Positions 1 through 64,000 of a stretch of 64,000 nucleotides of DNA are shown one piece after another. The stretch is from Candidatus Kaiserbacteria bacterium. Lineage in GTDB: Bacteria > Patescibacteriota > Minisyncoccia > Phycocordibacterales > UBA918. The notes beneath the pieces are model-generated. The model was not told where the DNA came from and did no database searches. It saw only the letters and a list, made by a program, of their open reading frames with translations. The stretch lies in the NCBI GenBank assembly GCA_031430855.1, contig JANPCG010000013.1, forward strand, positions 26,347-90,346. The letters run 5' to 3'. Both the position numbers and the translations under genes were made by a program. Numbering within the stretch: the first letter of the stretch is position 1; each line of letters begins with the position of its first letter.

Positions 1-15
1 TATACTAATTAGTAT

Positions 16-1251
16 ATGAAGCAAATTAGTAGTATAAACGGAAAAGTTGTAGGGGTAGTTTTAACAGTAATTGTTGGTGTTGTAATGCTGGTGCCCGTTG
101 GCGCCAGTGCCGCATCATGTAGTTTTACTCGAGATTTACAAATGGGGGTAATGGGGGACGATGTAAAGTGTCTTCAGCAGTACTTAAATGGAGCGGGCTT
201 TAAAATTGCTGAGACAGGACCAGGATCGGTCGGTAAAGAAACGGGTGAATACAAAACCCTGACTGAAGCTGCAGTGGTTGCCTGGCAGAAAGCCAATCAG
301 CTGTCGCCAGCAAGTGGCTACTTTGGACCAAAATCACGTCAAATGTATGCGAGTCTATCAACGGGTGTGTCAACCAAGCCGGTCGTTCCGACGACTCCCG
401 GTACCGTCTCGCTAGAAGCACAAGTAGAGTTACTTAAAAAACAACTAGAGGCAGCAGGTAAACCCGTAGTAGTAAAACCGGTACCAGCCAAACCTGTTGA
501 CAGGGGTGAAGAGCAGGGTGTTGAAGATCTGATGTTGCAGGCTCTTGATGATATGGAAGAGGTTCAGGATGGAATAGATGATAGTAATGACGCAGATATT
601 ATTGAAGAGGCAGAAGACTCACTCAAAGATGCACAGGCCGATTTCTTTGATGCTTTGCGGGCATACGTAGATGAGGATTATGGTGATGCTAAAGATTTCT
701 TTAATGATGCCCTAGATTCGCTCGAAGATGCGCTTGATGCCGTTGGAGCCGGCTCCGATAAAAGTGACGCGGAAGATTTGATTGACGAGGTCGATAACCA
801 AATTGATGAAGTTGAAGTTTTAATTGAGGAGGCTGATGCTGATGGGGAAGCTACGAGTGATGCTGAAGATTTGCTTGATGAGGCAAAAGATTTGCTTGAT
901 GAAGCAGAAACCGCTCTTGATGAAGGGGAGTATGAAGACGCACTTGATTTAGCTGAAGAGGCTGAGGATGTAGTAAAAGATGCCGAAGATGCAATTGGAG
1001 AAGATGGCAATAGTTCAGACGTAGGAGATCTCCTTGATGACGCACGAGATGACCTCGATGACGCCCGAGATGCCGTCGATACTGCTCTTGATGACGATGA
1101 AGATGTAGGAGAAGCGGAAGATCTCTTGGACGAAGCGGAAGATCTCCTCGATGACGCCGAAGATGCTCTTGATGATGACGACGAAGACGAGGCTGAAGAT
1201 TTAATTGATGAAGCGCTTGATTTAATTGATGAGGCACTAGATGAGTTCTAG
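16..1251 (+). CDS. Secreted/membrane-anchored protein with peptidoglycan-binding-like domain and long acidic D/E-rich repeat tail
   Basis: ORF. N-terminal hydrophobic segment, then a PG_binding_1-like segment (DDVKCLQQYL...TGEYKTLTEAAVVAWQ). The C-terminal ~250 aa are EDLLDEA-type acidic low-complexity repeats. Confidence 0.55.
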   Translation: MKQISSINGKVVGVVLTVIVGVVMLVPVGASAASCSFTRDLQMGVMGDDVKCLQQYLNGAGFKIAETGPGSVGKETGEYKTLTEAAVVAWQKANQLSPASGYFGPKSRQMYASLSTGVSTKPVVPTTPGTVSLEAQVELLKKQLEAAGKPVVVKPVPAKPVDRGEEQGVEDLMLQALDDMEEVQDGIDDSNDADIIEEAEDSLKDAQADFFDALRAYVDEDYGDAKDFFNDALDSLEDALDAVGAGSDKSDAEDLIDEVDNQIDEVEVLIEEADADGEATSDAEDLLDEAKDLLDEAETALDEGEYEDALDLAEEAEDVVKDAEDAIGEDGNSSDVGDLLDDARDDLDDARDAVDTALDDDEDVGEAEDLLDEAEDLLDDAEDALDDDDEDEAEDLIDEALDLIDEALDEF

Positions 1252-1267
1252 ATTTACCTAAATAGAC

Positions 1268-1303
1268 AAAAAACAACGAGATAATAATCTCGTTGTTTTT
1301 TTG
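1268..1303. terminator. Bidirectional rho-independent terminator between convergent genes
   Basis: Hairpin aacaacgag-ataataat-ctcgttgtt flanked by A-run and T-run. Confidence 0.6.
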
Positions 1304-1315
1304 TTTAGGGAGTTA

Positions 1316-2200
1316 TTATATGGTGCTCGTAGCGGTAGTTGTCGAAACGTCAGTTGAGGTGGCGCTGGTATCAGTAGGAGGGGTATCGTTTGCGGTCTTG
1401 GTCTCACGGTATTCTGTACCAAGGTAAGTCGCCGCTGTAATAATTCTATATGTTTCGCCGATTGCTAATATGGCTTTAGTAATATTTCCGCTCGCTACGG
1501 CTGGTTCTACGCGGTCAAGATAGTTTTCACTACTCCGCATCGTGCTGGTTGAAAAATCTGTGACGGCGAGTGCCTGTTCTACAGTTTGGAGTTGTTCCGT
1601 CAAATAGGTATAGGCTGTTTCTACTGATTCGGTCGCAACAAAACTCTCGGCCCGATCACGGTAGAGACGTACTGCCTCTTGACGAATGTCTTCCATGCTA
1701 TCTCCTGCGCGGAGCAGTTTGGGATCATTTTCGGTTAATTCTTCCATTGCTGAAGCGATACCGGCAAACTCATTGACGGTATTGAGGAGGTCTGTTTTAG
1801 GGAACGCGCTGTCAATTGATGAGCTTGCAATAGATGAGAGGCTGTTCCAGTGTGAGGTTGAATTTTTCATTAACACATCGAGAGCGGCATCAGACACAGT
1901 ATCTGCAAAGGTAAGCTGCTTTGCTTCTGCAAAGCGTTTCTGAAGTAAGGTAACTTGGTACGAGGCCTTACTAGCACTCCGCACATGGGTAGCTTCAATT
2001 CCTGTTTCGAGTACATTTGTTTTAAGTCCATATAAAGCTTCTCCTGGAAGGCTTTGTAGCGTCGCATAAACGCCAATCGAAAGACCAATAATGATAACTA
2101 TACTAATAACACCGATTGGGCGGGTGAGACGTAGTGGTCGGGAAGGGTTTGTGGGTAACGGTTCATGGATATTTTCGTCAGATTGTGGTGTTGTGGTCAT
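1316..2200 (-). CDS. Hypothetical single-pass membrane protein
   Basis: ORF with one N-terminal TM segment (IGVISIVIIIGLSIGVYATL) and a Thr-rich C-terminus. No recognised catalytic motif. Confidence 0.45.
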   Translation of the reverse strand: MTTTPQSDENIHEPLPTNPSRPLRLTRPIGVISIVIIIGLSIGVYATLQSLPGEALYGLKTNVLETGIEATHVRSASKASYQVTLLQKRFAEAKQLTFADTVSDAALDVLMKNSTSHWNSLSSIASSSIDSAFPKTDLLNTVNEFAGIASAMEELTENDPKLLRAGDSMEDIRQEAVRLYRDRAESFVATESVETAYTYLTEQLQTVEQALAVTDFSTSTMRSSENYLDRVEPAVASGNITKAILAIGETYRIITAATYLGTEYRETKTANDTPPTDTSATSTDVSTTTATSTI

Positions 2201-2540
2201 ACCTTTATGACGGCGTTAGTTTATTTGTATTACACTACTTTGTCTCGTCTGGTTTGTAATTAATCAGTCATTTTTTCGGCATAACAGAAGCCAGCGATGA
2301 ATCAAGTAGTGGAACACGTTACCGTATAAATTTCCATACAATACTTGAGCTCGTTGGTTTAGTCATCTAAACCCATTCTGTATGCAAGAGCAAAAAAAAG
2401 ACATGGGTATCAATAAAACCCCTGCGACACCCACACCACTTCCAAAAAAGGAAGATGGCACTCACAAGAACTAACGCTTTGAGTTCTCTTAAAAACACCC
2501 GTCAGGGTGTTTTTAAGGTATGGTTTGGGTATGATACTAT

Positions 2541-2933
2541 ATGAATACTATGGAACAAAAATTGGATACAGTAGCTGAGTTTTCTTTGATAAAGCGAGCC
2601 AAGAGTTTTAGTCATGCTGGTCGTGGGCTGTGGGTATTTGTGCGTACTACGCATAATGCCTGGATACATCTGCTTATTTTAATCGTGGCTATTACCCTCG
2701 GGTGGTATTTCGAGATTACTACGACTGAATGGTTATTTCTTATTTTTGCCGGTGGATTTGTTTTGTGTGCAGAAGCGTTTAATACGGCAATTGAAATTGA
2801 TATCGATTTAACGTCACCTGAGTATCATCCGTATGCTCGTGATACCAAAGATGTCGCTGCGGGAGCTGTTTTAATTGCCGCGCTGACTGCTCTACTGATT
2901 GGTGTCAGTATCTTTGTGCCGTATCTCGTCTAA
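2541..2933 (+). CDS. dgkA: Diacylglycerol kinase / undecaprenol kinase family protein (DgkA-like)
   Basis: 130 aa with 3 TM segments and the prokaryotic DAGK signature EAFNTAIE...D...ARDTKDVAAGAV. Confidence 0.7.
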   Translation: MNTMEQKLDTVAEFSLIKRAKSFSHAGRGLWVFVRTTHNAWIHLLILIVAITLGWYFEITTTEWLFLIFAGGFVLCAEAFNTAIEIDIDLTSPEYHPYARDTKDVAAGAVLIAALTALLIGVSIFVPYLV

Positions 2934-3995
2934 TTATTTACCTCTCCCAAACGCGGTTTTCAAAGCGGCAACGTGTTCGGCGTAGGTTTCAGTGCAGGTA
3001 AATGCGCCGTCATTAGTATGAAAGTAAAAGAGGCAGTTCGTGTCTCGGGGATTGAGGGCGGCAATGATAGCATCAATTGAAGGGTTGGCAATTGGTCCTG
3101 GAGGGAGACCAGCTTTTTTGTAGGTGTTGTAAGGGGATTCGATGGCTTTATCAGCGGGTATTGGTACGGGCCACCAGTTGGCAAGGTTGGGTGTTTTTTT
3201 GTTTGTGCTCTTGGCATATTGCATAGTAGCATCGAGTTGAAGACGCATATCAATAAAGAGTCGGTTCCAAATAATGCCAGAAATGTAGCGCATATCTTCA
3301 AAGTCATACGCCTCGCGTTCAATTAAAGACGCGATAATAAGCGCGTCGCGCAGCGGTACTACTGCTTCAATGTCACTACTGTAGCGAGACCGAACTTCTG
3401 CATTAAATCGGTCGGCAATCACGCGAGCCACGGTATCTCCGTCGGCATTTTTATCGACGACATACGTTCCTGGATACAGTTTTCCATCAGCGAGGACTGG
3501 TACCTCACTTTCAATTTGCTCTAAAAAAAGTGTTTGCTCAACCTTATTCCAACCTAATATTTTGGTGAAATTGGCAATAACTTCTTCTTTTCGTTGTCCC
3601 GATTCAATTACGAGTACGCGACTAATTGGAGAAGCGAGGTTTTGATACCAATCCATCAATGCTAGGCGGGCCACCAATCTAGTTCGCCAACTATTTTCTA
3701 GTGTTGGTGGGGTGTAATTAGAGGCAACATAGGTATTGAGATAGGTTTCTATGTCAGGGTTTTCGGTAACTGTTTTTGTCTCCGGATCAACCCCAATTGG
3801 AAATATACGTGAATTTATTTCAACGCCACTCATTTTTGTAATGGGCATCTCACCTATGGCTGTTGTTTTAGTGCCAATTAAAAATACTAACCCAATCGTG
3901 ACGAGTACAGAGAGAAGTACCGCCAACCAAATTAGTGGTCGCCAGTACCAGCCAAGTAGTTTGGTTTGTGGCTTTGCATTAAAACTAGGTCGCAT
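2934..3995 (-). CDS. mltG: Endolytic murein transglycosylase MltG (YceG-like)
   Basis: N-terminal TM anchor. YceG motifs (YNTYKKAGLPPGPIANPSIDAIIAALNP). Confidence 0.8.
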   Translation of the reverse strand: MRPSFNAKPQTKLLGWYWRPLIWLAVLLSVLVTIGLVFLIGTKTTAIGEMPITKMSGVEINSRIFPIGVDPETKTVTENPDIETYLNTYVASNYTPPTLENSWRTRLVARLALMDWYQNLASPISRVLVIESGQRKEEVIANFTKILGWNKVEQTLFLEQIESEVPVLADGKLYPGTYVVDKNADGDTVARVIADRFNAEVRSRYSSDIEAVVPLRDALIIASLIEREAYDFEDMRYISGIIWNRLFIDMRLQLDATMQYAKSTNKKTPNLANWWPVPIPADKAIESPYNTYKKAGLPPGPIANPSIDAIIAALNPRDTNCLFYFHTNDGAFTCTETYAEHVAALKTAFGRGK

Positions 3996-4072
3996 AATGG
4001 TTTAAATTATGGCATAGACATCGCAAGATTGTAAGTAATTTTATACGCTTTCTGAGTGGTATACTTGAAAAT

Positions 4073-4495
4073 ATGTTTAAAAAAATACTGATTGGGTTCT
4101 TTGCGTCGTTAGGAATAATTTTCTTCTGTATCCTGGTTGGTCTCGCGTATCTAATTATCGCTGATCCTTTCAATCTACGCCCGATGGTCTCATTGTTGCT
4201 TCAAACTCAAGCCGAACAGTCGGAAAGTAGTGGGGGTACTATCATAAAAGACGAGTTGCGAGGTGCCCCGGTGCCGACTGGAGAAAGTGATATTTCGGTG
4301 GAGTCGGCTACTGATATTTCTGTTACGAGCGAGCAGTCGAAGGCAATGGAATCAGTTGGTCTTTCTCCGAATTCAATTTCAGCAGATCAAGAGGCTTGTT
4401 TTGTGGGTATTCTCGGACAGGCTCGTGTTGATGAGGTTAAAGCCGGAGCTGTACCTTCAGCGAGTGAGTTCTTCAGTGCGCGTGAGTGCTTGTAA
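4073..4495 (+). CDS. Hypothetical small exported/membrane protein
   Basis: ORF with N-terminal TM segment. Low complexity, no recognised domain. Confidence 0.35.
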   Translation: MFKKILIGFFASLGIIFFCILVGLAYLIIADPFNLRPMVSLLLQTQAEQSESSGGTIIKDELRGAPVPTGESDISVESATDISVTSEQSKAMESVGLSPNSISADQEACFVGILGQARVDEVKAGAVPSASEFFSARECL

Positions 4496-4539
4496 GATGC
4501 AATCATTTTTCGGTATCGAAAATCAAATTTTATGCTAGT

Positions 4540-5307
4540 ATGAGCGCCATGCAACAAGAAATTGTCTATATATTTGGCAAACACGCGGTGGCCGAAGCCC
4601 TTCAGTATCGGCCCGGGGTGGTTCGTGAACTTTACATCGAACATGGTTTTAATGACGAGGGTATCTTTGCTCATCTATCACATGCTCCAGTACCTCCTAA
4701 AGTGCTCAATCCAAAACGTTTGCCTGGTGGTTTACGGGGTGACGCTGTTCATCAGGGGATTATTGCGGGTATCGCCATTTCTGAGCTGATGGTGCCCTAC
4801 GCTGATTTTATTTCAGGTCATGCCCCTACGCCTGATACCTGCGTACTCATTCTGGGAGAGGTTCAAGATCCCCATAATGTAGGGGCGGTAATCAGGAGTG
4901 CTGCTGCCTTTGGAGTAAGTGCGGTAATGATTCCCCCACATAATCAGTCGCCAGTCACGGGGACGGTCGTTAAAGTATCTGCGGGAATGGCATTTCGGAT
5001 TCCTTTGGTTGAAATTAGTAATGTAAACAGCACGATTCGTGATCTTCAAAATCGAGGTTTTTGGGTTTATGGATTAGCGGGCGAAGGGTCTGTTTCAGTT
5101 ACTACAGAAGAGTTTACGAAGCCAACGGCGTTTGTGGTAGGGAATGAAGGTATGGGGTTACGAGAAAAAACTCGAGAAGTATGCGATATATTAGTAAATA
5201 TCCCTATGCATGCCCGTTGTGAGTCATTAAATGCAGCGGCTTCGGCGGCAATTGTCATGTATGCCTGGAGTACGCAACATCCGCATGCTTTGTCCCCGAG
5301 CCGGTAA
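4540..5307 (+). CDS. SpoU/TrmH-family RNA 2'-O-methyltransferase (RlmB-like)
   Basis: Motifs VVGNEGMGLR and CESLNAAASAAIVMY (SPOUT fold). Start moved to MSAMQQ to avoid overlap with the upstream ORF. Confidence 0.8.
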   Translation: MSAMQQEIVYIFGKHAVAEALQYRPGVVRELYIEHGFNDEGIFAHLSHAPVPPKVLNPKRLPGGLRGDAVHQGIIAGIAISELMVPYADFISGHAPTPDTCVLILGEVQDPHNVGAVIRSAAAFGVSAVMIPPHNQSPVTGTVVKVSAGMAFRIPLVEISNVNSTIRDLQNRGFWVYGLAGEGSVSVTTEEFTKPTAFVVGNEGMGLREKTREVCDILVNIPMHARCESLNAAASAAIVMYAWSTQHPHALSPSR

Positions 5308-5395
5308 ATTTGTGGGGTACCGAGGAAGGGCCAAATGTGCTACCCTAATGAGCATACAACGGAGGTTATTTTGTCATTATATTTAACGTAATCGT

Positions 5396-6385
5396 ATGGG
5401 AGAAAATACAGAAACTAATAAAACACAGACTGACAGTACTACCAGTGGATCAACTCCTGAATTGGAAACGGAAGTGACGTCAACTGAAACCTCTTCAAAT
5501 CCAGGAGATGTTACTAGTTCCTCGTCTGATACAGAAATCAATACACAGGTTCCTGTACCAGATGTAACTGAATCTGCCGAACCAGTTGTTACGGAAGAAG
5601 TTGCATCTGAAGAAGTGGCGCCTATTACCACTGCCGAAGTTGCACCAGAGGCTAGTTCACCAGAGTTGTCAAACGTACGTCAGCGAGTAATTACCCAGTA
5701 TGCCATCGCAACTATTATTATTTTGGTTATGGGAGCAGGACTTTTGTATGCACTTGAAGAGCAGGGTCGAGTATCAACAGGAGTGTTTGATTCTGTTACC
5801 GAATTAGTTAAGCCTGCGCCTGCAGCGGCTATTGTTAATGGGGTAAAAATTCCATTAGCACAATACGAAAAGAATCGAGAGCAGCTTATCCAAACTGCTA
5901 CCCTGCAAGGACTTGATCCAACCAATGAAAGTATCGCTACTCAAATTAACGCGCAAGCTTTAGATGTGCTCGTGAACACTGAGTTGCTTCGTCAGGCTGC
6001 TCTGGCTGACGGAATTACGGTGACGAAAGAGGATATCGATACTCGATATGAAGAAATTGTAGCTACCTTAGGCGGCGAAGAGCAGCTTGCAACTAAAATG
6101 ACCGAGCTCAACATTACTCCGGAAAGCTTACGGGTTGATATTGAAGGTGAAATCTTAATTAAAAAACACCTCGATACAGCGGTTGACCTAAGTTCTGTCA
6201 CTATCGATCAAAAGGAAGTGCAAGCGGTGTATGATCAGGCTAATACACCAGGAGCTGATATTCCACCATTCGCTGAAGTAAAAGCTCAAATTGAAGCTCA
6301 GCTAAAAGCGACGAAAGAACAAGAGAAAATTGGTAAATACATTGAAACTTTAAAAACAGAGGCTGAGATTGAAACGAAGATTTAA
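5396..6385 (+). CDS. Membrane-anchored protein with S/T/E-rich N-terminus and SurA-N/PpiD-like chaperone domain
   Basis: ORF with low-complexity N-terminus, one TM segment and a periplasmic-chaperone-like C-terminal region. Confidence 0.35.
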   Translation: MGENTETNKTQTDSTTSGSTPELETEVTSTETSSNPGDVTSSSSDTEINTQVPVPDVTESAEPVVTEEVASEEVAPITTAEVAPEASSPELSNVRQRVITQYAIATIIILVMGAGLLYALEEQGRVSTGVFDSVTELVKPAPAAAIVNGVKIPLAQYEKNREQLIQTATLQGLDPTNESIATQINAQALDVLVNTELLRQAALADGITVTKEDIDTRYEEIVATLGGEEQLATKMTELNITPESLRVDIEGEILIKKHLDTAVDLSSVTIDQKEVQAVYDQANTPGADIPPFAEVKAQIEAQLKATKEQEKIGKYIETLKTEAEIETKI

Positions 6386-6420
6386 TCACGTAGAAATCAA
6401 CAGGGTGTAACAAAAAAACT

Positions 6421-7674
6421 TTGAAACACACATTAGCAGAGGTAATTCAAGATATAACCTATCATCCCGAAGATCGGACTGAGCGCCTGCGCGCACTCTC
6501 GCTTCCGGAGCAAAGCGCCACCGTAGTGGCGCTTTCGCCGTATGTGCAACAGCAACTCCTGCAAGAACTAAAAACAGGAGAGATAGTGAACATCCTTGAT
6601 CACCTGGACTTATTAGCGGCACAAATTGTCCTGCGTAGAATTAAAGACATCAGGCGTCGACAAAAAATTGTGCAACAATTAAAATCCGAAGTAAAAGAAA
6701 AAGTTGAACATTTTTTACGATTTCACCCCAAAGCCACTCTTTCATTGGTACACTTTAATTATGTGTTGCTACCAGCTAAGAGCACTATTGGAGACGCAGG
6801 TGATATTATTGATATACACTATAAGCAAACGGGTAAATTTCCTGAAGTTCTCGTCCAGTATGACGGGACGCTGGTGGGTGAGGTCTCGCTTGCGACTTTG
6901 GTACGCGAGCGTAATACGTTGTTGCTAGAGCATTTCATAAGTCCGGTAACGACCCTTTCGTTTCATGCAGAGATGTCAGAAATTATCGAGACGTTAACTG
7001 TTTCTAAACGAAAAAAGGTAATTGTGCTTGATGCTGATGAAAGTGTCCTGGGAATTATTTATGCTGATGATGCGATTGACCTCTTTGGAAAAATGCCGGC
7101 TGAATCACTCTATAGTTTCGCCGGAGTGGACAGTAGTGAACGACCATTTGATAGTTCCTATGATAAGTTCCGAAATCGATATAAATGGCTGGTACTCAAC
7201 TTAGCGACCGCTTTTTTTGCTGGGTCAGTCATTTTACTGTTTCAAGACACAGTTGAAGCATTGGCCATTCTTGCGGTGTATATTCCGATTGTAGCAGGGA
7301 TGGGTGGTAATGCGGCGAGTCAGACGTTTGCAGTTATGTTACGTGGTATTACCTTGGGAACTGTATCATTAAAAATTGCGGGTCCTGCCATCCTGCGAGA
7401 ATCGATAGCGGGACTTTACAACGGCTTGGCAATTGGAGCTATTGTATCCGTTATCTCCGTTCTCTTTAATGGAAGTGCATTGCTTGGTGTGGTCGTTGCG
7501 CTCGCCATGATAGCTGTACATGTGGTAGCTGGATTCTTTGGTGCACTGGTGCCACTTCTCGTCAAAGTGGCAGGAAAAGATCCCGCTGCTGTCTCAATGA
7601 TTTTTATTACCACTGCGACTGATGTATTCGGTCTCTTGGCCCTCCTCGGTTTTGGTGCCCTCCTTTTGATGTAG
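6421..7674 (+). CDS. mgtE: Magnesium transporter MgtE
   Basis: MgtE-N region, CBS-like region, and C-terminal TM domain with GMGGNAASQTFAVMLRGITLG. TTG start in the ORF track. Confidence 0.85.
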   Translation: MKHTLAEVIQDITYHPEDRTERLRALSLPEQSATVVALSPYVQQQLLQELKTGEIVNILDHLDLLAAQIVLRRIKDIRRRQKIVQQLKSEVKEKVEHFLRFHPKATLSLVHFNYVLLPAKSTIGDAGDIIDIHYKQTGKFPEVLVQYDGTLVGEVSLATLVRERNTLLLEHFISPVTTLSFHAEMSEIIETLTVSKRKKVIVLDADESVLGIIYADDAIDLFGKMPAESLYSFAGVDSSERPFDSSYDKFRNRYKWLVLNLATAFFAGSVILLFQDTVEALAILAVYIPIVAGMGGNAASQTFAVMLRGITLGTVSLKIAGPAILRESIAGLYNGLAIGAIVSVISVLFNGSALLGVVVALAMIAVHVVAGFFGALVPLLVKVAGKDPAAVSMIFITTATDVFGLLALLGFGALLLM

Positions 7675-7684
7675 TCAAAAAACG

Positions 7685-8038
7685 TTATTGCGTGTGTTTG
7701 CAGGTTCCGCGAACCGTTAGTTCTAGTCCAGTAATAGAAAATTCCTTCAATCCAAGCAAAGCCTTGATTTTTTCATCAGGCGCGTCAAAGTGAATTACTT
7801 TTTTGCAGTCACTGCAAACAGCGTGGTGATGGGGACGGGCTTGGTATTCGTATGTAGCTTCGTTGCCGTCTAGGTGTAATTTTTTAATAATGCCCTCGGC
7901 TACAAACAAATCAAGGTTACGATAAATAGTTACTTGGTCGATCGCCGGCAGCAGTTTGTGAATAGTACTTGCCGACAGTGTCCCGTGACTTTTTTCGAGC
8001 GTCGCAATAATTTCTTTACGGTGTTTAGTGAGTCGCAT
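7685..8038 (-). CDS. zur: Fur-family metalloregulator (probably Zur)
   Basis: 117 aa with HHHAVCxxC...C metal sites and a winged-helix N-terminus. Divergent from the ZIP transporter gene. Confidence 0.75.
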   Translation of the reverse strand: MRLTKHRKEIIATLEKSHGTLSASTIHKLLPAIDQVTIYRNLDLFVAEGIIKKLHLDGNEATYEYQARPHHHAVCSDCKKVIHFDAPDEKIKALLGLKEFSITGLELTVRGTCKHTQ

Positions 8039-8070
8039 AGTATGAATAGTGTATCGTTAAGTGTGTATAA

Positions 8071-8116
8071 ATGCAATTTATTTGCATATTTATAGTGAAT
8101 TTGGTAGTATGCAAAT
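8071..8116. promoter_or_regulatory. Candidate Fur/Zur operator in the divergent promoter
   Basis: Palindrome ATGCAA-tttat-TTGCAT (8071-8087) plus an extra half-site ATGCAAAT (8109-8116), lying between zur and the ZIP gene. Confidence 0.4.
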
Positions 8117-8162
8117 CAGTTGCGTTTGGCTGATTAATACGTTTTTAATTTATAGTGAGTAT

Positions 8163-9026
8163 ATGTTAATAGAGATTTTATTGGCGGCTGGCGCGATTAC
8201 TGTGGCGTCACTCGTGGGGGTATTGTTTACCGCCAAAGTGGCGCGGGAGTTTTTGTCCAGTCGGTTATCATTCTTGGTGTCTTTTTCAGCGGGAGTTTTT
8301 TTAGTCACTTCAGGAGCTTTAGCGCTTGAGGTGTTTGAAATTTACGAGGGTGCACTATGGCAAGGGATTGGATTAATTTTAGTGGGGTATGGTCTCGCGT
8401 GGTTTGTAGAAAAAATGCTACCTGAGTCACACCATCATCATGATCCTTATGATCATGATGGACATACGCATACAAAAGTCGGAGCACGCAAACTTTTGAT
8501 TGGTGACGCAATTCATAATATCGGAGACGGAATTATTTTGGTGCCAGCCTTTTTAGTTTCGCCGGCACTCGGATTGGCGGTCACTGCATCGATTTTTATT
8601 CACGAAACACTACAGGAAATTTCTGAATTTTTTGTCCTTAAACAAGCTGGCTATAGTACGAGACGAGCGCTGACGTTAAACTTCCTGACCGCCAGTACTA
8701 TTTTTATTGGAGTAGCGTTAAGCTACGCCGCTATTGCAACCGAAGAAATGGAGGGGCTTTTGCTTGCGGTTGCGGCTGGATTTTTTATTCATGTGGTGGT
8801 GCACGACTTATTGCCACGTCCCCACCATCACGAAACTACCAAACGATTTTTTCAGCATGTGATATTTGTAGCCGTAGGCTTAATGTTGATGGCAGGTATT
8901 GCAAGCGCCCTCAGCGAAAGTCATACTCATGGTGTCGAGTCTGGAGTAGAACATACTGACGGCACACTACACAGTGAGGGAGATAGTCATGTGGATCATG
9001 AAAGTGAGGCGCAGGTTGGAGGGTAG
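8163..9026 (+). CDS. zupT: ZIP-family zinc/metal transporter (ZupT-like)
   Basis: Multi-TM protein with His-rich loops (HHHHDPYDHDGHTHT) and the ZIP signature HNIGDGIIL. Start placed at MLIEILLAAG. Confidence 0.8.
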   Translation: MLIEILLAAGAITVASLVGVLFTAKVAREFLSSRLSFLVSFSAGVFLVTSGALALEVFEIYEGALWQGIGLILVGYGLAWFVEKMLPESHHHHDPYDHDGHTHTKVGARKLLIGDAIHNIGDGIILVPAFLVSPALGLAVTASIFIHETLQEISEFFVLKQAGYSTRRALTLNFLTASTIFIGVALSYAAIATEEMEGLLLAVAAGFFIHVVVHDLLPRPHHHETTKRFFQHVIFVAVGLMLMAGIASALSESHTHGVESGVEHTDGTLHSEGDSHVDHESEAQVGG

Positions 9027-9045
9027 AATAGGTCATCTACAGATT

Positions 9046-9077
9046 AAAAAAGGGACGGGCATGGCCCGTCCCTTTTT
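9046..9077. terminator. Rho-independent terminator
   Basis: aaaaaagggacgggc-atg-gcccgtcccttttt. Confidence 0.6.
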
Positions 9078-9114
9078 GCTATACTGTGTCCATATTCATT
9101 AAGTTACATTACGT

Positions 9115-9996
9115 ATGTTTTGGTTTATCGTTCTACTGATTGCTGTCGTATTACTGCCGTCGATGGTGTATGTGGTGAAGGGGAAGACGGCGGCGATTTT
9201 GGAAACGTTTGGTCGGCCACACACGAACGCCGTGTTTCCAGGATTGCATGTAAAAATGCCCTGGCCAATTACTACTATTGTTTCCCGGGTAAATCTGCAG
9301 CTCCAAGAGATACACGCGGATGTATCAGTAAAAACCAGCGACAATGCTTTTATGATGTTGCCGGTTAAAGTGCAATATAAAGCCAGTGATGATGCTGCTG
9401 GTGCAGTTAAGGCGCATTATGAACTTGAGGCGCCAGAGAAACAGATTACGTCGTACGTCCTTAATAATGTGCGCCAAACTGCGTCAGGCATGGAGATGAC
9501 CGAACTCTACGCGAATCGTGATGCGGTTGAATCCCAGGTACAAACCGCACTCTCGGAACAGTTTGCACGGTTTGGGTACAGTATTGAGAATGTCCTCGTC
9601 GATGAACCGCAGCCAAGTGTTGAGGTGCGCGACGCTTTTAATAAAGTGATTGCGAGTAAGCGTTTGATGGAGGCTGCGCGTAACGAGGCTGAAGCAGCTC
9701 GCATTAAATTGGTTGGTGCAGCTCAGGCTGAAGCTGAGAGTAAGAAGCTTCAGGGTGAAGGTATGGCTGAGATGCGGACGGCAATTGCACGTGGGCTCGA
9801 AGAAGCTATGGAGACAATGAAAAAGGCTGGGTTGCAAAATGAAGTCGCTATCCAATTTCTCACTGACACCAACAGACTTGATACGATTACAAGTGCCGCG
9901 AGTCATGGGAATACCATTATTATCGATGCGGGTCCTGGAGGAATTAAGGATTTGGCTGGCATGGCAGCGATGCTTGAATCAATTAAAAATAAGTAA
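9115..9996 (+). CDS. SPFH/band-7 (stomatin/prohibitin-like) membrane protein
   Basis: N-terminal TM segment, SPFH core, and an Ala/Glu-rich coiled-coil tail. Confidence 0.75.
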   Translation: MFWFIVLLIAVVLLPSMVYVVKGKTAAILETFGRPHTNAVFPGLHVKMPWPITTIVSRVNLQLQEIHADVSVKTSDNAFMMLPVKVQYKASDDAAGAVKAHYELEAPEKQITSYVLNNVRQTASGMEMTELYANRDAVESQVQTALSEQFARFGYSIENVLVDEPQPSVEVRDAFNKVIASKRLMEAARNEAEAARIKLVGAAQAEAESKKLQGEGMAEMRTAIARGLEEAMETMKKAGLQNEVAIQFLTDTNRLDTITSAASHGNTIIIDAGPGGIKDLAGMAAMLESIKNK

Positions 9997-10007
9997 TTAA
10001 ATAATGT

Positions 10008-10046
10008 GTCGAGCAAATCGAGACAGGCGTAGCCTGTCTCGATTTG
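10008..10046. terminator. Terminator hairpin
   Basis: gagcaaatcgagacaggc-gta-gcctgtctcgatttgct, a perfect 18-bp stem. Confidence 0.55.
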
Positions 10047-10053
10047 CTATACT

Positions 10054-10464
10054 GTGAGTATGAATATACAAACATTTTTGACGCTGTACGCAGTTTCAGT
10101 GCCGGTCTTTTTTGCGATTGATATGGTGTGGCTCGGTTTTGTCGCGAGTAATTTTTATAAATCTCGGTTGGGTCATTTAATGGGGGATATTCATTGGCCG
10201 GCAGCAATTATATTCTACTTAGTATTTTTAGTAGGGCTCACCTTTTTTGCGACGTATCCCGCCTTGTTTAAAAATTCACTGATGACAGCAGCTATCCTTG
10301 GCGGACTATTTGGCTTCTTTACCTACGCTACCTACGATTTGACTAATCTCGCCACCCTCCGTGACTGGCCACTGTCCGTTACTATTGTCGACATGGTTTG
10401 GGGGACTATTCTCGGGGCATCAGTTTCTGTGGTAACGGTGTTGGTCTATGGGTTCTTTAACTAA
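10054..10464 (+). CDS. Small integral membrane protein (DUF2177-like)
   Basis: 136 aa, 4 predicted TM helices. Confidence 0.45.
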   Translation: MSMNIQTFLTLYAVSVPVFFAIDMVWLGFVASNFYKSRLGHLMGDIHWPAAIIFYLVFLVGLTFFATYPALFKNSLMTAAILGGLFGFFTYATYDLTNLATLRDWPLSVTIVDMVWGTILGASVSVVTVLVYGFFN

Positions 10465-10957
10465 GGTAGGCTTAGCTCTCTCTATAGCTGGATTAATGTT
10501 TTTTGTATATATGCAATATAAGCAAAATGTGGTTGGTGTTGTGCCGGTTGAAAACACCTCGGATATTTCAGTGGGGGAGTTTACTAATCTTGTGTCATTT
10601 ACCATCGGCCGAATTTCAATGTTGGGTTCAATTGCTGATACTGATGCAGAGCGTACCCAAGGATTGTCTGACACTAAAGAAATTCCCATTGGTGTGGCCA
10701 AAGTGTTTATTTTTGATTCGTCAGAAAAATGGAGCTTCTGGATGAAAGATATGAATTACTCAATTGATATTTTCTGGCTCGATGAGAACGGGACTGTCGT
10801 GCACGTGGTTGAGTCCGTAACCCCGGACACCTATCCCGATACCTCATTTGCTCCATCGGTGCCAGCTCGTTACGTCATCGAAACCAAAGCTGGCTTTGCT
10901 AAAGAAAATAATATTGGTGTAGGTGCAGTAGTAAATGTGGCACCATTCAGTCGTTAA
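10448..10957 (+). CDS. DUF192 domain protein
   Basis: N-terminal TM segment. C-terminal region matches the DUF192/COG1430 pattern (KVFIFD...WMKDMNYSIDIFWLDENGTVV). Confidence 0.55.
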   Translation: MGSLTKVGLALSIAGLMFFVYMQYKQNVVGVVPVENTSDISVGEFTNLVSFTIGRISMLGSIADTDAERTQGLSDTKEIPIGVAKVFIFDSSEKWSFWMKDMNYSIDIFWLDENGTVVHVVESVTPDTYPDTSFAPSVPARYVIETKAGFAKENNIGVGAVVNVAPFSR

Positions 10958-10965
10958 AGTGAAAG

Positions 10966-10994
10966 CTTGTTAAATGTTATTAATATTGTATAAT
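10966..10994 (+). promoter_or_regulatory. Sigma70-like promoter for the RNase P RNA
   Basis: TTGTTA -35 and TATAAT -10 (10989-10994) with ~16-nt spacing, a few nt upstream of the ncRNA. Confidence 0.4.
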
Positions 10995-11002
10995 TGTAAC
11001 GC

Positions 11003-11385
11003 ATGGTAATCGCCCTGTTCAGTATTGAACGGGGAGGAAAGTCCGGACACACCCATGGTGCGCAAGTGCCAAGGAGACAGGTAGCGGGTAACGCCCGTCT
11101 GAGGTAGGGTCGTAAGATTTTGTCTCACGAGATGCGAGCAGAGACGTCCCGAGCGAAAGTGACGGAATTCCTTGGTTTACTAAGGAATAGCCCGATTGGT
11201 AACAATGGGGGTGAAACGGCTAAACTCTTACCCGTGTGCAAGGCCGCGCAGTCGAGGGCAAAAATCGTACATAGTATTGTTTTTGCCCTCGACTGAGAGC
11301 CGCATGAGGTGGTTGGTAACAATCATCCTAGGTATATGATTATCCGGTGGTGCAAGCCACTGACAGAATCCGGCTTATATGCACA
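11003..11385 (+). ncRNA. rnpB: RNase P RNA (bacterial type A)
   Basis: Conserved motifs GGAAAGTCCGGAC (P4 5' strand region) and ACAGAATCCGGCTTAT (P4 3' strand). GNRA-capped helices, no ORF, own promoter and terminator. Ends are approximate. Confidence 0.85.
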
Positions 11386-11416
11386 AAAACCACCAGTCTT
11401 TGGACTGGTGGTTTTT
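11386..11416 (+). terminator. Terminator of rnpB
   Basis: aaaaaccaccagtc-tttg-gactggtggttttt. Confidence 0.6.
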
Positions 11417-11457
11417 GATTGTGGTATTATGGTAAATACTATTCGTAAGTATTTAAT

Positions 11458-13950
11458 ATGGAACCAACTTCTTTCTTGCCTAAATTACCCGCCAAATCAG
11501 ATGCGATAAGTCGGTCACTCATGCGCGTTGCTCGGATAACTCTGGGTATCGGAATGGTGTTATCTCTCCTGCTTTTTATTCCTGGAGCGCCGGGATTGCT
11601 TGGCCCAAGTAAAGTCTATTTCCTCCTCGCTGCCATTTTGTTGGTGGTGGTATGTACGAGCCTCGCTATCTTACGGAGTGGTGCAGTTGCTGTTCGGTTT
11701 GTACCGGTATTAATGGGCTGGTGGGCACTGGTCCTTGCTGGTGTCATTTCAGCGTTGCTCTCGCCAACACTCCTACCGTCGCTTTTTGGTGATGCGCTCG
11801 AGATCCATACGGTTGGGTTTATTGCGCTCTTAGGGCTGGTTATGACGCTCGTACCGGTAGTTGGGATGAGTAAGCGGGCGATTGTTTATGTGTATGGAGG
11901 AATTCTAGGAGTGACTGCACTTTTAGTTGCATATCACTACATCAGATTGTTCACTGGTCCAGCATTCCTCTCATTTGGCCAATTTAACAATGCGGCGAGT
12001 ACCCTTATTGGAAGTTTTAACGATCTCGGATTATTAGTTGGTTCTATGATACTGCTCCTATTGGTGGCGGTGTTACAGTTACAATTAACTACTCGAGTAT
12101 TAGGTTGTATTGCTGTTGCGACGGCATTACTCCTCGGGCTGCTTACGATTGTTAATTTCTTTATCATTTGGTTAATACTCGGACTCTTTAGTTTGCTTGT
12201 TTTAATGTACAGCCTTACCAAAGACCGTTTTGGTGTTTCGGTTGGGGAGCGACCAGTGGGAGCGACAAAAACATCCATTGGGACAATTGGAATTATTGCG
12301 ATGGTTTTTGTAGTGTCGACAGTGTTTATGATTGGGGGAACCAATCTTGGGACTGCAGTATCAAATCTTACTGGTGTGAGTTATCTTGAGGTTCGACCTT
12401 CGGTTACCGCCACTATTAGTATTATGAGGGAAGTGTATAGTGAAAACCTTTTGACTGGATCGGGTCCAAATCGGTTTGTTGAAATGTGGCAGCTCCATAA
12501 AGATCCGGCCATTATGCAGACAATCTTTTGGGATACGCCATTTAATGCGGGAAGTGGGTATGTGCCAACCTGGTTTATCGCTACTGGCGCGCTTGGTTTA
12601 ATTGCGTGGGTATTTTTCCTCTTTCAGTTCTGTTACACCGGTATTACTATGTTGGTTCGCGGCCAATCAACGGATGAGTTTTGGTACTTTGTAGGGACGT
12701 CTTCGTTTGTACTCGGATTTTTCGTCTGGTTAATGTCAGTCGTGTATGTACCAGGACCAGCGATATTAATTTTTGGGGCGGTTTGTACCGGGATAATGCT
12801 GGTAGCACATCAAGCCTTACTTCCGAAGCGCATGGCGGTATTTAATATGTTGACGACTGCTCGGACGGGATTTATTCTCATTGCGATCGTGATGGTGGTG
12901 ATTATTAGTAGTGTTGCGGTAGGTTATGGAGCGATGCGACAAGGTACCGCAGCCTACACCTTTGTGACAGCAGCTACTGCCGTTACTCCCGGGAGCCAAA
13001 ACCCCGCCGGTGAGATTACTGGTCGAATTATCGAAGCCTTCCGCTTGCATCAGTCTGATACCTTTGCACGAGAAATTGCCCTTTATAACCAGCTCCAACT
13101 CAATGCACTCTTATCTCTTCCATCTGTAACTGCAGAACAGCAGCAGCAGGTAGAAGCTACTGTGGCAACCGGGCTTACTGCGGCTCGTGACGCAGTGGCA
13201 CTAAAGCCAACTGATGCCCGGAACGCTAAAATTCTAGGAGATCTATATGCCGTCTTGGCAGTTAATAACATTGAAGGGGCGCGTGAACGTGCAAACGAAG
13301 CTTTCTCGCTGGCCGAGAGTCGAGATCCGCAAAACCCCTATTATGTACTCCAAAAATCTATCATGGCGTACCGCGCAAATGACGTAGATTCAGCACGGAG
13401 TTTAGTCATGCAAGCAATTGCCTTAAAACCAAATTATACTGAGGCTATCTTTCTCCTGTCGCAAATTGATATTGCCGCTAATGATGTAAAAAAGGCGATT
13501 GATACAACGCTCGCCTTAGTCCAGCTCGAGCCACAAAATCCTGCTCGTTATTACCAACTCGGAGTTCTCTATTCGGCTGATAATAATCGAGAGGGAGCAT
13601 TGGCAGCATTTGGAGAAGCGATTGTCCGAGAGCCTGCCTATGCGAATGCGCTCTACTTGCGCGGTCTAGAGTATGTCCGGGCTGGAGAGACAGAGCGAGC
13701 GCTCGCTGATCTTGAAAAGGTGCGAGATCTCAATCCCGACAATGACTCAATTAAAGGGCTTGTAGATCAGGTTCGTCAAGGCACGGTGTCTACGACAAGT
13801 ACGCCTGTTGGAGAAACTATTCCTGAAGGAAATAGTGTATCTAGTGAAAATGAAGTCACAACAAGTGATACGGTACCTGATACCAATCTTTTGACTCCAG
13901 TGAACACGCCAACCGAATCAGCTATTCCGGGTTCAGAAACCACCGAATAG
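11458..13950 (+). CDS. O-antigen-ligase-like polytopic membrane protein fused to C-terminal TPR repeats
   Basis: About 12 TM helices over the N-terminal 450 aa. The C-terminal ~300 aa are TPR-like repeats (YYQLGVLYS..., ALYLRGLEY...). Confidence 0.6.
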   Translation: MEPTSFLPKLPAKSDAISRSLMRVARITLGIGMVLSLLLFIPGAPGLLGPSKVYFLLAAILLVVVCTSLAILRSGAVAVRFVPVLMGWWALVLAGVISALLSPTLLPSLFGDALEIHTVGFIALLGLVMTLVPVVGMSKRAIVYVYGGILGVTALLVAYHYIRLFTGPAFLSFGQFNNAASTLIGSFNDLGLLVGSMILLLLVAVLQLQLTTRVLGCIAVATALLLGLLTIVNFFIIWLILGLFSLLVLMYSLTKDRFGVSVGERPVGATKTSIGTIGIIAMVFVVSTVFMIGGTNLGTAVSNLTGVSYLEVRPSVTATISIMREVYSENLLTGSGPNRFVEMWQLHKDPAIMQTIFWDTPFNAGSGYVPTWFIATGALGLIAWVFFLFQFCYTGITMLVRGQSTDEFWYFVGTSSFVLGFFVWLMSVVYVPGPAILIFGAVCTGIMLVAHQALLPKRMAVFNMLTTARTGFILIAIVMVVIISSVAVGYGAMRQGTAAYTFVTAATAVTPGSQNPAGEITGRIIEAFRLHQSDTFAREIALYNQLQLNALLSLPSVTAEQQQQVEATVATGLTAARDAVALKPTDARNAKILGDLYAVLAVNNIEGARERANEAFSLAESRDPQNPYYVLQKSIMAYRANDVDSARSLVMQAIALKPNYTEAIFLLSQIDIAANDVKKAIDTTLALVQLEPQNPARYYQLGVLYSADNNREGALAAFGEAIVREPAYANALYLRGLEYVRAGETERALADLEKVRDLNPDNDSIKGLVDQVRQGTVSTTSTPVGETIPEGNSVSSENEVTTSDTVPDTNLLTPVNTPTESAIPGSETTE

Positions 13951-13965
13951 TTCTCTTTTGCGGGT

Positions 13966-15642
13966 ATGGTAACGCGCGTTATAAGTCTCTTTTATCGCGA
14001 AGTTCGCGGTCTTCATCAAGCGGCGTATATTCTTGCACTCTTTGCTCTGGCTTCACAAGTCCTGGCTATTGTTAGGGATCGCATTCTCGCTAATCAGTTT
14101 GGAGCAGGGAGTGAGCTCGATATTTATTATGCCGCTTTTCGACTGCCTGACTTACTGTTTGTACTCTTTGCTTCTGTCTTGTCAGTCTATGTCCTTCTGC
14201 CGTTTGTCACCAAAGCTCGAGAAGTAAATGAGGAGAAGGCCCAGGCCATACTCAGTCAAATGCTCACCCTCTTTTGTATTGGGTACACATTTGTGGCGAT
14301 TCTGAGCTTTGCCTTGGCTCCGATGATTGTCCGCGTTCTGTATCCCGATTTACCATTCGTCGATCAAGCATCAGTAGTGAGTTTAATGCGTGTATTATTG
14401 TTGCAGCCTTTATTGCTTGGTATGTCGAGTCTTTTTGGGGTGGTTACACAGCTGCAGCACCGTTTTGTCATCTACGCTATTTCACCCCTGTTGTATAACA
14501 TGGGAATTATTATTGGCGCAACGTTATTCTATTCGTTGTTTGGTCTGGTAGGAATTGTCTATGGAGTTGTCTTGGGAGCCTTGGGACATGTTTTGATTCA
14601 AGTTCCTTTGGTATACAAGAGTACGCTTCAGTTTGGGTTTACCCTTCGCATTGACTGGCGGCTTATCTGGCAAGTAGCACTAGTGGCGCTGCCGCGAGCA
14701 ATCACACTTTCCTTGAGTCAACTGCAACTCTTGCTGTTTGTGAGTTTGGCGAGCACGATGGTAGTTGGTTCCGTTTCGGTCTTACAATTTGCGTTTAATT
14801 TACAATCAGTTCCGCTGGCTATTATCGGTATGAGTTACTCGGTAGCGGCATTCCCAACTCTGGCTGAACTTTTAGCCCAAAAGAAGTTTCAAGAATTTAA
14901 CGCCTTTGTCCTGACCGCATTACGACATATTATTTTTTGGTCCCTCCCGGTGGTTGTGCTCGTCATTGTATTACGAGCTCAGATTGTCCGTGTGTTATTA
15001 GGGAGTGGGTCGTTCGATTGGGCTGACACGCGTCTGACTGCTGCGGTACTGGCACTTTTTGTGGTGTCTCTCACGGCACAGGCAATGGCACTGCTTATTG
15101 TCCGGGCCTTTTATGCCGGAGGGTATACCCGTTTACCTTTAGTGTTAACACTTGTTGGTACTACTATTGGTTCACTCGGTGCGTATAGTAGTTACGTTTG
15201 GTTTCAAAGTAGTCCTTTCATTGCAATGGAATTTGCTTCCTTGTTACGTCTTGAAGGTGTGACTGGTGCGGAAGTTTTAATGTTGCCGCTCGGCTATACC
15301 GTAGGGGTTATTGTGCAAGTGTTATTAATGATTTACTTTCTTGCGCGTACCTATTCGCTGTCGCTCACCGGTTTGTGGTCGCATTTCTTTGAATCATGTA
15401 TTGCTTCAGTGATCGGTGGTTTCGTGGCCTACGCTACTTTGATTTTTGTCGTAGAAGGAGTAAATCAGGACCGTTTTTTAGGCATTCTGATGCAAGGACT
15501 TTTGGCTGGGGTTCTTGGTGTTATTACAGTTGTTGCCGTCTATAGGATTCTTGGGTCACCAGAACTTCATGAAATTTATCAAGCGTTTAGGAGTCGAATC
15601 TTTAAGACAGAGGTGATTGCGCCTCAACCCGACGTCCTCTAG
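13966..15642 (+). CDS. murJ: Lipid II flippase MurJ (MviN family)
   Basis: 14-TM MOP-superfamily protein with N-terminal ILANQFGAGSELDIYYAAFRLPDL. Confidence 0.8.
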   Translation: MVTRVISLFYREVRGLHQAAYILALFALASQVLAIVRDRILANQFGAGSELDIYYAAFRLPDLLFVLFASVLSVYVLLPFVTKAREVNEEKAQAILSQMLTLFCIGYTFVAILSFALAPMIVRVLYPDLPFVDQASVVSLMRVLLLQPLLLGMSSLFGVVTQLQHRFVIYAISPLLYNMGIIIGATLFYSLFGLVGIVYGVVLGALGHVLIQVPLVYKSTLQFGFTLRIDWRLIWQVALVALPRAITLSLSQLQLLLFVSLASTMVVGSVSVLQFAFNLQSVPLAIIGMSYSVAAFPTLAELLAQKKFQEFNAFVLTALRHIIFWSLPVVVLVIVLRAQIVRVLLGSGSFDWADTRLTAAVLALFVVSLTAQAMALLIVRAFYAGGYTRLPLVLTLVGTTIGSLGAYSSYVWFQSSPFIAMEFASLLRLEGVTGAEVLMLPLGYTVGVIVQVLLMIYFLARTYSLSLTGLWSHFFESCIASVIGGFVAYATLIFVVEGVNQDRFLGILMQGLLAGVLGVITVVAVYRILGSPELHEIYQAFRSRIFKTEVIAPQPDVL

Positions 15643-15675
15643 GAATTCCCAAAAAATATTTCATCTGCTTTGTTG

Positions 15676-15737
15676 GGTGGCGAAAAATATTTCTCACTGT
15701 ACGTTCAAGTACACCTCATAATATTTTCCGCCACCCG
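15676..15737. terminator. Large inverted repeat downstream of murJ
   Basis: gggtggcgaaaaatattt ... aatattttccgccaccc with a 27-nt spacer, followed by CGCCACC repeats and a T-run. Confidence 0.35.
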
Positions 15738-15884
15738 CCACCCGCCACGCACCTAAAACATTTTTTGAAAATCCCCATAGCCTAAATCGCAGCTGCTGTC
15801 TCTTTGAACCAAATAGAATCAATTTAAAGGTGCTTTCTAAACGCTGGTACTTTGAGCTATTTTCGGGTACAGTAGGCTCATTCT

Positions 15885-17678
15885 ATGAGTATTCCAATCA
15901 GAAATTTTAGTATTATTGCGCACATTGACCACGGTAAGTCTACCTTGGCTGACCGTATGCTCGAAACCACACGAACCGTTGAGGCGCGTAAAATGCAGGC
16001 CCAGGTGCTTGATTCGATGGAACTCGAGCGGGAGCGTGGTATTACTATAAAAATGCAGCCGGTGCGGATGCACTATGTTCATGCAGGTGTGGACTATCAG
16101 TTAAACCTGATTGATACACCGGGACATATCGATTTTTCTTACGAAGTATCTCGCGCCCTAAAAGCGGTAGAAGGTGTGCTCTTGTTGGTTGACAGTACCC
16201 AAGGTATTCAGGCTCAGACACTCACGACGCTCCAGATGGCCAAAGAGCAGGGACTCACTATTATCCCGGTTCTTACCAAGACCGACATGGGTCACTCACG
16301 TCCCGAGGAGGTAGGAGAGTCAGTTATGAAGTTGTTGGGGTGTGCGCGTGAAGATATTCTGTTAGTGTCAGGAAAAACGGGCGCTGGGGTTCCTGAACTA
16401 TTGGAGGCAATCTGTGAACGGATTCCCGCACCACGTCCGAGTGAGCTTGATGCGTATCGGGGACTCATTTTTGACTTCACCTACTCGAATCATCGAGGAG
16501 TAATTGTCTTTATGCGGGTGTTTGATGGTGAAGTGCGTAAGGGAGACCAGGTGTGTTTTGTGGCGGGTGGAAAGAGTTTTACTGCGCTTGAGGTAGGAAT
16601 GGTAACTCCAAACGAAGTACCCTGTGAACGAATTAGTGCCGGTGAAATTGGATATATCGTAACGGGAATTAAAGAGCCAGGAGTAGCAACGGTGGGAGAT
16701 ACCTTAACGCTTGAGAAAAAGCCGGCGCCGCCACTTGCCGGCTATGCTCCCGCTCGTCCCGTTGTCTGGGCCTCCATCTTTCCTGACAGTCAGGACGACT
16801 TCACGATTCTGCGTCAAGCCCTCGATCGTCTAAAGCTCTCTGATTCATCACTCTCCTACGAAGAAGAGTCCTCAGGTGTGTTAGGTCGGGGATTCCGCTG
16901 TGGTTTTCTCGGAATGCTCCATCTCGAAATTGTAACCGAACGTTTGAAGCGCGAATTTAATATTGAAATTATTATTACTGCGCCGTCTATTGCGTACGAG
17001 GTAACCTATGACGATGGAACGGTAGAATCAATTTACGCCGCTTCGCGTTTTCCAGAACATGGAGTAAGCGCATCAATTCGTGAACCGTGGCTCTTGGGAC
17101 AAATTATTGCCCCGCCTGAGTACGTCGGTAATATCATGAACCTCTTGTTTGATCATGAGGGAAGTGTGCTTGAAACGGAGGTGTTAACTGACGGTCGTAA
17201 CTTGGTTACGATTGAGATGCCTCTCCGAGAACTAATGCGGAACTTTTTTGATAAGCTTAAAAATGCGAGTAGTGGGTACGCGTCACTCTCTTATGAAATT
17301 GCTGAGATGCGACCGGCTTCAGTCGTACGTCTTGATGTCTTGGTGGCGGAAGAGTTGATTACCGCGTTTTCTCGAGTAGTCGGTGAACGGCGAGCTGAAT
17401 TTGATGCTCGCGCGACAGTAGAAAAGTTGTATGAGATTTTACCGCGGCAGCAATTTGTCACCAAAATCCAAACCAAAGTGCGCGGCAAGATTATTGCCTC
17501 AAAGACGATTTCTGCCCTCAAAAAAGATGTAACCGGCTACCTCTACGGTGGAGACATTACGCGGAAGATGAAGCTCCGAGATAAACAAAAGAAGGGCAAG
17601 AAGAAGGCGTTGGAGTTGGGGAAGGGGAGGGTGAATATATCACAAGATGTATTTATGAAAATGCTGAAAAGTGACTAA
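15885..17678 (+). CDS. lepA: Elongation factor 4 (LepA)
   Basis: GTPase motifs AHIDHGKST and DTPGH, plus the LepA-specific C-terminal domain. Confidence 0.9.
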   Translation: MSIPIRNFSIIAHIDHGKSTLADRMLETTRTVEARKMQAQVLDSMELERERGITIKMQPVRMHYVHAGVDYQLNLIDTPGHIDFSYEVSRALKAVEGVLLLVDSTQGIQAQTLTTLQMAKEQGLTIIPVLTKTDMGHSRPEEVGESVMKLLGCAREDILLVSGKTGAGVPELLEAICERIPAPRPSELDAYRGLIFDFTYSNHRGVIVFMRVFDGEVRKGDQVCFVAGGKSFTALEVGMVTPNEVPCERISAGEIGYIVTGIKEPGVATVGDTLTLEKKPAPPLAGYAPARPVVWASIFPDSQDDFTILRQALDRLKLSDSSLSYEEESSGVLGRGFRCGFLGMLHLEIVTERLKREFNIEIIITAPSIAYEVTYDDGTVESIYAASRFPEHGVSASIREPWLLGQIIAPPEYVGNIMNLLFDHEGSVLETEVLTDGRNLVTIEMPLRELMRNFFDKLKNASSGYASLSYEIAEMRPASVVRLDVLVAEELITAFSRVVGERRAEFDARATVEKLYEILPRQQFVTKIQTKVRGKIIASKTISALKKDVTGYLYGGDITRKMKLRDKQKKGKKKALELGKGRVNISQDVFMKMLKSD

Positions 17679-17756
17679 ATGTCACTTTGAAGACCTTGCC
17701 TGCTACTTTTGAATTTATGAAAAAGTAGTGACAAGGTGTACTGACGACTGTAAGGC
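17671..17756 (+). repeat. Structured repeat element (GTGAC-N5-GTCAC dyad plus hairpin), copy 1, overlapping the lepA stop codon
   Basis: Shares a ~75-nt architecture with 20134-20210. The dyad and flanks are conserved, and the hairpin stem differs by compensatory changes. Confidence 0.5.
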
Positions 17757-17894
17757 GAAAAGCGACTGATTTCAGCCCATCTACTTTGTCGGCATTCAAA
17801 AAATGTCAGTCGCCGTATAGAAATACGTCTTCCTACATTTTTATCTGCCTTCTCGTAGCTGGACTAAAATCCCTCACTTTTAAACTCAAAGAGA

Positions 17895-17927
17895 AAAAGC
17901 AGTCACTGAGGGTGACTGCTTTTTCGC
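17895..17927 (+). terminator. Rho-independent terminator
   Basis: aaaagcagtcac-tgag-ggtgactgcttttt. Confidence 0.55.
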
Positions 17928-18068
17928 GTGGTTACGTTACGCCTGATTTATGCTCCTCCAACGCCTCCAGAATACGCAAAAACCATACTAATAATGATAA
18001 TAATGGCTAATACCCCCCAAATCCATTTAATGGTAGTTTTTGTTCGTTTGTGAAAAAGAAAACTCATA

Positions 18069-18467
18069 ATGCTACAATACTATCACATGCTTGAATTTTA
18101 CCAACAGAAGTCCCTGCGCAGCTATTTGCGGTCACCTCTGGCCCTCTTTGTGCTGGCTGTCATTTGTTTGTTTTTTGCCCGAATTGTGTACGAGCGGTAC
18201 ACCATTTCGCGTGATATGGCGACGAGAACTGATGATGCGCAGGCCGAATTAGAGTCACTGATGGAGCGTAAAGAACAACTTACCGAAAAGGTTGAGTACC
18301 TCAGCAATGACCGAGGGATTGAAGCAGAAATGCGTCGTAATTTTGATGTGGCGCGAGCGGGTGAGCAGGTGGTAATTATTCTTGATAAAGAAGTCGATGA
18401 GAACACTATCGAGCCCATGCAAGCAATGCCGACAGAAGAGCCTCCGTGGTACCAATTTTGGCGCTAA
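18069..18467 (+). CDS. Septum formation initiator FtsB/DivIC-like protein
   Basis: N-terminal TM segment followed by a coiled coil (AQAELESLMERKEQLTEKVEYL). Confidence 0.5.
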   Translation: MLQYYHMLEFYQQKSLRSYLRSPLALFVLAVICLFFARIVYERYTISRDMATRTDDAQAELESLMERKEQLTEKVEYLSNDRGIEAEMRRNFDVARAGEQVVIILDKEVDENTIEPMQAMPTEEPPWYQFWR

Positions 18468-18514
18468 AGGAAATATGCTATACTAGCAAAGCTTATACGT
18501 AATTATATTTTTGT

Positions 18515-18751
18515 ATGAATAAAACCGTAACCATCTACAGTACTCCCGTCTGCCATTTCTGCCACATGGCCAAAGAATTTTTTACTGAAAATAACATTGC
18601 ATACGTTGAACATGATGTGGCGTCAAATCAGGAAAAGCGCGCTGAGATGATTGATATGTCAGGTCAGATGGGAGTTCCAGTGATTGTGATTGGTGATGAC
18701 CTCATCATTGGATTTGATGAACCAAAGGTCAAAGAGATATTAGGGATGTAA
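18515..18751 (+). CDS. Glutaredoxin-like protein (NrdH/YruB type)
   Basis: 78 aa with CHFC active site and a thioredoxin-fold pattern. Confidence 0.7.
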   Translation: MNKTVTIYSTPVCHFCHMAKEFFTENNIAYVEHDVASNQEKRAEMIDMSGQMGVPVIVIGDDLIIGFDEPKVKEILGM

Positions 18752-18780
18752 GCTAAATTGTAACGTGTTAAAAAATCGGC

Positions 18781-18807
18781 CACGGGCCGATTTTTTAAAT
18801 CTTAAAA
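18781..18807. terminator. Bidirectional terminator
   Basis: aaaaaatcggcc-acgg-gccgatttttt. Confidence 0.55.
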
Positions 18808-19247
18808 TTTTTGCCCCAAGCATACCAGGGTAGAGTGAGTTTCGTGTTGGGTACTAGGTTGAGTAACCAAGCGGTGTAAGTATTACAATTCGGTCCGATA
18901 ACCATATTGTAGGTGTGTACATAGGGATAATTTATAGCTTCATTCTGAATCGCTATATGTAGTTTATGGGCAAGTGAATCGGTCTCCCCAGTGAGCTCCT
19001 CTAACACTCGACCAATTTGTCTCTTAGCTAGATTATTAGGATTGGCAATTGGAGACCAGGTTGTTCCGAGGTGGTCCGGGAAAATATTCCTATAAATATA
19101 TCCATTAATGGGCTCTATAGAAAGTCCCGGGTATCCCCAAAAATCGTAGCGTTCGAGTGTATTGCTGTCAGAAATTTCTACCCACGTATGAACGGTGAAG
19201 TTAAAAGGAAATGACATCGGAGTGGCATAGAGTTTGACGCTGTACAT
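18795..19247 (-). CDS. Hypothetical protein
   Basis: 150-aa ORF with no recognised motif. Confidence 0.4.
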   Translation of the reverse strand: MYSVKLYATPMSFPFNFTVHTWVEISDSNTLERYDFWGYPGLSIEPINGYIYRNIFPDHLGTTWSPIANPNNLAKRQIGRVLEELTGETDSLAHKLHIAIQNEAINYPYVHTYNMVIGPNCNTYTAWLLNLVPNTKLTLPWYAWGKNFKI

Positions 19248-19249
19248 TG

Positions 19250-19321
19250 TGCCCGCACCCGGAATCGAACCAGGATCCTCTCCTTAGGACGGAGTAGCTC
19301 TATCCATTGAGCTATGTGGGC
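19250..19321 (-). tRNA. tRNA-Arg (anticodon CCT)
   Basis: Cloverleaf with T-loop GGTTCGATTCC and anticodon loop gtCCTaa. One A.C mismatch at acceptor pair 5:68. Confidence 0.8.
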
Positions 19322-19389
19322 AATTAGGGCCTAGGATAGCATATTTGAGCCATTACAGCAGGTGAGGGGTCTGGTATACTATACCGAAT

Positions 19390-19689
19390 ATGGAACCTGA
19401 GACTCAAACTGATCATGACTGCATGCGTAGTCTCTTGGAGGCTAATAATGCGCTTTTGGTCGAAAATAATGCCCTTCTAAAAAAAATTGATCGGCGAGAT
19501 ATCCGAGCGATGTGGTTTAAATTTATCTGGATTGCCTTATTAATCGGGCTACCACTGCTGTTTATGTCGTACTTCATAAATACGTATATGGGCATGTTGG
19601 GGTTAGGAAGTAATAGTGCAGATTCCCCGAGTATTTTAGAGAGCTTAAGTGAGGCGCAGCGGACCCTCGATGAACTTCGAGGACAATAG
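19390..19689 (+). CDS. Hypothetical small membrane protein
   Basis: 99 aa with one TM segment and a coiled-coil N-terminus. Confidence 0.35.
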   Translation: MEPETQTDHDCMRSLLEANNALLVENNALLKKIDRRDIRAMWFKFIWIALLIGLPLLFMSYFINTYMGMLGLGSNSADSPSILESLSEAQRTLDELRGQ

Positions 19690-19788
19690 TAATCCCTCTT
19701 GGGGTAGGTTGAAAATAAGTCAAAACCAGGTACAATGCTGACTATCGCTCCTTAGGAAAAGGGCAATAAAATAGATGAAGATTCACCC

Positions 19789-19861
19789 GCTTGGGTAGCT
19801 CAGTTGGTAGAGCATTTCCCTGAAGAGGAAGGGGTCGGCGGTTCGAGCCCGCCCCCAAGCA
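19789..19861 (+). tRNA. tRNA-Phe (anticodon GAA)
   Basis: GCTTGGG acceptor, D-loop AGTTGGTA, anticodon loop ctGAAga, T-loop GGTTCGAGC, discriminator A. Confidence 0.9.
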
Positions 19862-20133
19862 CCGCGTACAGAAAGCCCCGCAAGGGGCTATTTCTGTACC
19901 CGGTGCTTGGGGAGTAAAGCGCCTGCGCGCTTTACGTGCGGGCTCGAAAGGCGCAGACATGTGTTGCTCGTAAGAGCAACAAGTCGAGCCGGGGTCGCGA
20001 ACACTTTGTAGATTATGAGCGTAGCGAAATAATGTACTTAGTGATTCGTGACCGGGCCCACCCCACAAGGGGCTATTTCTGTACCCGGTGCTTGAGGAGC
20101 AACTTACTAATATCAGTTGCGTGCGGGTGAGGA

Positions 20134-20210
20134 GTGACTTAATGTCACTCCGCAAGACCTTGCCAGCTCTTTTGGAAAAAGAGCTGGCAAGGTATACAGT
20201 TTCTGTAAGA
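20134..20210 (+). repeat. Structured repeat element (GTGAC-N5-GTCAC dyad plus hairpin), copy 2
   Basis: Paralogous to 17671-17756, with perfect hairpin ccttgccagctcttt-tggaa-aaagagctggcaagg. Confidence 0.5.
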
Positions 20211-20272
20211 TCGGCGCGTCGGGGTCGAGAGTACTTACTAGAATTAGAGCCGAAGGCGAACAAATATAGTTA

Positions 20273-20301
20273 GGCAAAACATAATGGGATTATGTTTTGC
20301 C
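20273..20301 (+). terminator. Hairpin ending the non-coding region upstream of the NUDIX gene
   Basis: ggcaaaacataat-ggga-ttatgttttgcc. Confidence 0.4.
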
Positions 20302-20341
20302 GTGACCGCCCCCGCCCCAAAATTTGCTATACTGACAATCT

Positions 20342-20758
20342 ATGGAAATTAAAAACGGTTACTACAGGCTCAGCGTAAAGGCACTTATTTTTGACTATAC
20401 GCTAACAAAATTTCTACTAGTTCAAGAAGATAACGGTAAATGGGAGCTACCTGGAGGTGGTTTAGATTGGGGAGAGAGTCCCGAGGAGGGAATCCGGCGC
20501 GAGATAAAAGAAGAGATGGGGCTTACAGTTACTTGTGTCGCAAGTCAGCCGACATATCTCACAACTGTCGCCCGGGATAGTGATGGTAGGTGGATAGCAA
20601 ATGTGCTATTTGAAACAGAAGTGAAAGACTTTAATTTCACTCCATCAAATGAATGTGTGGCATTAAAATTTGTTACGCCAGAAGAAGCAAAAAATTTACC
20701 TTTGTTTATTACGTTTAAAAAATTCTTAGAAGTTTTTGATGTAAATAATCATCTTTAG
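20342..20758 (+). CDS. NUDIX hydrolase
   Basis: Nudix box GGGLDWGESPEEGIRREIKEEMGL. Confidence 0.8.
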   Translation: MEIKNGYYRLSVKALIFDYTLTKFLLVQEDNGKWELPGGGLDWGESPEEGIRREIKEEMGLTVTCVASQPTYLTTVARDSDGRWIANVLFETEVKDFNFTPSNECVALKFVTPEEAKNLPLFITFKKFLEVFDVNNHL

Positions 20759-20831
20759 ATCACTTACTAAGATCGACTCCAACCTTTTTGCCTTTCTCGT
20801 AGTTCTAATCTATAGAAGCCAAAGGAGTTAA

Positions 20832-21164
20832 ATGATGAAACAACAACAACTCACTTTCACCGGAACCAGATTTTCAGCAGAAAGAAATAACCTCGAGGTC
20901 GGGCACGCGTATGTCTATCTGCTCCATAACGATTTACATGCCGAACCGTTTGCGCTGATTGAAGATATTCAGGTAGATGAAACTCATCAGGGTGAAGGAG
21001 TGGGTCGTGAGCTGATTGAGGCAGTTATGTCACATTCTCGCGAACGTGGTTGTTATAAAATCATTGCGACAAGTCGTAATGACGGCACTCGAGCAAGTGT
21101 TCACGATTGGTATGGGAGACTTGGATTCCAATCCTACGGAACCGAATTCAGAATGGATCTGTGA
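20832..21164 (+). CDS. GNAT-family N-acetyltransferase (small)
   Basis: Motif A VDETHQGEGVGRELIE. Confidence 0.65.
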   Translation: MMKQQQLTFTGTRFSAERNNLEVGHAYVYLLHNDLHAEPFALIEDIQVDETHQGEGVGRELIEAVMSHSRERGCYKIIATSRNDGTRASVHDWYGRLGFQSYGTEFRMDL

Positions 21165-21242
21165 AAACCTGACCTGCCTCCTTGACTAAAGTGTAAAGTC
21201 TTATATTGTATTTTCATACAGCATTTATGGGAGAAGTATAAA

Positions 21243-21620
21243 ATGCTCGATGGTAAGACGGATGGTTCTTTTGCTGACATCGCGCGTCAGTTGAGCGCCA
21301 ACAACAGCACGGCTGCGTTTGGTCGACTGATGGAAATGATGTATCAGGTTCAGTTTCTGTCACCAGAGGAAGTTGTTCCTCTCTGGCGCGTCTTGTACCT
21401 GATTCATCCGACTCTGCCTGCTAATTCCGTCGAGTGGAATGCCTGCAAGCAGATGCGTGATCTGGCCTGGGTGAGAATGCTCGACATCCTCCATTCCGCA
21501 GATTTCTATGACTACAACACGACGCAGGTCAGGGCAATCATTGGCGAATATTCGGAAAAGCCGGTGGAAAAAACTCGGACGAAGCTTCGATTCCTCGCTC
21601 ACGTGTTTGGCAGGAGATGA
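21243..21620 (+). CDS. Hypothetical protein with compositionally atypical (higher GC) sequence
   Basis: 125-aa ORF. GC-rich third positions unlike its neighbours. Confidence 0.4.
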   Translation: MLDGKTDGSFADIARQLSANNSTAAFGRLMEMMYQVQFLSPEEVVPLWRVLYLIHPTLPANSVEWNACKQMRDLAWVRMLDILHSADFYDYNTTQVRAIIGEYSEKPVEKTRTKLRFLAHVFGRR

Positions 21621-21627
21621 CACAGAC

Positions 21628-21662
21628 GAAAGAGGCGGTCCCACGGGACCGCCTCTTTTTCC
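21628..21662. terminator. Bidirectional terminator
   Basis: aaagaggcggtcc-cacg-ggaccgcctcttttt. Confidence 0.6.
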
Positions 21663-22184
21663 TTACGGCTTGTGTACCTGAGACTTCACCTTGAGTTGCG
21701 TACTGCGGTTCTTGTCGAGCTTCGGTAGTCTAATCTCGAGCAGTCCATGCTTCTCTTGCGCATCAGCTTCGTCAATAATCACTTCTTCGGGGAGCAGTAG
21801 AGTGCGAGTGAAGCTGCCCCAGAACAGTTCACGGTGGAAGTAGTTATCATCTGACGCTTCCTGATATTCCTCGCGGATACCACGAATGGTTACCATATCG
21901 CGGGTAATAGCGATATCAAGATCATTTGGGCTGACTCCCGCTACTAAGGCCCGAATGATGATAGCATCATTGGTTTGGTACATATCAACCGGTAGCTCAC
22001 CTTCTTGCGGAGTATGGTCTTCGTTCGGGTCGTCGTGCCATGATTCTTCTTGGTCGCTGTAGGGCTGTTGAGCACGAGGCGCATCTTCTTCAGCGCCAAA
22101 TTCATGCTCATCATCAAGAATACGATCGTATTCGCTTGCGCTAACGCCGCCCGTAAGTCGTTCTAAAAATGATGGTTTTTTCAT
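21663..22184 (-). CDS. Hsp20/alpha-crystallin family small heat-shock protein
   Basis: ACD domain pattern (VDMYQTNDAIIIRA..., ...LLEIRLPK) with an acidic N-terminal region. Confidence 0.8.
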   Translation of the reverse strand: MKKPSFLERLTGGVSASEYDRILDDEHEFGAEEDAPRAQQPYSDQEESWHDDPNEDHTPQEGELPVDMYQTNDAIIIRALVAGVSPNDLDIAITRDMVTIRGIREEYQEASDDNYFHRELFWGSFTRTLLLPEEVIIDEADAQEKHGLLEIRLPKLDKNRSTQLKVKSQVHKP

Positions 22185-22187
22185 AGT

Positions 22188-22886
22188 TTATTGTAGGGGA
22201 TAGGATTTCGCTTCAATGTGTTTTATTTTTTCAAATAGCAAGAAGAGAATAATGATTCCAATCCAGACGAAGAGAAACACTCCAAGGATAGTTTCTCCGC
22301 TTGCATCCATTATAAAAAAGTTAAACAGGGCATGCAATACGATAGCAAGGCATAACCCCAGCATACCATAGAGTAACTTAGCCGCATTTGATTTATAAAA
22401 GGCAAAAGCTAAGAATACTCCCACGGTACCCGAGGCTAATACATGCAGGAGGGTAGCACCTAAGAAACGGAATGAACCAGTCAAGGTTGAGTTTAGGTAG
22501 TCACCAATAGTAATCGGATTAAGTATAAACAGAGCATTTTCAAGAGCCGCAAATCCTAACGCAATCGTAACCATGTAAATCACCATATCAATTGGTTCAT
22601 CAACGGCTCTATTCCAAAAGATGATAGCGAGAGCGAGAGCATATTTTAATACTTCTTCAATGATAACCCAAACATAAATCAAGTTATGTCCAGCGTAGAG
22701 GTCAATGGCGAGTCGCTGGAGGGGGAGTGCGAGAGGTACTACTGCCATACCCGCGATAAAGGTGATGGCAATCAGCAGGTATGGTTCGGGATGTTTTTTG
22801 TCTTCACGCAGCCAAAACCAAAGCCAAAATAAGGCGGGGATTAATCCGCTTACAATTGCAATTGCAAAGTGCGTTGAGTCAACCAT
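22188..22886 (-). CDS. prsW: PrsW-family intramembrane protease
   Basis: Polytopic membrane protein with EEVLKYALA and GFAALENALF motifs. Start placed at MVDSTHF, because the longer ORF start lies inside a GC palindrome. Confidence 0.6.
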   Translation of the reverse strand: MVDSTHFAIAIVSGLIPALFWLWFWLREDKKHPEPYLLIAITFIAGMAVVPLALPLQRLAIDLYAGHNLIYVWVIIEEVLKYALALAIIFWNRAVDEPIDMVIYMVTIALGFAALENALFILNPITIGDYLNSTLTGSFRFLGATLLHVLASGTVGVFLAFAFYKSNAAKLLYGMLGLCLAIVLHALFNFFIMDASGETILGVFLFVWIGIIILFLLFEKIKHIEAKSYPLQ

Positions 22887-22906
22887 ATGAGACGTCTTTA
22901 TTGTAG

Positions 22907-22940
22907 CAAGAAAGTGTGCGGCCGGGCGGCCGCACACTGT
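22907..22940 (-). terminator. valS terminator (perfect GC palindrome)
   Basis: gtgtgcggccg-ggc-ggccgcacac, followed on the minus strand by a T-rich run. Confidence 0.5.
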
Positions 22941-22970
22941 ACATCTGGTGTAGCCAGAAGCGCGAAAAGG

Positions 22971-25160
22971 TTACTTCGAACCTGGCCATTTTGCGACCAT
23001 AATCATGTCAGAGTCTTTCATTTCAGCTGGTAATTCCTGCCAAATAGCTTCGGTGATAAACGGCATGTATGGATGCAAAACCTTTAGTGAAGTAATGAGG
23101 TGTGTAACCAAGAGGCGTTTTTGTGACTGCACAACCTTTACATCAGTGGAAGCGAGGAGTGGTTTTGAAGCTTCAATTAACTCATCGGCAAAATAGGTCC
23201 AGACAAAGTGGTAAATTCTCTCAGATGCCAAATCAAACCGGTTGTTGTCCATTAGTGAACTAATTTCAGTAATCTGTGCCGTTAAGATTGTATTGATGAT
23301 TTCAGCATCGGTTTCAGTGAAAGGAGCGTTCGGTTGGTACTCTTCTGTTGAAGAGAGAACAAAGCGAGTGATATTCCAAATCTTGTTCGCAAATTTCTTG
23401 TAGGCGTTGACCTTGTCTGGGTCGAGATTCATGTCAGACCCTGGCGCATTATTTACCATCAGTGCCATCCGTAAGGCGTCAGTTCCATATTTATCTTGAA
23501 TCTCACTCGGAGCAATGACATTTCCCTTACTCTTACTCATTTTTTTACCGTGTTTGTCTCGGACCATACCATGGAGGTACACGTACTTAAATGGCACATT
23601 GCCTGTCCGGTAGAGTCCCAGCATAATCATGCGAGCTACCCAGAAGAAAATGATGTCTTTACCGGTTTCCATGACTGAAGTTGGGTAGTAGTTTTTGAAA
23701 TCAGTACTGTCGGGGTAGTTAAGAGTTGCTAATGGCCATTGCCCGCTACTAAACCAGGTATCAAAGGTATCAGGGTCAGCCACGACTGTACCTCCGCACG
23801 CAGTACATTCAGTTACCGTGTTAGCTAAATCCACCATCCCGGCATCACAATCAACACAGATTTTGGCCGGAATCGGAATGCCCCAAATGACCTGGCGGGA
23901 AATGTTCCAGTCTTCGATTTTGTCCATCCAATCACGGAACACACGTTCATCCCGGTCAGTTGAGAAGGAAAACGCTTTGGCGTTGACCGCTGCTACGGCT
24001 TTTTCCGCTAAAGGTTTGGTTTTAACAAACCACTGTGCCCGGATTTGCGGTTCAATTTCTCGGTCACACTTGTAGCAACAGGGAACTGAGTGAGTATAAT
24101 TTTCATCAACTCGCACCAGCAGTCCCTTCTCGGCTAATTTCTCGACAATTTTTTCGCGCGCCTCCTTGATATTCATTCCCGTAAACTCACCGGCAATCGG
24201 TAAGAGTTTACCTTGCCAGTTTATAATTTGTTCGTAGTCGAGGTTGTGGCGTTTTGCTACCTGAAAGTCGATACCTGAATGCCAGGGCGTGATGGTCATT
24301 GCCCCGGAACCCATCTCAGGATCACCAGCCTCATCTTTAATAACCGTTGCGGTAATTGGACCATTAATCCATTCTAGTTCAATTTGTTGACCATGAGTGT
24401 ACTGCGCATACTGAGCATCATCAGGATGCATCACTACGTACTTGTCACCAAATTTCGTTTCAGGGCGGGCCGTTCCAATCACAAATGGTCCATATTGAAA
24501 ATAATAGAATTTATCGACGCGTTCAATGTGTTCAGTCTCGAGGTTTGAAAGCGAGGTCTGATGTTTTGAACACCAGTTCACAATCCGAGCACCCCGGTAG
24601 AGGAGATTATCTTTTTCGAGCTGTAGGAACGTATCGTAGACTGTTTTAATCACTCGGTCATCAAGCGTAAAAAGAGCACGTGACCAATCACATGAGGCAC
24701 CAAGCGCTCGGATTTGTCCTTCCATAAATGATTTGTTGGACAGCGTAAAATCCATGATTTCCTTGTAGAGGTCCTTGGGGTCCATCGTAAATCGTGAACG
24801 CCCCTCCTTTTCGAGCTTCTTTTCATATACCACTTGTGTTTCAAAGCCAGCGTGGTCAGCACCAGGTAGCCACAGGGTTCGTTTTCCTTGCATACGAGCA
24901 TAGCGAATCATAATGTCTTGTATGGTCACAAAGAGTGCGTGTCCAGCATGGAGAGAACCATTTGCGTTTGGCGGTGGCATGACAATCGAAAATGTTTCAG
25001 CATCAGAGGCAGTGATGCCTTTCTCAATACAGACATCAGGATTAAAATACCCCGAATTTTCCCACATCGCGTATAGCTTGTTCTCGTAGTCTTGAGCACT
25101 AAAGGGCTTTAGAAAGATTGGCGGAATATTAGGGATTTCAGCGTTATTTTGTGGGTTCAT
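22971..25160 (-). CDS. valS: Valine--tRNA ligase
   Basis: HIGH region PPPNANGSLHAGHA...LWLPGADHAGFETQ, KMSKS (KMSKSKGNV), and the editing domain. Start placed at MNPQNN. Confidence 0.9.
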   Translation of the reverse strand: MNPQNNAEIPNIPPIFLKPFSAQDYENKLYAMWENSGYFNPDVCIEKGITASDAETFSIVMPPPNANGSLHAGHALFVTIQDIMIRYARMQGKRTLWLPGADHAGFETQVVYEKKLEKEGRSRFTMDPKDLYKEIMDFTLSNKSFMEGQIRALGASCDWSRALFTLDDRVIKTVYDTFLQLEKDNLLYRGARIVNWCSKHQTSLSNLETEHIERVDKFYYFQYGPFVIGTARPETKFGDKYVVMHPDDAQYAQYTHGQQIELEWINGPITATVIKDEAGDPEMGSGAMTITPWHSGIDFQVAKRHNLDYEQIINWQGKLLPIAGEFTGMNIKEAREKIVEKLAEKGLLVRVDENYTHSVPCCYKCDREIEPQIRAQWFVKTKPLAEKAVAAVNAKAFSFSTDRDERVFRDWMDKIEDWNISRQVIWGIPIPAKICVDCDAGMVDLANTVTECTACGGTVVADPDTFDTWFSSGQWPLATLNYPDSTDFKNYYPTSVMETGKDIIFFWVARMIMLGLYRTGNVPFKYVYLHGMVRDKHGKKMSKSKGNVIAPSEIQDKYGTDALRMALMVNNAPGSDMNLDPDKVNAYKKFANKIWNITRFVLSSTEEYQPNAPFTETDAEIINTILTAQITEISSLMDNNRFDLASERIYHFVWTYFADELIEASKPLLASTDVKVVQSQKRLLVTHLITSLKVLHPYMPFITEAIWQELPAEMKDSDMIMVAKWPGSK

Positions 25161-25206
25161 AGTTTTGAAATCGTAGCATGAAATACTAGGGAGAGAAAGG
25201 AAAACC

Positions 25207-25232
25207 CGCACGCGCTCACGCGTGCGGGGGAA
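25207..25232 (-). terminator. Hairpin between the small ORF and valS (terminator or attenuator)
   Basis: cccgcacgcg-ctca-cgcgtgcggg, a perfect 10-bp stem, followed on the minus strand by ttttcctttctct. Confidence 0.45.
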
Positions 25233-25239
25233 GACCTCA

Positions 25240-25410
25240 TTAGAGGTCAGTCACAAACTCATCGTCCGGTCTTTTCCAGCCCGAAAAAGGGTTGGGTGCC
25301 GTTTTTTCGGCAGGATCGAGAACTGGTTTCTTTTTGTCTTCACCAGCGCCCTCTTTGGCATTAGTGGGAAAGACGGGTGATTGGTTGCCTTCAGGAACAA
25401 ACGTGGTCAT
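25240..25410 (-). CDS. Small hypothetical ORF (56 aa) in the valS leader
   Basis: ORF from MTTFVPEG. The upstream part of the longer ORF overlaps a hairpin, so the longer form is not credible. Confidence 0.25.
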   Translation of the reverse strand: MTTFVPEGNQSPVFPTNAKEGAGEDKKKPVLDPAEKTAPNPFSGWKRPDDEFVTDL

Positions 25411-25496
25411 GATATTTTCCTTTCCCTCATTCGACACGCCTTTTGCGGGTCGAGGGGGCAGGTTTTGTATAAAACAATCCGGCTCGACCAACAAAA

Positions 25497-25530
25497 AACG
25501 GGGTTCCCGTTTTGGGAACCCCGTTTCGTT
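25497..25530 (-). promoter_or_regulatory. Leader hairpin with an alternative pairing partner (candidate attenuator)
   Basis: aacggggttccc-gtttt-gggaaccccgtt, then a T-run on the minus strand. Upstream GGGAACCC can pair with the 5' arm. Confidence 0.4.
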
Positions 25531-25872
25531 TGGTGTGATAGTTATTTTGACATCACGAACACAAACCCAGGGTTCCCGGTGGTAAACCAAAAAAAGAAAT
25601 AGGCAACTGCGTGTGCTGTCTGCATGTTTTTAGATAGTATCACAAAAATAAAAAAGACAAAATTAAGTCCTAGGGGTACCCAATAGAACCAGGAAGGGTT
25701 CAAAAGTTTAAATTACAATACACATTTACCAGGTACGAGGCCTTGCCTCGTACTTACAAAAAATGTGGTGTAATATTTAAAAACTCTATCTAGAGTGAGC
25801 GGTTGCCTTTGGTTTGTAAATTATGATAAAAATCAGACTTTGTAATTAGTGATGATTATTTTATAAAAACAT

Positions 25873-25922
25873 AAACCGCTTTGATGAAACGGCATATGTC
25901 CGTTTTCATCAAAGCGGCTTTT
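25873..25922 (-). terminator. Terminator of the 25923-26684 gene
   Basis: ccgctttgatgaaacgg-catatg-tccgttttcatcaaagcgg, a 17-bp stem with a T-run on both sides. Confidence 0.55.
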
Positions 25923-26684
25923 TCACCAGTAGGCGGTTGGATTGTGACGTAGAGGGAAATGCTGGTCTGCATAAGCCAGAGCATTCAGAGACGTCTGTTG
26001 CTTCGAAGCGGTGTCTCGGTGATAGTGCCACGCGCCCCACTCGGCTTTCTTGCGGTCGAGAAAGAAAACATCGATACCGTCGCAACCCTCGTCGTTTGAC
26101 CAAGGCACCAGTTTAACTGCCGGTACGAGCGTCAGTTCCCCGATCCAGTTGGGGTCGAAATATCCCCGGACCTGTCCCTTTTCATCTTGAAGACAGGCCT
26201 TTGGCAAATATTTCAACCATGAACCACCACGTATTGCCACAGACCAGGTTTCGGGAATGGTGCCGTCGACCGACGTTGCATTTTCGTGGGTTTTTCCGAG
26301 TGTGATACCCCACCGAGCTAGCAGCTCCTGATTTGTCACGCCTGTGTAGATGGGATGTTCGTTGAGTCTCCATGGCATTTCAGATCTTGTCAGTATATCA
26401 GAACGCCTACGAACTATGATCCTGAAGTTTTCTTCAGAAGTTAGAGCTCGCTTTTCGGTGGTTTCGAGCTTTGCTTCTGTTTCAGTAAGACTCTCCATCA
26501 ACCCCGCAATTTTTACCTCAGCAACAATGTATTTGAACGTGACCGAGCGCGGGTGGAATGTTTTCTTGGTTGTTGTGTTGGTGACGGACAGAAAGTCAGT
26601 TTCCAGACCTTCTAGCGCTCGCCAATCGGCACGTATGTCCCACACAACACCGTCTACTTTAAGCGGACGGGTTATTTCTACCAT
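25923..26684 (-). CDS. Hypothetical protein (no recognised domain)
   Basis: 254-aa ORF from MVEITRPL, flanked by an AT-rich intergenic region. Confidence 0.45.
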   Translation of the reverse strand: MVEITRPLKVDGVVWDIRADWRALEGLETDFLSVTNTTTKKTFHPRSVTFKYIVAEVKIAGLMESLTETEAKLETTEKRALTSEENFRIIVRRRSDILTRSEMPWRLNEHPIYTGVTNQELLARWGITLGKTHENATSVDGTIPETWSVAIRGGSWLKYLPKACLQDEKGQVRGYFDPNWIGELTLVPAVKLVPWSNDEGCDGIDVFFLDRKKAEWGAWHYHRDTASKQQTSLNALAYADQHFPLRHNPTAYW

Positions 26685-26762
26685 GGCGTATCTCCCAATT
26701 TTTATGACATGTTGCCACAAATCTATTTCGTATTAAAACAAATAAATATATGAATGTCAATT

Positions 26763-27950
26763 TTATAGACTACGGTTGCCTTCTGCTTGAATAAGAGGAA
26801 TAGCGCCTGCCGTACGGGCGGTAGTTGCGTGCGCGTGACCGGCCAAAGCAATCATTATGCTGTTATCAGTTGAGAGTTTTCGCTTAGGTAAATAGATTTC
26901 AACATCAGGGTGAGTGGTAAGGAGCGTCGTTTCAAAACTGCGGCGAATATATTCGTTTGCACTTACGCCACCACCTATGACTAACGTGTGAGCATTATGA
27001 GTATCAATGGCGGTCGAAGTTTTTTTAATCAAGACTTCGGTCACGGCATCTTCAAAATCTCTGGCGAGAGCATTTTTATCCGTCTCAGTCATGACCGTGT
27101 CACCGATGGAGTTACGGACGGCTGTTTTGATTCCCGAAAATGAGAAATCAAGGTCACCTGACTGCAGCATCGGACGCGGGAGCTTGTCTCTAAATGGTGG
27201 CAGATTTCCGGTTCGTGCAATGGCAGCTCGTTTTCCAACCTCTGGCCCACCAGGGTAGTCTAGTCCCATCATACGCGCGACTTTATCAAAGGCTTCACCA
27301 ACTGCGTCATCCCGGGTCTCACCAATTTTTTCGTATTTGACCCAATCGCGCATGAGAACCAGTTCGGTGTGTCCACCAGAAATCAAAAGGGCAATCGCGG
27401 GGAACTGAATTGGGGCGAGTCCGTCATCAACTTCGACATCAAATACGGACGCGAGCACATGTCCCTCCATGTGATTAACTGGGGAGACCGGACACTTTAA
27501 AACTGCTGCTAATGCCTTCGCGAAACTCACGCCGACCCATAAGGCTGGTGCAAGTCCGGGACCTGAGGTAACGGCAATCAAATCAATTTCAGGCAGTTCG
27601 TAGTCGGTGAGAAAGGTTAGCAGTGCATCACTGAGTCCGTCTTCACGTTCAAGCAAGGTAGAGATATTTTGTAGAATGCTTTCTGATACGGCAGTAGTGG
27701 CAGGAATGAGTAGTTCTGCTTCACTCAGGGCTTCTTTGAGGATAGGAACTAATTTAAGCGCGTGTTCACGCTTAGCGACCTGAGGAAAGACACCGCCAAA
27801 TTCTTTATGGATATCGATTTGTGAAAACAGGGCGTTCCCTAAAATTTCATAGGTTGCACTCGGAAAATCTCCGGTGGCCCGGACGAGGCTGATGGCCGTT
27901 TCATCACAGCTTGTTTCAATTGAGAGAATTAACATACAGGTATCCGCCAC
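26763..27950 (-). CDS. tsaD: tRNA N6-adenosine threonylcarbamoyltransferase TsaD (Kae1/Gcp)
   Basis: ILSIETSCDETAISLV N-terminus, HMEGH motif, ASKHA fold. Confidence 0.85.
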   Translation of the reverse strand: MADTCMLILSIETSCDETAISLVRATGDFPSATYEILGNALFSQIDIHKEFGGVFPQVAKREHALKLVPILKEALSEAELLIPATTAVSESILQNISTLLEREDGLSDALLTFLTDYELPEIDLIAVTSGPGLAPALWVGVSFAKALAAVLKCPVSPVNHMEGHVLASVFDVEVDDGLAPIQFPAIALLISGGHTELVLMRDWVKYEKIGETRDDAVGEAFDKVARMMGLDYPGGPEVGKRAAIARTGNLPPFRDKLPRPMLQSGDLDFSFSGIKTAVRNSIGDTVMTETDKNALARDFEDAVTEVLIKKTSTAIDTHNAHTLVIGGGVSANEYIRRSFETTLLTTHPDVEIYLPKRKLSTDNSIMIALAGHAHATTARTAGAIPLIQAEGNRSL

Positions 27951-27989
27951 TATAGCAGAAAACCTCGTTTCTACTAGATGTACTCTCTT

Positions 27990-28889
27990 TTATGACAAAA
28001 AGGTAAAGGGGAGGGAAGAAAAGTCAGGGACGCGAATGCTGGCAGCGTTTTTGTGGCCACCACCACCAAACTTTTCAGCTATCGTGCGTGCATCGACTTC
28101 TTTACTGCTCCGGAGCGAGCAATGAACGGCACCATCATAACGATAGTACACAATTCCAAGGCCGATGCGACCTTCTTGTTTGTTTAAGTCTGCCAGATGG
28201 TGTCCAACAATTGACCGGTAGAGTCGCTCCGCATTCACGACGTATAGCTCATGTCCTTCGAATGAGACACGTTCCCGGAACCCTACAATCTTTTCGACGA
28301 TGGTATCTTCGAAGCGTGAAATGATATCACCATGTTCAATAAATTTATTAAAATGCAGGCGGTCCTCGAGGTTTTGGTTTAGCTGATGCCAGGTTTCAAA
28401 ATCCTGAGTGTATTCACCTAAGGCGGCAGAAAATTCGCGAGTATGTTCCATCGATTTTTTCCAAATATCTTGGTCTTCAATATATAAGAGTAATTTAGGG
28501 ACGGGTGTATCAGGGTGGAAATACTGCCAGGTCAATACAGCACCAGAGTGGTTGTTATCAAATACGTTGCCGGGGAAGCTCGTGACTGCGTCTTGTCCAC
28601 TTTCATGGTGATCAATCACGACTACTTTTTTATTGGTCGCGACGAGTTCGTCTAAAATTTCTTTACTATAGCTATAGTCAACAATGTAGAGCTCTTTGTT
28701 CGTCAGTCCCTCTGGTCGATCGTCTTGGGTTTTGACGGGAATGTATGAGGCTTCGTCTCCGAACACGGTCCACGCAGCATAGGCTGAGCCAAATCCGTCG
28801 CGGCATTGGGCATGGTAAATAATAACGATGTCTTTAAGATGTGGTGAAGTCATATGGGAATTAGTATACCATCCAAAAAATTGAGACAA
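27990..28889 (-). CDS. nrnA: DHH-family phosphoesterase with DHHA1 domain (NrnA-like nanoRNase/pAp phosphatase)
   Basis: Motifs DGFGSA, IDHH and GGGH. Alternative start MTSPHL at 28853. Confidence 0.7.
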   Translation of the reverse strand: MSQFFGWYTNSHMTSPHLKDIVIIYHAQCRDGFGSAYAAWTVFGDEASYIPVKTQDDRPEGLTNKELYIVDYSYSKEILDELVATNKKVVVIDHHESGQDAVTSFPGNVFDNNHSGAVLTWQYFHPDTPVPKLLLYIEDQDIWKKSMEHTREFSAALGEYTQDFETWHQLNQNLEDRLHFNKFIEHGDIISRFEDTIVEKIVGFRERVSFEGHELYVVNAERLYRSIVGHHLADLNKQEGRIGLGIVYYRYDGAVHCSLRSSKEVDARTIAEKFGGGGHKNAASIRVPDFSSLPFTFLS

Positions 28890-29053
28890 AAATAAAGCGC
28901 GTTCCAGGGAGACGCGCCTTGTGGTAGGAGAGGGGTGGACCGCTAAGGCCCGTGGGTGTCAAAGCAGTAGTCTGCCTCTCCTCCAAATATAATACTCCTT
29001 ATTATTTATATGTAAAGGGGAGGTGGGGATAACGTATTACTGGTCGTCCTGAC

Positions 29054-29102
29054 GGTCACAAATTCGCTTGCGCTCATAAGTGCCGTGGGACACGACTCGC
29101 GG
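29054..29102 (+). repeat. Degenerate copy of the GGTCAC...TAAGTG repeat family (A-unit)
   Basis: ggtcacaaattcgcttgcgctcataagtgccgtggg. Shares TTCGCT-N2-CGCTC-ATAAGTGC with the 36.4-kb copies. tcctgacggtcac is also found at 34473-34485. Confidence 0.35.
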
Positions 29103-29175
29103 TTTCGGCATTAGGAATAGCCGAAACAACGCTCCGTCGTTCGATCCCTGGACGAAACATGCGCAGGCATGTTTC

Positions 29176-29231
29176 TTATGCGCACAAAATAAAACCGCCC
29201 AGGAGGGCGGTTTTATTTTGTGCGCATACCA
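29176..29231. terminator. 52-nt perfect palindrome that includes the tRNA-Val 3' acceptor end and acts as its terminator
   Basis: tatgcgcacaaaataaaaccgccc-agga-gggcggttttattttgtgcgcata. Confidence 0.5.
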
Positions 29232-29294
29232 GGGATCGAACCTGGGACCTTCCGCATGTCATGCGGACGCTCTAACCAGCTGAGCTATACGCGC
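29221..29294 (-). tRNA. tRNA-Val (anticodon GAC)
   Basis: Acceptor GCGCGTA/TATGCGC, T-loop GGTTCGATCC, anticodon arm tccgc-atGACat-gcgga. Confidence 0.85.
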
Positions 29295-29370
29295 GGTAGT
29301 GGACAGTATACTCAAGTCTTTTAAATCTGCAAAGTAAAACCCACCCAAGTCTGGCGTGACAAGGGTGGGG

Positions 29371-29565
29371 CTAGTAGTTACGGAGATATTCCGTAACTGC
29401 GGCATGGGCAATCTCAGTTGCCGACATGTTGAGTTTTGCTTCAATCTCAAGGAGGCGATTACGAACCGAGTCGTTACCAGCTGCAAGAGCTGCCACGAGC
29501 TGGGCGTGTTCAATCACCAGGTACTTCTTCTCGCTGTCATCCATGATTTCGTCCTTACTTGACAT
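29371..29565 (-). CDS. Small hypothetical protein (64 aa), downstream partner of an overlapping two-gene module
   Basis: ORF overlaps the upstream gene by ~11 nt. Helical and acidic. Confidence 0.4.
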   Translation of the reverse strand: MSSKDEIMDDSEKKYLVIEHAQLVAALAAGNDSVRNRLLEIEAKLNMSATEIAHAAVTEYLRNY

Positions 29566-30004
29566 ACATTGAATATGTTAGCATAATTGCAAACTTTCCG
29601 CAAGCGGCTCGTTCAACCTGTCCTGCTGGGGCTAAAACCCGCATCCATGAGTTATCGCGTTCGGCGTCATTCAGTTTGCGGGAGAGGATTTTAATACTAT
29701 CAATAAGAGTGTTATGTAAGCGGGTGCGCTCGCTGTCCATTTGGGGAAATATTTCTCGCCATTCTTCATCAGTGTAGATTGCTCTGTTTTTGAGCGCTTC
29801 TCCCATTTTCCAGACATCGTTACTGTAGCGAATTGCATAGTTTTTAAACTGTTCAAGTGCCCGTTCACAGAAATCGTCTCCAGCACAAAGAGTTTCAAGT
29901 TCAGCGTAGGTAATAGGGAGATCGAGTTTTAAGCCTTTTTCTACCTTCGTGTTCATATTATCAATGAACGCAGGTGATGGGGTTGGTGTACCTTCTGTTG
30001 TCAT
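29555..30004 (-). CDS. Hypothetical protein (~150 aa), upstream partner of the two-gene module
   Basis: ORF from MTTEGTP with no recognised motif. A Cys pair (CAGDDFC) is present. Confidence 0.4.
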   Translation of the reverse strand: MTTEGTPTPSPAFIDNMNTKVEKGLKLDLPITYAELETLCAGDDFCERALEQFKNYAIRYSNDVWKMGEALKNRAIYTDEEWREIFPQMDSERTRLHNTLIDSIKILSRKLNDAERDNSWMRVLAPAGQVERAACGKFAIMLTYSMYVK

Positions 30005-30095
30005 ATCGCAATAGTATACACGAGAGTGTGCGTAACTTTGAAACAAATACTACGGTACTATATAGCATAGACGCTATACATTATTTTAAATTTTT

Positions 30096-31913
30096 ATGTG
30101 CGGAATTTTTGGATACATTGGAAAAAAGAATGCTACTGAAGTTTTGATTAGTGGATTACGTCTCCTCGAGTATCGTGGGTATGATTCAGCTGGAATCTAT
30201 GTGGCGAGTGGTGGTATCGTCAAAGCAGTCGGTAAGGTTTCATCGCTTGAAGCAAAATTAGCGGAGAATCCGGTTGTTGGTTGTGCGGGGATTGCGCATA
30301 CGCGGTGGGCGACCCATGGAGTGCCATGTGAGGTAAATGCGCATCCTCACACTGAAGCGAGTGAGACGATTTTTCTTGTTCATAATGGCATTATTGAAAA
30401 TTGGCGACAACTCAAAGATGGTTTGGCGGTGCAAGGTATTACCATGGTGGGTGAGACTGATACTGAGGTTCTCACAAAACTGATTGGTAGTTTTTATACC
30501 GGTAACTTGAAACAAGCTGTCGTTGCTGCCCTAGCTCACGTACATGGCACCTATGGTATTGCCGTAATGAGTACTAAAAATCCAAAGGAAATCGTCGTGG
30601 CGCGGATGGGAAGTCCGATTGTTTTGGGTGTAGGTCAACATGAAATGTTTATTTCGTCTGATCCGTCTGCACTGCTTTCCCATACGAAAGAGGTGGTGTA
30701 TCTCGACGATGGTGAAATTGCTGTTGTAACGAATGCTGCCTATGTAGTCACTAGTATTGCTGGGGAATCTCGCCCGAAAGTGTCAGAGATGATGGATTGG
30801 GATGCGTCGGTCGTACAAAAAAATGGATACGCTCATTTTATGTTAAAGGAAATTCACGAAGCTGCAGAGGTGATAGAAAACACCACTCGGGGTCGTCTTT
30901 TAACTGAATCCGGAACAGTAAAGCTGGGCGGCCTCGAGTCAGTCCTCGGGCGGTTGTCGACGATTCGCCGACTCATGATTGTAGGCTGTGGTTCTGCCTA
31001 TTATTCCGGACTCATTGGTCGCTTAATGATAGAAGAGTATGCAGGCTTGCCGGTTGAGGTTGAGCTTGGTAGTGAGTATCGCTATAAACGAAATTTTGGT
31101 GACGTACACACCGCGGTCTTGGCGGTCACGCAATCGGGTGAGACCGCTGATACGTTGGCTTCTGTCCGTTTGGCTAAAGAACTAGGGCTGCTTTCCTTAG
31201 GAATCGTCAACACAGTAGGCTCTACGATATCTCGTGAGACGGATGCTGGCGTTCATAATCACGCCGGTCCAGAGATTGCGGTTGCTTCAACGAAGGCTTT
31301 TATTTCTCAGTTGACGGTGTTTGTGATGCTTACGGTATTTTTAGGTAGACAGCGCAATATGAGTGAGGCTCAGGCCCAGGAGATACTTGCTGCACTTGAA
31401 GCATTGCCACAGGTGCTTGAGGCGATGCTTTCCGACACTACGGCAATTGAGACGGTGGCAAAAAAATACGCATCTGCAAGGGACATTATGTACATCGGCC
31501 GCCAAATGCACGCACCGCTTGCATACGAAGGCTCACTTAAGGTAAAAGAGGTGTCATATATCCACGCTGAAGCGTATGCGGGTGGAGAATTGAAACATGG
31601 TTCGATTGCTATGTTAGGACCAGATTTTCCCGTGTTTGCCATTGCTCCCGAAGACGCGGTTTATGAGAAAATGCTCTCTAATATTGAGGAGGTGAAAGCG
31701 AGACGAGCTCCGGTGATTCTCTTGACTACTGAGGGTGCTCCAGGAGCACGTGAAGTCACGGATGATGTTATCTATGTTCCCAAAGTGCATCCGCTACTCC
31801 AACCAATAGTCACAATCATTCCGCTTCAATTGTTTGCTTACTATATCGGGGTGGCTCGCGGACTTGATGTCGATCAGCCGCGTAATTTAGCCAAGAGTGT
31901 TACGGTTGAGTAG
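30096..31913 (+). CDS. glmS: Glutamine--fructose-6-phosphate aminotransferase
   Basis: MCGIFGYIG N-terminal nucleophile. Two SIS domains. Confidence 0.9.
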   Translation: MCGIFGYIGKKNATEVLISGLRLLEYRGYDSAGIYVASGGIVKAVGKVSSLEAKLAENPVVGCAGIAHTRWATHGVPCEVNAHPHTEASETIFLVHNGIIENWRQLKDGLAVQGITMVGETDTEVLTKLIGSFYTGNLKQAVVAALAHVHGTYGIAVMSTKNPKEIVVARMGSPIVLGVGQHEMFISSDPSALLSHTKEVVYLDDGEIAVVTNAAYVVTSIAGESRPKVSEMMDWDASVVQKNGYAHFMLKEIHEAAEVIENTTRGRLLTESGTVKLGGLESVLGRLSTIRRLMIVGCGSAYYSGLIGRLMIEEYAGLPVEVELGSEYRYKRNFGDVHTAVLAVTQSGETADTLASVRLAKELGLLSLGIVNTVGSTISRETDAGVHNHAGPEIAVASTKAFISQLTVFVMLTVFLGRQRNMSEAQAQEILAALEALPQVLEAMLSDTTAIETVAKKYASARDIMYIGRQMHAPLAYEGSLKVKEVSYIHAEAYAGGELKHGSIAMLGPDFPVFAIAPEDAVYEKMLSNIEEVKARRAPVILLTTEGAPGAREVTDDVIYVPKVHPLLQPIVTIIPLQLFAYYIGVARGLDVDQPRNLAKSVTVE

Positions 31914-31957
31914 GGAGAAAGAAGAGTGATATAATCGTAACGTAATAAAATTTTAGT

Positions 31958-32455
31958 ATGTTAAAAATTAGACGAAAAGCACCGACCTTTACCTTGTTAG
32001 ACCAAGATGCTGAAACCCGAAAATTAAAAGAGTATCTCGGGAAGTGGATGGTGATATATTTCTACCCAAAAGATGACACGCCAGGCTGTACCAAAGAGGC
32101 GTGTATGATTACCGAAGTCTACAAAGATTTTAAAAAGCTCGGGGTGGCAGTCGTTGGGGTGAGTAAAGATACACCCAGGTCACACAAAAAGTTTGCTGAG
32201 AAATACAGTTTACCGTTTACCTTGCTCTCTGATCCGACCATGGAAATGATGGTCAAATATGGCGCCGTCGTAGAAAAGAAAATGTATGGCAAAACCGTCC
32301 GAGGTACCAATCGCATCACATACCTCATTTCACCAGACGGAAAAATTGCAAACGTGTATCCCAATGTTGATCCGGCCGGACATGCGCTCGAACTTTTGAC
32401 CGATATAAAACGCATGCAAAAGGAAGCTAAGAAGGCAGCCAAGGCAGTAGTGTAG
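31958..32455 (+). CDS. bcp: Thiol peroxidase Bcp (peroxiredoxin)
   Basis: YFYPKDDTPGCTKEAC motif. Confidence 0.85.
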   Translation: MLKIRRKAPTFTLLDQDAETRKLKEYLGKWMVIYFYPKDDTPGCTKEACMITEVYKDFKKLGVAVVGVSKDTPRSHKKFAEKYSLPFTLLSDPTMEMMVKYGAVVEKKMYGKTVRGTNRITYLISPDGKIANVYPNVDPAGHALELLTDIKRMQKEAKKAAKAVV

Positions 32456-32460
32456 ATAAC

Positions 32461-32492
32461 AAAAAGCGTTGACTTAGAATCAACGCTTTTTG
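32461..32492. terminator. Rho-independent terminator
   Basis: aaaaagcgttga-cttagaa-tcaacgcttttt. Confidence 0.6.
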
Positions 32493-32565
32493 TATAGGTA
32501 CAAGAATGCGAATCCAAAAATCGGTATAGAAATGGCCGCCTTGTGACGGGCGGCCGCACATCCTG

Positions 32566-33000
32566 TTAGGGTGTGGTAATCAGTTGTTGCCAACGTCGGT
32601 GACGGTGGTGGTAGAAATTTTGGGCAAAAAACCAAATCAGAAGCGTTTGCCATCCCGCTTCGATGTCGATTGTGTCTACGAGGCGACACTCTCCGGGGTA
32701 ATCTTCAAGTAATTGCATGGTGTGATTCCATTTTGTTACGGAACCACCTTTTTCATGGGTGACGATTTTGTGCTCGTCATCACTCCGCGAGATCACGGTA
32801 ACAAAATGATCTCCTTGGGGCTTTCCCCACAGTCGCGGCCGGAGGTTGATCGTTTTCCCGACTTCCCATTCGGTTGGGAGATCTATGGTGTCGTATGTCA
32901 TCACTCCTTCCGTCACAAACCGAAGGGTTTCGGTTTGTTTGAGCTTTTCCCAGACTGCTCCAATTGGAGCTTGCAGGGTTGAAGTTACGGTAACTCTCAT
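32566..33000 (-). CDS. SRPBCC-like (polyketide cyclase/AHSA1-like) small protein
   Basis: 144-aa ORF with a fold-family pattern only. Confidence 0.4.
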   Translation of the reverse strand: MRVTVTSTLQAPIGAVWEKLKQTETLRFVTEGVMTYDTIDLPTEWEVGKTINLRPRLWGKPQGDHFVTVISRSDDEHKIVTHEKGGSVTKWNHTMQLLEDYPGECRLVDTIDIEAGWQTLLIWFFAQNFYHHRHRRWQQLITTP

Positions 33001-33144
33001 CGATGTTCTCCGGGATGGTTGATGCGCAGGGGATCCCTGTTCTCAATGTATCATAGCATAAAAGTCTTAATAAGACAACATCTTTATAAAAAAGCAATAG
33101 ACTTTGTAAAGTCATTGTCAGATAAAATGTATATACAAGGGAAT

Positions 33145-33176
33145 AAAAAAAGGGCGCCACACGTGCGCCCTTTCGG
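33145..33176 (-). terminator. Terminator of the GC-rich gene
   Basis: aaaaaaagggcgc-cacacg-tgcgccctttcgg. Confidence 0.55.
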
Positions 33177-33212
33177 TGCTTATGTGACGACCTAGGGTCG
33201 TGGCAGCCTGAT

Positions 33213-34061
33213 TCAGGCGGCCTTGGTTTCTTTGTCCGTCGACTCGCCGACTTCGGCTTCGTCGATTGGGTCAAGGATCTTGGCCGAGATGATCGTGCCG
33301 ATACCTTTCTGCTGCATCTTGAGCAGAACACGACGAGGGTCGCCGTCACCGTATGCGGCGATTGCTTGCCGCACTTCTTCTTCCACCTTGGCGCGAATGG
33401 GATCGTCCAGTGCAGCAAGGGTCGCGATCTGGTCGGCCGTCAGGTCGCCGGTATACGGCTCGGCGGACATTTCGGCTCGGCGCCCGCGTACCATCGACTG
33501 CAGCATTGCCATGAAGTCAGACGGTCCGTTTTCTTCGTCACCTGCAGCTGCGAGGACATCGAATTCGACGTCCGCGCCATCCTTGATAGCTGTGGTCTTG
33601 ATTCGGCTGGGGTCGTTGTTCGCCCGCGAGGCGATTAGCTTCCGTAACGCTTCTTCCACCTCGGTCTGAATGTCTTCATTCGCTTCGGCAAGGGTCGCGA
33701 TCTGGTCGGCCGTCAGGTCGCCTGCGTACGGTTCGACTTCTTTTTCGCGCAGCATCGCCCGCATCATGGTAGCGAACGGGCTGAGGTTCTTTTCCCGGTC
33801 TGGGGAGAAGGCATCCTCAAACAGCTGCTCCATAAAACCGCCGAGGTTCGGTCCCTTCGACGACTTTGGACGCTGGTCCGATTTGCCGTCGAGTTTGCCG
33901 GCCTTCTTGATCTTCTTCAGGCGTTTCTTAGCGCCTTTTTCGATCATGTGCGTGAACATGCTCTTTTGCGCTTCGCTGAGCGAATCAGAGAAGACTTTGG
34001 CGCAGATACATCCTTCGCCGCAGCCGATTCCAGCCGCTGCCATCATTTTGGTAAGGTTCAT
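33213..34061 (-). CDS. Hypothetical protein with internal tandem repeat, markedly GC-rich relative to the window
   Basis: 282-aa ORF with N-terminal GIGCGEGCICAK. Two ~45-aa repeats (EPY[AT]GDLTADQIATLA...) are encoded by near-identical 36-nt DNA segments. GC3 is high. Confidence 0.5.
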   Translation of the reverse strand: MNLTKMMAAAGIGCGEGCICAKVFSDSLSEAQKSMFTHMIEKGAKKRLKKIKKAGKLDGKSDQRPKSSKGPNLGGFMEQLFEDAFSPDREKNLSPFATMMRAMLREKEVEPYAGDLTADQIATLAEANEDIQTEVEEALRKLIASRANNDPSRIKTTAIKDGADVEFDVLAAAGDEENGPSDFMAMLQSMVRGRRAEMSAEPYTGDLTADQIATLAALDDPIRAKVEEEVRQAIAAYGDGDPRRVLLKMQQKGIGTIISAKILDPIDEAEVGESTDKETKAA

Positions 34062-34230
34062 TTTGGTATATCCTCCGATGTTGGTACCAAGGGTAATAAA
34101 TTATCACATTATTGAAAAATGTCAAATGGGGGTGGGTGGCGTTTGGGTATTATTTGAGCGCGAAATTGAAGCCTTTTGCTCTGTGGTCATCACTCGAGTA
34201 CGAAACTGAAGCAGTTCAGAAAGCCCTCGT

Positions 34231-34321
34231 GGTCACGAATCACTAAGTATATTTGTTCACTGCGTTCCAAATCTACTAAGTGTTCTCGACCCGAGAAACA
34301 GTGTTTAGACACTGTTTCTCC
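34231..34321 (+). repeat. Modular intergenic repeat, units A+B
   Basis: A-unit: ggtcacgaatcactaagtatatttgttcactgcgttccaaatctactaagtgttctcgaccc. B-unit hairpin: gagaaacagtg-tttagac-actgtttctcc. The units recur at 56.7 kb, 57.1 kb and 36.4-36.7 kb. Confidence 0.55.
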
Positions 34322-34380
34322 GACGGTTTCTTTTTTCTATAAATGAAAAAGAAACATCGCTGCGGTTATCACAACGGCCC

Positions 34381-34447
34381 GCAAGTGACGCAGGTCACTT
34401 GCTAGATTAGAAAATACCCCAGCATTTGCTGGGGTATTTTCTAATCT
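34381..34447. repeat. Pair of perfect hairpins (GCAG-loop hairpin plus 20-bp AT-flanked hairpin)
   Basis: gcaagtgac-GCAG-gtcacttgc, then tagattagaaaataccccagc-attt-gctggggtattttctaatcta. Confidence 0.5.
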
Positions 34448-34830
34448 GCCGTTGTGTTCCCACGGGTAATGATCCTGACGGTCACCAAGCTATATTTTTT
34501 CATTTCATTCAAAATCTAGCAGGTGCCGCGGGACACGCCTCATTCATAGCAAAGCTATATCATTCCGGCGTTTCGATTACCGCAAAAGACACGCAGATGT
34601 CTTTTTCGTGGGATCACGCAACAAAAACGGCATTCACAGATGTGAATGCTCGTTTTTGTACGCGTGATCCCACGGGTAATCGAAACCCGATTTTCAGGAT
34701 GAAAACCTGATGTCCTAACCGTTAGACGATGGGACCCTAATTCCTAGGGTTTGTAACTTCATTCCTTAGGTGCGCACTATAATACCAAAAAAGTCAAAAA
34801 AAGCTAGTCATAAGGACAAGTTTTCTCTGT

Positions 34831-34870
34831 TGCGGAAGCGAGAGGATTCGAACATTACATGTTCGGTACA
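34831..34870 (-). repeat. Partial direct copy of the tRNA-Ser 3' end (23 nt) plus conserved junction palindrome
   Basis: tgcggaagcgagaggattcgaac matches 34953-34975 exactly. It is followed by ATTACATGTTCGGTACA, forming GAACAT-TAC-ATGTTC. Confidence 0.6.
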
Positions 34871-34954
34871 CCTTTCGTATCGTACCCACTCCGTTCCGTG
34901 CGATGTACTTAAGGTCTTCAAATCCTCTTTTGAAACTGACGTTTCAAATTCCTG

Positions 34955-35042
34955 CGGAAGCGAGAGGATTCGAACCTCCGAGGAGCTTTCACCCCTGCCG
35001 CTTTTCGAGAGCGGTACCTTCAGCCAGCTCAGACACGCTTCC
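34955..35042 (-). tRNA. tRNA-Ser (anticodon CGA)
   Basis: Class-II tRNA. Acceptor GGAAGCG/CGCTTCC, anticodon arm ccgct-ctCGAaa-agcgg, long variable arm, T-loop GGTTCGAATCC. Confidence 0.85.
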
Positions 35043-35324
35043 AAGCGTATAGCTAACAAGTATAACATTGCGGGCAAATATTTCGGAATTTGGAGGCAGA
35101 TTTCACTAACAGTTATACAGCTATTTATATACCTAGTTTTACCCCTAGTTATCCTCTGGCTTTTCCCCATGATATACACAGGTACTATTAAAAATATGGG
35201 TTTTATACTTTATTGACGAGAGTTTCCTATGTGAGATGCTTATTGCAGGTTTGCATGGTGGTGATTTTCTCCATACTAAAACTCTTTTGGGTTGGGGCAT
35301 GCAAGCCAAATCTCTACGTTGTAC

Positions 35325-35363
35325 AAAAGCAAAACGCTTCCCTTGGGAAGCGTTTTGCTTTTT
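35325..35363 (-). terminator. trxB terminator
   Basis: aaagcaaaacgcttccc-ttg-ggaagcgttttgcttttt, a perfect 17-bp stem. Confidence 0.6.
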
Positions 35364-35372
35364 ATGCTTAGA

Positions 35373-36296
35373 TTAATGGGCCATCAGCGTGACGTAGATA
35401 TCCTCTAGCGCCTTGACACCATCACCTGCGGAGATGTTGTTTTGGTGGTATTTAACATTAGTACAGTCACCGGCAGCCCATACTCCCGGAGTCGCGGTTT
35501 TTTGAGTCCAGGGATCAATTTCAATCCGACCGTAGGTATCAAGCGCTACCACGTCTTTAGCAAATGAGGTATTTGGAATCATGCCAATTTCAACAAAGAT
35601 TCCAGTGACTGGGAGGGTTTCAGTTGTCCCTTCAGCTGTGGTGTAGGTGAGTCCATTTACAAATTTTTCGGCTACTACAGCAGTTGGTTTAACATTTAAG
35701 AGGGCACGCATGTTAGGGTGAGCGAGAACTTTTTCGGTGGTGACCGCGTCAGCTTTAAAGGCAGGGCCTTTATGGAGTAGGGTAACAGATTTCGCGTAGG
35801 CAAGAAGTTGCGCGGCGGTTTCAAAACCGGCGTTACCGCCACCAATTACGGCGACGTCTTGTCCTGCAAAAATCGGACCGTCGCAGCTGGCGCAGTAGGT
35901 CACTCCTTTATGTTCAAAGGCATCAGCGCCGGGTACATCGAGACGACGGCGACTCGAACCGCTTGCAATCAAAATTGCTCGGGCAGTGTGAGTTTCACTG
36001 TTGTCTAGCGTGACCGTAAATGTCCCATCACTTTCTTTTAATAGGTGCTGCGCTGTGCGGCCAGCAGTAATCGTGACATATCCATCAGCGTAGGCTTCGA
36101 GGTGAGTTTTTAAATCGTTTGCGAGTTTGGTTCCGGCTATGGCAGGGGTTCCTATCCAGTTTTGGATTTCAACGGAGACTGTACTCTGTCCGCCCCAGTC
36201 AGTCGTGATAAAAAGAGTTTTAAGTCGTTTGCGCGCTGCGTATACTCCAGCTGAAATTCCGGCTGGTCCACCACCAATGATAATCAAATCGTACAT
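35373..36296 (-). CDS. trxB: Thioredoxin-disulfide reductase
   Basis: MYDLIIIGGGPAG FAD motif, CASCDG redox centre, GGGNAG NADPH motif. Start placed at MYDLII. Confidence 0.85.
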   Translation of the reverse strand: MYDLIIIGGGPAGISAGVYAARKRLKTLFITTDWGGQSTVSVEIQNWIGTPAIAGTKLANDLKTHLEAYADGYVTITAGRTAQHLLKESDGTFTVTLDNSETHTARAILIASGSSRRRLDVPGADAFEHKGVTYCASCDGPIFAGQDVAVIGGGNAGFETAAQLLAYAKSVTLLHKGPAFKADAVTTEKVLAHPNMRALLNVKPTAVVAEKFVNGLTYTTAEGTTETLPVTGIFVEIGMIPNTSFAKDVVALDTYGRIEIDPWTQKTATPGVWAAGDCTNVKYHQNNISAGDGVKALEDIYVTLMAH

Positions 36297-36425
36297 ACAA
36301 AAACTGAAATTGCTAAGTGAAGAGTAGTTTAGCATATTTTGATGAGAGGGATGTGGGAATAAGAAAACCAGCCGGGTGGGCTGGGTTTCTTGGTCTGAAG
36401 ATTTTTGGAAAGAAATACCGGCACC

Positions 36426-36487
36426 GGTCACAAGTTACTAACCATAATCATTCGCTACGCTCTGATTCTAGTAAGTACTTGCGACCC
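36426..36487 (+). repeat. A-unit repeat copy (36.4 kb, a)
   Basis: ggtcacaagttactaaccataatcattcgctacgctctgattctagtaagtacttgcgacccc. Confidence 0.5.
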
Positions 36488-36603
36488 CGGCGGGCTGGTT
36501 CAGGGCATTAGTAATAGCCCTTCACATCGCTCCGCCTCGCCGTTCCGGCTTCTTGCTAGTCAAAACTTATTTAAGTTTTGATCGACGCAAGAAAGCCGGC
36601 ACC

Positions 36604-36665
36604 GGTCACGAGTCACTAATCATAATGGTTCGTTTCACTCCCCTTCTGATAAGTGCTCGCGACCC
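36604..36665 (+). repeat. A-unit repeat copy (36.6 kb, b), in the ftsZ 3' region
   Basis: ggtcacgagtcactaatcataatggttcgtttcactccccttctgataagtgctcgcgacccc. The terminal stem covaries with copy a (caag/cttg versus cgag/ctcg). Confidence 0.5.
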
Positions 36666-36715
36666 CGCCTTGCTGTCTCGGCTTCGCCTCGTATCGCTGC
36701 GGCCGGCAGTGCCTT

Positions 36716-37954
36716 TTATTTCAGCTTGCTTCGCCGCAGAAATGCAGGTACTGCCCCCCAATCGTCCTCTTCCTCATCAATTGGGTCAACGGGCTTTGGG
36801 TCGCGACGGGGAAGCTCTGGCTTTGGTTCCATAGTCTCTACTCGAGCAATTGGCGTCTGTGCCTCTTCGACGTCACGTCGTGGATTGGTGAGTGAATTGA
36901 AAATTCGTCCCCGGGTATCAGGAGCCTTCTCTTCTACTTCAGGTTCCATTGGTGCTGCCATCGGAGCTCGCCTCGAGATGGCATGATTGTGAGCCATTTC
37001 TTCCGGGAAGCCGGTAGCAATAACGGTCACCTTGATTTCATTTTTCTTAAGCTTCTCGTCTTTAATAGCTCCAAAGATTACGCGTGCTTGTGGGTCAATT
37101 GATTCAGTAATTACGCGTGCTGCATCTTGAATCTCGAGCATTCCGAGATCGTCACCACCAGCAATCGCAAATAGGACGCCTTTCGCTCCGGTGATTGAGA
37201 CTTCAAGGAGGGGAGAGTTAATAGCTGATTGAGCCGCTTCTTCAGCGCGCTTCTCACCAGTGGAAACACCAACACCCATGAGGGCTGAACCGGCATTTTC
37301 CATAACTGAACGGATGTCGGCAAAGTCGACGTTAATGATACCAGGCATCGTGATGAGGTCAGAGATACCTTCCACCGCTTGTTTGAGGACGTTATCACAT
37401 TGTTGGAACGCATTTTGAACGGTGGTTTCTTTATCAACAATTGCAAGGAGGCGATCATTAGGAATGATGATGAGAGCATCAACTTCCTTTTTAAGTTCTT
37501 CAATACCCTGAAGAGCCAAACGCATTCGTTCTTGTCCTTCAAAGAGGAAAGGTTTAGTGACCACACCAACCGTCAAGGCACCACTCTCTCGTGCGATCTT
37601 TGCAATTACGGGAGCAGCTCCAGTTCCGGTTCCACCACCCATACCACAGGTGATGAAAATCATGTCAGAACCCTTGATGGCATTATTGATTTCTTCACGG
37701 GTTTCTTCGGCAGCACGACGTCCCATGTCGGGATTACCACCAGCTCCAAGACCACGGGTAAGGTTCTTACCAATGTGGATTTTTTTCTTGGCGAGCGAGT
37801 GGTGAAGGTCTTGCGCATCACTGTTAATGGCAATAAATTCTACTCCTTTCACTTTAGCGCCCACCATGTAGTTCACGGCATTGTTGCCTGAACCCCCGGC
37901 TCCTACGACTCGGATTCGTGCAAAAGATTCAACGTCTGATTTTATTTGTTCCAT
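36716..37954 (-). CDS. ftsZ: Cell division GTPase FtsZ
   Basis: GGGTGTG tubulin signature. Long acidic C-terminal linker. Confidence 0.9.
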
Positions 37955-38095
37955 AAATAAATAGTGATAAAAAATGTAATACCTCCAGTCCTACAGCGTC
38001 GCGACTGTTAAGTAGTGGTATCATACAGTGAATTACTAGAGCTGTCACATATTGACAGCTCTCACTTGTGTGTGTTTGACGTATTTGTTAAAACG

Positions 38096-39265
38096 TTATG
38101 GAAGGAACTGACTGAGCCACTCCAGGACTGATTTCTTGGTTTGTTTGACGACGCCAATAGCTGTTGTGTCAGCGCCATCGCTCGCGCCAATCATACAGAG
38201 ACCGTAGGCAACCGCCCAGGAGGCATCGCGAACCTTGGTATTTTTGCCAACCTCAAGAGTTGCAATTCGGGCTGGTAAATTAAGACTGGTGCGTGCTAAT
38301 TCTTGGATTCCAAGAGTAGTTGATCCTCCGCCCGTTAAAATAATTCCAGCGGGCAAGAGACCATCCTTTTTAATTTTTTTGAGATGGATATCAATGAGTT
38401 CAAAGATGTCTCCCAGGCGAGCATTAATGATTTCCTCAAGCTTTTTCTTGGGGTAGTTCGTGGTGGTCATATTGCCTCGCTTGATTTTCTCTGCTTCCTC
38501 TAACGGAATCTTGAGGCCGAGGGCGATATCGTTCGTGATATCGTTTGAGCCAATTGGGAAGACCTTAAGTGAAATGGGTGTCATATCTTCAAATACCACC
38601 ACGGAGACGGTTTCGGCGCCGATGTTGGCCATGATGCAGCCGGCACGTCTTTGTGTCTTTGAGAGGATCACATAACTCGCTGCTAAGGGCGAAGCCATCA
38701 CATCCTCGACATAAACTCCTGTTCGTTCAACTGCGCCAATGAGGTCGTTTAAGTGTTGTTCAAAGGTGGTAATAAACAACGTATCAACTTCAAGTTTTGT
38801 GCCGCGCATGCCTTGAGGCTTACCCATTACTTCTTCACCGTCAACGCGGTAGCGCAGGGGAATAGCATGAATAATTTTTCGATTTGGAATATGGTCAATG
38901 ATTCGTTCCTCACTATCATTAGCTGCTTTTTCAATATCAATTTGGGTAATTTCGGAATCAGCGCGCGAGGTAATTACTTCACCGGTTGAGACAATCTCAT
39001 CGAGACCAATACTCCCGATAGAGAGGTAAGCCTTTTTAACTAATACACCCGCCGCCTTCTCTGCTTGAGCCACGGCACTCCTGATACTGCGAATGACGTC
39101 CGTCTCGTTGATGATGTAGCCATTACGGAGCCCGCGACTCTCGGCGTATCCGGTGCCAATTATTTGAGGGAGACCACGTTCATCTCGTAATTTTGCCACA
39201 CGAACAATCGCTACCTTTACTTGGTAGGTGCCGACGTCAATTCCGGTGATGATGTGTTCTGACAT
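38096..39265 (-). CDS. ftsA: Cell division protein FtsA
   Basis: Actin-like ATPase with ITGIDVGT N-terminus, immediately upstream of ftsZ. Confidence 0.85.
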   Translation of the reverse strand: MSEHIITGIDVGTYQVKVAIVRVAKLRDERGLPQIIGTGYAESRGLRNGYIINETDVIRSIRSAVAQAEKAAGVLVKKAYLSIGSIGLDEIVSTGEVITSRADSEITQIDIEKAANDSEERIIDHIPNRKIIHAIPLRYRVDGEEVMGKPQGMRGTKLEVDTLFITTFEQHLNDLIGAVERTGVYVEDVMASPLAASYVILSKTQRRAGCIMANIGAETVSVVVFEDMTPISLKVFPIGSNDITNDIALGLKIPLEEAEKIKRGNMTTTNYPKKKLEEIINARLGDIFELIDIHLKKIKKDGLLPAGIILTGGGSTTLGIQELARTSLNLPARIATLEVGKNTKVRDASWAVAYGLCMIGASDGADTTAIGVVKQTKKSVLEWLSQFLP

Positions 39266-39283
39266 GGTGGTATTCGATGTATC

Positions 39284-39721
39284 TTATGTGACGTCATACT
39301 TATGTACAAACCGTTTTTCTAATCGTTCCATTTCGGGGCTGTGGTCATGGCCTTTAAGGTGCAAGAGACCATGAATATACAAAAACGCGATATATCCAGG
39401 TACCGAGAGGTTATATTCATGTGCCTCTTTAACTGCGATATTAGGGCAAATGACTATCTCACCAGTAGTTTCATCTAGTGGAAAAGAGAGGACGTTTGGA
39501 GTGTAGTCTTTTTTTCGATATGTCTGATTGAGTTTCTGGGCCCGGGTTGGTCCCACAAAGCTGAGAGAGAGGGTATAACGTTTACCTAGTATGTCATTTT
39601 TCATGGTCTCATAGGGCCAGGTGGGATAACTTTTAACGGTGTGAGATAAAGAAAAAGGTGGCATAGGGGACATGCGTATAGTACGTAGTATGTCACGTTT
39701 TATGACATAAGATAACCCCAC
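39284..39721 (-). CDS. ybeY: Endoribonuclease YbeY
   Basis: HGLLHLKGHDH metal-binding motif. Confidence 0.8.
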   Translation of the reverse strand: MGLSYVIKRDILRTIRMSPMPPFSLSHTVKSYPTWPYETMKNDILGKRYTLSLSFVGPTRAQKLNQTYRKKDYTPNVLSFPLDETTGEIVICPNIAVKEAHEYNLSVPGYIAFLYIHGLLHLKGHDHSPEMERLEKRFVHKYDVT

Positions 39722-39747
39722 TGCTGTGAGTGGGGTTATCTATGAGG

Positions 39748-39996
39748 TTAGCGTCGTGTGCCGCGAGTTTGTTCTTGAACTTTACCGAGTTTGAGAAGCT
39801 TTTCGTATGTCTCTTTCTTGGCAATTTTCTTGAGTTTCGCAAATCGTTGGACGTTGCTACTCTTGACTCGTTCATGGTACCGACCATCTCGGACTTTACG
39901 GATAATACCTGCTCCCTGCACACGCTTCTGGAAGCGTCGCATTACGTTTGCGCTACTCTCGTTGTTATTTTTTACGACTTCTACGTTTATTGCCAT
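39748..39996 (-). CDS. rpsU: 30S ribosomal protein S21
   Basis: MAINVEVVKNNNES...RRFQKRVQGAGI...KRK-rich tail. Start placed at MAINV. Confidence 0.75.
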   Translation of the reverse strand: MAINVEVVKNNNESSANVMRRFQKRVQGAGIIRKVRDGRYHERVKSSNVQRFAKLKKIAKKETYEKLLKLGKVQEQTRGTRR

Positions 39997-40038
39997 ATGT
40001 GGGCAAGATAGTATCATTTCCGCTCAAAAAACGCAACA

Positions 40039-40255
40039 AATTTCATTCAAAAACGCACTATCTACTTTGTTGGCTGTGCAATTATCACATTCACCGTATT
40101 TAAATACGGCTCAAGCTCAAATTGCTGGCCTTTCTTACAGGAACGGTCTACTCATTTGCTGCCTTGGCTGCGCTTTCAGCTGGCAGGCGGCTAAATGAGC
40201 CTTGCGCGAGCTAAACGCTCGCTCACTCGTATCTGGTGCGTTTTTGAATGAAATT
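40039..40255. repeat. MITE-like element with 20-bp perfect terminal inverted repeats, between hisS and rpsU
   Basis: Left TIR aatttcattcaaaaacgcac (40039-40058). Right TIR gtgcgtttttgaatgaaatt (40236-40255). The structured interior is flanked by AAATT on both sides. Confidence 0.4.
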
Positions 40256-40315
40256 AATTAATTTATCTCTATAAAAAACCACCCGAGCTATCGGGTGGTC
40301 TCTTTTGCTTCTATT

Positions 40316-41491
40316 TTACGCAGCAACCGGGGAGTTTTTCTTGAGTTTTCGGACCAGTTGATCGTGGGGGATGGGCTCTTGTTTGCGGGCGTCCATATCG
40401 CGCAGGATGACAGTGCCGTCAACAAACTCTTTTTGTCCGATAATGACGACGTATTTTACACCACGCTTTTCAGCATCACGTAGTTGGGCCGAGAGAGAAT
40501 CGTTCGCCAGGTCTTGGAAGACCGAGATGCCGGCTTTGCGCAATTCATCAATAATCATCAAGCTGCGGACCTTGGGGCCAAACCCGAGTTGAATAATGGA
40601 AACGGTTGGAGTTGAGAGCTTAAAGCGGGGAGTCCGAGCCGGAGCCTTCTGCTCACGCAAGATGGCGACAGCTCCGACTGCTGGAGTACGCTTACGCGTC
40701 TTTCGTTCGACAAAGGTATCAAAGCGCCCACCCCGGATTAAGAGTGCGTGTGGTTCAGTATCAACGTCGTGAGGGATATCGAGTGAAAAGAGTGCGTCCG
40801 AGTAGTATTCGTGATGACCGAGCATTTTTGGGTCAATTTCATACGGCGTCTCACTCATGTCGAGATATTCGATAATATCTCGAAAATGTTTTCGACTCTG
40901 ATCGCTCAGGTACTCGAGTGGGTTGGGGCTTTTAAAGGCGAGATCGTGTCCTTGCGTCACAAGGTCTTGGAGTGCAATGAGGGCATGCTGCTTCATCAGT
41001 TCGCGCGACGTGTCTGGCATCAGGTCGAGTCGTTTTCGGAGGAAATTTGTTAATTCACGACTGTATCGTACCATTGAGTCAGTGTCACCAAGTGAGTTAA
41101 TGCGGATGGTGTGATCAGTGTATCCAAGTTCGTTAGCGAGCGCCCGGCTGGTTTGAATCAGAATTGCTTCGGCGATACTTTTGCTGACATTAAAAATATG
41201 AAAAGCGACAGCGGTTTCACCGTTCTGGTCCGAAGTGTCGATTGAATATAGGAGTACCGGTCCACCAAGCGCGTGCAGTCTCTCGTCGCAGTATTGCGCC
41301 AGGCCGCGTGTCATCAGTCCTTGGACGGCGTCAAGTTCATTGTCAGCCTCAATGATGGAGTGTGGCAAAGAGGTGGTGCAGTCTTTACATAATGGATCTT
41401 TACGTAATGCCTCTACGGTTTTGAAACCAAAGTGTTCGGCGGTATGGGCCGCAATTCTTAAAAATTCTGTTGGACTACATTCGGTACGCAT
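40316..41491 (-). CDS. hisS: Class-II aaRS HisS-family protein (histidine--tRNA ligase-like) with divergent N-terminus
   Basis: Motif-3-like LLIRGGRFDTF and a class-IIa anticodon-binding domain (KYVVIIGQKE). The N-terminal motifs are atypical. Confidence 0.55.
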   Translation of the reverse strand: MRTECSPTEFLRIAAHTAEHFGFKTVEALRKDPLCKDCTTSLPHSIIEADNELDAVQGLMTRGLAQYCDERLHALGGPVLLYSIDTSDQNGETAVAFHIFNVSKSIAEAILIQTSRALANELGYTDHTIRINSLGDTDSMVRYSRELTNFLRKRLDLMPDTSRELMKQHALIALQDLVTQGHDLAFKSPNPLEYLSDQSRKHFRDIIEYLDMSETPYEIDPKMLGHHEYYSDALFSLDIPHDVDTEPHALLIRGGRFDTFVERKTRKRTPAVGAVAILREQKAPARTPRFKLSTPTVSIIQLGFGPKVRSLMIIDELRKAGISVFQDLANDSLSAQLRDAEKRGVKYVVIIGQKEFVDGTVILRDMDARKQEPIPHDQLVRKLKKNSPVAA

Positions 41492-41503
41492 AGTGTTGGT
41501 GAC

Positions 41504-42157
41504 TTATGGTGAACTAGTAATCACGGCTGGTGTGGTAACTCCAGGGAGGTAGTCAAATTCTTTGGGAGGGAAAAGTCGGACATACGCGCGGCCAACAATT
41601 CGATCTTCTTGGAGGACTCCCCACACGCGCGAATCAGAACTCTGGTCTCGGTTATCACCCATCACGAAGTACTCGCGTTCTCCTAATTTTTCGGTAATGG
41701 TTGGTCCGGGGGTCATTTTGGCAATGTATGGCTCATCGAGGATAAACCCGTTAGGGTAAGTGGCGTTCGTGATGCGGACGGTGTTGCCTTCAATTGATAT
41801 AGTGTCTCCTGGTACCCCGATTACTCGTTTAATAAAAAACTTTGATGGGTCTTTGGGATAGCGGAATACAATTACTTCACCACGTTTCGCGGTGCGTGCG
41901 TGGTAGGTCAGTTGATCAACAATTAAATATTCTCCAGTGTGGAAGGTTTGTTCCATCGAAGCACCGGAAACGATAAATGGCTGTGCTACAAACATTCGAA
42001 TCGGCACGACGATAATGAGCGCAATGAGTGAAAATCGTAGTATTTCAATCAAGGGGTTTTCTGAGTAGACTGTCTGAGTCAAAGTCGTTTCTCCGTTCGT
42101 TTCGCTGATGACATTTTCATCGTGCTGCTGATTTTTTCGAGAAGAGAACAAATTCAT
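41504..42157 (-). CDS. lepB: Signal peptidase I
   Basis: GASMEQTF (SGSMxPTL box B) and GDNRDQSSDSR (box E). Confidence 0.8.
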   Translation of the reverse strand: MNLFSSRKNQQHDENVISETNGETTLTQTVYSENPLIEILRFSLIALIIVVPIRMFVAQPFIVSGASMEQTFHTGEYLIVDQLTYHARTAKRGEVIVFRYPKDPSKFFIKRVIGVPGDTISIEGNTVRITNATYPNGFILDEPYIAKMTPGPTITEKLGEREYFVMGDNRDQSSDSRVWGVLQEDRIVGRAYVRLFPPKEFDYLPGVTTPAVITSSP

Positions 42158-42274
42158 AACGTGAAATTTTTACTAGTATACGTGATAAAAATATGCGACG
42201 CAAACTTGCGCCACTCACCATATAAAATTATTTTGTATACAGTACGCGTCCCATAATTGTGGTATGCTTTTTCT

Positions 42275-42871
42275 ATGTACTACATCGTTGGTTTAGGAAA
42301 TCCGGGCGAGCAATATGCTCACACGCGACATAATATTGGCTGGCTTGTCCTCGACGATTTCAGTAAAAAAAATAATCTGCCTCACGCCATTGCTGCTCGT
42401 CATGTGAGTGGTCGAGTTGCAGAAGGAAATGTAGCTGGTGTACCAATCACTCTGTTATATCCAGATACGTTTATGAATCATTCCGGTACCGCAGTGCGCA
42501 AATTAGTGCCAAAAGGTGCTGAAGCGACCCTGGTGGTGGTGTGTGATGATGTTGATATTCCCTTAGGCGAGGTAAAAATCTCATTCGGACGGGGAAGTAG
42601 TGGACATAATGGTGTCACCTCAATTATCAACAGTATTGGTACCAAAGATTTCATTCGCGTGCGCATTGGTATTGCAAAATCAGGTATTTGGCCGTGGGAT
42701 AAGGGAGAAATTAAACGACCGAAAGGTGGTGCTGCCTTAGAGCGCCATGTGTTGGGTGTCTTTTCACGACGTGAAGACGAAGTACTTTCAGGCGTGCTTA
42801 CTACAGGTACGGCCGCGCTCAAAACAATTATTGAAGGAGGCTATGTTCTGGCTATGAATCAGTACAACTAA
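42275..42871 (+). CDS. pth: Peptidyl-tRNA hydrolase
   Basis: MYYIVGLGNPGEQYAHTRHNIGW. Confidence 0.85.
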   Translation: MYYIVGLGNPGEQYAHTRHNIGWLVLDDFSKKNNLPHAIAARHVSGRVAEGNVAGVPITLLYPDTFMNHSGTAVRKLVPKGAEATLVVVCDDVDIPLGEVKISFGRGSSGHNGVTSIINSIGTKDFIRVRIGIAKSGIWPWDKGEIKRPKGGAALERHVLGVFSRREDEVLSGVLTTGTAALKTIIEGGYVLAMNQYN

Positions 42872-42885
42872 GATTTTTTGATACA

Positions 42886-42918
42886 AAAAAAGACCCCGCG
42901 TGCGGGGTCTTTTTTGTT
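42886..42918. terminator. Bidirectional terminator between pth and rpsA
   Basis: aaaaaaagaccccgc-gtg-cggggtcttttttg. Confidence 0.6.
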
Positions 42919-42920
42919 GG

Positions 42921-44015
42921 TTATTTTACCGGATTGGCTTCTTTGAATGAGAGAGTCATTCGTTGTTCAGTTGGTTCAAAGAGTGAAATCTTGAATTGGT
43001 ATACATTACCAAGCGAAAGCGCTGCTTTCATCTTTTCCTCAGTTTCAAACTCAGAGATGTGGACGAGTCCAGCAACCCCTTCTTGAATAGATGCAAGGGC
43101 GCCGTGCTTGTTGTACTTAATTACAACACCTGGTACGACCTGATCCTTCTTGAATTTACCTGAGGCTTCGGTCCATGGATTCTCACGGAGTTGTTTGATG
43201 GAAAGTGAAATCTTATCGTCTTTTACTTCGATTACTTTCACTTTTACCTTGTCACCAACTTTGTAGAGGGCGCGGGTGTCTTCTACTAAGCCCCAATCGA
43301 GCTCAGAGATGTGGACGAGTCCTTCAAGACCTTGTTCAATTTTCACGAAGATTCCGAAGTCAACCGCACCGGTTACTTCACCGTTTAAGACGGCCCCAAC
43401 TTCGTACTTACCAACTTTTACCTCCTTCTCTTCTTTTTCTTGTGGTCCCTTTTCAGAGAAGATAAGTTTGTGCTCCTTTTGGTCAGCTGTGATAATGACG
43501 ACACTTAAGTGTTTGCCGATGAGGGAGTTAAGCGCAGAGAGGATTTTATCCTTATCGCCATTATCAACGCGTGGGTAATTGTCACTACCGAGCTGTGACG
43601 CTGGGAGGAAGCCTTGGATACCCTGCCATTCAATGATAAGCCCACCTTTGTTGGCTTCTTTAACTTCGAGACTGAGGATGGTGCCTTTTTTGGCTGCCTC
43701 TTCAGCATCAGCCCAAATCAGCGCTTGGCGGGCTTCCTTGAGTGATAATTCGATGTACCCATCTTCGTTCGTTACGTCAACGACTTTGGCTGCAATCGTG
43801 TCTCCAACACTGACTTTTCGCAGAATATCGCGGGCATTCATGTATTCACGACCGAAAATGAGACCAGTACCAAATGGTGCGAGCTCTACATAGACGCGGG
43901 CGCGGCCAATGGCTGATACCGTTCCTTCTACTAATGATCCTTCTTTAGGGGCGTCTGGAATGGTGGCTGACAGGGTCGCCATTATTCCGGTACCGACAAC
44001 AGTTTCTTCAGACAT
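42921..44015 (-). CDS. rpsA: 30S ribosomal protein S1 (four S1 domains)
   Basis: Repeated S1 OB-fold motifs (G.V.G.V..I..FG.FV). Confidence 0.85.
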   Translation of the reverse strand: MSEETVVGTGIMATLSATIPDAPKEGSLVEGTVSAIGRARVYVELAPFGTGLIFGREYMNARDILRKVSVGDTIAAKVVDVTNEDGYIELSLKEARQALIWADAEEAAKKGTILSLEVKEANKGGLIIEWQGIQGFLPASQLGSDNYPRVDNGDKDKILSALNSLIGKHLSVVIITADQKEHKLIFSEKGPQEKEEKEVKVGKYEVGAVLNGEVTGAVDFGIFVKIEQGLEGLVHISELDWGLVEDTRALYKVGDKVKVKVIEVKDDKISLSIKQLRENPWTEASGKFKKDQVVPGVVIKYNKHGALASIQEGVAGLVHISEFETEEKMKAALSLGNVYQFKISLFEPTEQRMTLSFKEANPVK

Positions 44016-44153
44016 ATTCTATATATGTGTTTATTCCGACGACACGCGTCTGGACAACCGTTTCGCAATTCATCCACCAGGTGGATGAGGGCCGTTGTTC
44101 ATGAGTCCAGGGTTAACGTGTGCCGCTAGGAAACTAATAATCTTCTTACGAAG

Positions 44154-44867
44154 TTGGGGAATAATAGTATAGAAAAGGGTATGTGTCCAGTGTTTGAAGT
44201 TGGCTTTTCAATATTCAATATTCTCTATTCCGTGTATACTACTCACATTATGGTAATCACACATCACGGTGGGCAGGCATTTCGGGTTTCCTTTGGAAAC
44301 ACCACTTTGGCCTTTGACCCAGTCAGTAAGTCATCAAAATTAGCTTCTACGAAATTCGGTTCAGATGTGGCTTTTATTTCAATGAATCACCCCGATTTTA
44401 ATGGCGCTGATCAGGTGGCGTTGGGGAATAAACAGCCCTTTGTAGTCTCTGGCCCGGGAGAATATGAAATTGGTGATGTGGTCGCGCGTGGCTATGGAGT
44501 AAAAACAACGTACGACAAGGTTGAACGTTATAACACGATTTATCAGGTGAAACTCGAGGATATGAATCTTGTATTTTTAGGCGCCCTCAGTACACCGGAA
44601 ATTGACCCCAAGATCCTCGGTGAATTTGGCGACGTAGATGTGTTGTTTGTGCCGGTTGGAGGAGGAGACGTCCTTGAGGTCCCGCAGGCAGCTAAATTAG
44701 CCCTTAAGCTTGAGGCTAAGTTAATTATCCCGATGCATTACGACAAGACCTCCCTCACGGCTTTTTTGAAAGAAATGGGAAGTACTGTGAGTCCAGTTGA
44801 CAAGCTGACCTTGAAGAAAAAAGATGTAAATGAAATGGAGGGTGACGTGATGGTGTTATCGGTGTAA
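44154..44867 (+). CDS. MBL-fold metallo-hydrolase
   Basis: HHGGQAF... beta-lactamase-fold pattern. Alternative start MVITHHG at 44253. Confidence 0.6.
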   Translation: MGNNSIEKGMCPVFEVGFSIFNILYSVYTTHIMVITHHGGQAFRVSFGNTTLAFDPVSKSSKLASTKFGSDVAFISMNHPDFNGADQVALGNKQPFVVSGPGEYEIGDVVARGYGVKTTYDKVERYNTIYQVKLEDMNLVFLGALSTPEIDPKILGEFGDVDVLFVPVGGGDVLEVPQAAKLALKLEAKLIIPMHYDKTSLTAFLKEMGSTVSPVDKLTLKKKDVNEMEGDVMVLSV

Positions 44868-44875
44868 GTAATTTT

Positions 44876-45319
44876 TTGGGCGTCTTAATTATGTTATTTC
44901 AAACGCTCGATGTCATTCGCCAAAAATCAAAACCAGTTCGTGATCAATACGCATTATTATTTGCGGTTGTCAGTACGCTCGTGATTGGTGGGGTGTGGTC
45001 ATTGTCCTTGCCGTCAAAATTGCAGTCTACCGATATTGCAGCGGTCGCCGGGGCGAGTACCACCGCCCCTTTTGGTGGTATCTGGGCTGAGTTTCGTTCG
45101 AAATTTACCCCACCACCGATTACTCTCGAAGGAGTAATGCTAGCGACTACGAGCGCCACGGGTACCAATACTGCTATTAACTTCCAACTCAGTCCCGAGA
45201 ACGTTGCGTCGGTTAATGCCTCGAGTACTCCGTATTTCTCCCCTGAACTAGAAAATCTCCCCGTTACCATTCTGATAGGCACAACATCGACTGAGCGCGT
45301 CTCAACAAGTACTCCCTAA
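44876..45319 (+). CDS. Hypothetical membrane-anchored protein
   Basis: ORF with one TM segment and a Thr/Ser-rich tail. Confidence 0.35.
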   Translation: MGVLIMLFQTLDVIRQKSKPVRDQYALLFAVVSTLVIGGVWSLSLPSKLQSTDIAAVAGASTTAPFGGIWAEFRSKFTPPPITLEGVMLATTSATGTNTAINFQLSPENVASVNASSTPYFSPELENLPVTILIGTTSTERVSTSTP

Positions 45320-45366
45320 TGTGGTATACTAGCGCCATTATTTAAAGGTAACTCGTAATTTCAGTT

Positions 45367-47850
45367 ATGCCGAAGAAGACCATCGCCCCCGAAGCTATCC
45401 CTTTGCCTGAGCGGGGTATTGTTGCCCAAAGTATCACCTCCGAAATGGAGTCGTCATACCTCGACTACGCGATGTCGGTAATTACGCAACGAGCGCTGCC
45501 TGATATTCGTGATGGATTAAAGCCAGTACACCGACGTATTTTATATTCGATGCGGTTAAACGGACTTAATGCTGGTGGTAAATTCAAAAAATCAGCAACC
45601 GTCGTAGGAGATGTGCTCGGTAACTTTCACCCGCATGGAGACGCCGCTGTGTATGAATCGATGGTAAAATTGGTGCAACCATTTGCAACGCGTTACCCTC
45701 TCGTGTTAGGGCAAGGAAACTTTGGGTCAATTGATGGAGACTCGGCCGCGGCGTACCGATACACCGAAGCCAAGATGTCACGCTTGGCCGAAGAAATGTT
45801 GCGTGATCTCGAGAAAGATACGGTTGATTGGAGACCTAACTTTGACGGCAGTAAACAAGAACCGATTGTATTGCCAGCTGCTGTCCCGAACCTCTTATTG
45901 ATGGGAACTTTAGGTATTGCAGTTGGGATGGCGACGAATATTCCACCGCATAACTTGCGTGAAATATCTGCTGCCGTGGAATATTTGATTGATAATCCTG
46001 GAGCTACGACGGATGATTTGCTTAAGTTTGTAAAAGGTCCTGATTTTCCACTAGGCGCCGTTGCCTTTAATCAGAAAGATATCCAGCATGCCTATACCCA
46101 CGGACGTGGCGGTGTGGTCGTGCGGGGGGAGGCCGAAATCGTTGAAGACAAAAAAGGAGCATTTTCTATTATTATTACCTCGATTCCATTCCGGGTGAAC
46201 AAGGCCGACATGCAAGAGAAAATTGCAGATCTCGTGCGTGATAAAAAGATTGAAGGTATCCGTGAGATGCGTGACGAATCAACGAATGATATTCGCGTGG
46301 TGATTGACCTGAAATCAGGCGCTCAGCCACAGACCATTTTAAATAAACTCTACAAACATACGCAGCTCGAGGACACTTTCCATTACAACATGGTGGCACT
46401 GGTTGACGGTGTGCCGCAGACGGTCTCGCTCAAGCTGATTCTTGAAGAGTACGTGAAGCACCGGGCTGAAGTCGTGCGTCGTCGCACCCAATATGATTTA
46501 ACAAAGGCGCAAGACCGCGAACATATTTTGCTTGGTCTCAAAAAAGCACTTGACCACATTGATGCAATTATAAAACTTATTCGGGCCTCGAAAGATGTGC
46601 CTACCGCCCATGCTGCCTTGATGAAAGAATTTAAATTCTCGGCTATTCAGGCGCAGGCGATTTTGGATATGCGCTTGCAAAAGCTCGCTGGTCTTGAACG
46701 TAAAAAAATCGAAGACGAATTAGCTGAGGTCCAGAAGTTAATCAAGGCGCTTGAAGCCATTCTCAAGAGTAAGGCGAAGATGTTGGCGCTCGTGAAGTCA
46801 GAACTGATGGAGATTGCGGAGAAATTCGGTGATGATAGACGTACCAAAATTGTGAAAGGGGGAGTAAAAATGATGAGTCAAGAAGACTTGATTCCCGATG
46901 ATGAGAGTGTGTTGGTGTTAACTGCCGGCGGCTACGTCAAGCGAACGAATCCGGACGAATATCGGACCCAGAAACGAGGCGGAGTCGGCGTGATTGACCT
47001 CAATACCAAAGAAGAAGACGTGGTGACAAGTTTGATTACTACCTCAGCCCATAGTGACCTCCTCTTCTTTACCGATAAAGGTAAGGTCTATCAGAGCAAG
47101 ATGTATGAAATACCTGAAGGTCGTCGGGCGACCAAGGGTAAGTCCATCATGAATTTCCTCAGTATGAGTGCCGAAGAGCGCGTTACCTCAGTATTAGCGG
47201 TACGGAAAGAAGAGTGGACAGGAGAATGGAGTCTTATGATGGTGACAAAAAATGGTATTGCAAAGAAATCAGATGCCGCTGCGTTTAAAGACGTGCGCCG
47301 CAGTGGACTCATTGCTATTACGCTGCGAGATGATGATTCGCTCATTACTGCTATGTTTGTCGGCAAGGGTGACGAAGCGTCTCTGGTTACTAAGAAAGGA
47401 CAGGCGATTCGCTTTAAAGAGAGTGACGTTCGTGAAATGGGTCGGACTGCAAGTGGTGTGGCGGCGATGAAACTCGGTAAGGGTGATTGTATTGTTTCTG
47501 CTGATGTTATAAAGAAGGGCGCTAAAGATATGGAGATTCTCGTGGTGACCGAACATGGGTATGGAAAGACGACGCCCGTTAAAGAGTACAAAGTGCAGAA
47601 GCGTGGCGGGTCCGGCATCAAAACGGCAAAAGTAACTGATAAAACCGGCACTATCGTCGGAGCTAACGTGATTGGTGGCGAGGAGCGAACGGAAGGTGAG
47701 CTCGTGATTATGAGTAAGAAAGGGCAGGTAATTAAATTACCGCTTAAGGACGTTCCAACATTAGGTCGTCAGACCCAAGGAGTCCGAGTAATGAAGATGC
47801 GGGCGGGGGATTCTATTGCCTCCATTGTCTTCGTAGCAGCACAAAGCTAA
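45367..47850 (+). CDS. gyrA: DNA gyrase subunit A
   Basis: [12 protein letters not shown] active-site Tyr region. C-terminal beta-pinwheel repeats. Confidence 0.9.
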
Positions 47851-48120
47851 ACTATTCCAAAAACGGCCAGCTTCGTTGTTGACTTCGTCACTCAGATGCT
47901 CACCGTACAAAAAGTACGACTCGCCTCTTCGTAACTCGTCGCCTAGAATCTGACTCGTTTTAGAAATAGTTAAAAACTCACATTCTTTGTCTTTCAAGAC
48001 AATTAACTCACTATGAACATCATCATCCTGCAAGGCTTAGTGCCTGCAGGATGATGATGTTTTAGGGCTCTGCACAGCGATTTGCGTACATTTTCTGAAT
48101 CTACGATATAATAAAGACGT

Positions 48121-48669
48121 ATGACAGTAACTACCCGGAGCCGTTTTGCAGTACCTGAATTAATCGTGAGTCATTTTCATGTTCGTGATGGAGATTTGGT
48201 AGCAGATTTTGGCGCTGGGGCCGGTGAATATGTCCCACACTTGGTTAAAAAAGTTGGACCCCGCGGACGGGTGTATGCGTGCGAAATACAACGAACCTTG
48301 GTAGATAAAATTGGCACCTTAATTCGAGAAAAAGGCTACCATAATGTTGATCCTCTTTGGTGTGATATCGAAGCTGACCGGGGAATAAAAATTGCCGACG
48401 AGACACTCGATGTGGCGATTCTAGTAAATACTTTATTTCAACTTGAACAAAAAGAAAAAGCTATCCAGGAAAAAAGACGGACCCTGCGGACTGGTGGTGT
48501 AATCTACGTCGTTGATTGGGAGGAGTCTTTTGGGGGCGTTGGTCCCCATCCAAATTGTGTGGTTTGTAAACAAGTCGCTATCAATCTTTTTGAATCCTGC
48601 GGTTTTGTGCTTGAGCGTGAATACCCGGCGGGTGAATATCATTATGGGCTAGCCTTTCGGGTTATATGA
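48121..48669 (+). CDS. Class I SAM-dependent methyltransferase
   Basis: Motif I LVADFGAGAGEY. Confidence 0.7.
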   Translation: MTVTTRSRFAVPELIVSHFHVRDGDLVADFGAGAGEYVPHLVKKVGPRGRVYACEIQRTLVDKIGTLIREKGYHNVDPLWCDIEADRGIKIADETLDVAILVNTLFQLEQKEKAIQEKRRTLRTGGVIYVVDWEESFGGVGPHPNCVVCKQVAINLFESCGFVLEREYPAGEYHYGLAFRVI

Positions 48670-49973
48670 TGAAGCTGCGTCCTTTTGAATTAGCGTTGGT
48701 GTGTATCTTTAGTGCGCTTATTCTCGTGGCGTTATATTTGATGGCCAACCCCAACATGAGCAACAATAAGCTTCCGCCCCAATTTGGTACTTCGGTCGTT
48801 ATTTGGGGTACTGAGCCACAGGCCGCCTTTCAAGCCGTGTTTGACGGGATTCAAGACGTTAATGAAGATTTTGAAGTAGTGTCCTACGTGCAAAAGGATG
48901 CGCGCACCTTTGATAATGAGGTTATTAATGCGCTAGCTGAAAATCGCGGTCCAGATATTCTTTTCCTACCCCACGAAAAACTCCTCCAGTATCGGAGCAA
49001 AATCCAACCCCTGTCTGAACAAACCCTTCCCGTGCCGGATTTTAAGCGAAATTTTATTGATGGATCCGAGATCTTTATTTTACCGGATGGTATCTATGCG
49101 TTCCCGGCAGCAGTTGATCCATTAGTGCTATACTTTAATCGCGATATCCTCAGTACCAAAAATTTTATCAACCCTCCGGCTACGTGGGAGTCAGTTGTCA
49201 ATGAGTTAGTTCCGAGTCTCGTTGAGCGTGATTTTGGGAGAAATATAATCCGAAGTCCGCTCGCGTTTGGGGAGTATCGTAACGTAACCAACGCCTTTGA
49301 CATAATCTCAATGCTATTTTTGCAGGGGGGGAGTGGGCTGGTTGTTCAAGTGGGAAATAACTACCGTATTCAACTCAATCAAAGTCTGAGTGGCATCGGG
49401 GTGCCGCTTCAAAATGCGGTCACGTTCTATACAAATTTTGCGAGTCCGAGTAACCCACTCTATAGTTGGAATCGGGCCCAAGGGAACGACCGAGAAGAAT
49501 TTTTAGGCGAGGAGCTTGCTTTGTACTTTGGCAAGGGGAGCGAAGCTCGTGATATTGCCGTTGATAATCCGAACCTAAATTTCGACATTGCCGAAGTACC
49601 ACAAGGAGCCGCCGCCACTGTCCGGCGTACGTATGGTACCGTATATGGCTTTACCTTATTGCGGTCAGCCCAGAATCCAGCTGGAGCAGTACAGACGATG
49701 TATGAACTGACCAAGCCAGCTAATAGCGTTCTCTTGGCCAATAATCTCACGATGGCGCCGGCTAGTCGCTCTGGATTAAGTAGTGGTTCAAATGATGAGT
49801 ATGGTAGAGTAATTTACAGCGCTGCAACTGTAGCGCGCGGCTGGCTCAACCCGGAACCGCAAGTAGCCAATGACATCTTTACACAAATGGTGGAGGATGT
49901 TCTCGCAAACCGAGCCCGGCCGAGCGATGCTGCAGTAGATGCGGTTGGACGGTTGCGTGATGTGTATAAATAG
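48666..49973 (+). CDS. Membrane-anchored extracellular solute-binding-protein-like protein
   Basis: N-terminal TM segment followed by an SBP_bac_1-like periplasmic domain pattern. Low certainty. Confidence 0.4.
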   Translation: MMKLRPFELALVCIFSALILVALYLMANPNMSNNKLPPQFGTSVVIWGTEPQAAFQAVFDGIQDVNEDFEVVSYVQKDARTFDNEVINALAENRGPDILFLPHEKLLQYRSKIQPLSEQTLPVPDFKRNFIDGSEIFILPDGIYAFPAAVDPLVLYFNRDILSTKNFINPPATWESVVNELVPSLVERDFGRNIIRSPLAFGEYRNVTNAFDIISMLFLQGGSGLVVQVGNNYRIQLNQSLSGIGVPLQNAVTFYTNFASPSNPLYSWNRAQGNDREEFLGEELALYFGKGSEARDIAVDNPNLNFDIAEVPQGAAATVRRTYGTVYGFTLLRSAQNPAGAVQTMYELTKPANSVLLANNLTMAPASRSGLSSGSNDEYGRVIYSAATVARGWLNPEPQVANDIFTQMVEDVLANRARPSDAAVDAVGRLRDVYK

Positions 49974-49974
49974 T

Positions 49975-50385
49975 ATGGTTAAAACATTTTTTTCAAAAAT
50001 TTATTTCTTAGGGCTACTAGCTCTGCTTTCTGTACAATCAGTATATGCACAAGGGACAGGTGGCGGTAGTGCAGGCAGTGGTGGTACTGGCGGTGGCGGC
50101 GCAGGCTCGGTACGAATGGAGAACTATCTCTCGGTAGATACTATTCAAGACCTACTTGTTGCAATTCTCAATATCGTTATTATTTTGATGATTCCAATCA
50201 TTGTGTTCTTTATCATTCTGGCTGGTTTCAAATACGTGACGGCGCGCGGTAACGCGTCCCAGGTCGAGGAAGCAACGCGAGCGCTTACCTATGCGATTAT
50301 CGGCGGCGTCTTAGTGCTTGGTGCGGTGGCTCTCAGTGAGATTATTGCAAACGTCGTTGGACAATTTTCTAATACTACTCCATGA
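49975..50385 (+). CDS. T4SS-pilin-like (TrbC/VirB2-like) small membrane protein, paralog 1
   Basis: Signal peptide, Gly-rich linker, then TM-loop(KYVTARGNASQVEEATR)-TM. Confidence 0.5.
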   Translation: MVKTFFSKIYFLGLLALLSVQSVYAQGTGGGSAGSGGTGGGGAGSVRMENYLSVDTIQDLLVAILNIVIILMIPIIVFFIILAGFKYVTARGNASQVEEATRALTYAIIGGVLVLGAVALSEIIANVVGQFSNTTP

Positions 50386-50642
50386 CCCCTTCAACTCCTA
50401 CTACTTTAGCAGAACTCGTAAACTTTATCATTGGTCTCATCAACCAGTTTATCCCGCTGTTAATTGCAATCACGTTTTTATTTATCGTGTGGAAACTGAT
50501 TGACGCCTGGATAATTCACGCTGATGATGAAACGCGGCGAAGTGATGGCAAAATGATTGCCTTTGTAGGCTTTGTGGTGGTTTTTATAATGATTAGTATC
50601 TGGGGAATCCTGTCGTTTCTTCAATCAACGTTGGCCGGCTAA
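50382..50642 (+). CDS. T4SS-pilin-like small membrane protein, paralog 2
   Basis: TM-loop(HADDETRRSDGK)-TM. Its start overlaps the paralog 1 stop. Confidence 0.45.
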   Translation: MTPSTPTTLAELVNFIIGLINQFIPLLIAITFLFIVWKLIDAWIIHADDETRRSDGKMIAFVGFVVVFIMISIWGILSFLQSTLAG

Positions 50643-50732
50643 AGTTGTACACAGCCCCCTAAAAACCCTTTATGGTAAACGTTTTTTAGTGTATACTGTA
50701 GGGAATTAATATTTTATTTAATTAATTACGTC

Positions 50733-51110
50733 ATGAAAAAAATTCTGTCATTATTAGGTGTATTTGCCCTCGCGGTTGTGCCTGCGATTACTTCAGCACA
50801 GATTGTGGACGGTTCTGCGGGTGATCTCGGAACAACCATCTCTGGTCTCGTTGATATTATCAATACGTATTTGATTCCGTTTGTTCTTGCCCTCGCTTTC
50901 CTCGTGTTTGTGTGGGGTATGTTCAAATTTTTTATCCTTGGCGGTGCCAATGATGAAGCGAAAGAATCAGGCAAGAGTTTGATTATCTATGCTTTGGCTG
51001 GATTTGTACTCATTGTTATCTTCTGGGGACTTGTTAACTTCTTGGTTGACCTCATCGGAGTTGATACGGCGGGACCAATTACACCACCGACAGGACCGAC
51101 GGTACCGTAA
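50733..51110 (+). CDS. T4SS-pilin-like small membrane protein, paralog 3
   Basis: Sec signal peptide (cleavage near AITSAQ), then TM-loop(GGANDEAKESGK)-TM and a Pro-rich tail. Confidence 0.5.
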   Translation: MKKILSLLGVFALAVVPAITSAQIVDGSAGDLGTTISGLVDIINTYLIPFVLALAFLVFVWGMFKFFILGGANDEAKESGKSLIIYALAGFVLIVIFWGLVNFLVDLIGVDTAGPITPPTGPTVP

Positions 51111-51146
51111 GCTGGTACGGCGAAGAATTCAAAAAAACTGCACAGG

Positions 51147-51524
51147 GTGCAGTTTTTTTGTGCTAGTTTCGCTGATATACTAAATACTATGATATTTACG
51201 ACCGCCTACGCTGCGAGCCCTGGAGCCGCCGAAACTGCCGAATTTGTTTTTCAGTTTAATGAAATTATTCTTTTCCCGGTAATTGTTTTGCTTACAACGA
51301 TTGCTCTTCTCGTCTTCCTTTATGGCTGTTTTATTTTTGTCGTCAATGCTGATAATCCATCTGGTCGAGAAGACGGAAGGCGGCATATCCTCTACGGTAT
51401 TATTGGTATGCTCGTGATGCTTATGGCGTACACGATCCTAACAGTAGCTGCCAACACTTTTGGACTAGATCGTGAATTAAATTGCGCTGATGATCCGACA
51501 TTAAGTGGCTGTTTTACCCCATAG
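51147..51524 (+). CDS. T4SS-pilin-like small membrane protein, paralog 4
   Basis: Signal-like N-terminus, then TM-loop(NADNPSGREDGRRH)-TM. Alternative start MIFTTAYAA at 51189. Confidence 0.45.
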   Translation: MQFFCASFADILNTMIFTTAYAASPGAAETAEFVFQFNEIILFPVIVLLTTIALLVFLYGCFIFVVNADNPSGREDGRRHILYGIIGMLVMLMAYTILTVAANTFGLDRELNCADDPTLSGCFTP

Positions 51525-51601
51525 TGTAAAAAAGAAACCCCCCGCTGGCCAAGATGGCACGTGCGGGGGGGGTTGAAGGTCCTTCGATTCGTCTGAAGAA
51601 C

Positions 51602-52564
51602 TTAAAGACAGCTGTTGCTACCAATCCGCCGTTCGGGGCTGATTACGACAACAGCTTCGCTGTCGTTGCGAAACCGGATCTGGTGTTGTTCTGGTTTCCA
51701 TCCCACCATCCACACGTTGTTCTTGTCTGCTGACAAGAGAGTAGGGTAGGGTCCACCAGTTACGTCCCAGTAGATGCAGCTGCCAATGAAATCGGTAATT
51801 GCAAGCGATTCTTGCCCCGGCTCGAGAGTAATCGGGGCGATGTATCCGTAAACCTTGCGGTCGACGGGTACATAGTTGGTTGTGGCTGAAGCGGGAGCAG
51901 AAACAGAGTCCCCGTCTTCTTTTCCTTCGAGCGTCTGGACGACCGATTCGGTCGCCCCGTCGATGACGGTGCCGACCCGAACGAGGGTGGGCGACGTGCT
52001 CGCGAGTGCCAAGAAGGCAACCCCGGCACAGTAGATCAGGACGCCACCAACGAGCCACTTGCCCGTGGTGATCCGGTAGAACTGCAGCAGTACCATCGCG
52101 GTGAGCGACGCTGCTGCTACATTGAAGAATGCACCAGGGCTGTTCGAGAAGGACCAGGTTGCGAGAAATCCCGCAATGATGAACCACCCGAGCAGCAATC
52201 CCCAGATGACCCGGCCAAGCATGGAAATGCCGCCAGCCATACCTTGCGAGATGTCGCGATCGTTGAGGAAGGCAGCAACACCACCAAGGGTGGTCGCGGC
52301 AGTAACGGCCCCAAGTGAGGTCGACACGGCCACGATTCCGATGGCGCCGAGGAAGAAGGGAATCAGGTTGATTCCCATCAAGCCGAAGACGTTCAGAATC
52401 CACATCACCAAGGTCACGATGACCAGGGCGATAAGGATGAAAGTGGTGAAGGCCATTCCCATGATGTTGGCGTGACCGATGGATTTCCTGATGTTTTGTC
52501 CAACTCCCGGACGGGGGTTGGACGCTACAACAAGTGCGGTGCCGGTACGAGGAGGAGTAGTCAT
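51602..52564 (-). CDS. Polytopic membrane protein with C-terminal extracytoplasmic domain, GC-rich (possible VirB6/TrbL-like)
   Basis: 320 aa with about 6 TM helices. GC content is well above the window average. It is convergent with the pilin-like array. Confidence 0.45.
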   Translation of the reverse strand: MTTPPRTGTALVVASNPRPGVGQNIRKSIGHANIMGMAFTTFILIALVIVTLVMWILNVFGLMGINLIPFFLGAIGIVAVSTSLGAVTAATTLGGVAAFLNDRDISQGMAGGISMLGRVIWGLLLGWFIIAGFLATWSFSNSPGAFFNVAAASLTAMVLLQFYRITTGKWLVGGVLIYCAGVAFLALASTSPTLVRVGTVIDGATESVVQTLEGKEDGDSVSAPASATTNYVPVDRKVYGYIAPITLEPGQESLAITDFIGSCIYWDVTGGPYPTLLSADKNNVWMVGWKPEQHQIRFRNDSEAVVVISPERRIGSNSCL

Positions 52565-52576
52565 TGGTGTTTCCTT

Positions 52577-53287
52577 TCAGAATGGATTGAAACGCGACAT
52601 GATGCGATAGAGGAACCCTTTGGGCTTCTCCTCGATCTTCTGTGCGTAATTGTTGATGTGTTGTTTGATACCTTCAGTCGGGTTGGCGCCGAGAATCCTC
52701 TTCTGCCAGTCCTCGATGGTGTCGATGTAGTCTTTTTCGCCCGGAGCGGGCATGCGTGGCAGTTGCGTCAAGTCGAAGTAGCTGAGCACCTTAAGGTAGC
52801 CCTCTTCTTCGTTTGGTGCGGTTTCAATCATCTCCACCACACTGATTATCCAATCCTTGGCGTGGTTTGTTTTGACCGAGAAAATCTGTTTGACCTCCTC
52901 GATCTTTTTCTGTTCGGCGTCTTTGGCGCCTGAAGTGACAGTTGTCTTCTTTTCACCAATCGAGACCTTTTGGTCCCAGCTGGTGATAAAGAGTCGCAGC
53001 TCTTTCAGTTTGCGCTCAGCTTTGATGGCACGCAGGCCAGTGTGCCCCTTATAGTTCTTGTTTATGAACCATCCCCAGCGAGCCAACACTTTTGGCTTGA
53101 GTTCAGAATGCAGCGTTTCAAGCTGGTGTTCGTCACCGTACCCTTTGCCAAAACCGCCAACGGCAGTTTCAGCTGCGCCAGCAGCCTTTTTGCCGAATAA
53201 TCCGGTTACCATGTCCCAGATGGAGTTTCCATGGGAGAGGGCAAGCATGCCTTCGGTCAGAAAGCCCTTAAACCGTTCGTTTGCCAT
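52577..53287 (-). CDS. Hypothetical protein, co-oriented and adjacent to the GC-rich membrane protein
   Basis: 236-aa ORF with no recognised motif. Confidence 0.4.
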   Translation of the reverse strand: MANERFKGFLTEGMLALSHGNSIWDMVTGLFGKKAAGAAETAVGGFGKGYGDEHQLETLHSELKPKVLARWGWFINKNYKGHTGLRAIKAERKLKELRLFITSWDQKVSIGEKKTTVTSGAKDAEQKKIEEVKQIFSVKTNHAKDWIISVVEMIETAPNEEEGYLKVLSYFDLTQLPRMPAPGEKDYIDTIEDWQKRILGANPTEGIKQHINNYAQKIEEKPKGFLYRIMSRFNPF

Positions 53288-53595
53288 GATATGGCTCCTT
53301 TGTGTTTATGTTGTCAACGAGCGAGACTCGTCGGTATGGTTGGGGTTTTCTGCAGTGGTACTTGTCCAGGCAGTAGTCGCCCCTTCTGCTACTATAATAG
53401 CATAAATAACTCTAAAAGTCAAGTTATGGGTAGCTAAACGAGCTATAAATAGCAACGTTAATTTGATGTTGTACATAACGTGAGCGACATGAGTACCGGC
53501 AAGACCTGTATAGAAGGCGAGGTTCTGCGTTAGTGATGAATATTGGAGTTGCGGTGCTGGTTACTGCGCGGTATCATTCCGGCACAATAGTTTAT

Positions 53596-54642
53596 ATGAA
53601 TCTCGAAACCCCAAGACAATTTCGTGATGCACGACCGCGCGATGAAAAGCGGGCTGCCATCTTGGCTGATGTGCGCACGCGTACGACGTTGTCGTTTTAC
53701 CGTTACGTAAAAATTACTGATCCGGTAGCGTTCCGCCTGCGACTGCTTAATGCGCTTGCCCAGTTTGAATGTCTGGGTCGTGTCTACGTCGCTCACGAGG
53801 GGATTAATGCTCAGATGAATGTGGTGAGCGAAAATTTTACTGCGCTTGATGCCTGGGTTCAGTCTCAGCCAGAATTGTCAGGGATATTGTATAAAATTGC
53901 CGTTGCAGAAAAGGATTTCTCTTCGTTCTATAAACTAACTATTAAAGTAAAGGAAAAGATTGTGGCTGATGGCCTTAATGATGCCAGTTTTGATGTCACG
54001 AACACTGGTGAGTACCTCACTGCCGCTGAGATGAATGAGTATATTGATGATCCAGATGCAATTGTCGTTGATATGCGGAATGCGTATGAGAGTGAAATTG
54101 GTCATTTTGTTGGTGCGGTTAAACCGGATGTTGATACCTTCCGCGAAGAATTAGCAATCGCGCCGTCTCTGTTGCGGGTCCATCAGAACAAAAAAATTGC
54201 CCTTTACTGTACCGGTGGAATACGATGCGAGAAGGCGAGTGCGTGGCTCAAGCATAATGGGTTTGAAAACGTGCGTCACCTCAAGGGTGGGATTATAGAC
54301 TATGCGCATCAAGTGAAAGAACAGGGGCTCGAGAATAAGTTCCTCGGTTCTAACTTTGTCTTTGATGAACGATTAGGAGAACGGGTAGGCGATGAAGTTA
54401 TTTCACACTGCCATTTGTGTAGCAAACAAAAAACGGATACCCACTATCACTGCAAAAATCAAATCTGCCACGTTTTGTTTCTTGGCTGTGATGATTGTGT
54501 AGCAAAGCGGCATGGCTATTGTTCTGGTCGGTGTGAAATGTCTGATAAATTACCGGTTAGTGTGAAAAAAGTATTTGCCCGATATTACAACCAGTATTTC
54601 CGCCGGCCGCAGTTCAAGAAAGCTCGATTTCGTGCCTTATAG
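53596..54642 (+). CDS. trhO: Rhodanese-domain tRNA uridine(34) hydroxylase TrhO (YceA/UPF0176)
   Basis: GRVYVAHEGINAQ, rhodanese loop CTGGIRCEKAS, C-terminal Cys cluster. Confidence 0.8.
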   Translation: MNLETPRQFRDARPRDEKRAAILADVRTRTTLSFYRYVKITDPVAFRLRLLNALAQFECLGRVYVAHEGINAQMNVVSENFTALDAWVQSQPELSGILYKIAVAEKDFSSFYKLTIKVKEKIVADGLNDASFDVTNTGEYLTAAEMNEYIDDPDAIVVDMRNAYESEIGHFVGAVKPDVDTFREELAIAPSLLRVHQNKKIALYCTGGIRCEKASAWLKHNGFENVRHLKGGIIDYAHQVKEQGLENKFLGSNFVFDERLGERVGDEVISHCHLCSKQKTDTHYHCKNQICHVLFLGCDDCVAKRHGYCSGRCEMSDKLPVSVKKVFARYYNQYFRRPQFKKARFRAL

Positions 54643-54676
54643 TCCTCAGGCTTGGTTGTGTTAGAGTAGAGATATT

Positions 54677-56191
54677 ATGGATACGAAAGGGTCTAATCCG
54701 AAGCGAATTACCTCTGTGTACTATGATGGGAGCTGTCCAATGTGTACGGCGTTTGTGGGAGCTACCGCGGCCAAAGACGAGACCTTATTTGCACTCCATG
54801 ATGTCATCATTGATTCACTGCCTGCAGACTTCACCAGAGAAGCGGTCCTGAAGGAAATGCATGTCGTTGGTGCCGATGGGACAGTATATACCAACGCCGA
54901 GGCGATACTGCAGATATTAGATACGGTGCAGTATTGGCGACGAATCACCTGGATTGGACGACTGCCGGTGGTGCGGAATGTATTGCCGGTGGGGTACGGT
55001 ATTGTGGCGCGTAACCGACACTTTATTTTCGGACCCGCGAGCCGGTTGTTTTGGGTGAAGAATGTCGCTTTGCTGGGGCTACTCTCCAGTATGGCGCTGT
55101 CGTTTCCTTTGTGGGTGCAAACGGATAGTATTGCAGCGGTACCTGTCTTTGGTCGACTTCCAATTCTCTCACCGTTAATTGAATGGGGAATGTATATAGG
55201 GGTGTTTTGTTTAGCCTTGGTTAGTTTGATTTCGCCTAGGCCACAGCGTTACTTGTGTGGACTATTGGGTATTGTGGCGGTATTTGTACTGTTTGATCAA
55301 TTGCGTCTTCAGCCATGGCTCTATCAGTATTGGTTTATGCTACTGCCACTTGCTGTGTATTCGTGGCAGTGGCGAGATAGGGTATCGACGAATGCGGTTC
55401 TCAATACCCTCCGGATTTTAATTGCGGGGATATATTTTTATAGTGGGCTACAGAAAATTAACCCAATGTTTTTCCAAGAGGTGTTTCCCTGGATGGTAGA
55501 ACCAATTGCCGCGTTTCTCCCGACCTCTCTTAATTTAATACCAGCGAGTTTTGGATTATTTGTCCCGTTTATTGAAATAGGGATTGGTATAGGATTGCTT
55601 ACAAAACGATTTAGGTTTGCTGCTTTGGTTGGAGTTATTTGCATGATGGTATTCGTTCTCATCACACTTGGACCTCTTGGTTATGGTTGGAATAGTGTCG
55701 TCTGGCCATGGAATTTAGCTATAGCGGCGTCAGCGTGGCTGTTGTATTACAAGACCGCTAATGTTTCTTTTAAAAACGTATTTAGAGTAAGGCACTTTCT
55801 GCCTCATAAAGTAATCATTTTACTTTTTCTTGTAATGCCTGCCTTCAGCTTTTTTGGGTATTGGGATTCGTACCCATCCTATTCGTTGTATTCGGGGAAC
55901 ATAACTGACGCCCAAGTATTCGTATCATCTAAATTGGTAAGTCCAGCTTTAGAAAATGCAGCGTTTTTAGCTTATGGTGGTATGGTCTGGATAGACCTCC
56001 AGACACTTTCGTTTAATGAACGTAATGTGCCGATGTATCCTGAGACAAGAATCTACACGAAAGTATTTGCTCAGCTATGTGAGACTGAGTTGCCAGTCAC
56101 GGCTGAACTCGTCGTGACGACCAAAACCACGTTGCTGCAACCCCAGAGAGAATTACGGTATAAGTGTGAAAATATGTTGAGTAGTGATTGA
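54677..56191 (+). CDS. DCC-family thiol-disulfide oxidoreductase (DUF393) fused to an HTTM-like polytopic membrane domain
   Basis: N-terminal VYYDGSCPMC (DCC motif), then ~10 TM helices rich in Trp and Tyr. Confidence 0.5.
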   Translation: MDTKGSNPKRITSVYYDGSCPMCTAFVGATAAKDETLFALHDVIIDSLPADFTREAVLKEMHVVGADGTVYTNAEAILQILDTVQYWRRITWIGRLPVVRNVLPVGYGIVARNRHFIFGPASRLFWVKNVALLGLLSSMALSFPLWVQTDSIAAVPVFGRLPILSPLIEWGMYIGVFCLALVSLISPRPQRYLCGLLGIVAVFVLFDQLRLQPWLYQYWFMLLPLAVYSWQWRDRVSTNAVLNTLRILIAGIYFYSGLQKINPMFFQEVFPWMVEPIAAFLPTSLNLIPASFGLFVPFIEIGIGIGLLTKRFRFAALVGVICMMVFVLITLGPLGYGWNSVVWPWNLAIAASAWLLYYKTANVSFKNVFRVRHFLPHKVIILLFLVMPAFSFFGYWDSYPSYSLYSGNITDAQVFVSSKLVSPALENAAFLAYGGMVWIDLQTLSFNERNVPMYPETRIYTKVFAQLCETELPVTAELVVTTKTTLLQPQRELRYKCENMLSSD

Positions 56192-56200
56192 GATAAATAT

Positions 56201-56236
56201 AAATAAATCCCTCATAAGAACGAGGGATTTATTTTT
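56201..56236. terminator. Bidirectional terminator
   Basis: aaataaatccctc-ataagaacg-agggatttattt. Confidence 0.55.
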
Positions 56237-56353
56237 ATGAGAGTAACACGAAGAGAGTGCGCGCGTGCGAGGTGACGGGGGCACCGCGCAAGACCATTTG
56301 AGCTTATTTTGACCGAAGGGAGTAAATGAGCCAAATGGTATACAGCTTCGGTA

Positions 56354-56386
56354 CGAAGAGGACTTGAATCTTACAGATTCTGTACA
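56354..56386 (-). repeat. Degenerate partial copy of the tRNA-Leu(TAG) 3' end plus covarying junction palindrome
   Basis: gaagaggacttgaatc, compared with the tRNA's gagaggacttgaacc. It is followed by TTACAGATTCTGTACA, forming GAATCT-TAC-AGATTC. Confidence 0.5.
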
Positions 56387-56432
56387 CCTTTTGGATATAT
56401 TCTCCCGCCGGTCGAATCTATCGCAAAAGGTT

Positions 56433-56485
56433 TTGAAACAGTTTCCCAAACTGTTTCAACCTCCACGGATTGCTCCATTAGTTCC
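56433..56485 (-). repeat. Perfect 12-bp hairpin plus a 28-nt exact copy of an internal tRNA-Leu(TAG) segment
   Basis: ttgaaacagttt-ccca-aactgtttcaa. aacctccacggattgctccattagttcc matches 56528-56555 exactly. Confidence 0.5.
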
Positions 56486-56509
56486 ATTTTGTTTGTAAAC
56501 CTTTCAAAG

Positions 56510-56591
56510 TGCGCGCGAGAGGACTTGAACCTCCACGGATTGCTCCATTAGTTCCTAAGACTAACGCGGCTACCAATTACGCCACACGCGC
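56510..56591 (-). tRNA. tRNA-Leu (anticodon TAG)
   Basis: Class-II tRNA. Acceptor GCGCGTG/CGCGCGC (one G-U pair), anticodon arm ttagt-ctTAGga-actaa, long variable arm, T-loop GGTTCAAGTCC. Confidence 0.85.
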
Positions 56592-56672
56592 ACTTTGAAA
56601 ACTTTACTGTGTCGACGAGTATAGCATGAAAATAGGGGTTTGCCAGGGTTGGTGGTCGCACCAAGATTCTGT

Positions 56673-56767
56673 GGTCACAGATAATTTCTTTCATAAATTT
56701 CCGCGACCCGAGAAACAGTGTTTAGACACTGTTTCTCCCACTGTCGCAGGGCGACATGTCTCCGTCT
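56673..56767 (+). repeat. Modular intergenic repeat, units A'(short)+B+C
   Basis: ggtcacagataatttctttcataaatttccgcgaccc + gagaaacagtgtttagacactgtttctcc + cactgtcgcagggcgacatgtctccgtct. Confidence 0.55.
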
Positions 56768-56780
56768 CGCACCAGAGCAC

Positions 56781-56845
56781 GTATCTGCCGCAGGGCAGAT
56801 ACCAAACAATAAATACCATTCATTTGAATGGTATTTTATTGTTTG
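56781..56845 (-). terminator. GCAG-loop hairpin plus 19-bp perfect hairpin terminator of tRNA-Lys
   Basis: gtatctgcc-GCAG-ggcagatac, then caaacaataaataccattc-attt-gaatggtattttattgtttg. Confidence 0.55.
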
Positions 56846-56848
56846 CTC

Positions 56849-56924
56849 TGGTGCGCCCTCAAGGATTCGAACCTTGGACCGTCTCCTTAAGAGGGAGCTA
56901 CTCTACCAACTGAGTTAAGGGCGC
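56849..56924 (-). tRNA. tRNA-Lys (anticodon CTT), CCA encoded
   Basis: Acceptor GCGCCCT/AGGGCGC, D-loop AGTTGGTA, anticodon loop ctCTTaa, T-loop GGTTCGAATCC, 3' ACCA. Confidence 0.8.
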
Positions 56925-57000
56925 ATTGCTATGTATTAGTACATACGACCCGGCGTTCTTAATGAGGGCAAAGTGCATGGGATGCAGTTTGCGCGACACT

Positions 57001-57020
57001 ACTGAGTTAAGGGTGCAATG
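57001..57020 (-). repeat. Partial copy of the tRNA-Lys 5' acceptor/D-arm segment
   Basis: actgagttaagggtgcaatg, compared with actgagttaagggcgcattg at 56909-56928 (18 of 20 identical). Confidence 0.45.
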
Positions 57021-57090
57021 TATTAAGTTGTGGGCCAAAGTGTACAAGATTATGACCAAATTAACAAGGTATTAGTAGGGGCGTGACTTG

Positions 57091-57186
57091 GTCGCAAATC
57101 ACTAAGTATATTTGTTCACTTCGTTCCAAATTTACTAAGTGTTTGCGACCCCGACTCAACTGTCGCAGAGCGACATGTTTCCGTCT
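57091..57186 (+). repeat. Modular intergenic repeat, units A+C
   Basis: ggtcgcaaatcactaagtatatttgttcacttcgttccaaatttactaagtgtttgcgacc + caactgtcgcagagcgacatgtttccgtct. Confidence 0.55.
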
Positions 57187-57299
57187 TTCAAGTCCCGCAC
57201 GCAAGCAAAGCAGTTTGCTTGCTCCCCGGCACAAAATACAACTACCGCAAGCTATTGCTTGCGGTAGTTGTATTTTGTGCCGGGGAGCGGGACTTGAAC
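57187..57299. repeat. ~110-nt palindrome made of two inverted copies of the tRNA-Leu(TAA) T-arm/acceptor 3' segment around a perfect 19-bp hairpin
   Basis: Left arm ttcaagtcccgc[gcaagcaaa-GCAG-tttgcttgc]tccccggcac. Centre aaaatacaactaccgcaagc-tatt-gcttgcggtagttgtatttt. Right arm gtgccggggagcgggacttgaa. Confidence 0.55.
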
Positions 57300-57316
57300 A
57301 TTACATGTTCGGTACA
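57277..57316 (-). repeat. Partial direct copy of the tRNA-Leu(TAA) 3' end (23 nt) plus junction palindrome
   Basis: gtgccggggagcgggacttgaac, compared with the tRNA's gtgccgggagcgggacttgaac. It is followed by ATTACATGTTCGGTACA. Confidence 0.6.
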
Positions 57317-57429
57317 GGTTGTCGCCACTTTACTTCGCTTCCAGCTCATAAAGTTGCAGGCAACCTTTTCAAGTCCCTGGGGCAAATGCAAAAACTCCCC
57401 AGATAAAAATCTGAAGAGTTTTTACATTG

Positions 57430-57513
57430 TGCCGGGAGCGGGACTTGAACCCGCACGGGCTTGCGCCCACAAAATTTTAAGTCTTGCGTGGCTACCGATT
57501 ACACCATCCCGGC
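57430..57513 (-). tRNA. tRNA-Leu (anticodon TAA)
   Basis: Class-II tRNA. Acceptor GCCGGGA/TCCCGGC, anticodon arm caaga-ctTAAaa-ttttg, variable arm with a GCAA tetraloop, T-loop GGTTCAAGTCC. Confidence 0.85.
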
Positions 57514-57618
57514 ACTGACTTTTTTATGGAATCTTCCGTTACACGGACCGTATCCGTTGTCGCTATATTATTTCACTTCGTTCATAATCTAGCAGCCAAC
57601 AGCTTCGATTCCCTTGTC

Positions 57619-57662
57619 ATATCTAAAACAAAACATAAAGAAATATGTTTTGTTTTAGATAT
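57619..57662 (-). terminator. Perfect 19-bp hairpin terminator abutting the tRNA-Cys 3' end
   Basis: atatctaaaacaaaacata-aagaaa-tatgttttgttttagatat. Confidence 0.55.
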
Positions 57663-57663
57663 G

Positions 57664-57735
57664 AGACCGGGACGGGAATCGAACCCGTGCATCGAGGTTT
57701 TGCAAACCACTGCGTTACCGCTTCGCCACCCGGTC
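57664..57735 (-). tRNA. tRNA-Cys (anticodon GCA)
   Basis: Acceptor GACCGGG/CCCGGTC, anticodon loop ttGCAaa, T-loop GGTTCGATTCC, discriminator U. One U.U mismatch in the anticodon stem. Confidence 0.75.
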
Positions 57736-57779
57736 TTATTTGGATGTGATCTACTGTAGCATTTTTGTCTGAGTTAGAC

Positions 57780-57820
57780 AAAACAAACCTGGGTGCGTCA
57801 TATCGCACCCAGGTTTGTTT
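57780..57820. terminator. Bidirectional terminator (rbfA 3' end)
   Basis: aaacaaacctgggtgcg-tcatat-cgcacccaggtttgttt. Confidence 0.6.
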
Positions 57821-57821
57821 A

Positions 57822-58229
57822 TTATTCAGCTGTAGGCTTCTCGCGGCCGGCGTCAAGGAGGCCTTCAATCACTTCTTCGGTTGATTTATCATGGTCAATT
57901 TCGCGCGCGATTTCATCAATGTGTTGGCGGTGCTTTTCTCCGTAATCATAGGCAAATTCGAGGTGGGGAATAATTTTGAGGTTACTTTTCTTTTTTACAA
58001 AACCACGCATCTCGCCGGCTGAACGCTTGAGGAATACTAAGGCATCTGATTCACGACCATCAGGGATGGTAGTGACGTACACGGTAACACGCCGATAGTC
58101 AGGGGAAACCGTTACGTGCGTCACGGTAATCATGGGATTCGTGTTCGCTTCTTGTTGAATGAATTTCGCTACAATCTCTTTAATGAGTGAAGCGGCACGG
58201 TCGTGACGATCGAAGGCAGGAGTGTTCAT
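57822..58229 (-). CDS. rbfA: Ribosome-binding factor A
   Basis: KH-like RbfA pattern (RVTVYVTTIP...). Immediately downstream of infB. Confidence 0.8.
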   Translation of the reverse strand: MNTPAFDRHDRAASLIKEIVAKFIQQEANTNPMITVTHVTVSPDYRRVTVYVTTIPDGRESDALVFLKRSAGEMRGFVKKKSNLKIIPHLEFAYDYGEKHRQHIDEIAREIDHDKSTEEVIEGLLDAGREKPTAE

Positions 58230-58235
58230 AAGAGA

Positions 58236-59735
58236 TTACGTTATCACAATTTCAAAGCCTTCGATAAGATCGCCGGGGGCGATTTCGGTTTTAGAATCAA
58301 CCTGCATACCAAATTCGCTCTCAGATACCTGCTTCACATCTGATTTTTGTTGCTGTAGGTTTTTAATCACTCCTCGCCCAACTTCAATATCACGGCGGGT
58401 GATGAGAACGCTCTGACCTAATTTCATAATGCCGTCCTCGACCCGAGCTCCTAGTACGTGTGTATATTTTTGGGTACTGAAATGTTTGATAACCTTCGCG
58501 TGACCAGTGACGACGCGCTCTTCCATCTTTGGGGTACGGTTTTTAAGTGCCGTATTAAGCCAATCGGACAATTCATAAATAATCGAAAAGGTGTCAATTT
58601 CTACTCCCTGACGTTCTGCGAGGTCTACTGCCGCTCGGTCGACAGTAACATTAAAGCCAACGATAATAGCGTCTTTTGTTGCGCTCACATTGCGGACGTC
58701 ACTTTCTGAAATTGAACCAACTCCAGTATCAATCACTCGGACAGAAATGCGATCTGATTCGAAGTTACCGAGTTCGTAGAGAATGGCATCAATCGTGCCG
58801 AGCATATCAGCTTTAATCAAGATTGGAATGGTTGGGAGATTGGTTTTTTTGTGGGTCACAATTGGAGCTGCATCAGTTCCGGAAATTGCCGATTCGGCTT
58901 CTTTTTTAGAGTCCACTGTGTAGAACGTGCTGCCGGCTTTTGGAATGCTATTAAAACCAACAATCCCAACCGGAGTAGAGAGCCCGGCCTCTTTGAGACT
59001 TTTTCCATTACTGTCTTCCATGATACGTACGGGAGCAAAGCTGTGTCCCGAAACCACAAACTGTCCTGCCTTGAGGGTACCGTTCGTGACAATAAGAGTA
59101 GCGGTATTGCCGCGTTTTGGATCAAGATTTCCGTCGATGATGGTTCCAGTGGCCGCTGCGTTTAGGTCTCCGGTGAGTTCTCCCAAGTCTGCAGCTAAAA
59201 TAATCAAATCGAGTAAATCACTTACACCGGCACCGGTTTTAGCTGAAATTGCTGCCCAGGGAATATCCCCCCCCATCCCTTCGATGTAAATTTCATTTTC
59301 AATGAGACTCGCTTGAGTCCGAGGAATGTCGGCTCCTGGTTTATCCATTTTGTTAATGGCAACAATCATCGGAATACCAGCGGCTTTAATGGATTCAAGC
59401 GCCTCAAGTGTCTGTGGCTTAACTCCGTCTTCAGCGGAAACGACTAATATGGCAATATCAGCCACGTCAGCGCCTCGGAGACGCATTTTTTGGAACGCAG
59501 CATGACCGGGAGTATCGAGAAATGTGATGCTTTCAGTAGCTCCGTCTTTAGTAGTATGAGGAACCACGTAGGCTGAGAGGTGTTGGGTGATGCCGCCGGC
59601 TTCACCATCTACCACATTACTCTTTCGGATATAGTCCAAAAGGGTTGATTTTCCGTGGTCAATATGACCCATAACCACCACAATAGGTGGCCGTTTGGTG
59701 ATTGCGGGTGCTGCAGTTTTTGTTTTTTTCGCCAT
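58236..59735 (-). CDS. infB: Translation initiation factor IF-2 (short form, ~499 aa)
   Basis: GTPase G1 [25 protein letters not shown], plus domains II-IV. No long N-terminal extension. Confidence 0.9.
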
Positions 59736-59846
59736 AGTAATTATTCGTTTCGTTAATTATTGTGCCCGGTCAGGGGAGACTGCTAAATAAGTACGGGGAG
59801 TATAGCAGATATTTACATATTTTTCACCTCGTGTCATGATTTCCGG

Positions 59847-61073
59847 ATGTTTAGGCCCTTCCGCTCAAAAACAGCCGATCACTCACCCGCAGCTCGGGTG
59901 TATTTAGATTATGCGTCAGCGACGCCGGTTTTGCCTGAAGTGATACAAGCCATGAGTCATTTCTGGTCGGAAGACTTTGGGAATGCGAGTGCGATTCATA
60001 GCGAAGGAGTGCGCGCCAAAACAGCGTTAATTCATGCCCGCGAAGCAGTGGCTAAAATACTCCAAGTTAAGCCTGACGGGATTACATTTACGAGCGGGGG
60101 GACTGAAAGTAATAACTTGGCTATCGTCGGTACGATTGAGCGTGTGCGTACAGAGGGTGTGCCATACTCCGACATGGAAATTATCACGACGCGTCTCGAA
60201 CATCCAGCCACGCTAAAAACAGTCGCTGCGCTTGAGTGTAAAGGAGTTACAGTGCGCTATGCACCAGTAGATGAGCGTGGACGAATCATTTTGGCTGAGT
60301 TTACTGAATTGCTGTCACTGCGCACCCGGATAGTCACCGTTGCCTATGTGAATAGTGAAATCGGCACTATTGAAGACATTGGTGCATTACATCGTCTCAT
60401 TGCCGCTAAGCGGCGTGAGGGGGGAACGGCGGCACTACTTCATGTTGATGCTGCTCAGGCACCGATGTGGCTCCCGTGCGAATTGCCTCGCCTGGGAGCG
60501 GACCTTCTTTCCCTCGATTCCGGAAAATTTGGTGGACCGAAAGGCGTTGGTATTTTAGCGCACGGTAAAGGTGTCGCAGTTGAGGCGGTTGTGTATGGCG
60601 GTGGACAGGAGGCAGGGCTTCGTCCTGGTACGGAAGCGGTTCCTCTCATTGTCGGATGCTCTACTGCTTTAGAGATTGTTCAGGCATGTTGGAAAGAGCG
60701 TCAAGAAGCAGTCTCACGTCTACGGGACGACGCAATCAAAGCGTTGCAAAATGCGATTCCAGGACTGTTTCTAAATGGCGCCCGAGGTGAAGAGCGCGTA
60801 GCAAACAATATTAATATTTCTATCCCGGGGCTCAGTAGTGAATTTGCGGTCATAAGTCTCGACGTAGCCGGGATTGCCTGTAGTACAAAAAGTGCCTGTA
60901 GTGCCGCCGGTGGTGGTGAGAGTACGGTGGTAAAAGCAGTAACGGGGGATAGTGCTCGCGCTGCTTCTACTTTGCGTTTTACTCTTGGTCCAGACACTAC
61001 AACTGCACAAATTAATCAGATGATAGTAGTACTTAAAACACATGCTGAATCCCAAAAAAGTACAATAGTATAA
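59847..61073 (+). CDS. Cysteine desulfurase (class V aminotransferase, IscS/NifS-like)
   Basis: DYASATPV N-terminus, PLP-Lys region SLDSGKFGGPKGVG, C-terminal catalytic Cys region (SACSAAG). Confidence 0.8.
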   Translation: MFRPFRSKTADHSPAARVYLDYASATPVLPEVIQAMSHFWSEDFGNASAIHSEGVRAKTALIHAREAVAKILQVKPDGITFTSGGTESNNLAIVGTIERVRTEGVPYSDMEIITTRLEHPATLKTVAALECKGVTVRYAPVDERGRIILAEFTELLSLRTRIVTVAYVNSEIGTIEDIGALHRLIAAKRREGGTAALLHVDAAQAPMWLPCELPRLGADLLSLDSGKFGGPKGVGILAHGKGVAVEAVVYGGGQEAGLRPGTEAVPLIVGCSTALEIVQACWKERQEAVSRLRDDAIKALQNAIPGLFLNGARGEERVANNINISIPGLSSEFAVISLDVAGIACSTKSACSAAGGGESTVVKAVTGDSARAASTLRFTLGPDTTTAQINQMIVVLKTHAESQKSTIV

Positions 61074-61196
61074 TTTTGACAGGGTCACAATTTTGTTGTA
61101 ATATATTAGCACCGTATTGATACCGGTCTACTATCTCCAGTTTTGGAATAAATCATCGTCACTCTGCGTAGTAAGTATCGTATAATCATTAGAGTC

Positions 61197-63911
61197 ATGC
61201 CAAATTTTCACAACTTCACATCAAAAGCAAAAGAAGCTATCCGCAAAGCCCATGAACTCGCCATTGAGCGTGGTCAAAACCATGTCAGTCCGGTCCATCT
61301 CCTCACTGCACTTTCGATGCAGGATGAGAGTATGGTAATTTCAGTTCTCGATAAACTTGATATAGATATCATTGCCTTTACTGACTTCTTATTAGAAGCG
61401 CTTGAAGGAGCTGAATCACAGTCAACGATTTCGCAGTCGTACCAACTCTACCTCACTCCTGAACTGGCGAAAGCGCTTGAGCATTCAGGTCAACTTGCCG
61501 AACAGCTCGGGGACTCATACGTTGGAGTTGAACATCTCTTTTTAGCAACGCTTGAACACCCAGGTCCGGCAAGTGAAATTATGTTGCGGGTGGGAATCGA
61601 TAAAACTCGGGTCATGAATGTTATCAAAGAGATTCGTGAACATCGCGTCACAGATGCTCAGAGTCCAAAGAAATTCCGAGCGCTTACAAAGTACACGCGC
61701 AACCTCACGAAGCTCGCACAAGACAATAAGCTTGATCCTGTAATTGGACGTGACGCTGAAGTACAGCGTGTCATTCAAATACTGTCGCGTCGTACTAAAA
61801 ATAACCCGGTCCTCATTGGAGAGGCGGGGGTAGGTAAAACGGCGATTGCTGAAGGCTTGGCACAGCAAATTGTGCAAGGTCAAGTCCCAGAATCAATCAA
61901 AGGGAAAGAAATCCTCTCGCTTGACCTTGGTCTCTTAGTAGCGGGGACAAAATTCCGTGGTGAATTTGAAGAGCGTCTCAAAGCAGTCATGAAAGAAGTA
62001 GAATCTGCCCAAGGCATGATCATTCTTTTTATTGATGAGCTCCATACCATTGTGGGTGCTGGTTCAGCCGAAGGATCTATGGATGCGTCAAATATGCTCA
62101 AGCCGGCGTTAGCGCGCGGTGAAATGCGCGTCATTGGCGCGACGACTCTCAAGGAATACCAAAAGCATATTGAACGTGACCCCGCCCTTACCCGACGTTT
62201 CCAGCCTGTGTATGTGAACGAGCCGAGTCAAGAAGATGCGATTGCTATCCTCCGTGGTATTGCAGAGAAATACGAACTCTTCCACGGCGTGCGCATTACT
62301 GATGATGCTATTGTCGCGGCAGTAAATCTTTCTTCACGCTACATTACTGACCGTTTTTTGCCTGATAAGGCAATTGACCTCATTGACGAAGCCGCTTCGG
62401 CACTCCGTATTTCGCTTGAAAATAAGCCGGATGAGTTAGTGGCTGCTGATCGTTTGATTACACGGCTCGAAATCGAACGTGAAGCCTTAAAGAAAGAGGA
62501 GGGCACTACTGAGCAGAAAAAGAAAATCAAAGACCGACTCAAAGAAATAGTGAGTGAAATTGGTGAACTGAAAGAAACGACGTCAGCCCTTGAAACGAAA
62601 TGGAATAATGAAAGAGAAGCTTTGGGTGAAATTAGTCGACTGAAAAAAGAATTAGAGGAACTTCGACTCGAGGCAGAAAGTGCCGAAGCGATGGCAGACC
62701 TCACCCGGGCGGCCGAAATCCGATATGACTCAATCCCGTCAGTCGAGCGAGAATTGGAAGTAAAGATTAAACGACTCAAGAAACTCCAGCGCAGTCGTCG
62801 TCTCCTCAAAGAAGAGGTGACCGAAGAAGAAATTGCAGGAGTCGTATCACGTTGGACGGGAATTCCGGTATCGCGGATGCTTGAAGCGGAGGCGAAAAAA
62901 TTAGCGCGTATGGAAGAAGACCTTAAAGAGAAGGTCGTGGGGCAAGATGCGGCAATTCAGTTGGTAGCAAACGCCGTGAAGCGGTCGCGTGCCGGAATTG
63001 CTGATCCTAATCGTCCGATTGGCTCGTTCTTATTCCTCGGTCCTACCGGAGTCGGTAAGACGGAACTTTCACGAGCGGTCGCACAATTTATGTTTAATGA
63101 CCCCGACGCTCTGTTGCGAATCGATATGTCTGAGTTCATGGAGAAACATTCCGTTTCTAAAATTATTGGTTCACCACCTGGATACGTCGGTCACGAAGAG
63201 GGAGGTAACTTTGCGGAACGAGTCCGACACCGACCATATTCAGTTATTCTTCTTGATGAGATTGAAAAGGCACATCCTGAGGTATTTAACATTCTCTTGC
63301 AGGTATTAGACTCTGGTCACTTAACTGATGCGAAGGGTCGAAAAATTAACTTCCGCAACACGGTCATTATCATGACCTCAAACATCGGGGCGGAACACAT
63401 TGACCGCATGTCAAACTTTGGCTTTGCGACCGACCGCGGTGCAGCGGCACAGTACACCCAAGCCAAGGATAAAGTTACCGAAAGTCTCAAGCATTTCTTC
63501 CGGCCGGAGTTTCTCAATCGTCTCGATGAGATTATTATCTTTGATATTCTCTCACCAGAAACTATTCGAAATATTGTCGGTATCCAAGTCGGTGAAGTAA
63601 TGGAACGACTCCGCCGAAAAGAAATCGCCCTCTCGATCAGTGATGAGGTCCTCGATTACTTGGCGCGCGAAGGGTATGATCCAAAATTTGGAGCACGACC
63701 ACTCAAGCGAGTAATTCAAAGCAAAATCCTGACCCCGGTTGCAACCATGATGGTAGAAGAAGGGATGCTGCGTGGTGGTACCGTACGAGTTGATATGAAG
63801 AAAGGCGAACTAAGTTTTGAAGTCAAGAAGCGCGCTCGAACTGCGCGAGAAGCGGGCGCCATTAAAAAAGGTTTTAAGAAATCTATCCCAACCAACGTGT
63901 CGCAGGGATAG
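61197..63911 (+). CDS. clpB: Chaperone ClpB (AAA+ disaggregase)
   Basis: Clp N-terminal repeats, two Walker A motifs (GEAGVGKTA and GPTGVGKTE), and a long coiled-coil middle domain. Confidence 0.9.
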
Positions 63912-63928
63912 GTACAGAAAGAAACATT

Positions 63929-63966
63929 AAAAAACACCATCCTCTTGCGGGGGATGGTGTTTTTTA
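63929..63966 (+). terminator. clpB terminator
   Basis: aaaacaccatcc-tcttgcggg-ggatggtgtttttt. Confidence 0.6.
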
Positions 63967-64000
63967 ATGATTACAGTTTCTTAAATTGCGCAAAGACCAA

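Follow-up and report, generated by a model that had tools for sequence, protein, structure and literature searches.

Tandem ORF-less units with a conserved core hairpin at tRNA and protein gene ends of Patescibacteria: candidate integrative cassettes

tRNA genes are typical attachment sites of phages and ICEs, and conserved genes are common integration targets; e14 and phage 21, for example, integrate at icd. Elements that insert into gene ends, whether at the T-loop of a tRNA gene or at icd, supply a new 3′ end that keeps the gene intact, leave the old end as a direct repeat at the far junction, and build arrays by tandem accretion. A multi-copy element with the same traits, including an apparent T-loop crossover, lies downstream of tRNA-Phe in a 64,000-nt stretch of a Candidatus Kaiserbacteria genome (the window, whose own numbering is used throughout). 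As in tyrosine-integrase-type elements, a direct repeat of the 3′ part of the gene is present at both junctions and the gene is intact; unlike gene-end integrative elements, it totals 136–250 nt, contains no integrase or other gene, and has a conserved one-strand core and an internal complement of its target. Read along the upstream gene's own strand, a unit consists in order of the gene end (X), two hairpins (P_b and P_c), a complement of the gene end (anti-X), a P-domain, a 61-nt core hairpin and a second copy of the gene end (X′) that begins exactly at the base of the core; it has no ORF.

Integron cassettes are likewise small promoter-less units arranged head-to-tail beside a fixed attachment point. 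Their attC sites are imperfect hairpins of one strand with mismatched or extrahelical bases, a crossover at the hairpin base and a peripheral structure conserved above sequence, all of which have counterparts in the element. attC has R″ and R′ boxes (RYYYAAC/GTTRRRY), whereas the base of the core is GGGGTCG…CGTGACC (122 aligned copies), and IntI, attI and Pc adjoin the integron array whereas none is near the element (58 window ORFs; 117 loci). Unlike an integron there are dozens of attachment sites per genome, each a gene 3′ end, and unlike an integron cassette the unit carries a copy of its target together with the complement, and no cargo ORF. CTXφ, an IMEX, similarly has no recombinase of its own, forms tandem arrays, and uses an att site built from inverted segments that pair within one strand; single-strand exchange of such a fold would produce the order X–hairpin–anti-X…X′. 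CTXφ is several kb long and targets dif through XerCD, whereas the element is ~0.2 kb, has no replication genes and targets many unrelated gene ends, and the locus-to-locus variation of the paired X and anti-X sequences argues against one fixed 28-bp dif-like XerC/XerD site. By analogy, the logic of the element appears to resemble that of integron attC and CTXφ attP, although their defining boxes and integrase are absent here.

Guided systems are also comparable. The PATEs of IS200/IS605 and the REP/RAYT elements are likewise hairpin-rich, strand-specific and ORF-less, depend on an enzyme encoded elsewhere, and have an internal guide that pairs with the flanking target. The IS608 guide is 4 nt and recognizes a fixed tetranucleotide with no duplication, whereas the putative guide here is 10–13 nt and locus-specific and the duplicated ends span 11–39 nt; neither TnpA nor RAYT was seen in the 64-kb window. 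IS110 bridge RNAs and IS1111 seekRNAs similarly combine a structured non-coding scaffold with short DNA-target guides, and differ in being encoded beside their recombinase; the element has no ORF, and the window has no DEDD/RuvC-like Pfam match. TIGR-Tas systems, reported from parasitic bacteria, have long guide arrays of 36-nt units, with the TIGR RNAs encoded next to a Tas gene (PMC12045711). Their guide segments are similar in principle to anti-X, but the element has neither a Tas gene nor a long array and is not the same system. No description of the element was found in Rfam or in the full-text literature searched.

Organization of the units in the window

The region downstream of tRNA-Phe (19864–20319) contains two head-to-tail units of the element (Table 1). 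Unit 1 (19864–20053) is intact, and unit 2 (20054–20306) is older and decayed, with a 5′ truncation and an insertion. A promoter scan placed a promoter-like site for tRNA-Phe at 19709–19736 and found no internal promoter within the module.

Table 1. Features of the tRNA-Phe array and locations of other units in the window.
Feature	Coordinates	Strand	Remarks
tRNA-Phe(GAA)	19789–19863	+	Carries the array; ARAGORN; Rfam tRNA 67.6 bits
X, tRNA-Phe T-loop to 3′ end (TTCGAGCCCGCCCCCAAGCACC)	19842–19863	+	Complemented and re-copied downstream
P_b, terminator-like hairpin	19866–19899	+	GC core 19874–19889, T-rich tail
Anti-acceptor	19900–19912	+	Reverse complement of tRNA acceptor 3′ strand plus two bases
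P_c, 9-bp hairpin, CTGC loop	19914–19935	+	gtaaagcgc-CTGC-gcgctttac; AG and GT junction bases beside stem
Anti-T (anti-X_a)	19938–19949	+	Complement of T-loop and T-stem 3′ strand
P-domain	19950–19990	+	Predicted fold: H1 GGC/GCC, loop GCA/GA, H2 GAC/GTC, ATGT, GTAA-loop hairpin
Core hairpin, copy A (unit 1)	19993–20053	+	Model R1 83.7 bits, E 4.5e-19
X′, degenerate tRNA-Phe 3′ copy (GGGCCCACCCCA)	20053/20054–20065	+	Start of unit 2
Unit 2, 5′ part	20061–20127	+	P_b 5′ arm deleted
Unit 2, variable hairpins	20128–20154 and 20157–20193	+	20157–20193 has 17 bp, perfect
TACAGTTTCTGTAAGA module, unit 2	20194–20210	+	Resembles module preceding X′ at Ser/Leu loci
Core hairpin, copy B (unit 2)	20221–20306	+	R1 28.9 bits; nhmmer 38.9 bits
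X″, oldest tRNA-Phe 3′ remnant (GCCCCCGCCCC)	20307–20319	+	Repeat comparison
Reduced-core unit after tRNA-Val	29040–29219	-	
Two units after tRNA-Glu	34225–34663	-	Cores 34467–34540 and 34226–34297
Short family-B unit after tRNA-Ser	34831–34953	-	Perfect 22-nt X′, 34831–34852
Two units after ftsZ	36389–36715	-	X′ 36567–36605 coding; X″ 36389–36427 decayed
Units after tRNA-Cys, -Leu(taa), -Lys and -Leu(tag)	56340–57662	-	Leu(taa): two units, core 57085–57156

Repeat and fold analysis recovered every hairpin and repeat of a preliminary description of this DNA at the positions it had given. P_b has the form of an intrinsic terminator, with its GC-rich segment followed by the tail ATTTCTGTAC; at other loci these hairpins have runs of A and T on their flanks. 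At tRNA-Phe, P_b extends outward into pairing between X and the anti-acceptor, giving an inverted repeat (19853–19874 / 19891–19912) with 22-nt arms that are 95% complementary, enclose the hairpin and take in the reverse complement of the acceptor 3′ strand. CTGC is the most frequent P_c loop across loci. The preliminary description overlooked that 19938–19948 is an exact complement of the tRNA T-loop and T-stem at 19842–19852, so that the anti-T segment reaches T54 and T55, to the left of the repeat boundary. It also passed over degenerate copies of the 3′ part of the tRNA, which repeat comparison places at 20053–20065 and 20301–20313. The P-domain ends in a hairpin (gttgctc-GTAA-gagcaac, 19963–19980). 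The region from X to the end of X′ (19842–20066) has a fold energy of -138.4 kcal/mol, compared with -75.2±4.3 for shuffled sequences (z = -14.7), and in the fold predicted for unit 1 without the tRNA, the X_a:anti-X helix, the P-domain and the core would close on a single junction.

Unit 2 retains a copy of the anti-acceptor (20085–20097), a P_c-like hairpin (20099–20120) and a truncated anti-T (20123–20127), and its core is interrupted by an inserted 29-nt hairpin (20273–20301; 13 bp, perfect). A 42-nt direct repeat (19876–19917 / 20061–20102; 93% identical) is shared by the two units. A 37-nt block within it, earlier taken as att-like, corresponds in each of the two successive units to the 3′ arm of P_b followed by the anti-acceptor. 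The repeats that do resemble att sites are those of the 3′ part of the tRNA, at 20054–20065 and 20307–20319. The earlier suggestion of an integration remnant largely holds as to a tandem pair of small inserted units, with the same design at the Ser and Leu loci, and fails in its assignment of the repeats. The X′ at 20054–20065 can be read from its sequence as a displaced, older end of tRNA-Phe; GAGCCCGCCCCC is intact at the equivalent position in three relatives (L121, L123 and L119), and the orthologous X″ ends are intact in L121 and L119. In the window X″ is followed by TGCTATACT, a -10-like box of the NUDIX gene.

The window contains ~14 copies of the unit, five of them with a canonical core, and eight of its nine tRNA genes bear at least one, the exception being tRNA-Arg(cct). 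Comparison of the window with itself places copies related to the Phe region near 34.2, 36.4–36.7 and 57.1 kb.

As described earlier, the region is free of credible ORFs: protein coding was ruled out, the sole candidates being spurious overlapping ORFs of 64 aa (+) and 173 aa (antisense across the tRNA). ARAGORN reports nine tRNAs and no tmRNA, in agreement with the earlier rejection of a tmRNA. At Rfam gathering thresholds only tRNAs pass in the whole window; the Rfam scan proposed with the preliminary description returns, at E ≤ 10 on 19600–20500, tRNA and nothing else apart from chance miRNA-type hairpins of at most 21 bits, and no intron, ribozyme or other Rfam 15 family is matched (tmRNA, 6S, riboswitches and ROOL/GOLLD included). 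Several structural readings were also discarded. The hammerhead reading of the GA-stem-GAA motif fails because the CUGA box is missing and the flanking bases are paired, and the GNA/GA loops are not a K-turn or box C/D motif because H2 covaries as Watson-Crick pairs and a 3-nt bulge with tandem G.A is a misfit. A group I intron has no RF00028 match, and the inspected examples are Watson-Crick at the junction, although anti-X spans it. The MITE reading was dropped since the repeats, inverted as well as direct, reproduce the gene end at each locus, differ between loci and range from ~4 to 39 nt.

Core structure, distribution and target pairing

The core is supported by covariation among 122 aligned copies: 17 of its 24 pairs have changes on both sides and 94% of cells are paired, values reached by none of 500 shuffles, and slid controls pair at no more than 46%. 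Its conserved mismatches are U.U, G.A and A.G, and A58 is bulged. Among the core pairs G.T is far more frequent than A.C (176 vs 24), and at one pair 106 of the 122 copies have G.U. The P-domain has two 3-bp helices around a GSA/GA internal loop, followed by (A/U/C)UGU and a variable hairpin; its helices H1 and H2 also covary, being fully paired in 56 and 40 of 66 units compared with one in a shifted control. The covariation check that had been proposed is thus positive for both parts, which are joined at fixed spacing in more than 120 copies. Upstream of the core, folding favours the sense strand in 58 of 71 units (145 vs 60 G.U pairs). Covariation, G.T bias and sense-strand folding together indicate that the structure forms within one strand, the sense strand of the gene. 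The evidence fits RNA and single-stranded DNA equally well as the form in which this fold acts.

An exact-pattern scan for the core over one genome per species, with genome loci taken as 8-kb blocks, gave at least 117 core stretches from at least 84 assemblies. Among the matches listed, the assembly labels are nearly all Paceibacteria, Parcubacteria, Kaiserbacteria, Nomurabacteria, Yonathbacteria, Vogelbacteria, Minisyncoccia or Patescibacteria. The candidate novel structure of the preliminary description is accordingly borne out as a covarying 61-nt core absent from Rfam, but it is not a one-off. Metagenome scanning found the core in at least 120 contigs, and a collection of 2.9 million viral contigs yielded one weak match. 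In metagenome contigs of stated length, matches at the edges appear by eye to coincide with contig breaks; the same reading was rejected for genome loci, which are 8-kb blocks.

The targets are 18 tRNA isotypes together with rplB, rplL, rplE, rpsI and ftsZ. Anti-X has a near-constant length of 10–13 nt and is complementary across the left junction. In a test with the sequence complementary to the cognate tRNA end and its trailer, an anti-X match of at least 9 nt was found upstream of the core in 56 of 73 tRNA-linked units, compared with 45 of 780 non-cognate pairings; a direct copy of the tRNA end of at least 8 nt follows the core in 28 of 73 units vs 15 of 783 controls. In units behind protein genes, anti-X is complementary to the final codons, and two rplL orthologues show matching changes in the end of the ORF and in anti-X. 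The pairing extends 2–5 nt into the left chromosomal flank, which the unit itself does not carry: T54/T55 in tRNAs, CT in rplE, GGC in ftsZ and, for the short type, the final 5 nt of the tRNA. At the other side, the tRNA-linked repeat begins with the core's final C (..GTGAC|C-R57), which corresponds to C56, in 16 of 23 loci representing 12 isotypes, and this indicates that the junction is site-specific and coincides with the foot of the core hairpin. Mature tRNA acting as a primer in the manner of a retroviral PBS does not account for the pairing, since anti-X runs on into the genomic trailer and not into CCA, and H/ACA-like or T-box-like sensing of tRNA was rejected because the same architecture stands behind protein genes.

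Orientation is strict: a tRNA gene lies upstream on the same strand of 84 cores, upstream on the opposite strand of one, and downstream of three. A lagging-template cause of this bias was rejected, as units track the gene strand both ways while GC skew is positive throughout the window.

Displaced gene ends and turnover of the arrays

The clearest displaced end is that of ftsZ (36716–37954), where the DNA directly after the first core still encodes the FtsZ C-terminus. Across the last 12 codons (11 amino-acid codons and the stop), X and X′ differ at nine, all synonymously and including a serine encoded by AGC vs TCA; the copy behind the second core is decayed (PVPVFLSKNLQTK). Synonymous-only changes are not expected in a non-functional duplicate, which indicates that X and X′ have both been working ftsZ ends in different lineages, and hence that one of them was imported. 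A similar pattern was seen by eye at ftsZ in another genome (L011) and at rplE, rplB and rplL in others. Displaced ends of this kind are read from the sequence as the footprint of Campbell-type insertions in which the incoming unit provides the new end and the old end moves distally, and the arrays as the trace of serial integrations, each displacing the preceding gene end.

Relatives of the Phe locus were located through the adjoining NUDIX gene. The number of units at the orthologous tRNA-Phe varies, with one in L123, ~1.5 in L121 and two in the window, and L119 has a rearrangement at a core. The flanking genes of the window and L121 share 68–76% DNA identity; 100% identity nevertheless extends over tRNA-Phe and the initial 106 nt of unit 1, and the core differs. 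L123 has the same architecture with unrelated hairpin stems. Neither a free or circular form nor an empty site was observed; in L121 and L123, the two relatives that allowed comparison at these genes, tRNA-Phe carries units and tRNA-Arg(cct) none, as in the window. The minimal unit, which lacks P_b, is present as five perfect 136-nt copies on a metagenome contig (L137). Cores differ on average at 11.4 of 61 nt within a genome and at 12.9 between genomes, so that most copies appear to be old, with no recent bursts other than tandem copies; tests for concerted evolution or locus-specific core lineages gave no useful signal.

No recombinase, integrase, transposase or reverse transcriptase was found by Pfam among the 58 ORFs of the window. 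Clustering of 785 ORFs from the 117 loci revealed no recurrent neighbour protein family, the clusters being housekeeping only and each present in at most 10 loci.

Candidate integrative cassettes and alternative explanations

The element is probably an ORF-less integrative cassette whose recombination site is folded from one strand, with the tRNA-Phe array consisting of two such cassettes. Each cassette would contain X_e (a replacement gene end), usually P_b, P_c, anti-X, the P-domain and the core. As the integrated sequences are read, X_e becomes the working end of the gene and the previous end comes to lie on the far side, abutting the core precisely at its 3′ base; repeated insertions stack cassettes and leave the oldest and most decayed copies distal. 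The free form may be a small circle or a single strand in which X_a:anti-X, the P-domain and the core fold around one junction, where a trans-encoded enzyme would swap strands with a matching chromosomal site selected by pairing of anti-X with the target strand. The displaced ends, the precise right junction, the tandem and variable numbers of units and their turnover support integrative cassettes, as do the matched X and anti-X, the single-strand core, the conserved-gene targets and the wide multi-copy spread. Against them weigh the lack of a mobility gene in the window or recurrently at the 117 loci, the absence of an observed free form or empty site, the barely greater similarity of cores within genomes, the single match in viral contigs, and the need for every target to have its own lineage with matched X and anti-X.

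A more specific version, put forward tentatively, is that these are gene-less, nucleic-acid-guided integration cassettes, in which anti-X is the guide and the fold the scaffold of a ~136-nt unit acted on by an enzyme in trans or by the fold itself.

With eight of nine tRNAs occupied and the genome streamlined, the element could also serve the host. The units would then be cis-acting RNA modules of the host, with anti-X in a read-through transcript of the strongly expressed upstream gene pairing with the gene end or X′ for processing, termination or insulation, and the core binding a protein. Such a module would place its structure on the strand of the upstream gene, where the sense strand indeed folds better and G.U-type pairs prevail, and it would be expected to keep the near-absolute polarity seen here (84 same-strand upstream tRNAs vs one opposite), on whichever strand the tRNA lies and despite the uniform GC skew. 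The retention of the Phe-locus architecture in relatives whose NUDIX genes are 70–76% identical in DNA, and the lack of a mobility gene, also fit. We nonetheless consider a host module unlikely, since it leaves unexplained the displaced ends that still code with synonymous-only changes, the five identical tandem units, the decaying distal copies and the variable unit number. Moreover, the module lies behind a terminator-like hairpin and lacks an internal promoter, an anti-X:X helix would disrupt the tRNA fold or cover the stop codon, and the apical GA/GAA motif is dispensable in L123.

Mobility could instead proceed through RNA, with a read-through transcript that guides a trans-acting recombinase or reverse transcriptase, comparable to an IS110 bridge RNA or to the exon-binding sequences of group I/II introns, or that is itself a ribozyme, and anti-X selecting the target. 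A guide of near-constant length that crosses the left junction to pair with flank the cassette does not carry is what such a mechanism would use, and the conserved scaffold with two GNA/GA loops and the identity of the folding and transcript strands are in keeping with it. The P_b loops are not enriched for the RNA-type GNRA or UNCG tetraloops, the apex GCGAAGC is also a very stable DNA mini-hairpin, and RNA and single-stranded DNA fit the evidence alike; with no intron, ribozyme or other family in Rfam and no partner protein gene, an RNA-guided element seems improbable.

It is very improbable that the units are scars of ordinary integrase-mediated insertions of prophages or islands, the core being what remains, as a double-stranded arm or binding site, once the interior has been deleted: tyrosine-integrase elements classically show 3′-part direct repeats, crossover in the T-loop and accretion in tandem, but P-domain and core keep a fixed spacing, a search for gene-carrying (autonomous) versions with split core halves found only separate units, covariation with G.T bias denotes intrastrand pairing and not a double-stranded protein site, the core is almost never on viral contigs, and a classical integrase has no need of anti-X.

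For annotation, the element accounts for pseudo-tRNA fragments and ORF-free gaps downstream of Patescibacteria tRNAs. If it were a host RNA module it would still be a widespread covarying element missing from Rfam, with a bearing on the transcript ends of CPR tRNAs. If it is an integrative cassette, streamlined CPR genomes hold dozens of copies of a parasite without any gene, and the ends of tRNA, ribosomal-protein and ftsZ genes have been overwritten by imported versions. Pieces of essential genes would in this way be open to horizontal replacement, and the element would give rise to genome rearrangements and to breaks in the assembly of CPR MAGs. The module would be compact and apparently programmable, with a 10–13-nt guide beside a ~100-nt scaffold, and on the more tentative guided version these would be the first examples of gene-less, nucleic-acid-guided integration cassettes, written into the 3′ ends of essential genes across the Patescibacteria.

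Core families and the core apex

The units 3′ of gene ends carry a hairpin core, and an alignment of 122 such cores, considered together with the 61-nt window core, has GCGAAGC as the commonest apex. Here a C-G pair closes a GAA triloop, and the sequence is that of d(GCGAAGC), a DNA mini-hairpin of unusual stability. At L123, a relative recognized through its NUDIX gene, a plain GC stem-loop replaces the whole GA/GAA apex. The window also contains a second core family (GGTTGCC...GGCGACAACC), whose units lack the small P-domain and have a conserved TGTACYGAACATGTAAKR module 3′ of the core followed by X′, the second copy of the gene 3′ end, from T54 onward, and a third type of core, which is reduced (GTGTCCCRCGGCAC...GTGACCGTCAGGA).

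Coordinates of the features in the window and in related loci
Feature	Sequence	Coordinates	Strand
Core	window	19993-20053	
Second-family unit	window	34831-34953	-
Second-family unit	window	56340-56508	-
Second-family unit	window	57290-57428	-
Second-family unit	window	57545-57662	-
Third, reduced core	window	29043-29090	
Third, reduced core	window	34467-34540	
28-nt tRNA-Leu(tag) copy, split by 88-nt unit	window	~56460-56487	-
GAGAAACAGTGTCTAAACACTGTTTCTC, Glu unit	window	34291-34318	-
GAGAAACAGTGTCTAAACACTGTTTCTC, Lys unit	window	56708-56735	-
Region with TGCTATACT box	window	20320-20341	
Region with TGCTATACT box	L121	~940-970	
T4SS_pilin family match	window	49939-50385	+
T4SS_pilin family match	window	50733-51110	+
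Tandem units	L137	4030-4700	-
ORF-poor segment	L119	1-590	

Genomic setting

The tRNA-Phe array lies between the tRNA terminator and the following promoter, and the -10-like box of the NUDIX gene, TGCTATACT, directly adjoins the oldest remnant of the gene 3′ end; the box is kept in L121. Elsewhere in the window are two small proteins with matches to the T4SS_pilin family, and 13 of the 58 ORFs scanned have no Pfam match.

The element also occurs in MAGs without a CPR label, namely those labelled Patiriisocius (L076, L100) and Acidimicrobiales (L087, L112), where its neighbours are rplL, rplB or tRNA-Phe; these contigs are probably mis-binned Patescibacteria. Among the matches listed, many metagenome contigs, judged by eye, end less than ~100 nt from a core (L131, L134, L136, L159, L162, L163, L175 and others), the pattern to be expected of a repeat at which short-read assemblies break.

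Possible insertion, amplification and exchange

A 28-nt segment that copies tRNA-Leu(tag) from the anticodon arm to the T-stem is split precisely at the T-loop, where an 88-nt unit intervenes; this looks like an insertion into a tRNA fragment displaced earlier. Metagenome locus L137 contains five perfect 136-nt units arranged head-to-tail, of which the first alone has the terminator-like P_b hairpin and matches its left junction over the full 10 bp; rolling-circle amplification, repeated integration or unequal crossing-over could be the source. In the closest relative, L119 (NUDIX 93% identical), ~590 nt of ORF-poor, structured-looking sequence without Rfam or tRNA matches lie 5′ of a core, and the anti-T segment of this locus matches a different tRNA, pointing to rearrangement at the element. 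Within the window, an identical 28-nt hairpin, GAGAAACAGTGTCTAAACACTGTTTCTC, lies directly 5′ of the core in both the Glu and Lys units, suggesting module exchange between these loci.

Follow-up and report, generated by a model that had tools for sequence, protein, structure and literature searches.

We analysed the region upstream of valS in a 64,000-nucleotide stretch of a Candidatus Kaiserbacteria contig (hereafter, the window). On the minus strand, this region carries two hairpin terminators (T1 and T2), an open reading frame (ORF) of 56 aa, and an alternative pairing that involves T1. The first-pass annotation had reported all of these, and the terminators and the 56-aa ORF lie where it placed them. 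A tiny ORF of 27 codons (25625-25542), absent from that annotation, was found in the same interval. In the order of minus-strand transcription, the features are as follows.

25875..25917, minus: terminator-like hairpin at the end of the 265-aa orphan ORF that lies upstream (25923-26720)
25731..25773, minus: conserved motif TTACACCACA plus hairpin AAGTACGAGG-CAAGG-CCTCGTAC, outside the putative attenuator
25634..25642, minus: predicted extended -10 box TGATACTAT, whose hexamer ends 8 nt before the tiny ORF ATG
25542..25625, minus: tiny leader ORF, 27 codons plus TAA (MQTAHAVAYFFFWFTTGNPGFVFVMSK), with homologous ORFs in relatives and pS > pN
25584..25601, minus: six aromatic codons TAT TTC TTT TTT TGG TTT (YFFFWF), the conserved core and proposed sensing codons
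25552..25577, minus: antiterminator 5' strand, 26 nt, inside tiny ORF codons 17-25, pairing with 25539-25514
25514..25539, minus: antiterminator 3' strand, with the 5' arm of T1 as its final 13 nt
25493..25527, minus: T1, the putative attenuator terminator (-20.7 kcal/mol), a 14-pair hairpin at 25527-25495 with an AAAAC loop between the stems, then T6 at 25498-25493
25437..25489, minus: post-terminator 5'-untranslated-region (5'-UTR) module, with hairpin GGTCGAG...CTCGACC and then a small hairpin CGC-AAAAG-GCG
25240..25428, minus: 56-aa ORF (25410-25240) with Shine-Dalgarno sequence GAGGGAAAGGA at 25428-25418
25201..25228, minus: T2, a 10-pair hairpin (9 G-C) at 25228-25205, then TTTT at 25204-25201
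25170..25178, minus: predicted valS promoter, an extended -10 box TGCTACGAT that ends 9 nt before the ATG
22971..25160, minus: valS, 729 aa, class I tRNA synthetase (PF00133 at 9.9e-116; PF08264)

The leader RNA had a folding z score of -3.91, with equally good folds in 0 of 200 shuffles, and the 2-kb region contained 13 terminator-like sites, compared with 2.3 ± 1.6 in shuffles. Across the genome, strict terminators followed 48 of 898 ORFs and were found in 1 of 737 internal control windows; given this rarity, the occurrence of T1 and T2 within 330 nt is not background. We rejected the idea that T1 and T2 are dispersed repeats, their arms being found 3 and 5 times in the genome with both strands counted. 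The valS ATG at 25160 comes 44 nt after T2. Among related genomes, G005 and G022 also have copies of the TTACACCACA motif and its hairpin, and G024 has three; a compensatory A/T-to-T/A change was seen among these copies. The window's own genome has three.

The 56-aa ORF was 43% identical to its homologue in a related genome (G018) and had an N-terminal TFVPxGN and a C-terminal GW...DL in common with proteins of G018, G101, and G137. It is a conserved gene that carries a Shine-Dalgarno sequence and a terminator of its own, T2 being the predicted end of its unit. A homologous-protein search returned the query itself as the sole match. Neither the 56-aa ORF nor the 265-aa ORF nor the proteins downstream of the leader in other genomes had a significant match to a Pfam, PHROGs, or NCBIfam family, and the three weak Pfam matches among these proteins (E values of 0.014 to 0.088) were all under curated cut-offs. 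There was likewise no Pfam match for the region's plus-strand ORFs or for a long 53-aa reading of the leader frame.

The tiny aromatic ORF and the alternative pairing

The leader, which is single copy in this genome, was found in 27 of 128 genomes of the genus, and 24 leaders were used for detailed analysis. Three weak matches within the genus (G023, G105, and G044) were false positives, as was the one match from an order-wide sequence-model search of 150 other genomes, which was the start of an ordinary gene. Scanning for a conserved 19-mer pattern gave at least 119 matches in unrelated taxa, the pattern being too AT-rich for specificity. The leader precedes variable orphan small proteins, in the window the 56-aa ORF. 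After the terminator, most of the 25 folded leaders had a long hairpin of variable sequence and then a (C)UCGCAAnnnnGCGAG-like hairpin, and this structured 5' UTR accompanies the leader before different genes.

The tiny ORF was open for 21 to 27 codons in all 24 leaders, with length differences in whole codons; a second frame was also open for at least 20 codons in 16 of the 24, which makes the frame test weak. All 24 leaders contained the aromatic core. A Trp codon occupied position -1 in 21/24 leaders and Phe occupied position 0 in 24/24, while their neighbors interchanged among F, Y, and W. Aromatic runs of five or more residues occurred twice in the 302,740 aa of the genome's ORFs. Peptide conservation reached past the aromatic codons (WF[TS]x[RG]ExR), and pS exceeded pN in 9 of the 11 leader pairs compared (0.24 to 0.56 versus 0.07 to 0.12 among four relatives), the other two pairs being nearly identical, one or two substitutions apart. 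By this measure, the peptide is under purifying selection, and not at the aromatic codons alone. The nucleotide block TATTTCTnTTTnTGGTTTA was also strongly conserved among leaders. A slippery frameshift site in TTTCTTTTTTTGG was considered and rejected, since the long T-run is found in the window only and relatives have TAT or TGG. A crude genome scan for leaderless tiny ORFs ending before a strict terminator gave seven candidates, of which this one alone had a codon run.

Because the -10 hexamer ends 8 nt before the tiny ORF ATG, we predict a leaderless or near-leaderless mRNA. A TAnnnT hexamer ended 6 to 8 nt upstream of the ATG in 18 of 24 leaders. This layout, with starts predicted from the -10 spacing, is common in the genome: TGnTAnnnT ended 6 to 10 nt upstream of 16.4% of 847 first ATGs and of ∼0.6% of 4,097 internal ATGs. 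Shine-Dalgarno-like motifs were not enriched genome-wide, being present at 10.3% of first and internal ATGs alike.

The two strands of the antiterminator flank the end of the tiny ORF, with its stop codon (25544-25542) in the apical loop between them. Since the 3' strand contains the 5' arm of T1, the antiterminator and T1 are mutually exclusive. The first-pass annotation had proposed such an alternative at the first hairpin, and the pairing is real and more extensive than described; the segment that it cited, GGGAACCC, lies at 25577-25570 rather than 25552-25559 and forms the base of the 26-nt strand (25577-25552). In all 24 leaders, the ORF tail paired with the terminator 5' arm at -21 to -34 kcal/mol, compared with shuffle means of -9 to -18 kcal/mol. 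The z scores were -3.0 to -6.8, the real value being reached by at most 1 of 300 shuffles, which preserved mononucleotide content only. When the leaders were folded without the terminator 3' arm, 10 to 18 nt of the 5' arm paired with the ORF tail, again in 24/24. Terminators of -15 to -38 kcal/mol were present in every one of the 24 leaders and ended 43 to 66 nt past the stop codon.

The pairing also covaried. In a model-fitted alignment of 24 leaders, standard pairs filled 89% of cells and double (compensatory) changes occurred in 11 of 14 pairs, compared with 37 to 62% paired and 0 to 4 pairs with double changes in slid controls; this covariance-model alignment was fitted to the same structure that it tested. 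Two leaders (G018 and G128) were not recovered on the right strand, and reverse-strand rows and one stray match were left out of the counts. RNAalifold predicted no pairs from a MAFFT alignment of the 24 antiterminators because that alignment was out of register. We rejected a further pairing, between the freed T1 3' arm and the translation start of the small ORF (mean z of +0.35 over 22 leaders).

A proposed model of translation-coupled attenuation

The locus thus has three features of ribosome-mediated (leader-peptide) attenuators: a short ORF with a codon run, an intrinsic terminator before the putatively controlled gene, and an exclusive antiterminator overlapped by the ORF. The class also entails a translated leader ORF and read-through that follows the supply of the cognate charged tRNA, both of which are predictions for this locus. 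We consider it likely that the element is a translation-coupled attenuator of the small ORF. For the region as a whole, the best explanation is, on balance, one of separate head-to-tail units on the minus strand, an aromatic attenuator unit and an independent valS. Three transcription units would lie head to tail on this strand. Unit A would extend from 25625 to T2, its transcription beginning on the tiny ORF ATG or a few nucleotides away from it, to give a leaderless mRNA; unit B would be valS, which would use a separate extended -10 promoter ending 9 nt upstream of its ATG. During smooth translation, the ribosome would melt the antiterminator and sit at the stop codon, allowing T1 to form and transcription to end after ∼130 nt. 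The aromatic codons end 5 to 9 nt upstream of the start of the antiterminator, and a ribosome delayed on them would stay upstream of it, so that the antiterminator could form and block T1. RNA polymerase would then continue through the structured 5' UTR into the 56-aa ORF and terminate at T2. In the window copy, there is no clear upstream segment able to sequester the antiterminator, and thus in the absence of any translation the default would be read-through.

What such a switch senses may be the supply of charged aromatic tRNAs (Trp, Phe, and Tyr), an assignment that we make tentatively. Chorismate synthase, TrpA, and prephenate dehydratase, three markers of aromatic amino acid synthesis, are all missing from the genome. 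The classical scheme, in which an attenuator senses an amino acid so as to govern its production, does not hold here. The controlled proteins themselves have no family match and no visible tie to aromatic amino acids.

TnaC and antibiotic-sensing leader peptides act by nascent-chain stalling, and the tiny ORF could in the same manner encode a sequence-specific arrest or sensor peptide (YFxFWF[TS]x[RG]ExR), acting alone or with a small molecule or translation inhibitor, whose stall position sets the RNA switch. We regard this as rather unlikely, with evidence on both sides. Purifying selection spans the entire peptide beyond the aromatic codons, the Trp at -1 and the Phe at 0 are almost invariant while the other aromatics swap, and the conserved WF[TS]x[RG]ExR suits arrest better than plain codon sensing. 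The controlled genes are also unrelated to amino acid synthesis, in an organism that cannot make aromatic amino acids. However, the C-terminal conservation overlaps the antiterminator strand, and constraint on the RNA could account for it. Moreover, stalling at the stop codon would promote termination and stalling on the aromatic codons would promote read-through, and the sequence cannot tell which applies.

The bacterium is probably host dependent. A more speculative extension, which we hold to be improbable as a whole, is that the conserved leaderless aromatic peptide (YFxFWF[TS]xRExR) reports aromatic supply or a host-derived ligand via the translation-coupled switch and turns on host-directed or host-responsive, fast-evolving orphan small proteins with N-terminal TFVxxGN and C-terminal GW-acidic tails. 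This would make it a new type of regulon and not a biosynthetic attenuator.

valS and the remaining explanations

The first-pass annotation read the hairpins and ORF as a ∼440-nt leader of valS, with no obvious promoter between the second hairpin and the gene. The extended -10 box TGCTACGAT lies in that very interval and is conserved in relatives: in 26 of 28 loci of relatives, such a box was found no more than 36 nt from the start of valS. The sequence (C)ATGnTACnAT ended 9 to 10 nt before the valS ATG in 14 of the 28 loci and 21 to 36 nt before it in 12, and it was absent in 2. valS therefore appears, from this conserved motif, to be its own transcription unit that starts right at the start codon, outside the control of the hairpins.

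The leader or small ORF was present upstream of valS in 2 of 28 close valS loci and missing from the upstream 1.5 kb in the other 26. In 19 of the 28 loci, tsaD was found no more than 1.5 kb upstream of valS, and in several it ended 46 to 120 nt before the valS start. Gene order across these loci indicates that tsaD is the ancestral neighbor of valS, with 1.6 kb inserted between the two genes here. Conversely, 19 of 27 leaders had at least 1.3 kb of downstream sequence without valS, and two more were on contigs too short to judge. All three findings that the first-pass annotation had named as refuting its reading are thereby wholly or partly borne out: poor conservation of the leader at valS in relatives, a valS promoter downstream of the second hairpin, and a small ORF that is a conserved gene with a terminator of its own. 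We conclude that the hairpin element is very probably not a valS leader.

The opposing view, in which all 440 nt form a leader of valS whose expression needs read-through of both hairpins, has some points in its favor and is in our judgment very unlikely. All of the units are on one strand, and the leader lay 333 to 644 nt upstream of valS in 6 of the 27 leader-bearing genomes, even though their valS proteins were only 53 to 85% identical. This adjacency is far above chance and may yet reflect a connection with valS or a hot spot for insertion. In Deinococcus deserti, moreover, some tRNA synthetase genes are reported to be preceded by leaderless leader peptides (PMC4007540). Against this stand the absence of the unit at 26 of 28 close valS loci, the leaders that lack a downstream valS, and the conserved valS promoter box after T2. 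In all six genomes in which the unit adjoins valS, a GC-rich T2 equivalent and the valS box were present. The T2 stem has 9 G-C pairs among its 10, an extra gene (67 aa) with its own terminator intervenes between T2 and valS in G018, and no run of Val codons is conserved in the tiny ORF.

It is similarly very doubtful that the ∼130-nt T1-terminated transcript is itself the product, as a small RNA or an mRNA for the 27-aa aromatic peptide, with the 56-aa ORF transcribed separately and the antiterminator a mere internal structure. The peptide is conserved, T1 is strong, and in Sinorhizobium both attenuator-derived RNAs and leader peptides are reported to act in trans (PMC6614838 and PMC7298713). 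However, by eye, there was no conserved -10 box between T1 and the small ORF in the window or in G018. The intervening UTR is conserved as structure and moves with the leader before different genes. Further, the pairing takes exactly the nucleotides of the terminator 5' arm in 24/24 leaders, and such precise coincidence is the hallmark of a switch. A function in trans could exist alongside the switch. Finally, a translation-independent switch, in which a protein or small ligand binds the leader RNA and selects its structure while the ORF is incidental, would fit the strong conservation of the TATTTCTnTTTnTGGTTTA block and the often open other frames, yet it is extremely improbable given pS > pN, F/Y/W swaps via two-nucleotide changes that keep the residue aromatic, an ATG at fixed leaderless spacing from the -10 box, length differences in whole codons, and no match to an Rfam family.

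Translation-coupled attenuation of the small ORF, the reading that we prefer, corrects an attractive interpretation in which valS is under novel read-through control. The putative switch would be a previously undescribed form of leader-peptide attenuation and offers a concrete and testable regulatory device in uncultivated bacteria with genomes of ∼1 Mb, for which almost no regulatory RNA was found to be described. A full-text literature search turned up no report of leaderless mRNAs or of attenuators for Patescibacteria or Saccharibacteria. Should the model be true, these reduced organisms retain translation-coupled attenuation on leaderless mRNAs for genes unrelated to amino acid synthesis. 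A -10 box 6 to 10 nt before the ATG in 16% of genes also matters for the calling of gene starts and small ORFs in such genomes.

Comparison with known systems

In Gram-positive bacteria, the leaders of aminoacyl-tRNA synthetase genes are usually T-box riboswitches. The locus resembles these in having a choice between terminator and antiterminator upstream of a synthetase gene, but here 330 nt and two genetic elements separate the switch from valS, and the switch contains a conserved ORF. As the first-pass annotation had noted, there is no T-box: an Rfam scan found none in positions 24000-27000 of the window at E values up to 10 and none in six related loci at E values up to 1. The Rfam Phe, Trp, His, Leu, and Thr leader models had no match in that part of the window at the gathering score, and a Leu_leader match on the opposite strand of a related locus (L173; 27.6 bits versus a gathering score of 50) was taken as noise. 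At loose thresholds, there was sub-threshold hairpin noise only, and the leader matches no Rfam family.

The trp, phe, his, and leu leaders of enterobacteria share with this locus a short ORF with a codon run, an intrinsic terminator, and an exclusive antiterminator, whose dependence on the ribosome is predicted here. The logic of attenuation, with the position of the ribosome deciding between terminator and antiterminator, is set out in PMC4007540, and Phe-rich leaders are treated in PMC3082878. In contrast to the enterobacterial leaders, translation of the tiny ORF is predicted to begin on a leaderless mRNA instead of at a Shine-Dalgarno sequence, the ORF's stop codon is in the apical loop of the antiterminator, and the window copy has no clear segment 1. 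Orphan small proteins appear to be controlled, in a genome without three aromatic-synthesis marker genes, and the peptide sequence itself is conserved.

In D. deserti, 14 leaderless leader peptides are predicted for attenuation, some of them before tRNA synthetase genes (PMC4007540). As is predicted here, transcription there starts at the AUG of a tiny ORF that is enriched in particular residues, and the gene that follows has a Shine-Dalgarno sequence to itself (PMC4007540). The lineage is a different one, and in D. deserti the residue that is enriched corresponds to the synthetase or pathway encoded downstream, whereas here aromatic codons precede orphan proteins. Mycobacteria have polycysteine leaderless short ORFs (bioRxiv 10.1101/834739) and a whiB7 upstream ORF (PMC10274678), which are reported to be leaderless or upstream short ORFs that sense amino acid supply or translation stress and tune genes on the same transcript, as is proposed here. 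In the leader described here, a strong intrinsic terminator together with a covarying antiterminator is evident.

Layout of the region between tsaD and valS

The spacer between tsaD and valS (window 25161-26762) holds a 1.6-kb insert made up of a 265-aa ORF and a putative attenuator unit. The insert and the adjoining gene comprise the following features:

26720-25923, minus strand: orphan ORF of 265 aa
25917-25875, minus strand: terminator-like hairpin after the 265-aa orphan ORF
25773-25731, minus strand: conserved hairpin motif within an AT-rich stretch
25625-25542, minus strand: tiny leader ORF of 27 codons, MQTAHAVAYFFFWFTTGNPGFVFVMSK, with ATG at 25625 and TAA at 25544-25542
25527-25495, minus strand: first terminator (T1), 14 pairs and a T6 run
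25410-25240, minus strand: 56-aa ORF preceded by a good Shine-Dalgarno sequence
25228-25205, minus strand: second terminator (T2), 10 pairs (9 G-C) and TTTT
ATG at 25160, minus strand: valS, 729 aa (PF00133, 9.9e-116)

Both terminators agree with the first-pass annotation, which had read them as parts of a valS leader; most of what it observed holds up, and the assignment to valS was mistaken. The 2-kb region contains 13 terminator-like sites, compared with 2.3 +/- 1.6 in shuffled sequences. Across the genome, only 48 of the 898 ORFs examined were followed by a strict terminator, as was 1 of the 737 internal windows used as controls; such terminators therefore do not accompany every gene. Directly before T2, the stop codon of the 56-aa ORF lies within a small hairpin (25231-25250, GACCTC-TAAT-GAGGTC), and the related genome G137 has a counterpart in the same place (GTCGACC-TCTAA-GGTCGAC).

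The motif at 25773-25731, TTACACCACA-N7-9-AAGTACGAGG-CAAGR-CCTCGTACTTG, also occurs in six other loci (L002, L004, L005, L008, L009, and L014, at ∼1950-1990), with three copies in the window's genome and several in relatives. Copies lie near gene starts (in the related genome G101, between T2 and valS), and their stem shows an A/T to T/A compensatory swap. The motif may act as an RNA hairpin or as a palindrome bound by a protein.

A predicted aromatic leader peptide and antiterminator

Alignment of the window with the related genome G018 revealed a conserved block upstream of T1 that reads as the tiny ORF. A DNA search added five copies of this leader, and a sequence-only model built from the seven copies was run against the 128 genomes of the genus, where it found more. 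After inspection, the leader was present in 27 of the 128 genomes (25 with E < 1e-3, plus G118 and G123), including a single copy in the window's genome; three weak matches were false on inspection. The only match in 150 further genomes of the order was a false positive.

The peptides are 21 to 27 residues long and share the pattern M-x(5-9)-[YF][YFWC][FWY][FW]-W-F-[TSR]-x-[RGE]-E-x-R. Of 24 leaders, 21 had tryptophan at position -1 and all had phenylalanine at position 0 (TTT in 23, TTC in 1). Core substitutions stayed aromatic even when two nucleotides changed (e.g., TTT to TGG). By comparison, only two aromatic runs of at least 5 residues occur in the 302,740 aa of the genome's ORFs. Synonymous divergence exceeded nonsynonymous divergence (pS > pN) in 9 of 11 leader pairs, and the other two pairs were near-identical, one or two substitutions apart; for the leaders of G089, G012, G078, and G075, pS was 0.24 to 0.56 and pN 0.07 to 0.12. 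The coding frame was open in 24/24 leaders, a test weakened by a second frame that was open for at least 20 codons in 16 of them. A TAnnnT hexamer ended 6 to 8 nt before the ATG in 18/24 leaders; in the window, TGATACTAT is the predicted -10 box, at a distance of 8 nt. In the G007 copy (L179, ∼1510-1545), the conserved Trp codon is replaced by TAG, and gene calling gave no small ORF downstream; this copy may be decaying.

The leader RNA folds more stably than expected (z = -3.91). When the 3' arm of T1 is left out, it forms a single long imperfect hairpin in which 25577-25552 pairs with 25539-25514. Of the 3' strand of this antiterminator, the final 13 nt form the T1 5' arm, and the stop codon of the tiny ORF lies in the antiterminator's apical loop. 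The segment GGGAACCC, proposed earlier as the alternative partner of T1, does exist, at 25577-25570, about 18 nt from where it had been placed.

We examined this pairing in 24 leaders, excluding G007, G118, and G123. The ORF tail paired with the terminator 5' arm in every one, with 10 to 18 nt of the arm engaged in folds lacking the 3' arm. Pairing energies ranged from -21 to -34 kcal/mol versus shuffle means of -9 to -18 (z, -3.0 to -6.8), and no more than 1 of the 300 mononucleotide shuffles per leader reached the real value. The antiterminator starts 5 to 9 nt past the last aromatic codon, and the stop codon lies 13 to 26 nt ahead of the terminator 5' arm. Complementarity was retained despite sequence divergence (GGGAACCC/GGGTTCCC in the window, GTCCGCGGGAAC/GTTCCCGCGGAC in G018, and GAGAAGCTCG/CGAGTTTCTC in G089). 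We also aligned leaders with a covariance model, removing reverse-strand hits and a single stray one; the 24 forward rows kept were 22 of the 24 leaders together with G007 and G123. Standard pairs made up 89% of cells, and both sides had changed in 11 of the 14 pairs, compared with 37 to 62% and 0 to 4 pairs in slid controls; because the alignment was fitted to this structure, it leans towards it. In G098, G113, G117, and G018, the N-terminal codons pair with a stretch just past the antiterminator base (a 1:2-like hairpin); folding gave no clear equivalent in the window's copy.

A ribosome usually covers about 12 to 15 nt downstream of its decoding site. A ribosome paused with its A site at any codon up to the Trp codon would leave the antiterminator free and favor read-through. 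One that ran on would melt the 5' strand; once at the stop codon, it would cover the upper 3' strand and leave the T1 5' arm exposed, allowing T1 to form. The simplest reading of the signal is the supply of aromatic aminoacyl-tRNA. A sequence-specific arrest peptide is a serious rival because the peptide is conserved and the genome (1.08 Mb, 99.96% complete) lacks an aromatic pathway: chorismate synthase, TrpA, and prephenate dehydratase were not found in it by searches positive in 14/14 reference genomes. Ribosomal protein uL30 was likewise not found in the genome (control positive in 13/14 references), and L9 is present. We take this absence profile to fit Patescibacteria (CPR); the order to which the genome belongs includes many families with genomes of 0.4 to 1.2 Mb.

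Relation of the unit to valS

The annotation had seen no promoter between T2 and valS. We found a predicted extended -10 box, TGCTACGAT, at 25178-25170 (minus strand), ending 9 nt before the valS ATG, and no Shine-Dalgarno sequence in front of the gene in the window. The valS N terminus was present in 123 of the 128 genomes; in the best 30 loci examined, the start could be placed in 28. The box (C)ATGnTACnAT ended 9 to 10 nt before the ATG in 14 of these 28 loci and 21 to 36 nt before it in 12, and was missing in 2. From this conserved box, valS is predicted to have its own promoter.

Such starts are common in the genome. In a crude set of 901 ORFs of at least 120 aa, TGnTAnnnT ended 6 to 10 nt before 16.4% of 847 first ATGs, compared with ∼0.6% of the 4,097 in-frame ATGs inside genes; farther upstream of starts, its frequency was ∼0.3% per position. 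Motifs resembling Shine-Dalgarno sequences were equally frequent before starts and inside genes (10.3% each). Since the box is enriched just before first ATGs and these motifs are not, leaderless or near-leaderless mRNAs would be a normal layout, and a major part of this genome's expression appears to rely on leaderless mRNAs.

The tiny leader ORF or the small ORF after it lay within 1.5 kb upstream of valS in only 2 of the 28 loci (the window itself and G098), so the proposed valS leader is not conserved in relatives. In G018 the order is tsaD, the unit (leader through T2), an additional gene of 67 aa (locus L011, 1771-1974), which has a strong Shine-Dalgarno sequence and a terminator of its own, and then valS. 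Together with the separate -10 box, these comparisons indicate that the upstream element does not belong to valS. Counting against this, valS lies 333 to 644 nt downstream of the leader in 6 of the 27 leader-bearing genomes (G000, the window's own, and G018, G098, G101, G007, and G137), whose valS proteins are only 53 to 85% identical. A GC-rich terminator followed by the valS box was retained in 6/6 genomes where the unit adjoins valS. In 19 of the 27, at least 1.3 kb downstream of the leader contained no valS, and two contigs were too short to tell. The adjacency is above chance and points either to an old position or to a hot spot for insertion in the tsaD-valS spacer. tsaD was upstream of valS in 19/28 loci, often ending 46 to 120 nt before its start, and several relatives have such short spacers (loci L143, L151, L162, and L164 were compared). 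The spacer appears to be a preferred site of accessory insertion. In G090 it holds a relative of the 265-aa ORF (27% identical).

Downstream genes and comparison with known attenuators

After T1, most of the 25 leaders folded (25437-25489 in the window) share a UTR module consisting of a long hairpin whose sequence varies, a (C)UCGCAAnnnnGCGAG-like hairpin, and a purine-rich Shine-Dalgarno sequence; the module had no Rfam match. The gene that follows differs among genomes, usually encoding 53 to 127 aa (361 aa in one). Many of these small proteins carry an N-terminal TFVxxGN motif (25240-25410 in the window; L003, L014, L181, L183, L184, and L187), and several end in Gly/Ser-Trp plus acidic residues (SGWKRPDDEFVTDL in the window; GGWLDGYMS and GGWYNSELAD elsewhere), with hypervariable, low-complexity middles. 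They had no significant Pfam, PHROG, or NCBIfam family, giving only three weak Pfam matches (E, 0.014 to 0.088) below curated cutoffs, and a search of a large protein collection with the window's 56-aa protein returned only itself. These proteins could be precursor-like or effector-like.

No Rfam family matched, including T-box and amino-acid operon leaders, in line with the first-pass annotation, which had found no T-box consensus. Our search of a paper library found nothing relevant on leaderless mRNA or attenuation in Patescibacteria or Saccharibacteria, only incidental mentions. The ribosome-position logic proposed here is that of classical attenuation as summarized in PMC4007540; the same paper describes 14 leaderless leader peptides from Deinococcus deserti. 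The locus is predicted to be a variant form of leader-peptide attenuation. Devices of this kind are already known; the novelty predicted from sequence lies in the lineage, in a family of aromatic peptides with leaderless starts, in a stop codon located within the loop of the antiterminator, and in cargo genes that are orphans.

Follow-up and report, generated by a model that had tools for sequence, protein, structure and literature searches.

The window, that is, the entire stretch of 64,000 nucleotides analysed here, which belongs to a Paceibacteria MAG, contains six hairpins with a 9-bp stem and a GCAG loop, five of which are perfect. The four perfect copies listed in the first-pass annotation were all recovered, at 29154-29175, 34381-34402, 56781-56802 and 57201-57222, the second one ending one base before the 34403 originally assigned. 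A hairpin taken there for a looser variant at 34586-34603 is indeed imperfect, but it is a full 9-bp hairpin extending over 34584-34605, whose single non-Watson-Crick pair is C.A on the plus strand and U.G on the minus strand. The sixth copy (19914-19935), previously missed, shows CTGC on the plus strand and lies behind tRNA-Phe, the only plus-strand tRNA among those of the six hairpins. The number of perfect copies is far above the random expectation (five compared to 485 x 0.25^9 = 0.002), and 300 first-order Markov simulations gave 0. The loop is enriched as well, with GCAG/CUGC in five of the 24 hairpins with a stem of at least 9 bp and a 4-nt loop (P = 9e-7). A chance origin of the recurring hairpins is excluded. 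The suspected bias towards tRNA genes was stronger than claimed: all six copies are located 3' of a tRNA gene and read CUGC in the loop on the tRNA's own strand, GCAG being the reverse complement thereof. Four copies lie 45-59 nt from the tRNA end, and the other two belong to older, distal units at distances of 207 and 262 nt. The hairpin, referred to as hp9 and described on the tRNA strand in the following, splits a stretch that is antisense to the 3'-terminal ~20 nt of the neighbouring tRNA.

Behind tRNA-Phe (19789-19863, plus strand), hp9 has the sequence GUAAAGCGC-CUGC-GCGCUUUAC (19914-19935, plus; 51 nt 3' of the gene) and is flanked on the same strand by an anti-acceptor segment (19902-19913) and an anti-T segment (19939-19948). 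A second, distal unit behind the same gene carries a decayed hp9 homologue with 7 of 9 pairs and a UAAU loop (20099-20120, plus). All other tRNAs and elements of the window mentioned below are on the minus strand. The hairpin GAAACAUGC-CUGC-GCAUGUUUC (29154-29175, GCAG on the plus strand) lies 45 nt 3' of tRNA-Val (29220-29294). Its anti-T segment CCAGGGAUCGAAC (29139-29151) is a perfect complement of tRNA-Val positions 53-65 and accounts for the 13-bp base helix P1; the anti-acceptor segment GUGCGCAUA (29177-29185) and a bidirectional terminator hairpin (29186-29219), together covering 29177-29219, combine with the 3' end of tRNA-Val into the long arm (PY) of a Y-shaped fold. Facing U68, this antisense has an A, whereas the 5' strand of the tRNA itself has G5 there; it is therefore a true complement and not a copy of the tRNA 5' half. 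The body of the Val element (29043-29127) consists of the hairpins H2 (29102-29127) and H1 (29043-29096), and downstream, a repeat of the tRNA end is no longer recognisable in this element. Behind tRNA-Glu (34664-34736), the hairpin AAAAGACAU-CUGC-GUGUCUUUU with its one U.G pair (34584-34605, 59 nt from the gene) is embedded between anti-T (34570-34582) and anti-acceptor (34607-34619), and the downstream direct repeat DR2, AUUACCCGUGGGAACAC (34454-34470), copies tRNA-Glu positions 58-74 with one mismatch. It is followed by the older, distal unit B1 (34231-34453) with the hairpin GCAAGUGAC-CUGC-GUCACUUGC (34381-34402), the 3' flank of which, CCGUUGUG (34370-34377), pairs with CACAACGG just past the displaced tRNA-Glu end.

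The copy GUAUCUGCC-CUGC-GGCAGAUAC (56781-56802) lies 47 nt 3' of tRNA-Lys (56849-56924). On its 3' side, the flank CUCUGGUGCG (56768-56777) pairs with CGCACCAGAG, which comprises the tRNA end and the trailer, and a terminator hairpin (56811-56836) is located between these two partners. The T1-type body of this element (56673-56756) comprises P2 (UGUCGC-CCU-GCGACA, 56742-56756), an extra hairpin (56712-56735) and H1 (56673-56709). Behind tRNA-Leu(taa) (57429-57513), a proximal T2-type element without hp9 (57277-57428) ends in GUACCGAACAUGUAAUGUUCAAGUCC (57290-57315), overlapping a DR2 (57277-57299) that repeats the tRNA 3' end from position 53. The distal T1 unit at this locus carries the family consensus of hp9, GCAAGCAAA-CUGC-UUUGCUUGC (57201-57222), with anti-T at 57187-57197 and anti-acceptor at 57223-57232, followed by a T1 body (57090-57175; P2 57161-57175, H1 57090-57152) and a decayed copy of the tRNA-Leu end, AAGUCACGCCCCUAC. 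The two P2 hairpins had been annotated as 'C-unit' hairpins related to hp9; they turned out to be a separate module within the same elements, namely the variable P2 hairpin of the T1-type body. There are two further T2 elements. The one behind tRNA-Ser (34954-35042), at 34832-34953, has a head hairpin of 8-9 bp with a GUCA loop (34929-34949) and a DR2 that repeats 22 nt of the tRNA 3' end exactly (34832-34853), and the variant one behind tRNA-Leu(tag) (56509-56591), at 56360-56508, contains a sense duplicate of tRNA positions ~36-58 (56455-56484), a 10-12-bp hairpin with a GGG loop (56435-56457) and a decayed DR2. Two tandem T1-like units at 36426-36666 have no tRNA nearby (H1 at 36604-36666 and 36426-36488); their 9-bp head hairpin, UCAAAACUU-AAAU-AAGUUUUGA (36560-36581), is situated between mutually complementary segments.

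The GCAG hairpins are hp9 read as its reverse complement, and hp9 constitutes the conserved head module in a family of tRNA/tmRNA-linked elements of 92-338 nt, which are composed of antisense, hp9, antisense and two conserved hairpin domains. On the tRNA strand, the tRNA 3' end is followed by a bidirectional terminator hairpin in roughly half of the elements, a segment complementary to the acceptor 3' strand, a single A, hp9, GU(G/C), approximately 12 nt antisense to the T-loop and the 3' strand of the T-stem, GAA(A), and a body of two hairpin domains of several types (T1, T2 and others). At the end of the element, the 3' end of the tRNA is usually repeated in direct orientation, most commonly from T-loop position 56 onwards. 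At five loci of the window, tRNA tail, terminator and antisense adopt a common Y shape with predicted energies of -55 to -85 kcal/mol and z-scores of -11 to -15, and hp9 emerges from it after 11-13 bp counted from the base. hp9 and the body motif are separated by a constant 16-17 nt. The tRNA-sense strand is the better-folding one in 42 of 48 elements (p = 1e-7), so that the folding strand is the one with the CUGC loop, and GCAG as the loop, as initially assumed, is not supported. Within the window, downstream repeats are decayed or gone while antisense segments and hp9 have stayed perfect, which we count as maintenance in situ.

All nine hp9 pairs show changes on both sides. Among the elements of relatives, the hairpin at this position is exactly 9 bp long in 20 of 47 cases, and 9 bp is also the modal stem length if the elements are defined without reference to the hairpin. 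The two-sided changes and the modal length support hp9 as a selected or maintained structure rather than a conserved sequence. Selection on structure, as proposed in the first-pass annotation, is in this respect borne out, albeit for an arm embedded in a larger element instead of a free-standing signal; the stems, described there as unrelated in sequence, have diverged from a single consensus (GCAAGCAAA on the GCAG strand), and their outer pair is G-C in 20 of 26 copies. Constancy of the loop holds within the window, but not across the family, where CUGC was found in 10 of 31 relatives' hairpins of at least 7 bp, besides GGG, UGUUA, GGAA and other loops. Base helix and hp9 consist almost entirely of Watson-Crick pairs (G.U in 4 of 234 hp9 pairs), and substitutions in anti-T preserve pairing by wobble in 62 cases and do not in 46, a difference that is not significant; this pattern fits copying at the DNA level. 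In the T1 body, compensatory changes affect 16 of 22 pairs, and a G.U pair is invariant in 11 of 11 sequences, the latter pointing to RNA instead.

Of 21 positions in the antisense flanks, 17.6 agree with the element's own tRNA, compared to 14.9 with other tRNAs, and the 9-nt anti-acceptor segment is a perfect match in 11 of 36 cases. An exact 12-nt repeat of the 3' end occurs within 450 nt downstream of 39 of the 264 relatives' tRNAs and upstream of none of them; an anti-T segment is present downstream of 62 and upstream of 6 of these tRNAs. The left edge of the repeat is most often tRNA position 56 (33 of 83 cases), and the repeats may be arranged in tandem up to three times, with the distal copies being more decayed. 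Presence of the elements varies between close genomes: the Cys element is absent from L005 (87% IF-2 identity), and L006 is devoid of three of the elements. One single hp9 sequence was found on over 120 metagenome contigs behind 31 tRNA species and tmRNA, at distances of 10-279 nt (median 50). A few units lie away from any tRNA, namely those at 36426-36666 and an orphan copy in L052 that has a -10 box of its own and is not preceded by a tRNA, and elements at non-tRNA sites still have flank-complementary segments. The family is widespread in Patescibacteria, ultra-small bacteria, and searches of Rfam, phage records, plasmid records and the literature gave no match. The hp9 element is a small non-coding element without earlier description, and the phenomenon seen in the first-pass annotation is confirmed on a larger scale, with its interpretation partly supported; a recombination or processing signal and a protein-recognised hairpin both stay live classes of explanation.

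Our preferred reading, to which we give slightly less than even chances, is that the elements are non-autonomous insertions homing into the T-loops of tRNA and tmRNA genes, with hp9 as the fixed-length arm of a recognition fold. It draws on the common anatomy and fold, the target-specific complementarity, the direct repeats and their serial arrangement, the differences in presence, the spread over many tRNA species, the structural conservation and the maintenance in situ. According to the mechanism that we infer, the element would insert at the T-loop and supply a replacement 3' end, often including a terminator, such that the gene would remain intact while the old 3' end would be displaced downstream and decay there. 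In the single-stranded element, the antisense segment would pair with the tRNA-tail sequence and create a Y-shaped junction, with hp9 as the short fixed arm and a long variable arm above a base helix of 11-13 bp. This junction may be recognised by a putative protein encoded elsewhere in the genome, either a recombinase or nuclease with folded DNA as its substrate or an enzyme that processes the transcribed RNA, so that the active form could be single-stranded DNA or RNA. hp9 would then be an architectural arm defined by its length, with a sequence free to drift. No recombinase, transposase, reverse transcriptase or nuclease gene was found in the window or the element interiors, and no excised form, circular form or exact pair of empty and filled sites was seen. 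Against insertion speaks also that the antisense fits more than 30 different targets while hp9 is nearly identical. The few units away from any tRNA and the uncertain transcription of elements behind a terminator-like hairpin weigh against this reading as well.

A trailer serving the host, in which antisense, hp9 and antisense act in cis as an RNA device within the tRNA transcription unit, is in our view unlikely. Read-through past the tRNA end or terminator would let the trailer pair with the tRNA 3' half, yielding a processing stalk for RNase III, P or Z or refolding the transcript for degradation over maturation. The module is co-oriented with the tRNA and starts 4-60 nt after it, and since 17 of 38 hp9-bearing elements have no intervening terminator-like hairpin, co-transcription with the tRNA is expected for these; in the other 21 such a hairpin precedes hp9 and transcription of the element is therefore uncertain. 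The extreme stability of the predicted fold, the RNA-typical invariant G.U pair of the body and the perfect antisense beside a decaying repeat, which argues for function in place, would also suit a trailer. It is at odds with the restriction of the module to a minority of tRNAs, with close relatives lacking it at the same tRNA, and with direct repeats and tandem arrays, which are signatures of insertion without a role in processing; moreover, the pairing would destroy the tRNA in the making, and the helices are almost free of wobble pairs. Somewhat less probable still is a stand-alone small RNA that mimics or captures the tRNA top half, forming a pre-tRNA-like complex for RNase P, RNase Z or the CCA-adding enzyme, or a decoy. 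Here, the anti-acceptor would serve as the acceptor 5' strand, A plus hp9 would replace positions 9-48, GUG plus anti-T would represent the variable loop and T-stem 5' strand, and pairing would occur in cis with the downstream repeat or in trans with 3' fragments of tRNA. Such an RNA is suggested by minimum-free-energy folds of the element plus DR2, which are closed by anti:DR2 stems with hp9 as side arm, by the borders of hp9 (a G at its start, a C at its end, A before and GU(G/C) after it), which resemble A9-G10...C25 and G46-U47-C48 of tRNA, by the 5-bp-stem, 7-nt-loop hairpin with UGUAA at the end of T2 bodies, which fits the T-loop-like U..RA pattern, and by the L052 orphan. Where the repeats differ, however, the antisense matches the upstream copy and not DR2, which in the window is decayed or absent next to perfect antisense; pairing extends through position 73-74 and the trailer, leaving no free NCCA-like end, the T-loop is paired instead of looped, and the tRNA-like models of Rfam give no match.

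We regard it as improbable that the structures are largely neutral DNA palindromes, with hp9 and the bodies as unrelated selfish or relic sequences without a role in recognition. Correction of quasi-palindromes by template switching is an established route of mutation, and intra-strand switching at the tRNA terminator hairpin could extend a palindrome into the 3' end of the tRNA and keep it perfect. The long arms come close to perfect Watson-Crick palindromes with the terminator loop at their centre, the balance of wobble and non-wobble substitutions in anti-T conforms to this, and the 'empty' tRNA-Cys terminator in L006 reaches 4 nt into the tRNA end. Palindromes would leave unexplained an extra 22-nt hairpin in one arm only, at fixed distances to the base (11-13 bp) and to the body motif (16-17 nt), the modal 9-bp length, direct repeats starting at position 56 and the common hp9 sequence behind 31 tRNA species. 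Even more doubtful is a guide RNA analogous to transposon-encoded guides (omega RNA, bridge RNA), with hp9 as protein handle and the flanks as a split guide directing a recombinase or nuclease against the tRNA 3' end. A constant hairpin between two target-complementary segments, a structurally conserved body of guide-scaffold size (about 100 nt) and the flank-complementary segments at non-tRNA sites are compatible with it, but no effector gene lies nearby, both segments read one strand contiguously, unlike bridge RNA loops, the guide would be occupied by its own target immediately upstream in cis, and Rfam again yielded no match.

Among known systems, REP/REPIN and PATE are non-autonomous hairpin elements mobilised by RAYT or IS200/IS605 TnpA. 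Like hp9 elements, they are short, non-coding, extragenic and multicopy, often lie by terminators and have no enzyme gene of their own, but the sequence of REPs and PATEs is preserved within a genome and their target is not copied, whereas hp9 stems differ between copies in one genome and have target-derived flanks; hp9 elements also lack a GTAG foot and possess target direct repeats, which IS200/IS605 insertions do not make. The E. coli tyrT repeats are 178-bp units with the last ~19 nt of tRNA-Tyr, and resemble our elements as tandem units behind a tRNA gene that each end in a copy of its 3' end; they are confined to a single locus and one tRNA and have neither an antisense copy nor a conserved hairpin head. 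In tRNA-like processing signals (plant mitochondrial t-elements, mascRNA, RNase P external guide sequences and RNase Z small-guide complexes), a surrogate 5' strand likewise forms a helix similar to the tRNA top half with an acceptor/T 3' strand, and a lone hairpin takes the place of the D and anticodon domains. In hp9 elements, by contrast, pairing covers discriminator, trailer and T-loop, leaving no free 3' end and no elbow, and the preferred partner is the real upstream tRNA. Integron attC sites and the attP(+) hairpin of CTX phage share with hp9 elements an imperfect palindrome whose structure is conserved over sequence, strand-specific folding, an asymmetric extra-helical feature on one arm, a variable terminal hairpin cap, arrays of small units and sense plus antisense copies of the site on one strand. 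They differ in that the extra-helical feature of hp9 elements is an entire 22-nt hairpin; there is no R/L box consensus, GTTCRAN of the T-arm only approximates GTTRRRY, and no IntI or attI platform was seen. Tyrosine-integrase islands and prophages at tRNA or tmRNA T-loops also insert into the 3' part of the gene, generate a direct repeat from the T-loop to the 3' end, supply the replacement 3' end and accrete in tandem with decay of the displaced copies. The hp9 elements are set apart from them by a length of 92-338 nt without integrase or any ORF, by an antisense copy of the attachment sequence that is split by a hairpin, and by near-identical head modules behind over 30 tRNA species.

The four perfect hairpins reported in the first-pass annotation, each with a 9-bp stem and a GCAG loop on the + strand (hereafter hp9), are present at positions 29154-29175, 34381-34402, 56781-56802 and 57201-57222 of the window. 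What had been described as a looser variant is a complete 9-bp hairpin (34584-34605) with one non-Watson-Crick pair (C.A when read on the + strand, U.G when read on the - strand). A sixth copy, overlooked in that annotation, lies at 19914-19935 with CTGC on the + strand, downstream of tRNA-Phe, the sole + strand tRNA among the hairpin-bearing set. The proposed bias towards tRNA genes holds without exception, since all GCAG hairpins are located downstream of a tRNA gene and on the strand of that tRNA, where the loop reads CUGC. Their frequency is also far above the random expectation, with five perfect copies observed compared to 0.002 expected and none in 300 Markov simulations, and the GCAG loop is found in 5 of the 24 hairpins with a stem of at least 9 bp and a 4-nt loop (P = 9e-7). 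Simulation and loop P value together rule out chance or base composition as the origin of the hairpins. The stems of the six copies are all different, at up to six stem positions, and hp9 has been kept perfectly paired in this genome despite this divergence and despite decayed downstream repeats. A relationship to the so-called C-unit hairpins (tgtcgc-agRg-gcgaca), which had also been suggested, does not exist: these represent the variable hairpin P2 of one body type, T1, of the elements described below.

At each hp9 of the window, the 3' end of the adjacent tRNA recurs in inverted orientation, and hp9 splits this copy. At the tRNA-Val locus, the order on the tRNA strand is ...GGUUCGAUCCCUGG UAUGCGCAC, a bidirectional terminator, GUGCGCAUA, A, hp9, GU and CCAGGGAUCGAAC, where the 5' flank of hp9 is complementary to the acceptor 3' strand (anti-acceptor) and its 3' flank to the T-stem 3' strand plus the T-loop (anti-T). 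The same arrangement is found at tRNA-Glu, tRNA-Phe and the distal Leu(taa) unit; in the tRNA-Lys element and in B1, the older, distal unit behind tRNA-Glu, the 3' flank of hp9 pairs with the last tRNA bases and the trailer instead. Single-strand folding of five window loci yielded a common Y shape, consisting of a base helix of 11-13 bp, a long arm capped by the terminator and hp9 as side arm, with energies of -55 to -85 kcal/mol and z-scores of -11 to -15. The junction strands next to hp9 comprise 1 nt (A) on one side and GU or GUG (up to 3 nt) on the other, and the target strand is paired without a break across the junction. The Val antisense carries an A opposite U68, whereas the tRNA's own 5' strand has G5, and is therefore a true complement rather than a duplicated 5' half. 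A degenerate second copy of the tRNA 5' half is thereby excluded as the source of such segments, the antisense being a perfect complement of the 3' strand that reaches into T-loop and trailer. Derivation from cDNA of a mature tRNA, or from a retroviral-style primer-binding site, is excluded as well, because the antisense tracks the genomic trailer and terminator and not CCA.

Downstream of the antisense segment follow GAA(A) and a body with two hairpin domains, which in body type T1 are the hairpins H1 and P2. In four units of the window, the H1 loop contains a 28-nt sequence, TATATTTGTTCACTTCGTTCCAAATCTA, with 82-100% identity (34248-34275, 34491-34518, 57107-57134 and 57564-57591, + strand); it is more conserved than the surrounding stems and absent from relatives, where the H1 tips are AU-rich with AGCA-type loops. 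A kissing interaction of CUGC with the AGCA loops of H1 was considered and dropped, as the two loops co-occur inconsistently. Two tandem T1-like units on the - strand (36426-36666), bounded by repeats of GGUGCCGG(C/U)..UUUCUU, are located between a thioredoxin-reductase-like gene and ftsZ with no tRNA nearby, and one of them has a 9-bp head hairpin with an AAAU loop whose flanks are complementary to each other; this type of element is thus not strictly bound to tRNA genes. Also on the - strand, there are two tRNA fragments in sense orientation, namely a decayed tRNA-Lys 5' end upstream of the real gene (56991-57016) and a fragment downstream of tRNA-Leu(tag) with 97% identity to the variable arm and T-stem of this tRNA (56455-56484).

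The window belongs to contig JAYTDW010000013.1 of MAG GCA_043735715.1. Its genes are housekeeping genes, including glmS, ftsZ, ftsA, valS, infB, clpB, gyrA, lepA and murJ. Relatives of its IF-2 belong to the Paceibacteria/Parcubacteria group of the Patescibacteria, the nearest one being from a Kaiserbacteria MAG (87% identity). Nine tRNA genes are dispersed across the window, each with a promoter-like site of its own. An ORF at 16-1251 (+) consists mostly of acidic repeats, each 21 nt (7 aa) long and of the form (E/D)A(E/D)DLLDEA, and is weakly similar to a peptidoglycan-binding domain and DUF4398. In addition, a composite motif occurs twice (9047-9088 and 10015-10056, + strand), in which a terminator hairpin is directly followed by TTTGCTATACTGTG, an extended -10-like box; a TGCTATACT box also precedes tRNA-Leu(tag). 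The motif looks like a reusable terminator-promoter junction of this genome.

The family was examined in a comparison set of 80 infB-centred loci taken from other genomes (together with the window, 1.26 Mb), which is biased to infB neighbourhoods and for which the non-CPR control loci contributed one usable tRNA only. In this set, GCAG/CTGC is the most frequent loop among hairpins with a stem of at least 7 bp and a 4-nt loop, and the stems of the hairpins carrying it are mostly exactly 9 bp long and follow a tRNA at a distance of 4-50 nt. Of 281 tRNAs, 49 have their last 14 nt repeated 78-319 nt downstream. Exact 12-mer repeats of the tRNA 3' end occur downstream of 39 of 264 tRNAs and upstream of none, and an anti-T segment downstream of 62 and upstream of 6 of the same 264. 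The element is the sequence between the two copies of the tRNA end, in the order antisense, hp9, antisense, body and repeat, and is 92-338 nt long. The body is of type T1 (GCCGGAG..GAGGCGGGGUCGNG..CNCGUGACC), of type T2 (CCUUUUG..CAAAAGGUGUACUG-N5-UGUAA-N5') or of other types. The repeat most often starts at tRNA position 56, which lies in the T-loop, and up to three repeats are found in series, with more decay in those of the distal units.

Pairs were counted in an hp9 alignment whose members had been chosen for forming hairpins, so that its 100% pairing is circular; the unbiased set is that of the elements defined by repeat and anti-T segment alone. In 20 of 47 of the latter, the hairpin directly upstream is 9 bp long, and 10 of 31 hairpins of at least 7 bp have a CUGC loop. 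Loops at the hp9 position in the family include CUGC, GGG, UGUUA and GGAA. The outer pair is G-C in 20/26 copies, and hp9 is preceded by A in 35/47 and followed by GUG or GUC in 23/47. hp9 and the body motif CGGA are separated by a constant 16-17 nt, and the antisense segments match their own tRNA at 17.6 of 21 positions compared to 14.9 for other tRNAs. hp9 is an arm of fixed length and tolerant sequence that keeps a constant distance to the element body and lies between target-complementary segments.

A scan of metagenomes with the consensus hairpin GNAAGCAAA-CUGC-UUUGCUUNC-GU, biased to this one hp9 sequence, gave matches in at least 120 contigs. Among the 130 matches listed, 80 follow tRNAs of 31 anticodon species at a distance of 10-279 nt (median 50), and a further 9 follow tmRNA genes. 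In the metagenome loci L219, L220, L257, L267, L272, L285, L301 and L326, tmRNA (ssrA) genes have hp9-headed elements 41-256 nt past their 3' end, and the antisense flanks of these elements match the tmRNA tail GUGGAGAUGGA. Locus L052 carries an orphan T2 element (4120-4300, - strand) whose hp9 has the CUGC loop and whose 3' end resembles that of tRNA-Leu; ARAGORN finds no tRNA in the whole 6.6-kb locus, and a TATAAT box is located about 70 nt upstream.

With regard to the folding strand, 42 of 48 elements fold more stably on the tRNA-sense strand than on the opposite one, with a mean difference of 6.2 kcal/mol (p = 1e-7). In the T1 body, 16 of 22 pairs show compensatory changes, and one G.U pair is invariant in 11/11 sequences; as this pair would be a C.A mismatch on the opposite strand, the tRNA strand is the one that folds. 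Whether it does so as RNA or as single-stranded DNA is suggested differently by different parts of the element. The invariant G.U pair of the body would fit RNA, as would the fact that elements and tRNA are co-oriented, and hp9 and base helix are almost wholly Watson-Crick paired (G.U in 4 of 234 hp9 pairs), which would suit copying at the DNA level. A wobble bias in the base helix fails as proof of RNA, since the 62 wobble-type compared to 46 other substitutions in the anti-T segment are not a significant excess. By a crude A-run/T-run proxy, a terminator-like hairpin lies between tRNA and hp9 in 21 of the 38 hp9-bearing elements, and the predicted co-transcription of the remaining 17 with their tRNA would meet no such barrier.

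The elements differ in occurrence between close relatives. In the closest one (L005), tRNA-Leu follows tRNA-Cys after 29 nt without the element present there in the window, and in L006 elements are missing behind tRNA-Cys, tRNA-Leu(taa) and tRNA-Lys. In L236 (4158-4725, - strand), a decayed tRNA end and a terminator are followed by five identical 136-nt T1 units in perfect tandem, and the array, which could be a recent amplification or an assembly effect, stops within a sixth hp9. Judged from sequence, the direct repeats, the tandem accretion, this array and the presence of one head behind 31 tRNA species and tmRNA argue for repeated insertion. The T-loops of tRNA and tmRNA genes are classic targets for integrase-borne islands.

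No enzyme gene is present inside the elements, which contain no ORF, or in the window, and no recombinase was detected in the window or as a recurrent neighbour of 146 loci. Clustering of 876 neighbouring ORFs from these 146 loci returned housekeeping genes and two homing-endonuclease-like families, both located at tRNA genes outside the elements and flanked by partial or whole tRNA duplicates. Long repeat-bounded inserts contain only a GIY-YIG ORF, an IS and a racemase. The first family comprises small GIY-YIG nuclease ORFs of 84-128 aa, of which the two that were tested match PF01541; they lie within 8-55 nt of a tRNA gene, at L065 7766-8026, L073 11476-11742 and 14984-15367, L076 12383-12637, L215 7963-8241, L237 3325-3591 and L240 657-908. 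Their insertion point is the T-loop or a position after it, they have a decayed partial copy or a second copy of the same tRNA next to them, and they look like free-standing homing-endonuclease genes targeting tRNA genes. The ORFs of the other family, 203-245 aa long, have an N-terminal HTH, which is all that Pfam recognises, and the motif 'LYWAEGSK...NSDP'; they were found at L283 4217-4906, L213 853-1548, L323 176-784 and 1155-1832, L313 4786-5412, L063 12084-12818, L221 2764-3420 and L249 350-1006. Each of them is followed after 6-36 nt by a tRNA gene in the same orientation, one lying between two tRNA-Met copies, and they may constitute a second homing-endonuclease-like family at tRNA genes.

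Taken together, hp9 is very likely a module of a family of tRNA-tail insertion elements. The specific mechanism proposed in the following has, in our view, an even chance at best. We infer that the Y-junction formed by tRNA tail, antisense copy and hp9 might be read by a protein encoded elsewhere, either as an attachment site in folded form, used in insertion into the T-loop, by a logic analogous to that of attC or attP(+), or alternatively as an RNA junction for processing. The renewal of both antisense flanks at each new tRNA around a constant hp9 could occur by copying from the target during insertion or by palindrome-driven template switching afterwards. Since the head hairpin is constant while the flanks track the target, the system would in principle be re-targetable. 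It is conceivable, though we consider it unlikely, that the elements form a programmable, structure-guided system, in which a transcript or single strand, bearing a constant 22-nt hairpin handle between two target-copied antisense segments, captures with these segments the 3' half of tRNA/tmRNA genes or transcripts and directs its own insertion or processing via a protein family with no prior link to mobile DNA; if true, ultra-small bacteria would have their own, new mode of target-templated homing.

If the family is confirmed, about one seventh (repeat, 39/264) to one quarter (antisense, 62/264) of the tRNA genes sampled from a major bacterial radiation have a small structured passenger, in which the tRNA tail is copied in both orientations. 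It would be a new family among the few elements recognised by shape rather than sequence, and would account for the 'extra' tRNA fragments and odd repeats in assemblies of Patescibacteria. The elements point to a candidate enzyme reading a Y-shaped junction built on the universal T-arm, and bear on the integrity of tRNA genes in tiny genomes attacked by T-loop-seeking selfish DNA, a site shared by the homing-endonuclease-like genes.

Among known hairpins, hp9 is excluded as a simple terminator: it has no U-run, is followed by GU(G/C) and the antisense segment, and terminator scans flag only its neighbour at 56811-56836, never hp9 itself. Its loops belong to none of the stable tetraloop classes GNRA, UNCG and CUUG. 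In Rfam, only tRNAs of the window pass the gathering thresholds of the covariance models, a permissive search (E = 10) of 56300-57800 and L014 gave noise matches to miRNA models only, and the tRNA-clan models do not match the elements. No phage matched window positions 28000-36000 by megablast, no phage or plasmid matched the unit 57075-57270 by blastn, and motif scans of IMG/VR gave only random-looking matches, none beside a tRNA. A full-text literature search did not find these elements described. Several RNA classes were rejected on their anatomy. The junction strands of 1 nt (A) and 3 nt (GUG) are not the CUGANGA/GAAA of a hammerhead ribozyme, for which Rfam gives no match either. An H/ACA-type guide pocket, which leaves two target nucleotides unpaired and has a K-turn in its upper stem, is incompatible with a target strand continuously paired at the junction and with the lack of ACA-box spacing, and a tRNA-like substrate of RNase P, RNase Z or the CCA enzyme, defined by a 12-bp acceptor/T stack, a free discriminator/3' end and a T-loop elbow, with pairing that covers positions 73-74, the trailer and the T-loop. 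Elements of 92-338 nt with two body hairpins and no Intron_gpI match even at E = 10 are not group I introns, which possess a catalytic core P3-P9. IS110 bridge RNAs and IS1111 seekRNAs, whose guides read opposite strands of target and donor, were rejected because there is no adjacent recombinase and both segments complement the same strand contiguously.

The closest likenesses are to elements that insert at defined sites. With the integrative elements targeting tRNA and tmRNA genes, the family shares the site, the direct repeat from T-loop to 3' end, the accretion and also the tmRNA targets, but those elements carry an integrase, whereas the present ones have 92-338 nt and neither integrase nor ORF. 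Integron attC sites resemble them in being structure-defined palindromes with a variable tip and a one-sided asymmetry; in attC as in the CTX-phage attP(+) hairpin, both halves of the site are on one strand. Compared to the attC boxes (RYYYAAC ... GTTRRRY), the T-arm sequence GTTCRAN is one position off GTTRRRY, and the loci examined contain no IntI. attP(+), a folded ssDNA hairpin that mimics the chromosomal site and is integrated by XerCD at dif, is likewise structure-defined, and the hairpin modelled in silico here would replicate the T-arm/acceptor duplex of the tRNA gene. The Val anti-acceptor GUGCGCAUAA (29177-29186, - strand) agrees at 10 of 11 bases with the XerC-binding arm of E. coli dif, GGTGCGCATAA; being nothing more than the tRNA-Val tail in complement, the segment probably has this likeness by coincidence. 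PATE/MITE derived from IS200/IS605 have similar sub-terminal hairpins at both ends and insert 3' of a 4-5-nt target with no duplication, in contrast to the unlike ends (hp9 versus H1 or the UGUAA hairpin) and the 12-22-nt target duplication observed here. REP/REPIN are near-identical copies with a GTAG foot and a RAYT, unlike the six differing stems with the foot A|G...C|GUG in a window that contains no RAYT. Since site, repeat and accretion are insertion-like, terminators, REP/REPIN, PATE and the RNA classes above were rejected and the searches of Rfam, of phage and plasmid records and of the literature gave no match, we file the elements as non-autonomous site-specific insertions at tRNA genes, a known kind, and there is a real chance that their mechanism is new.
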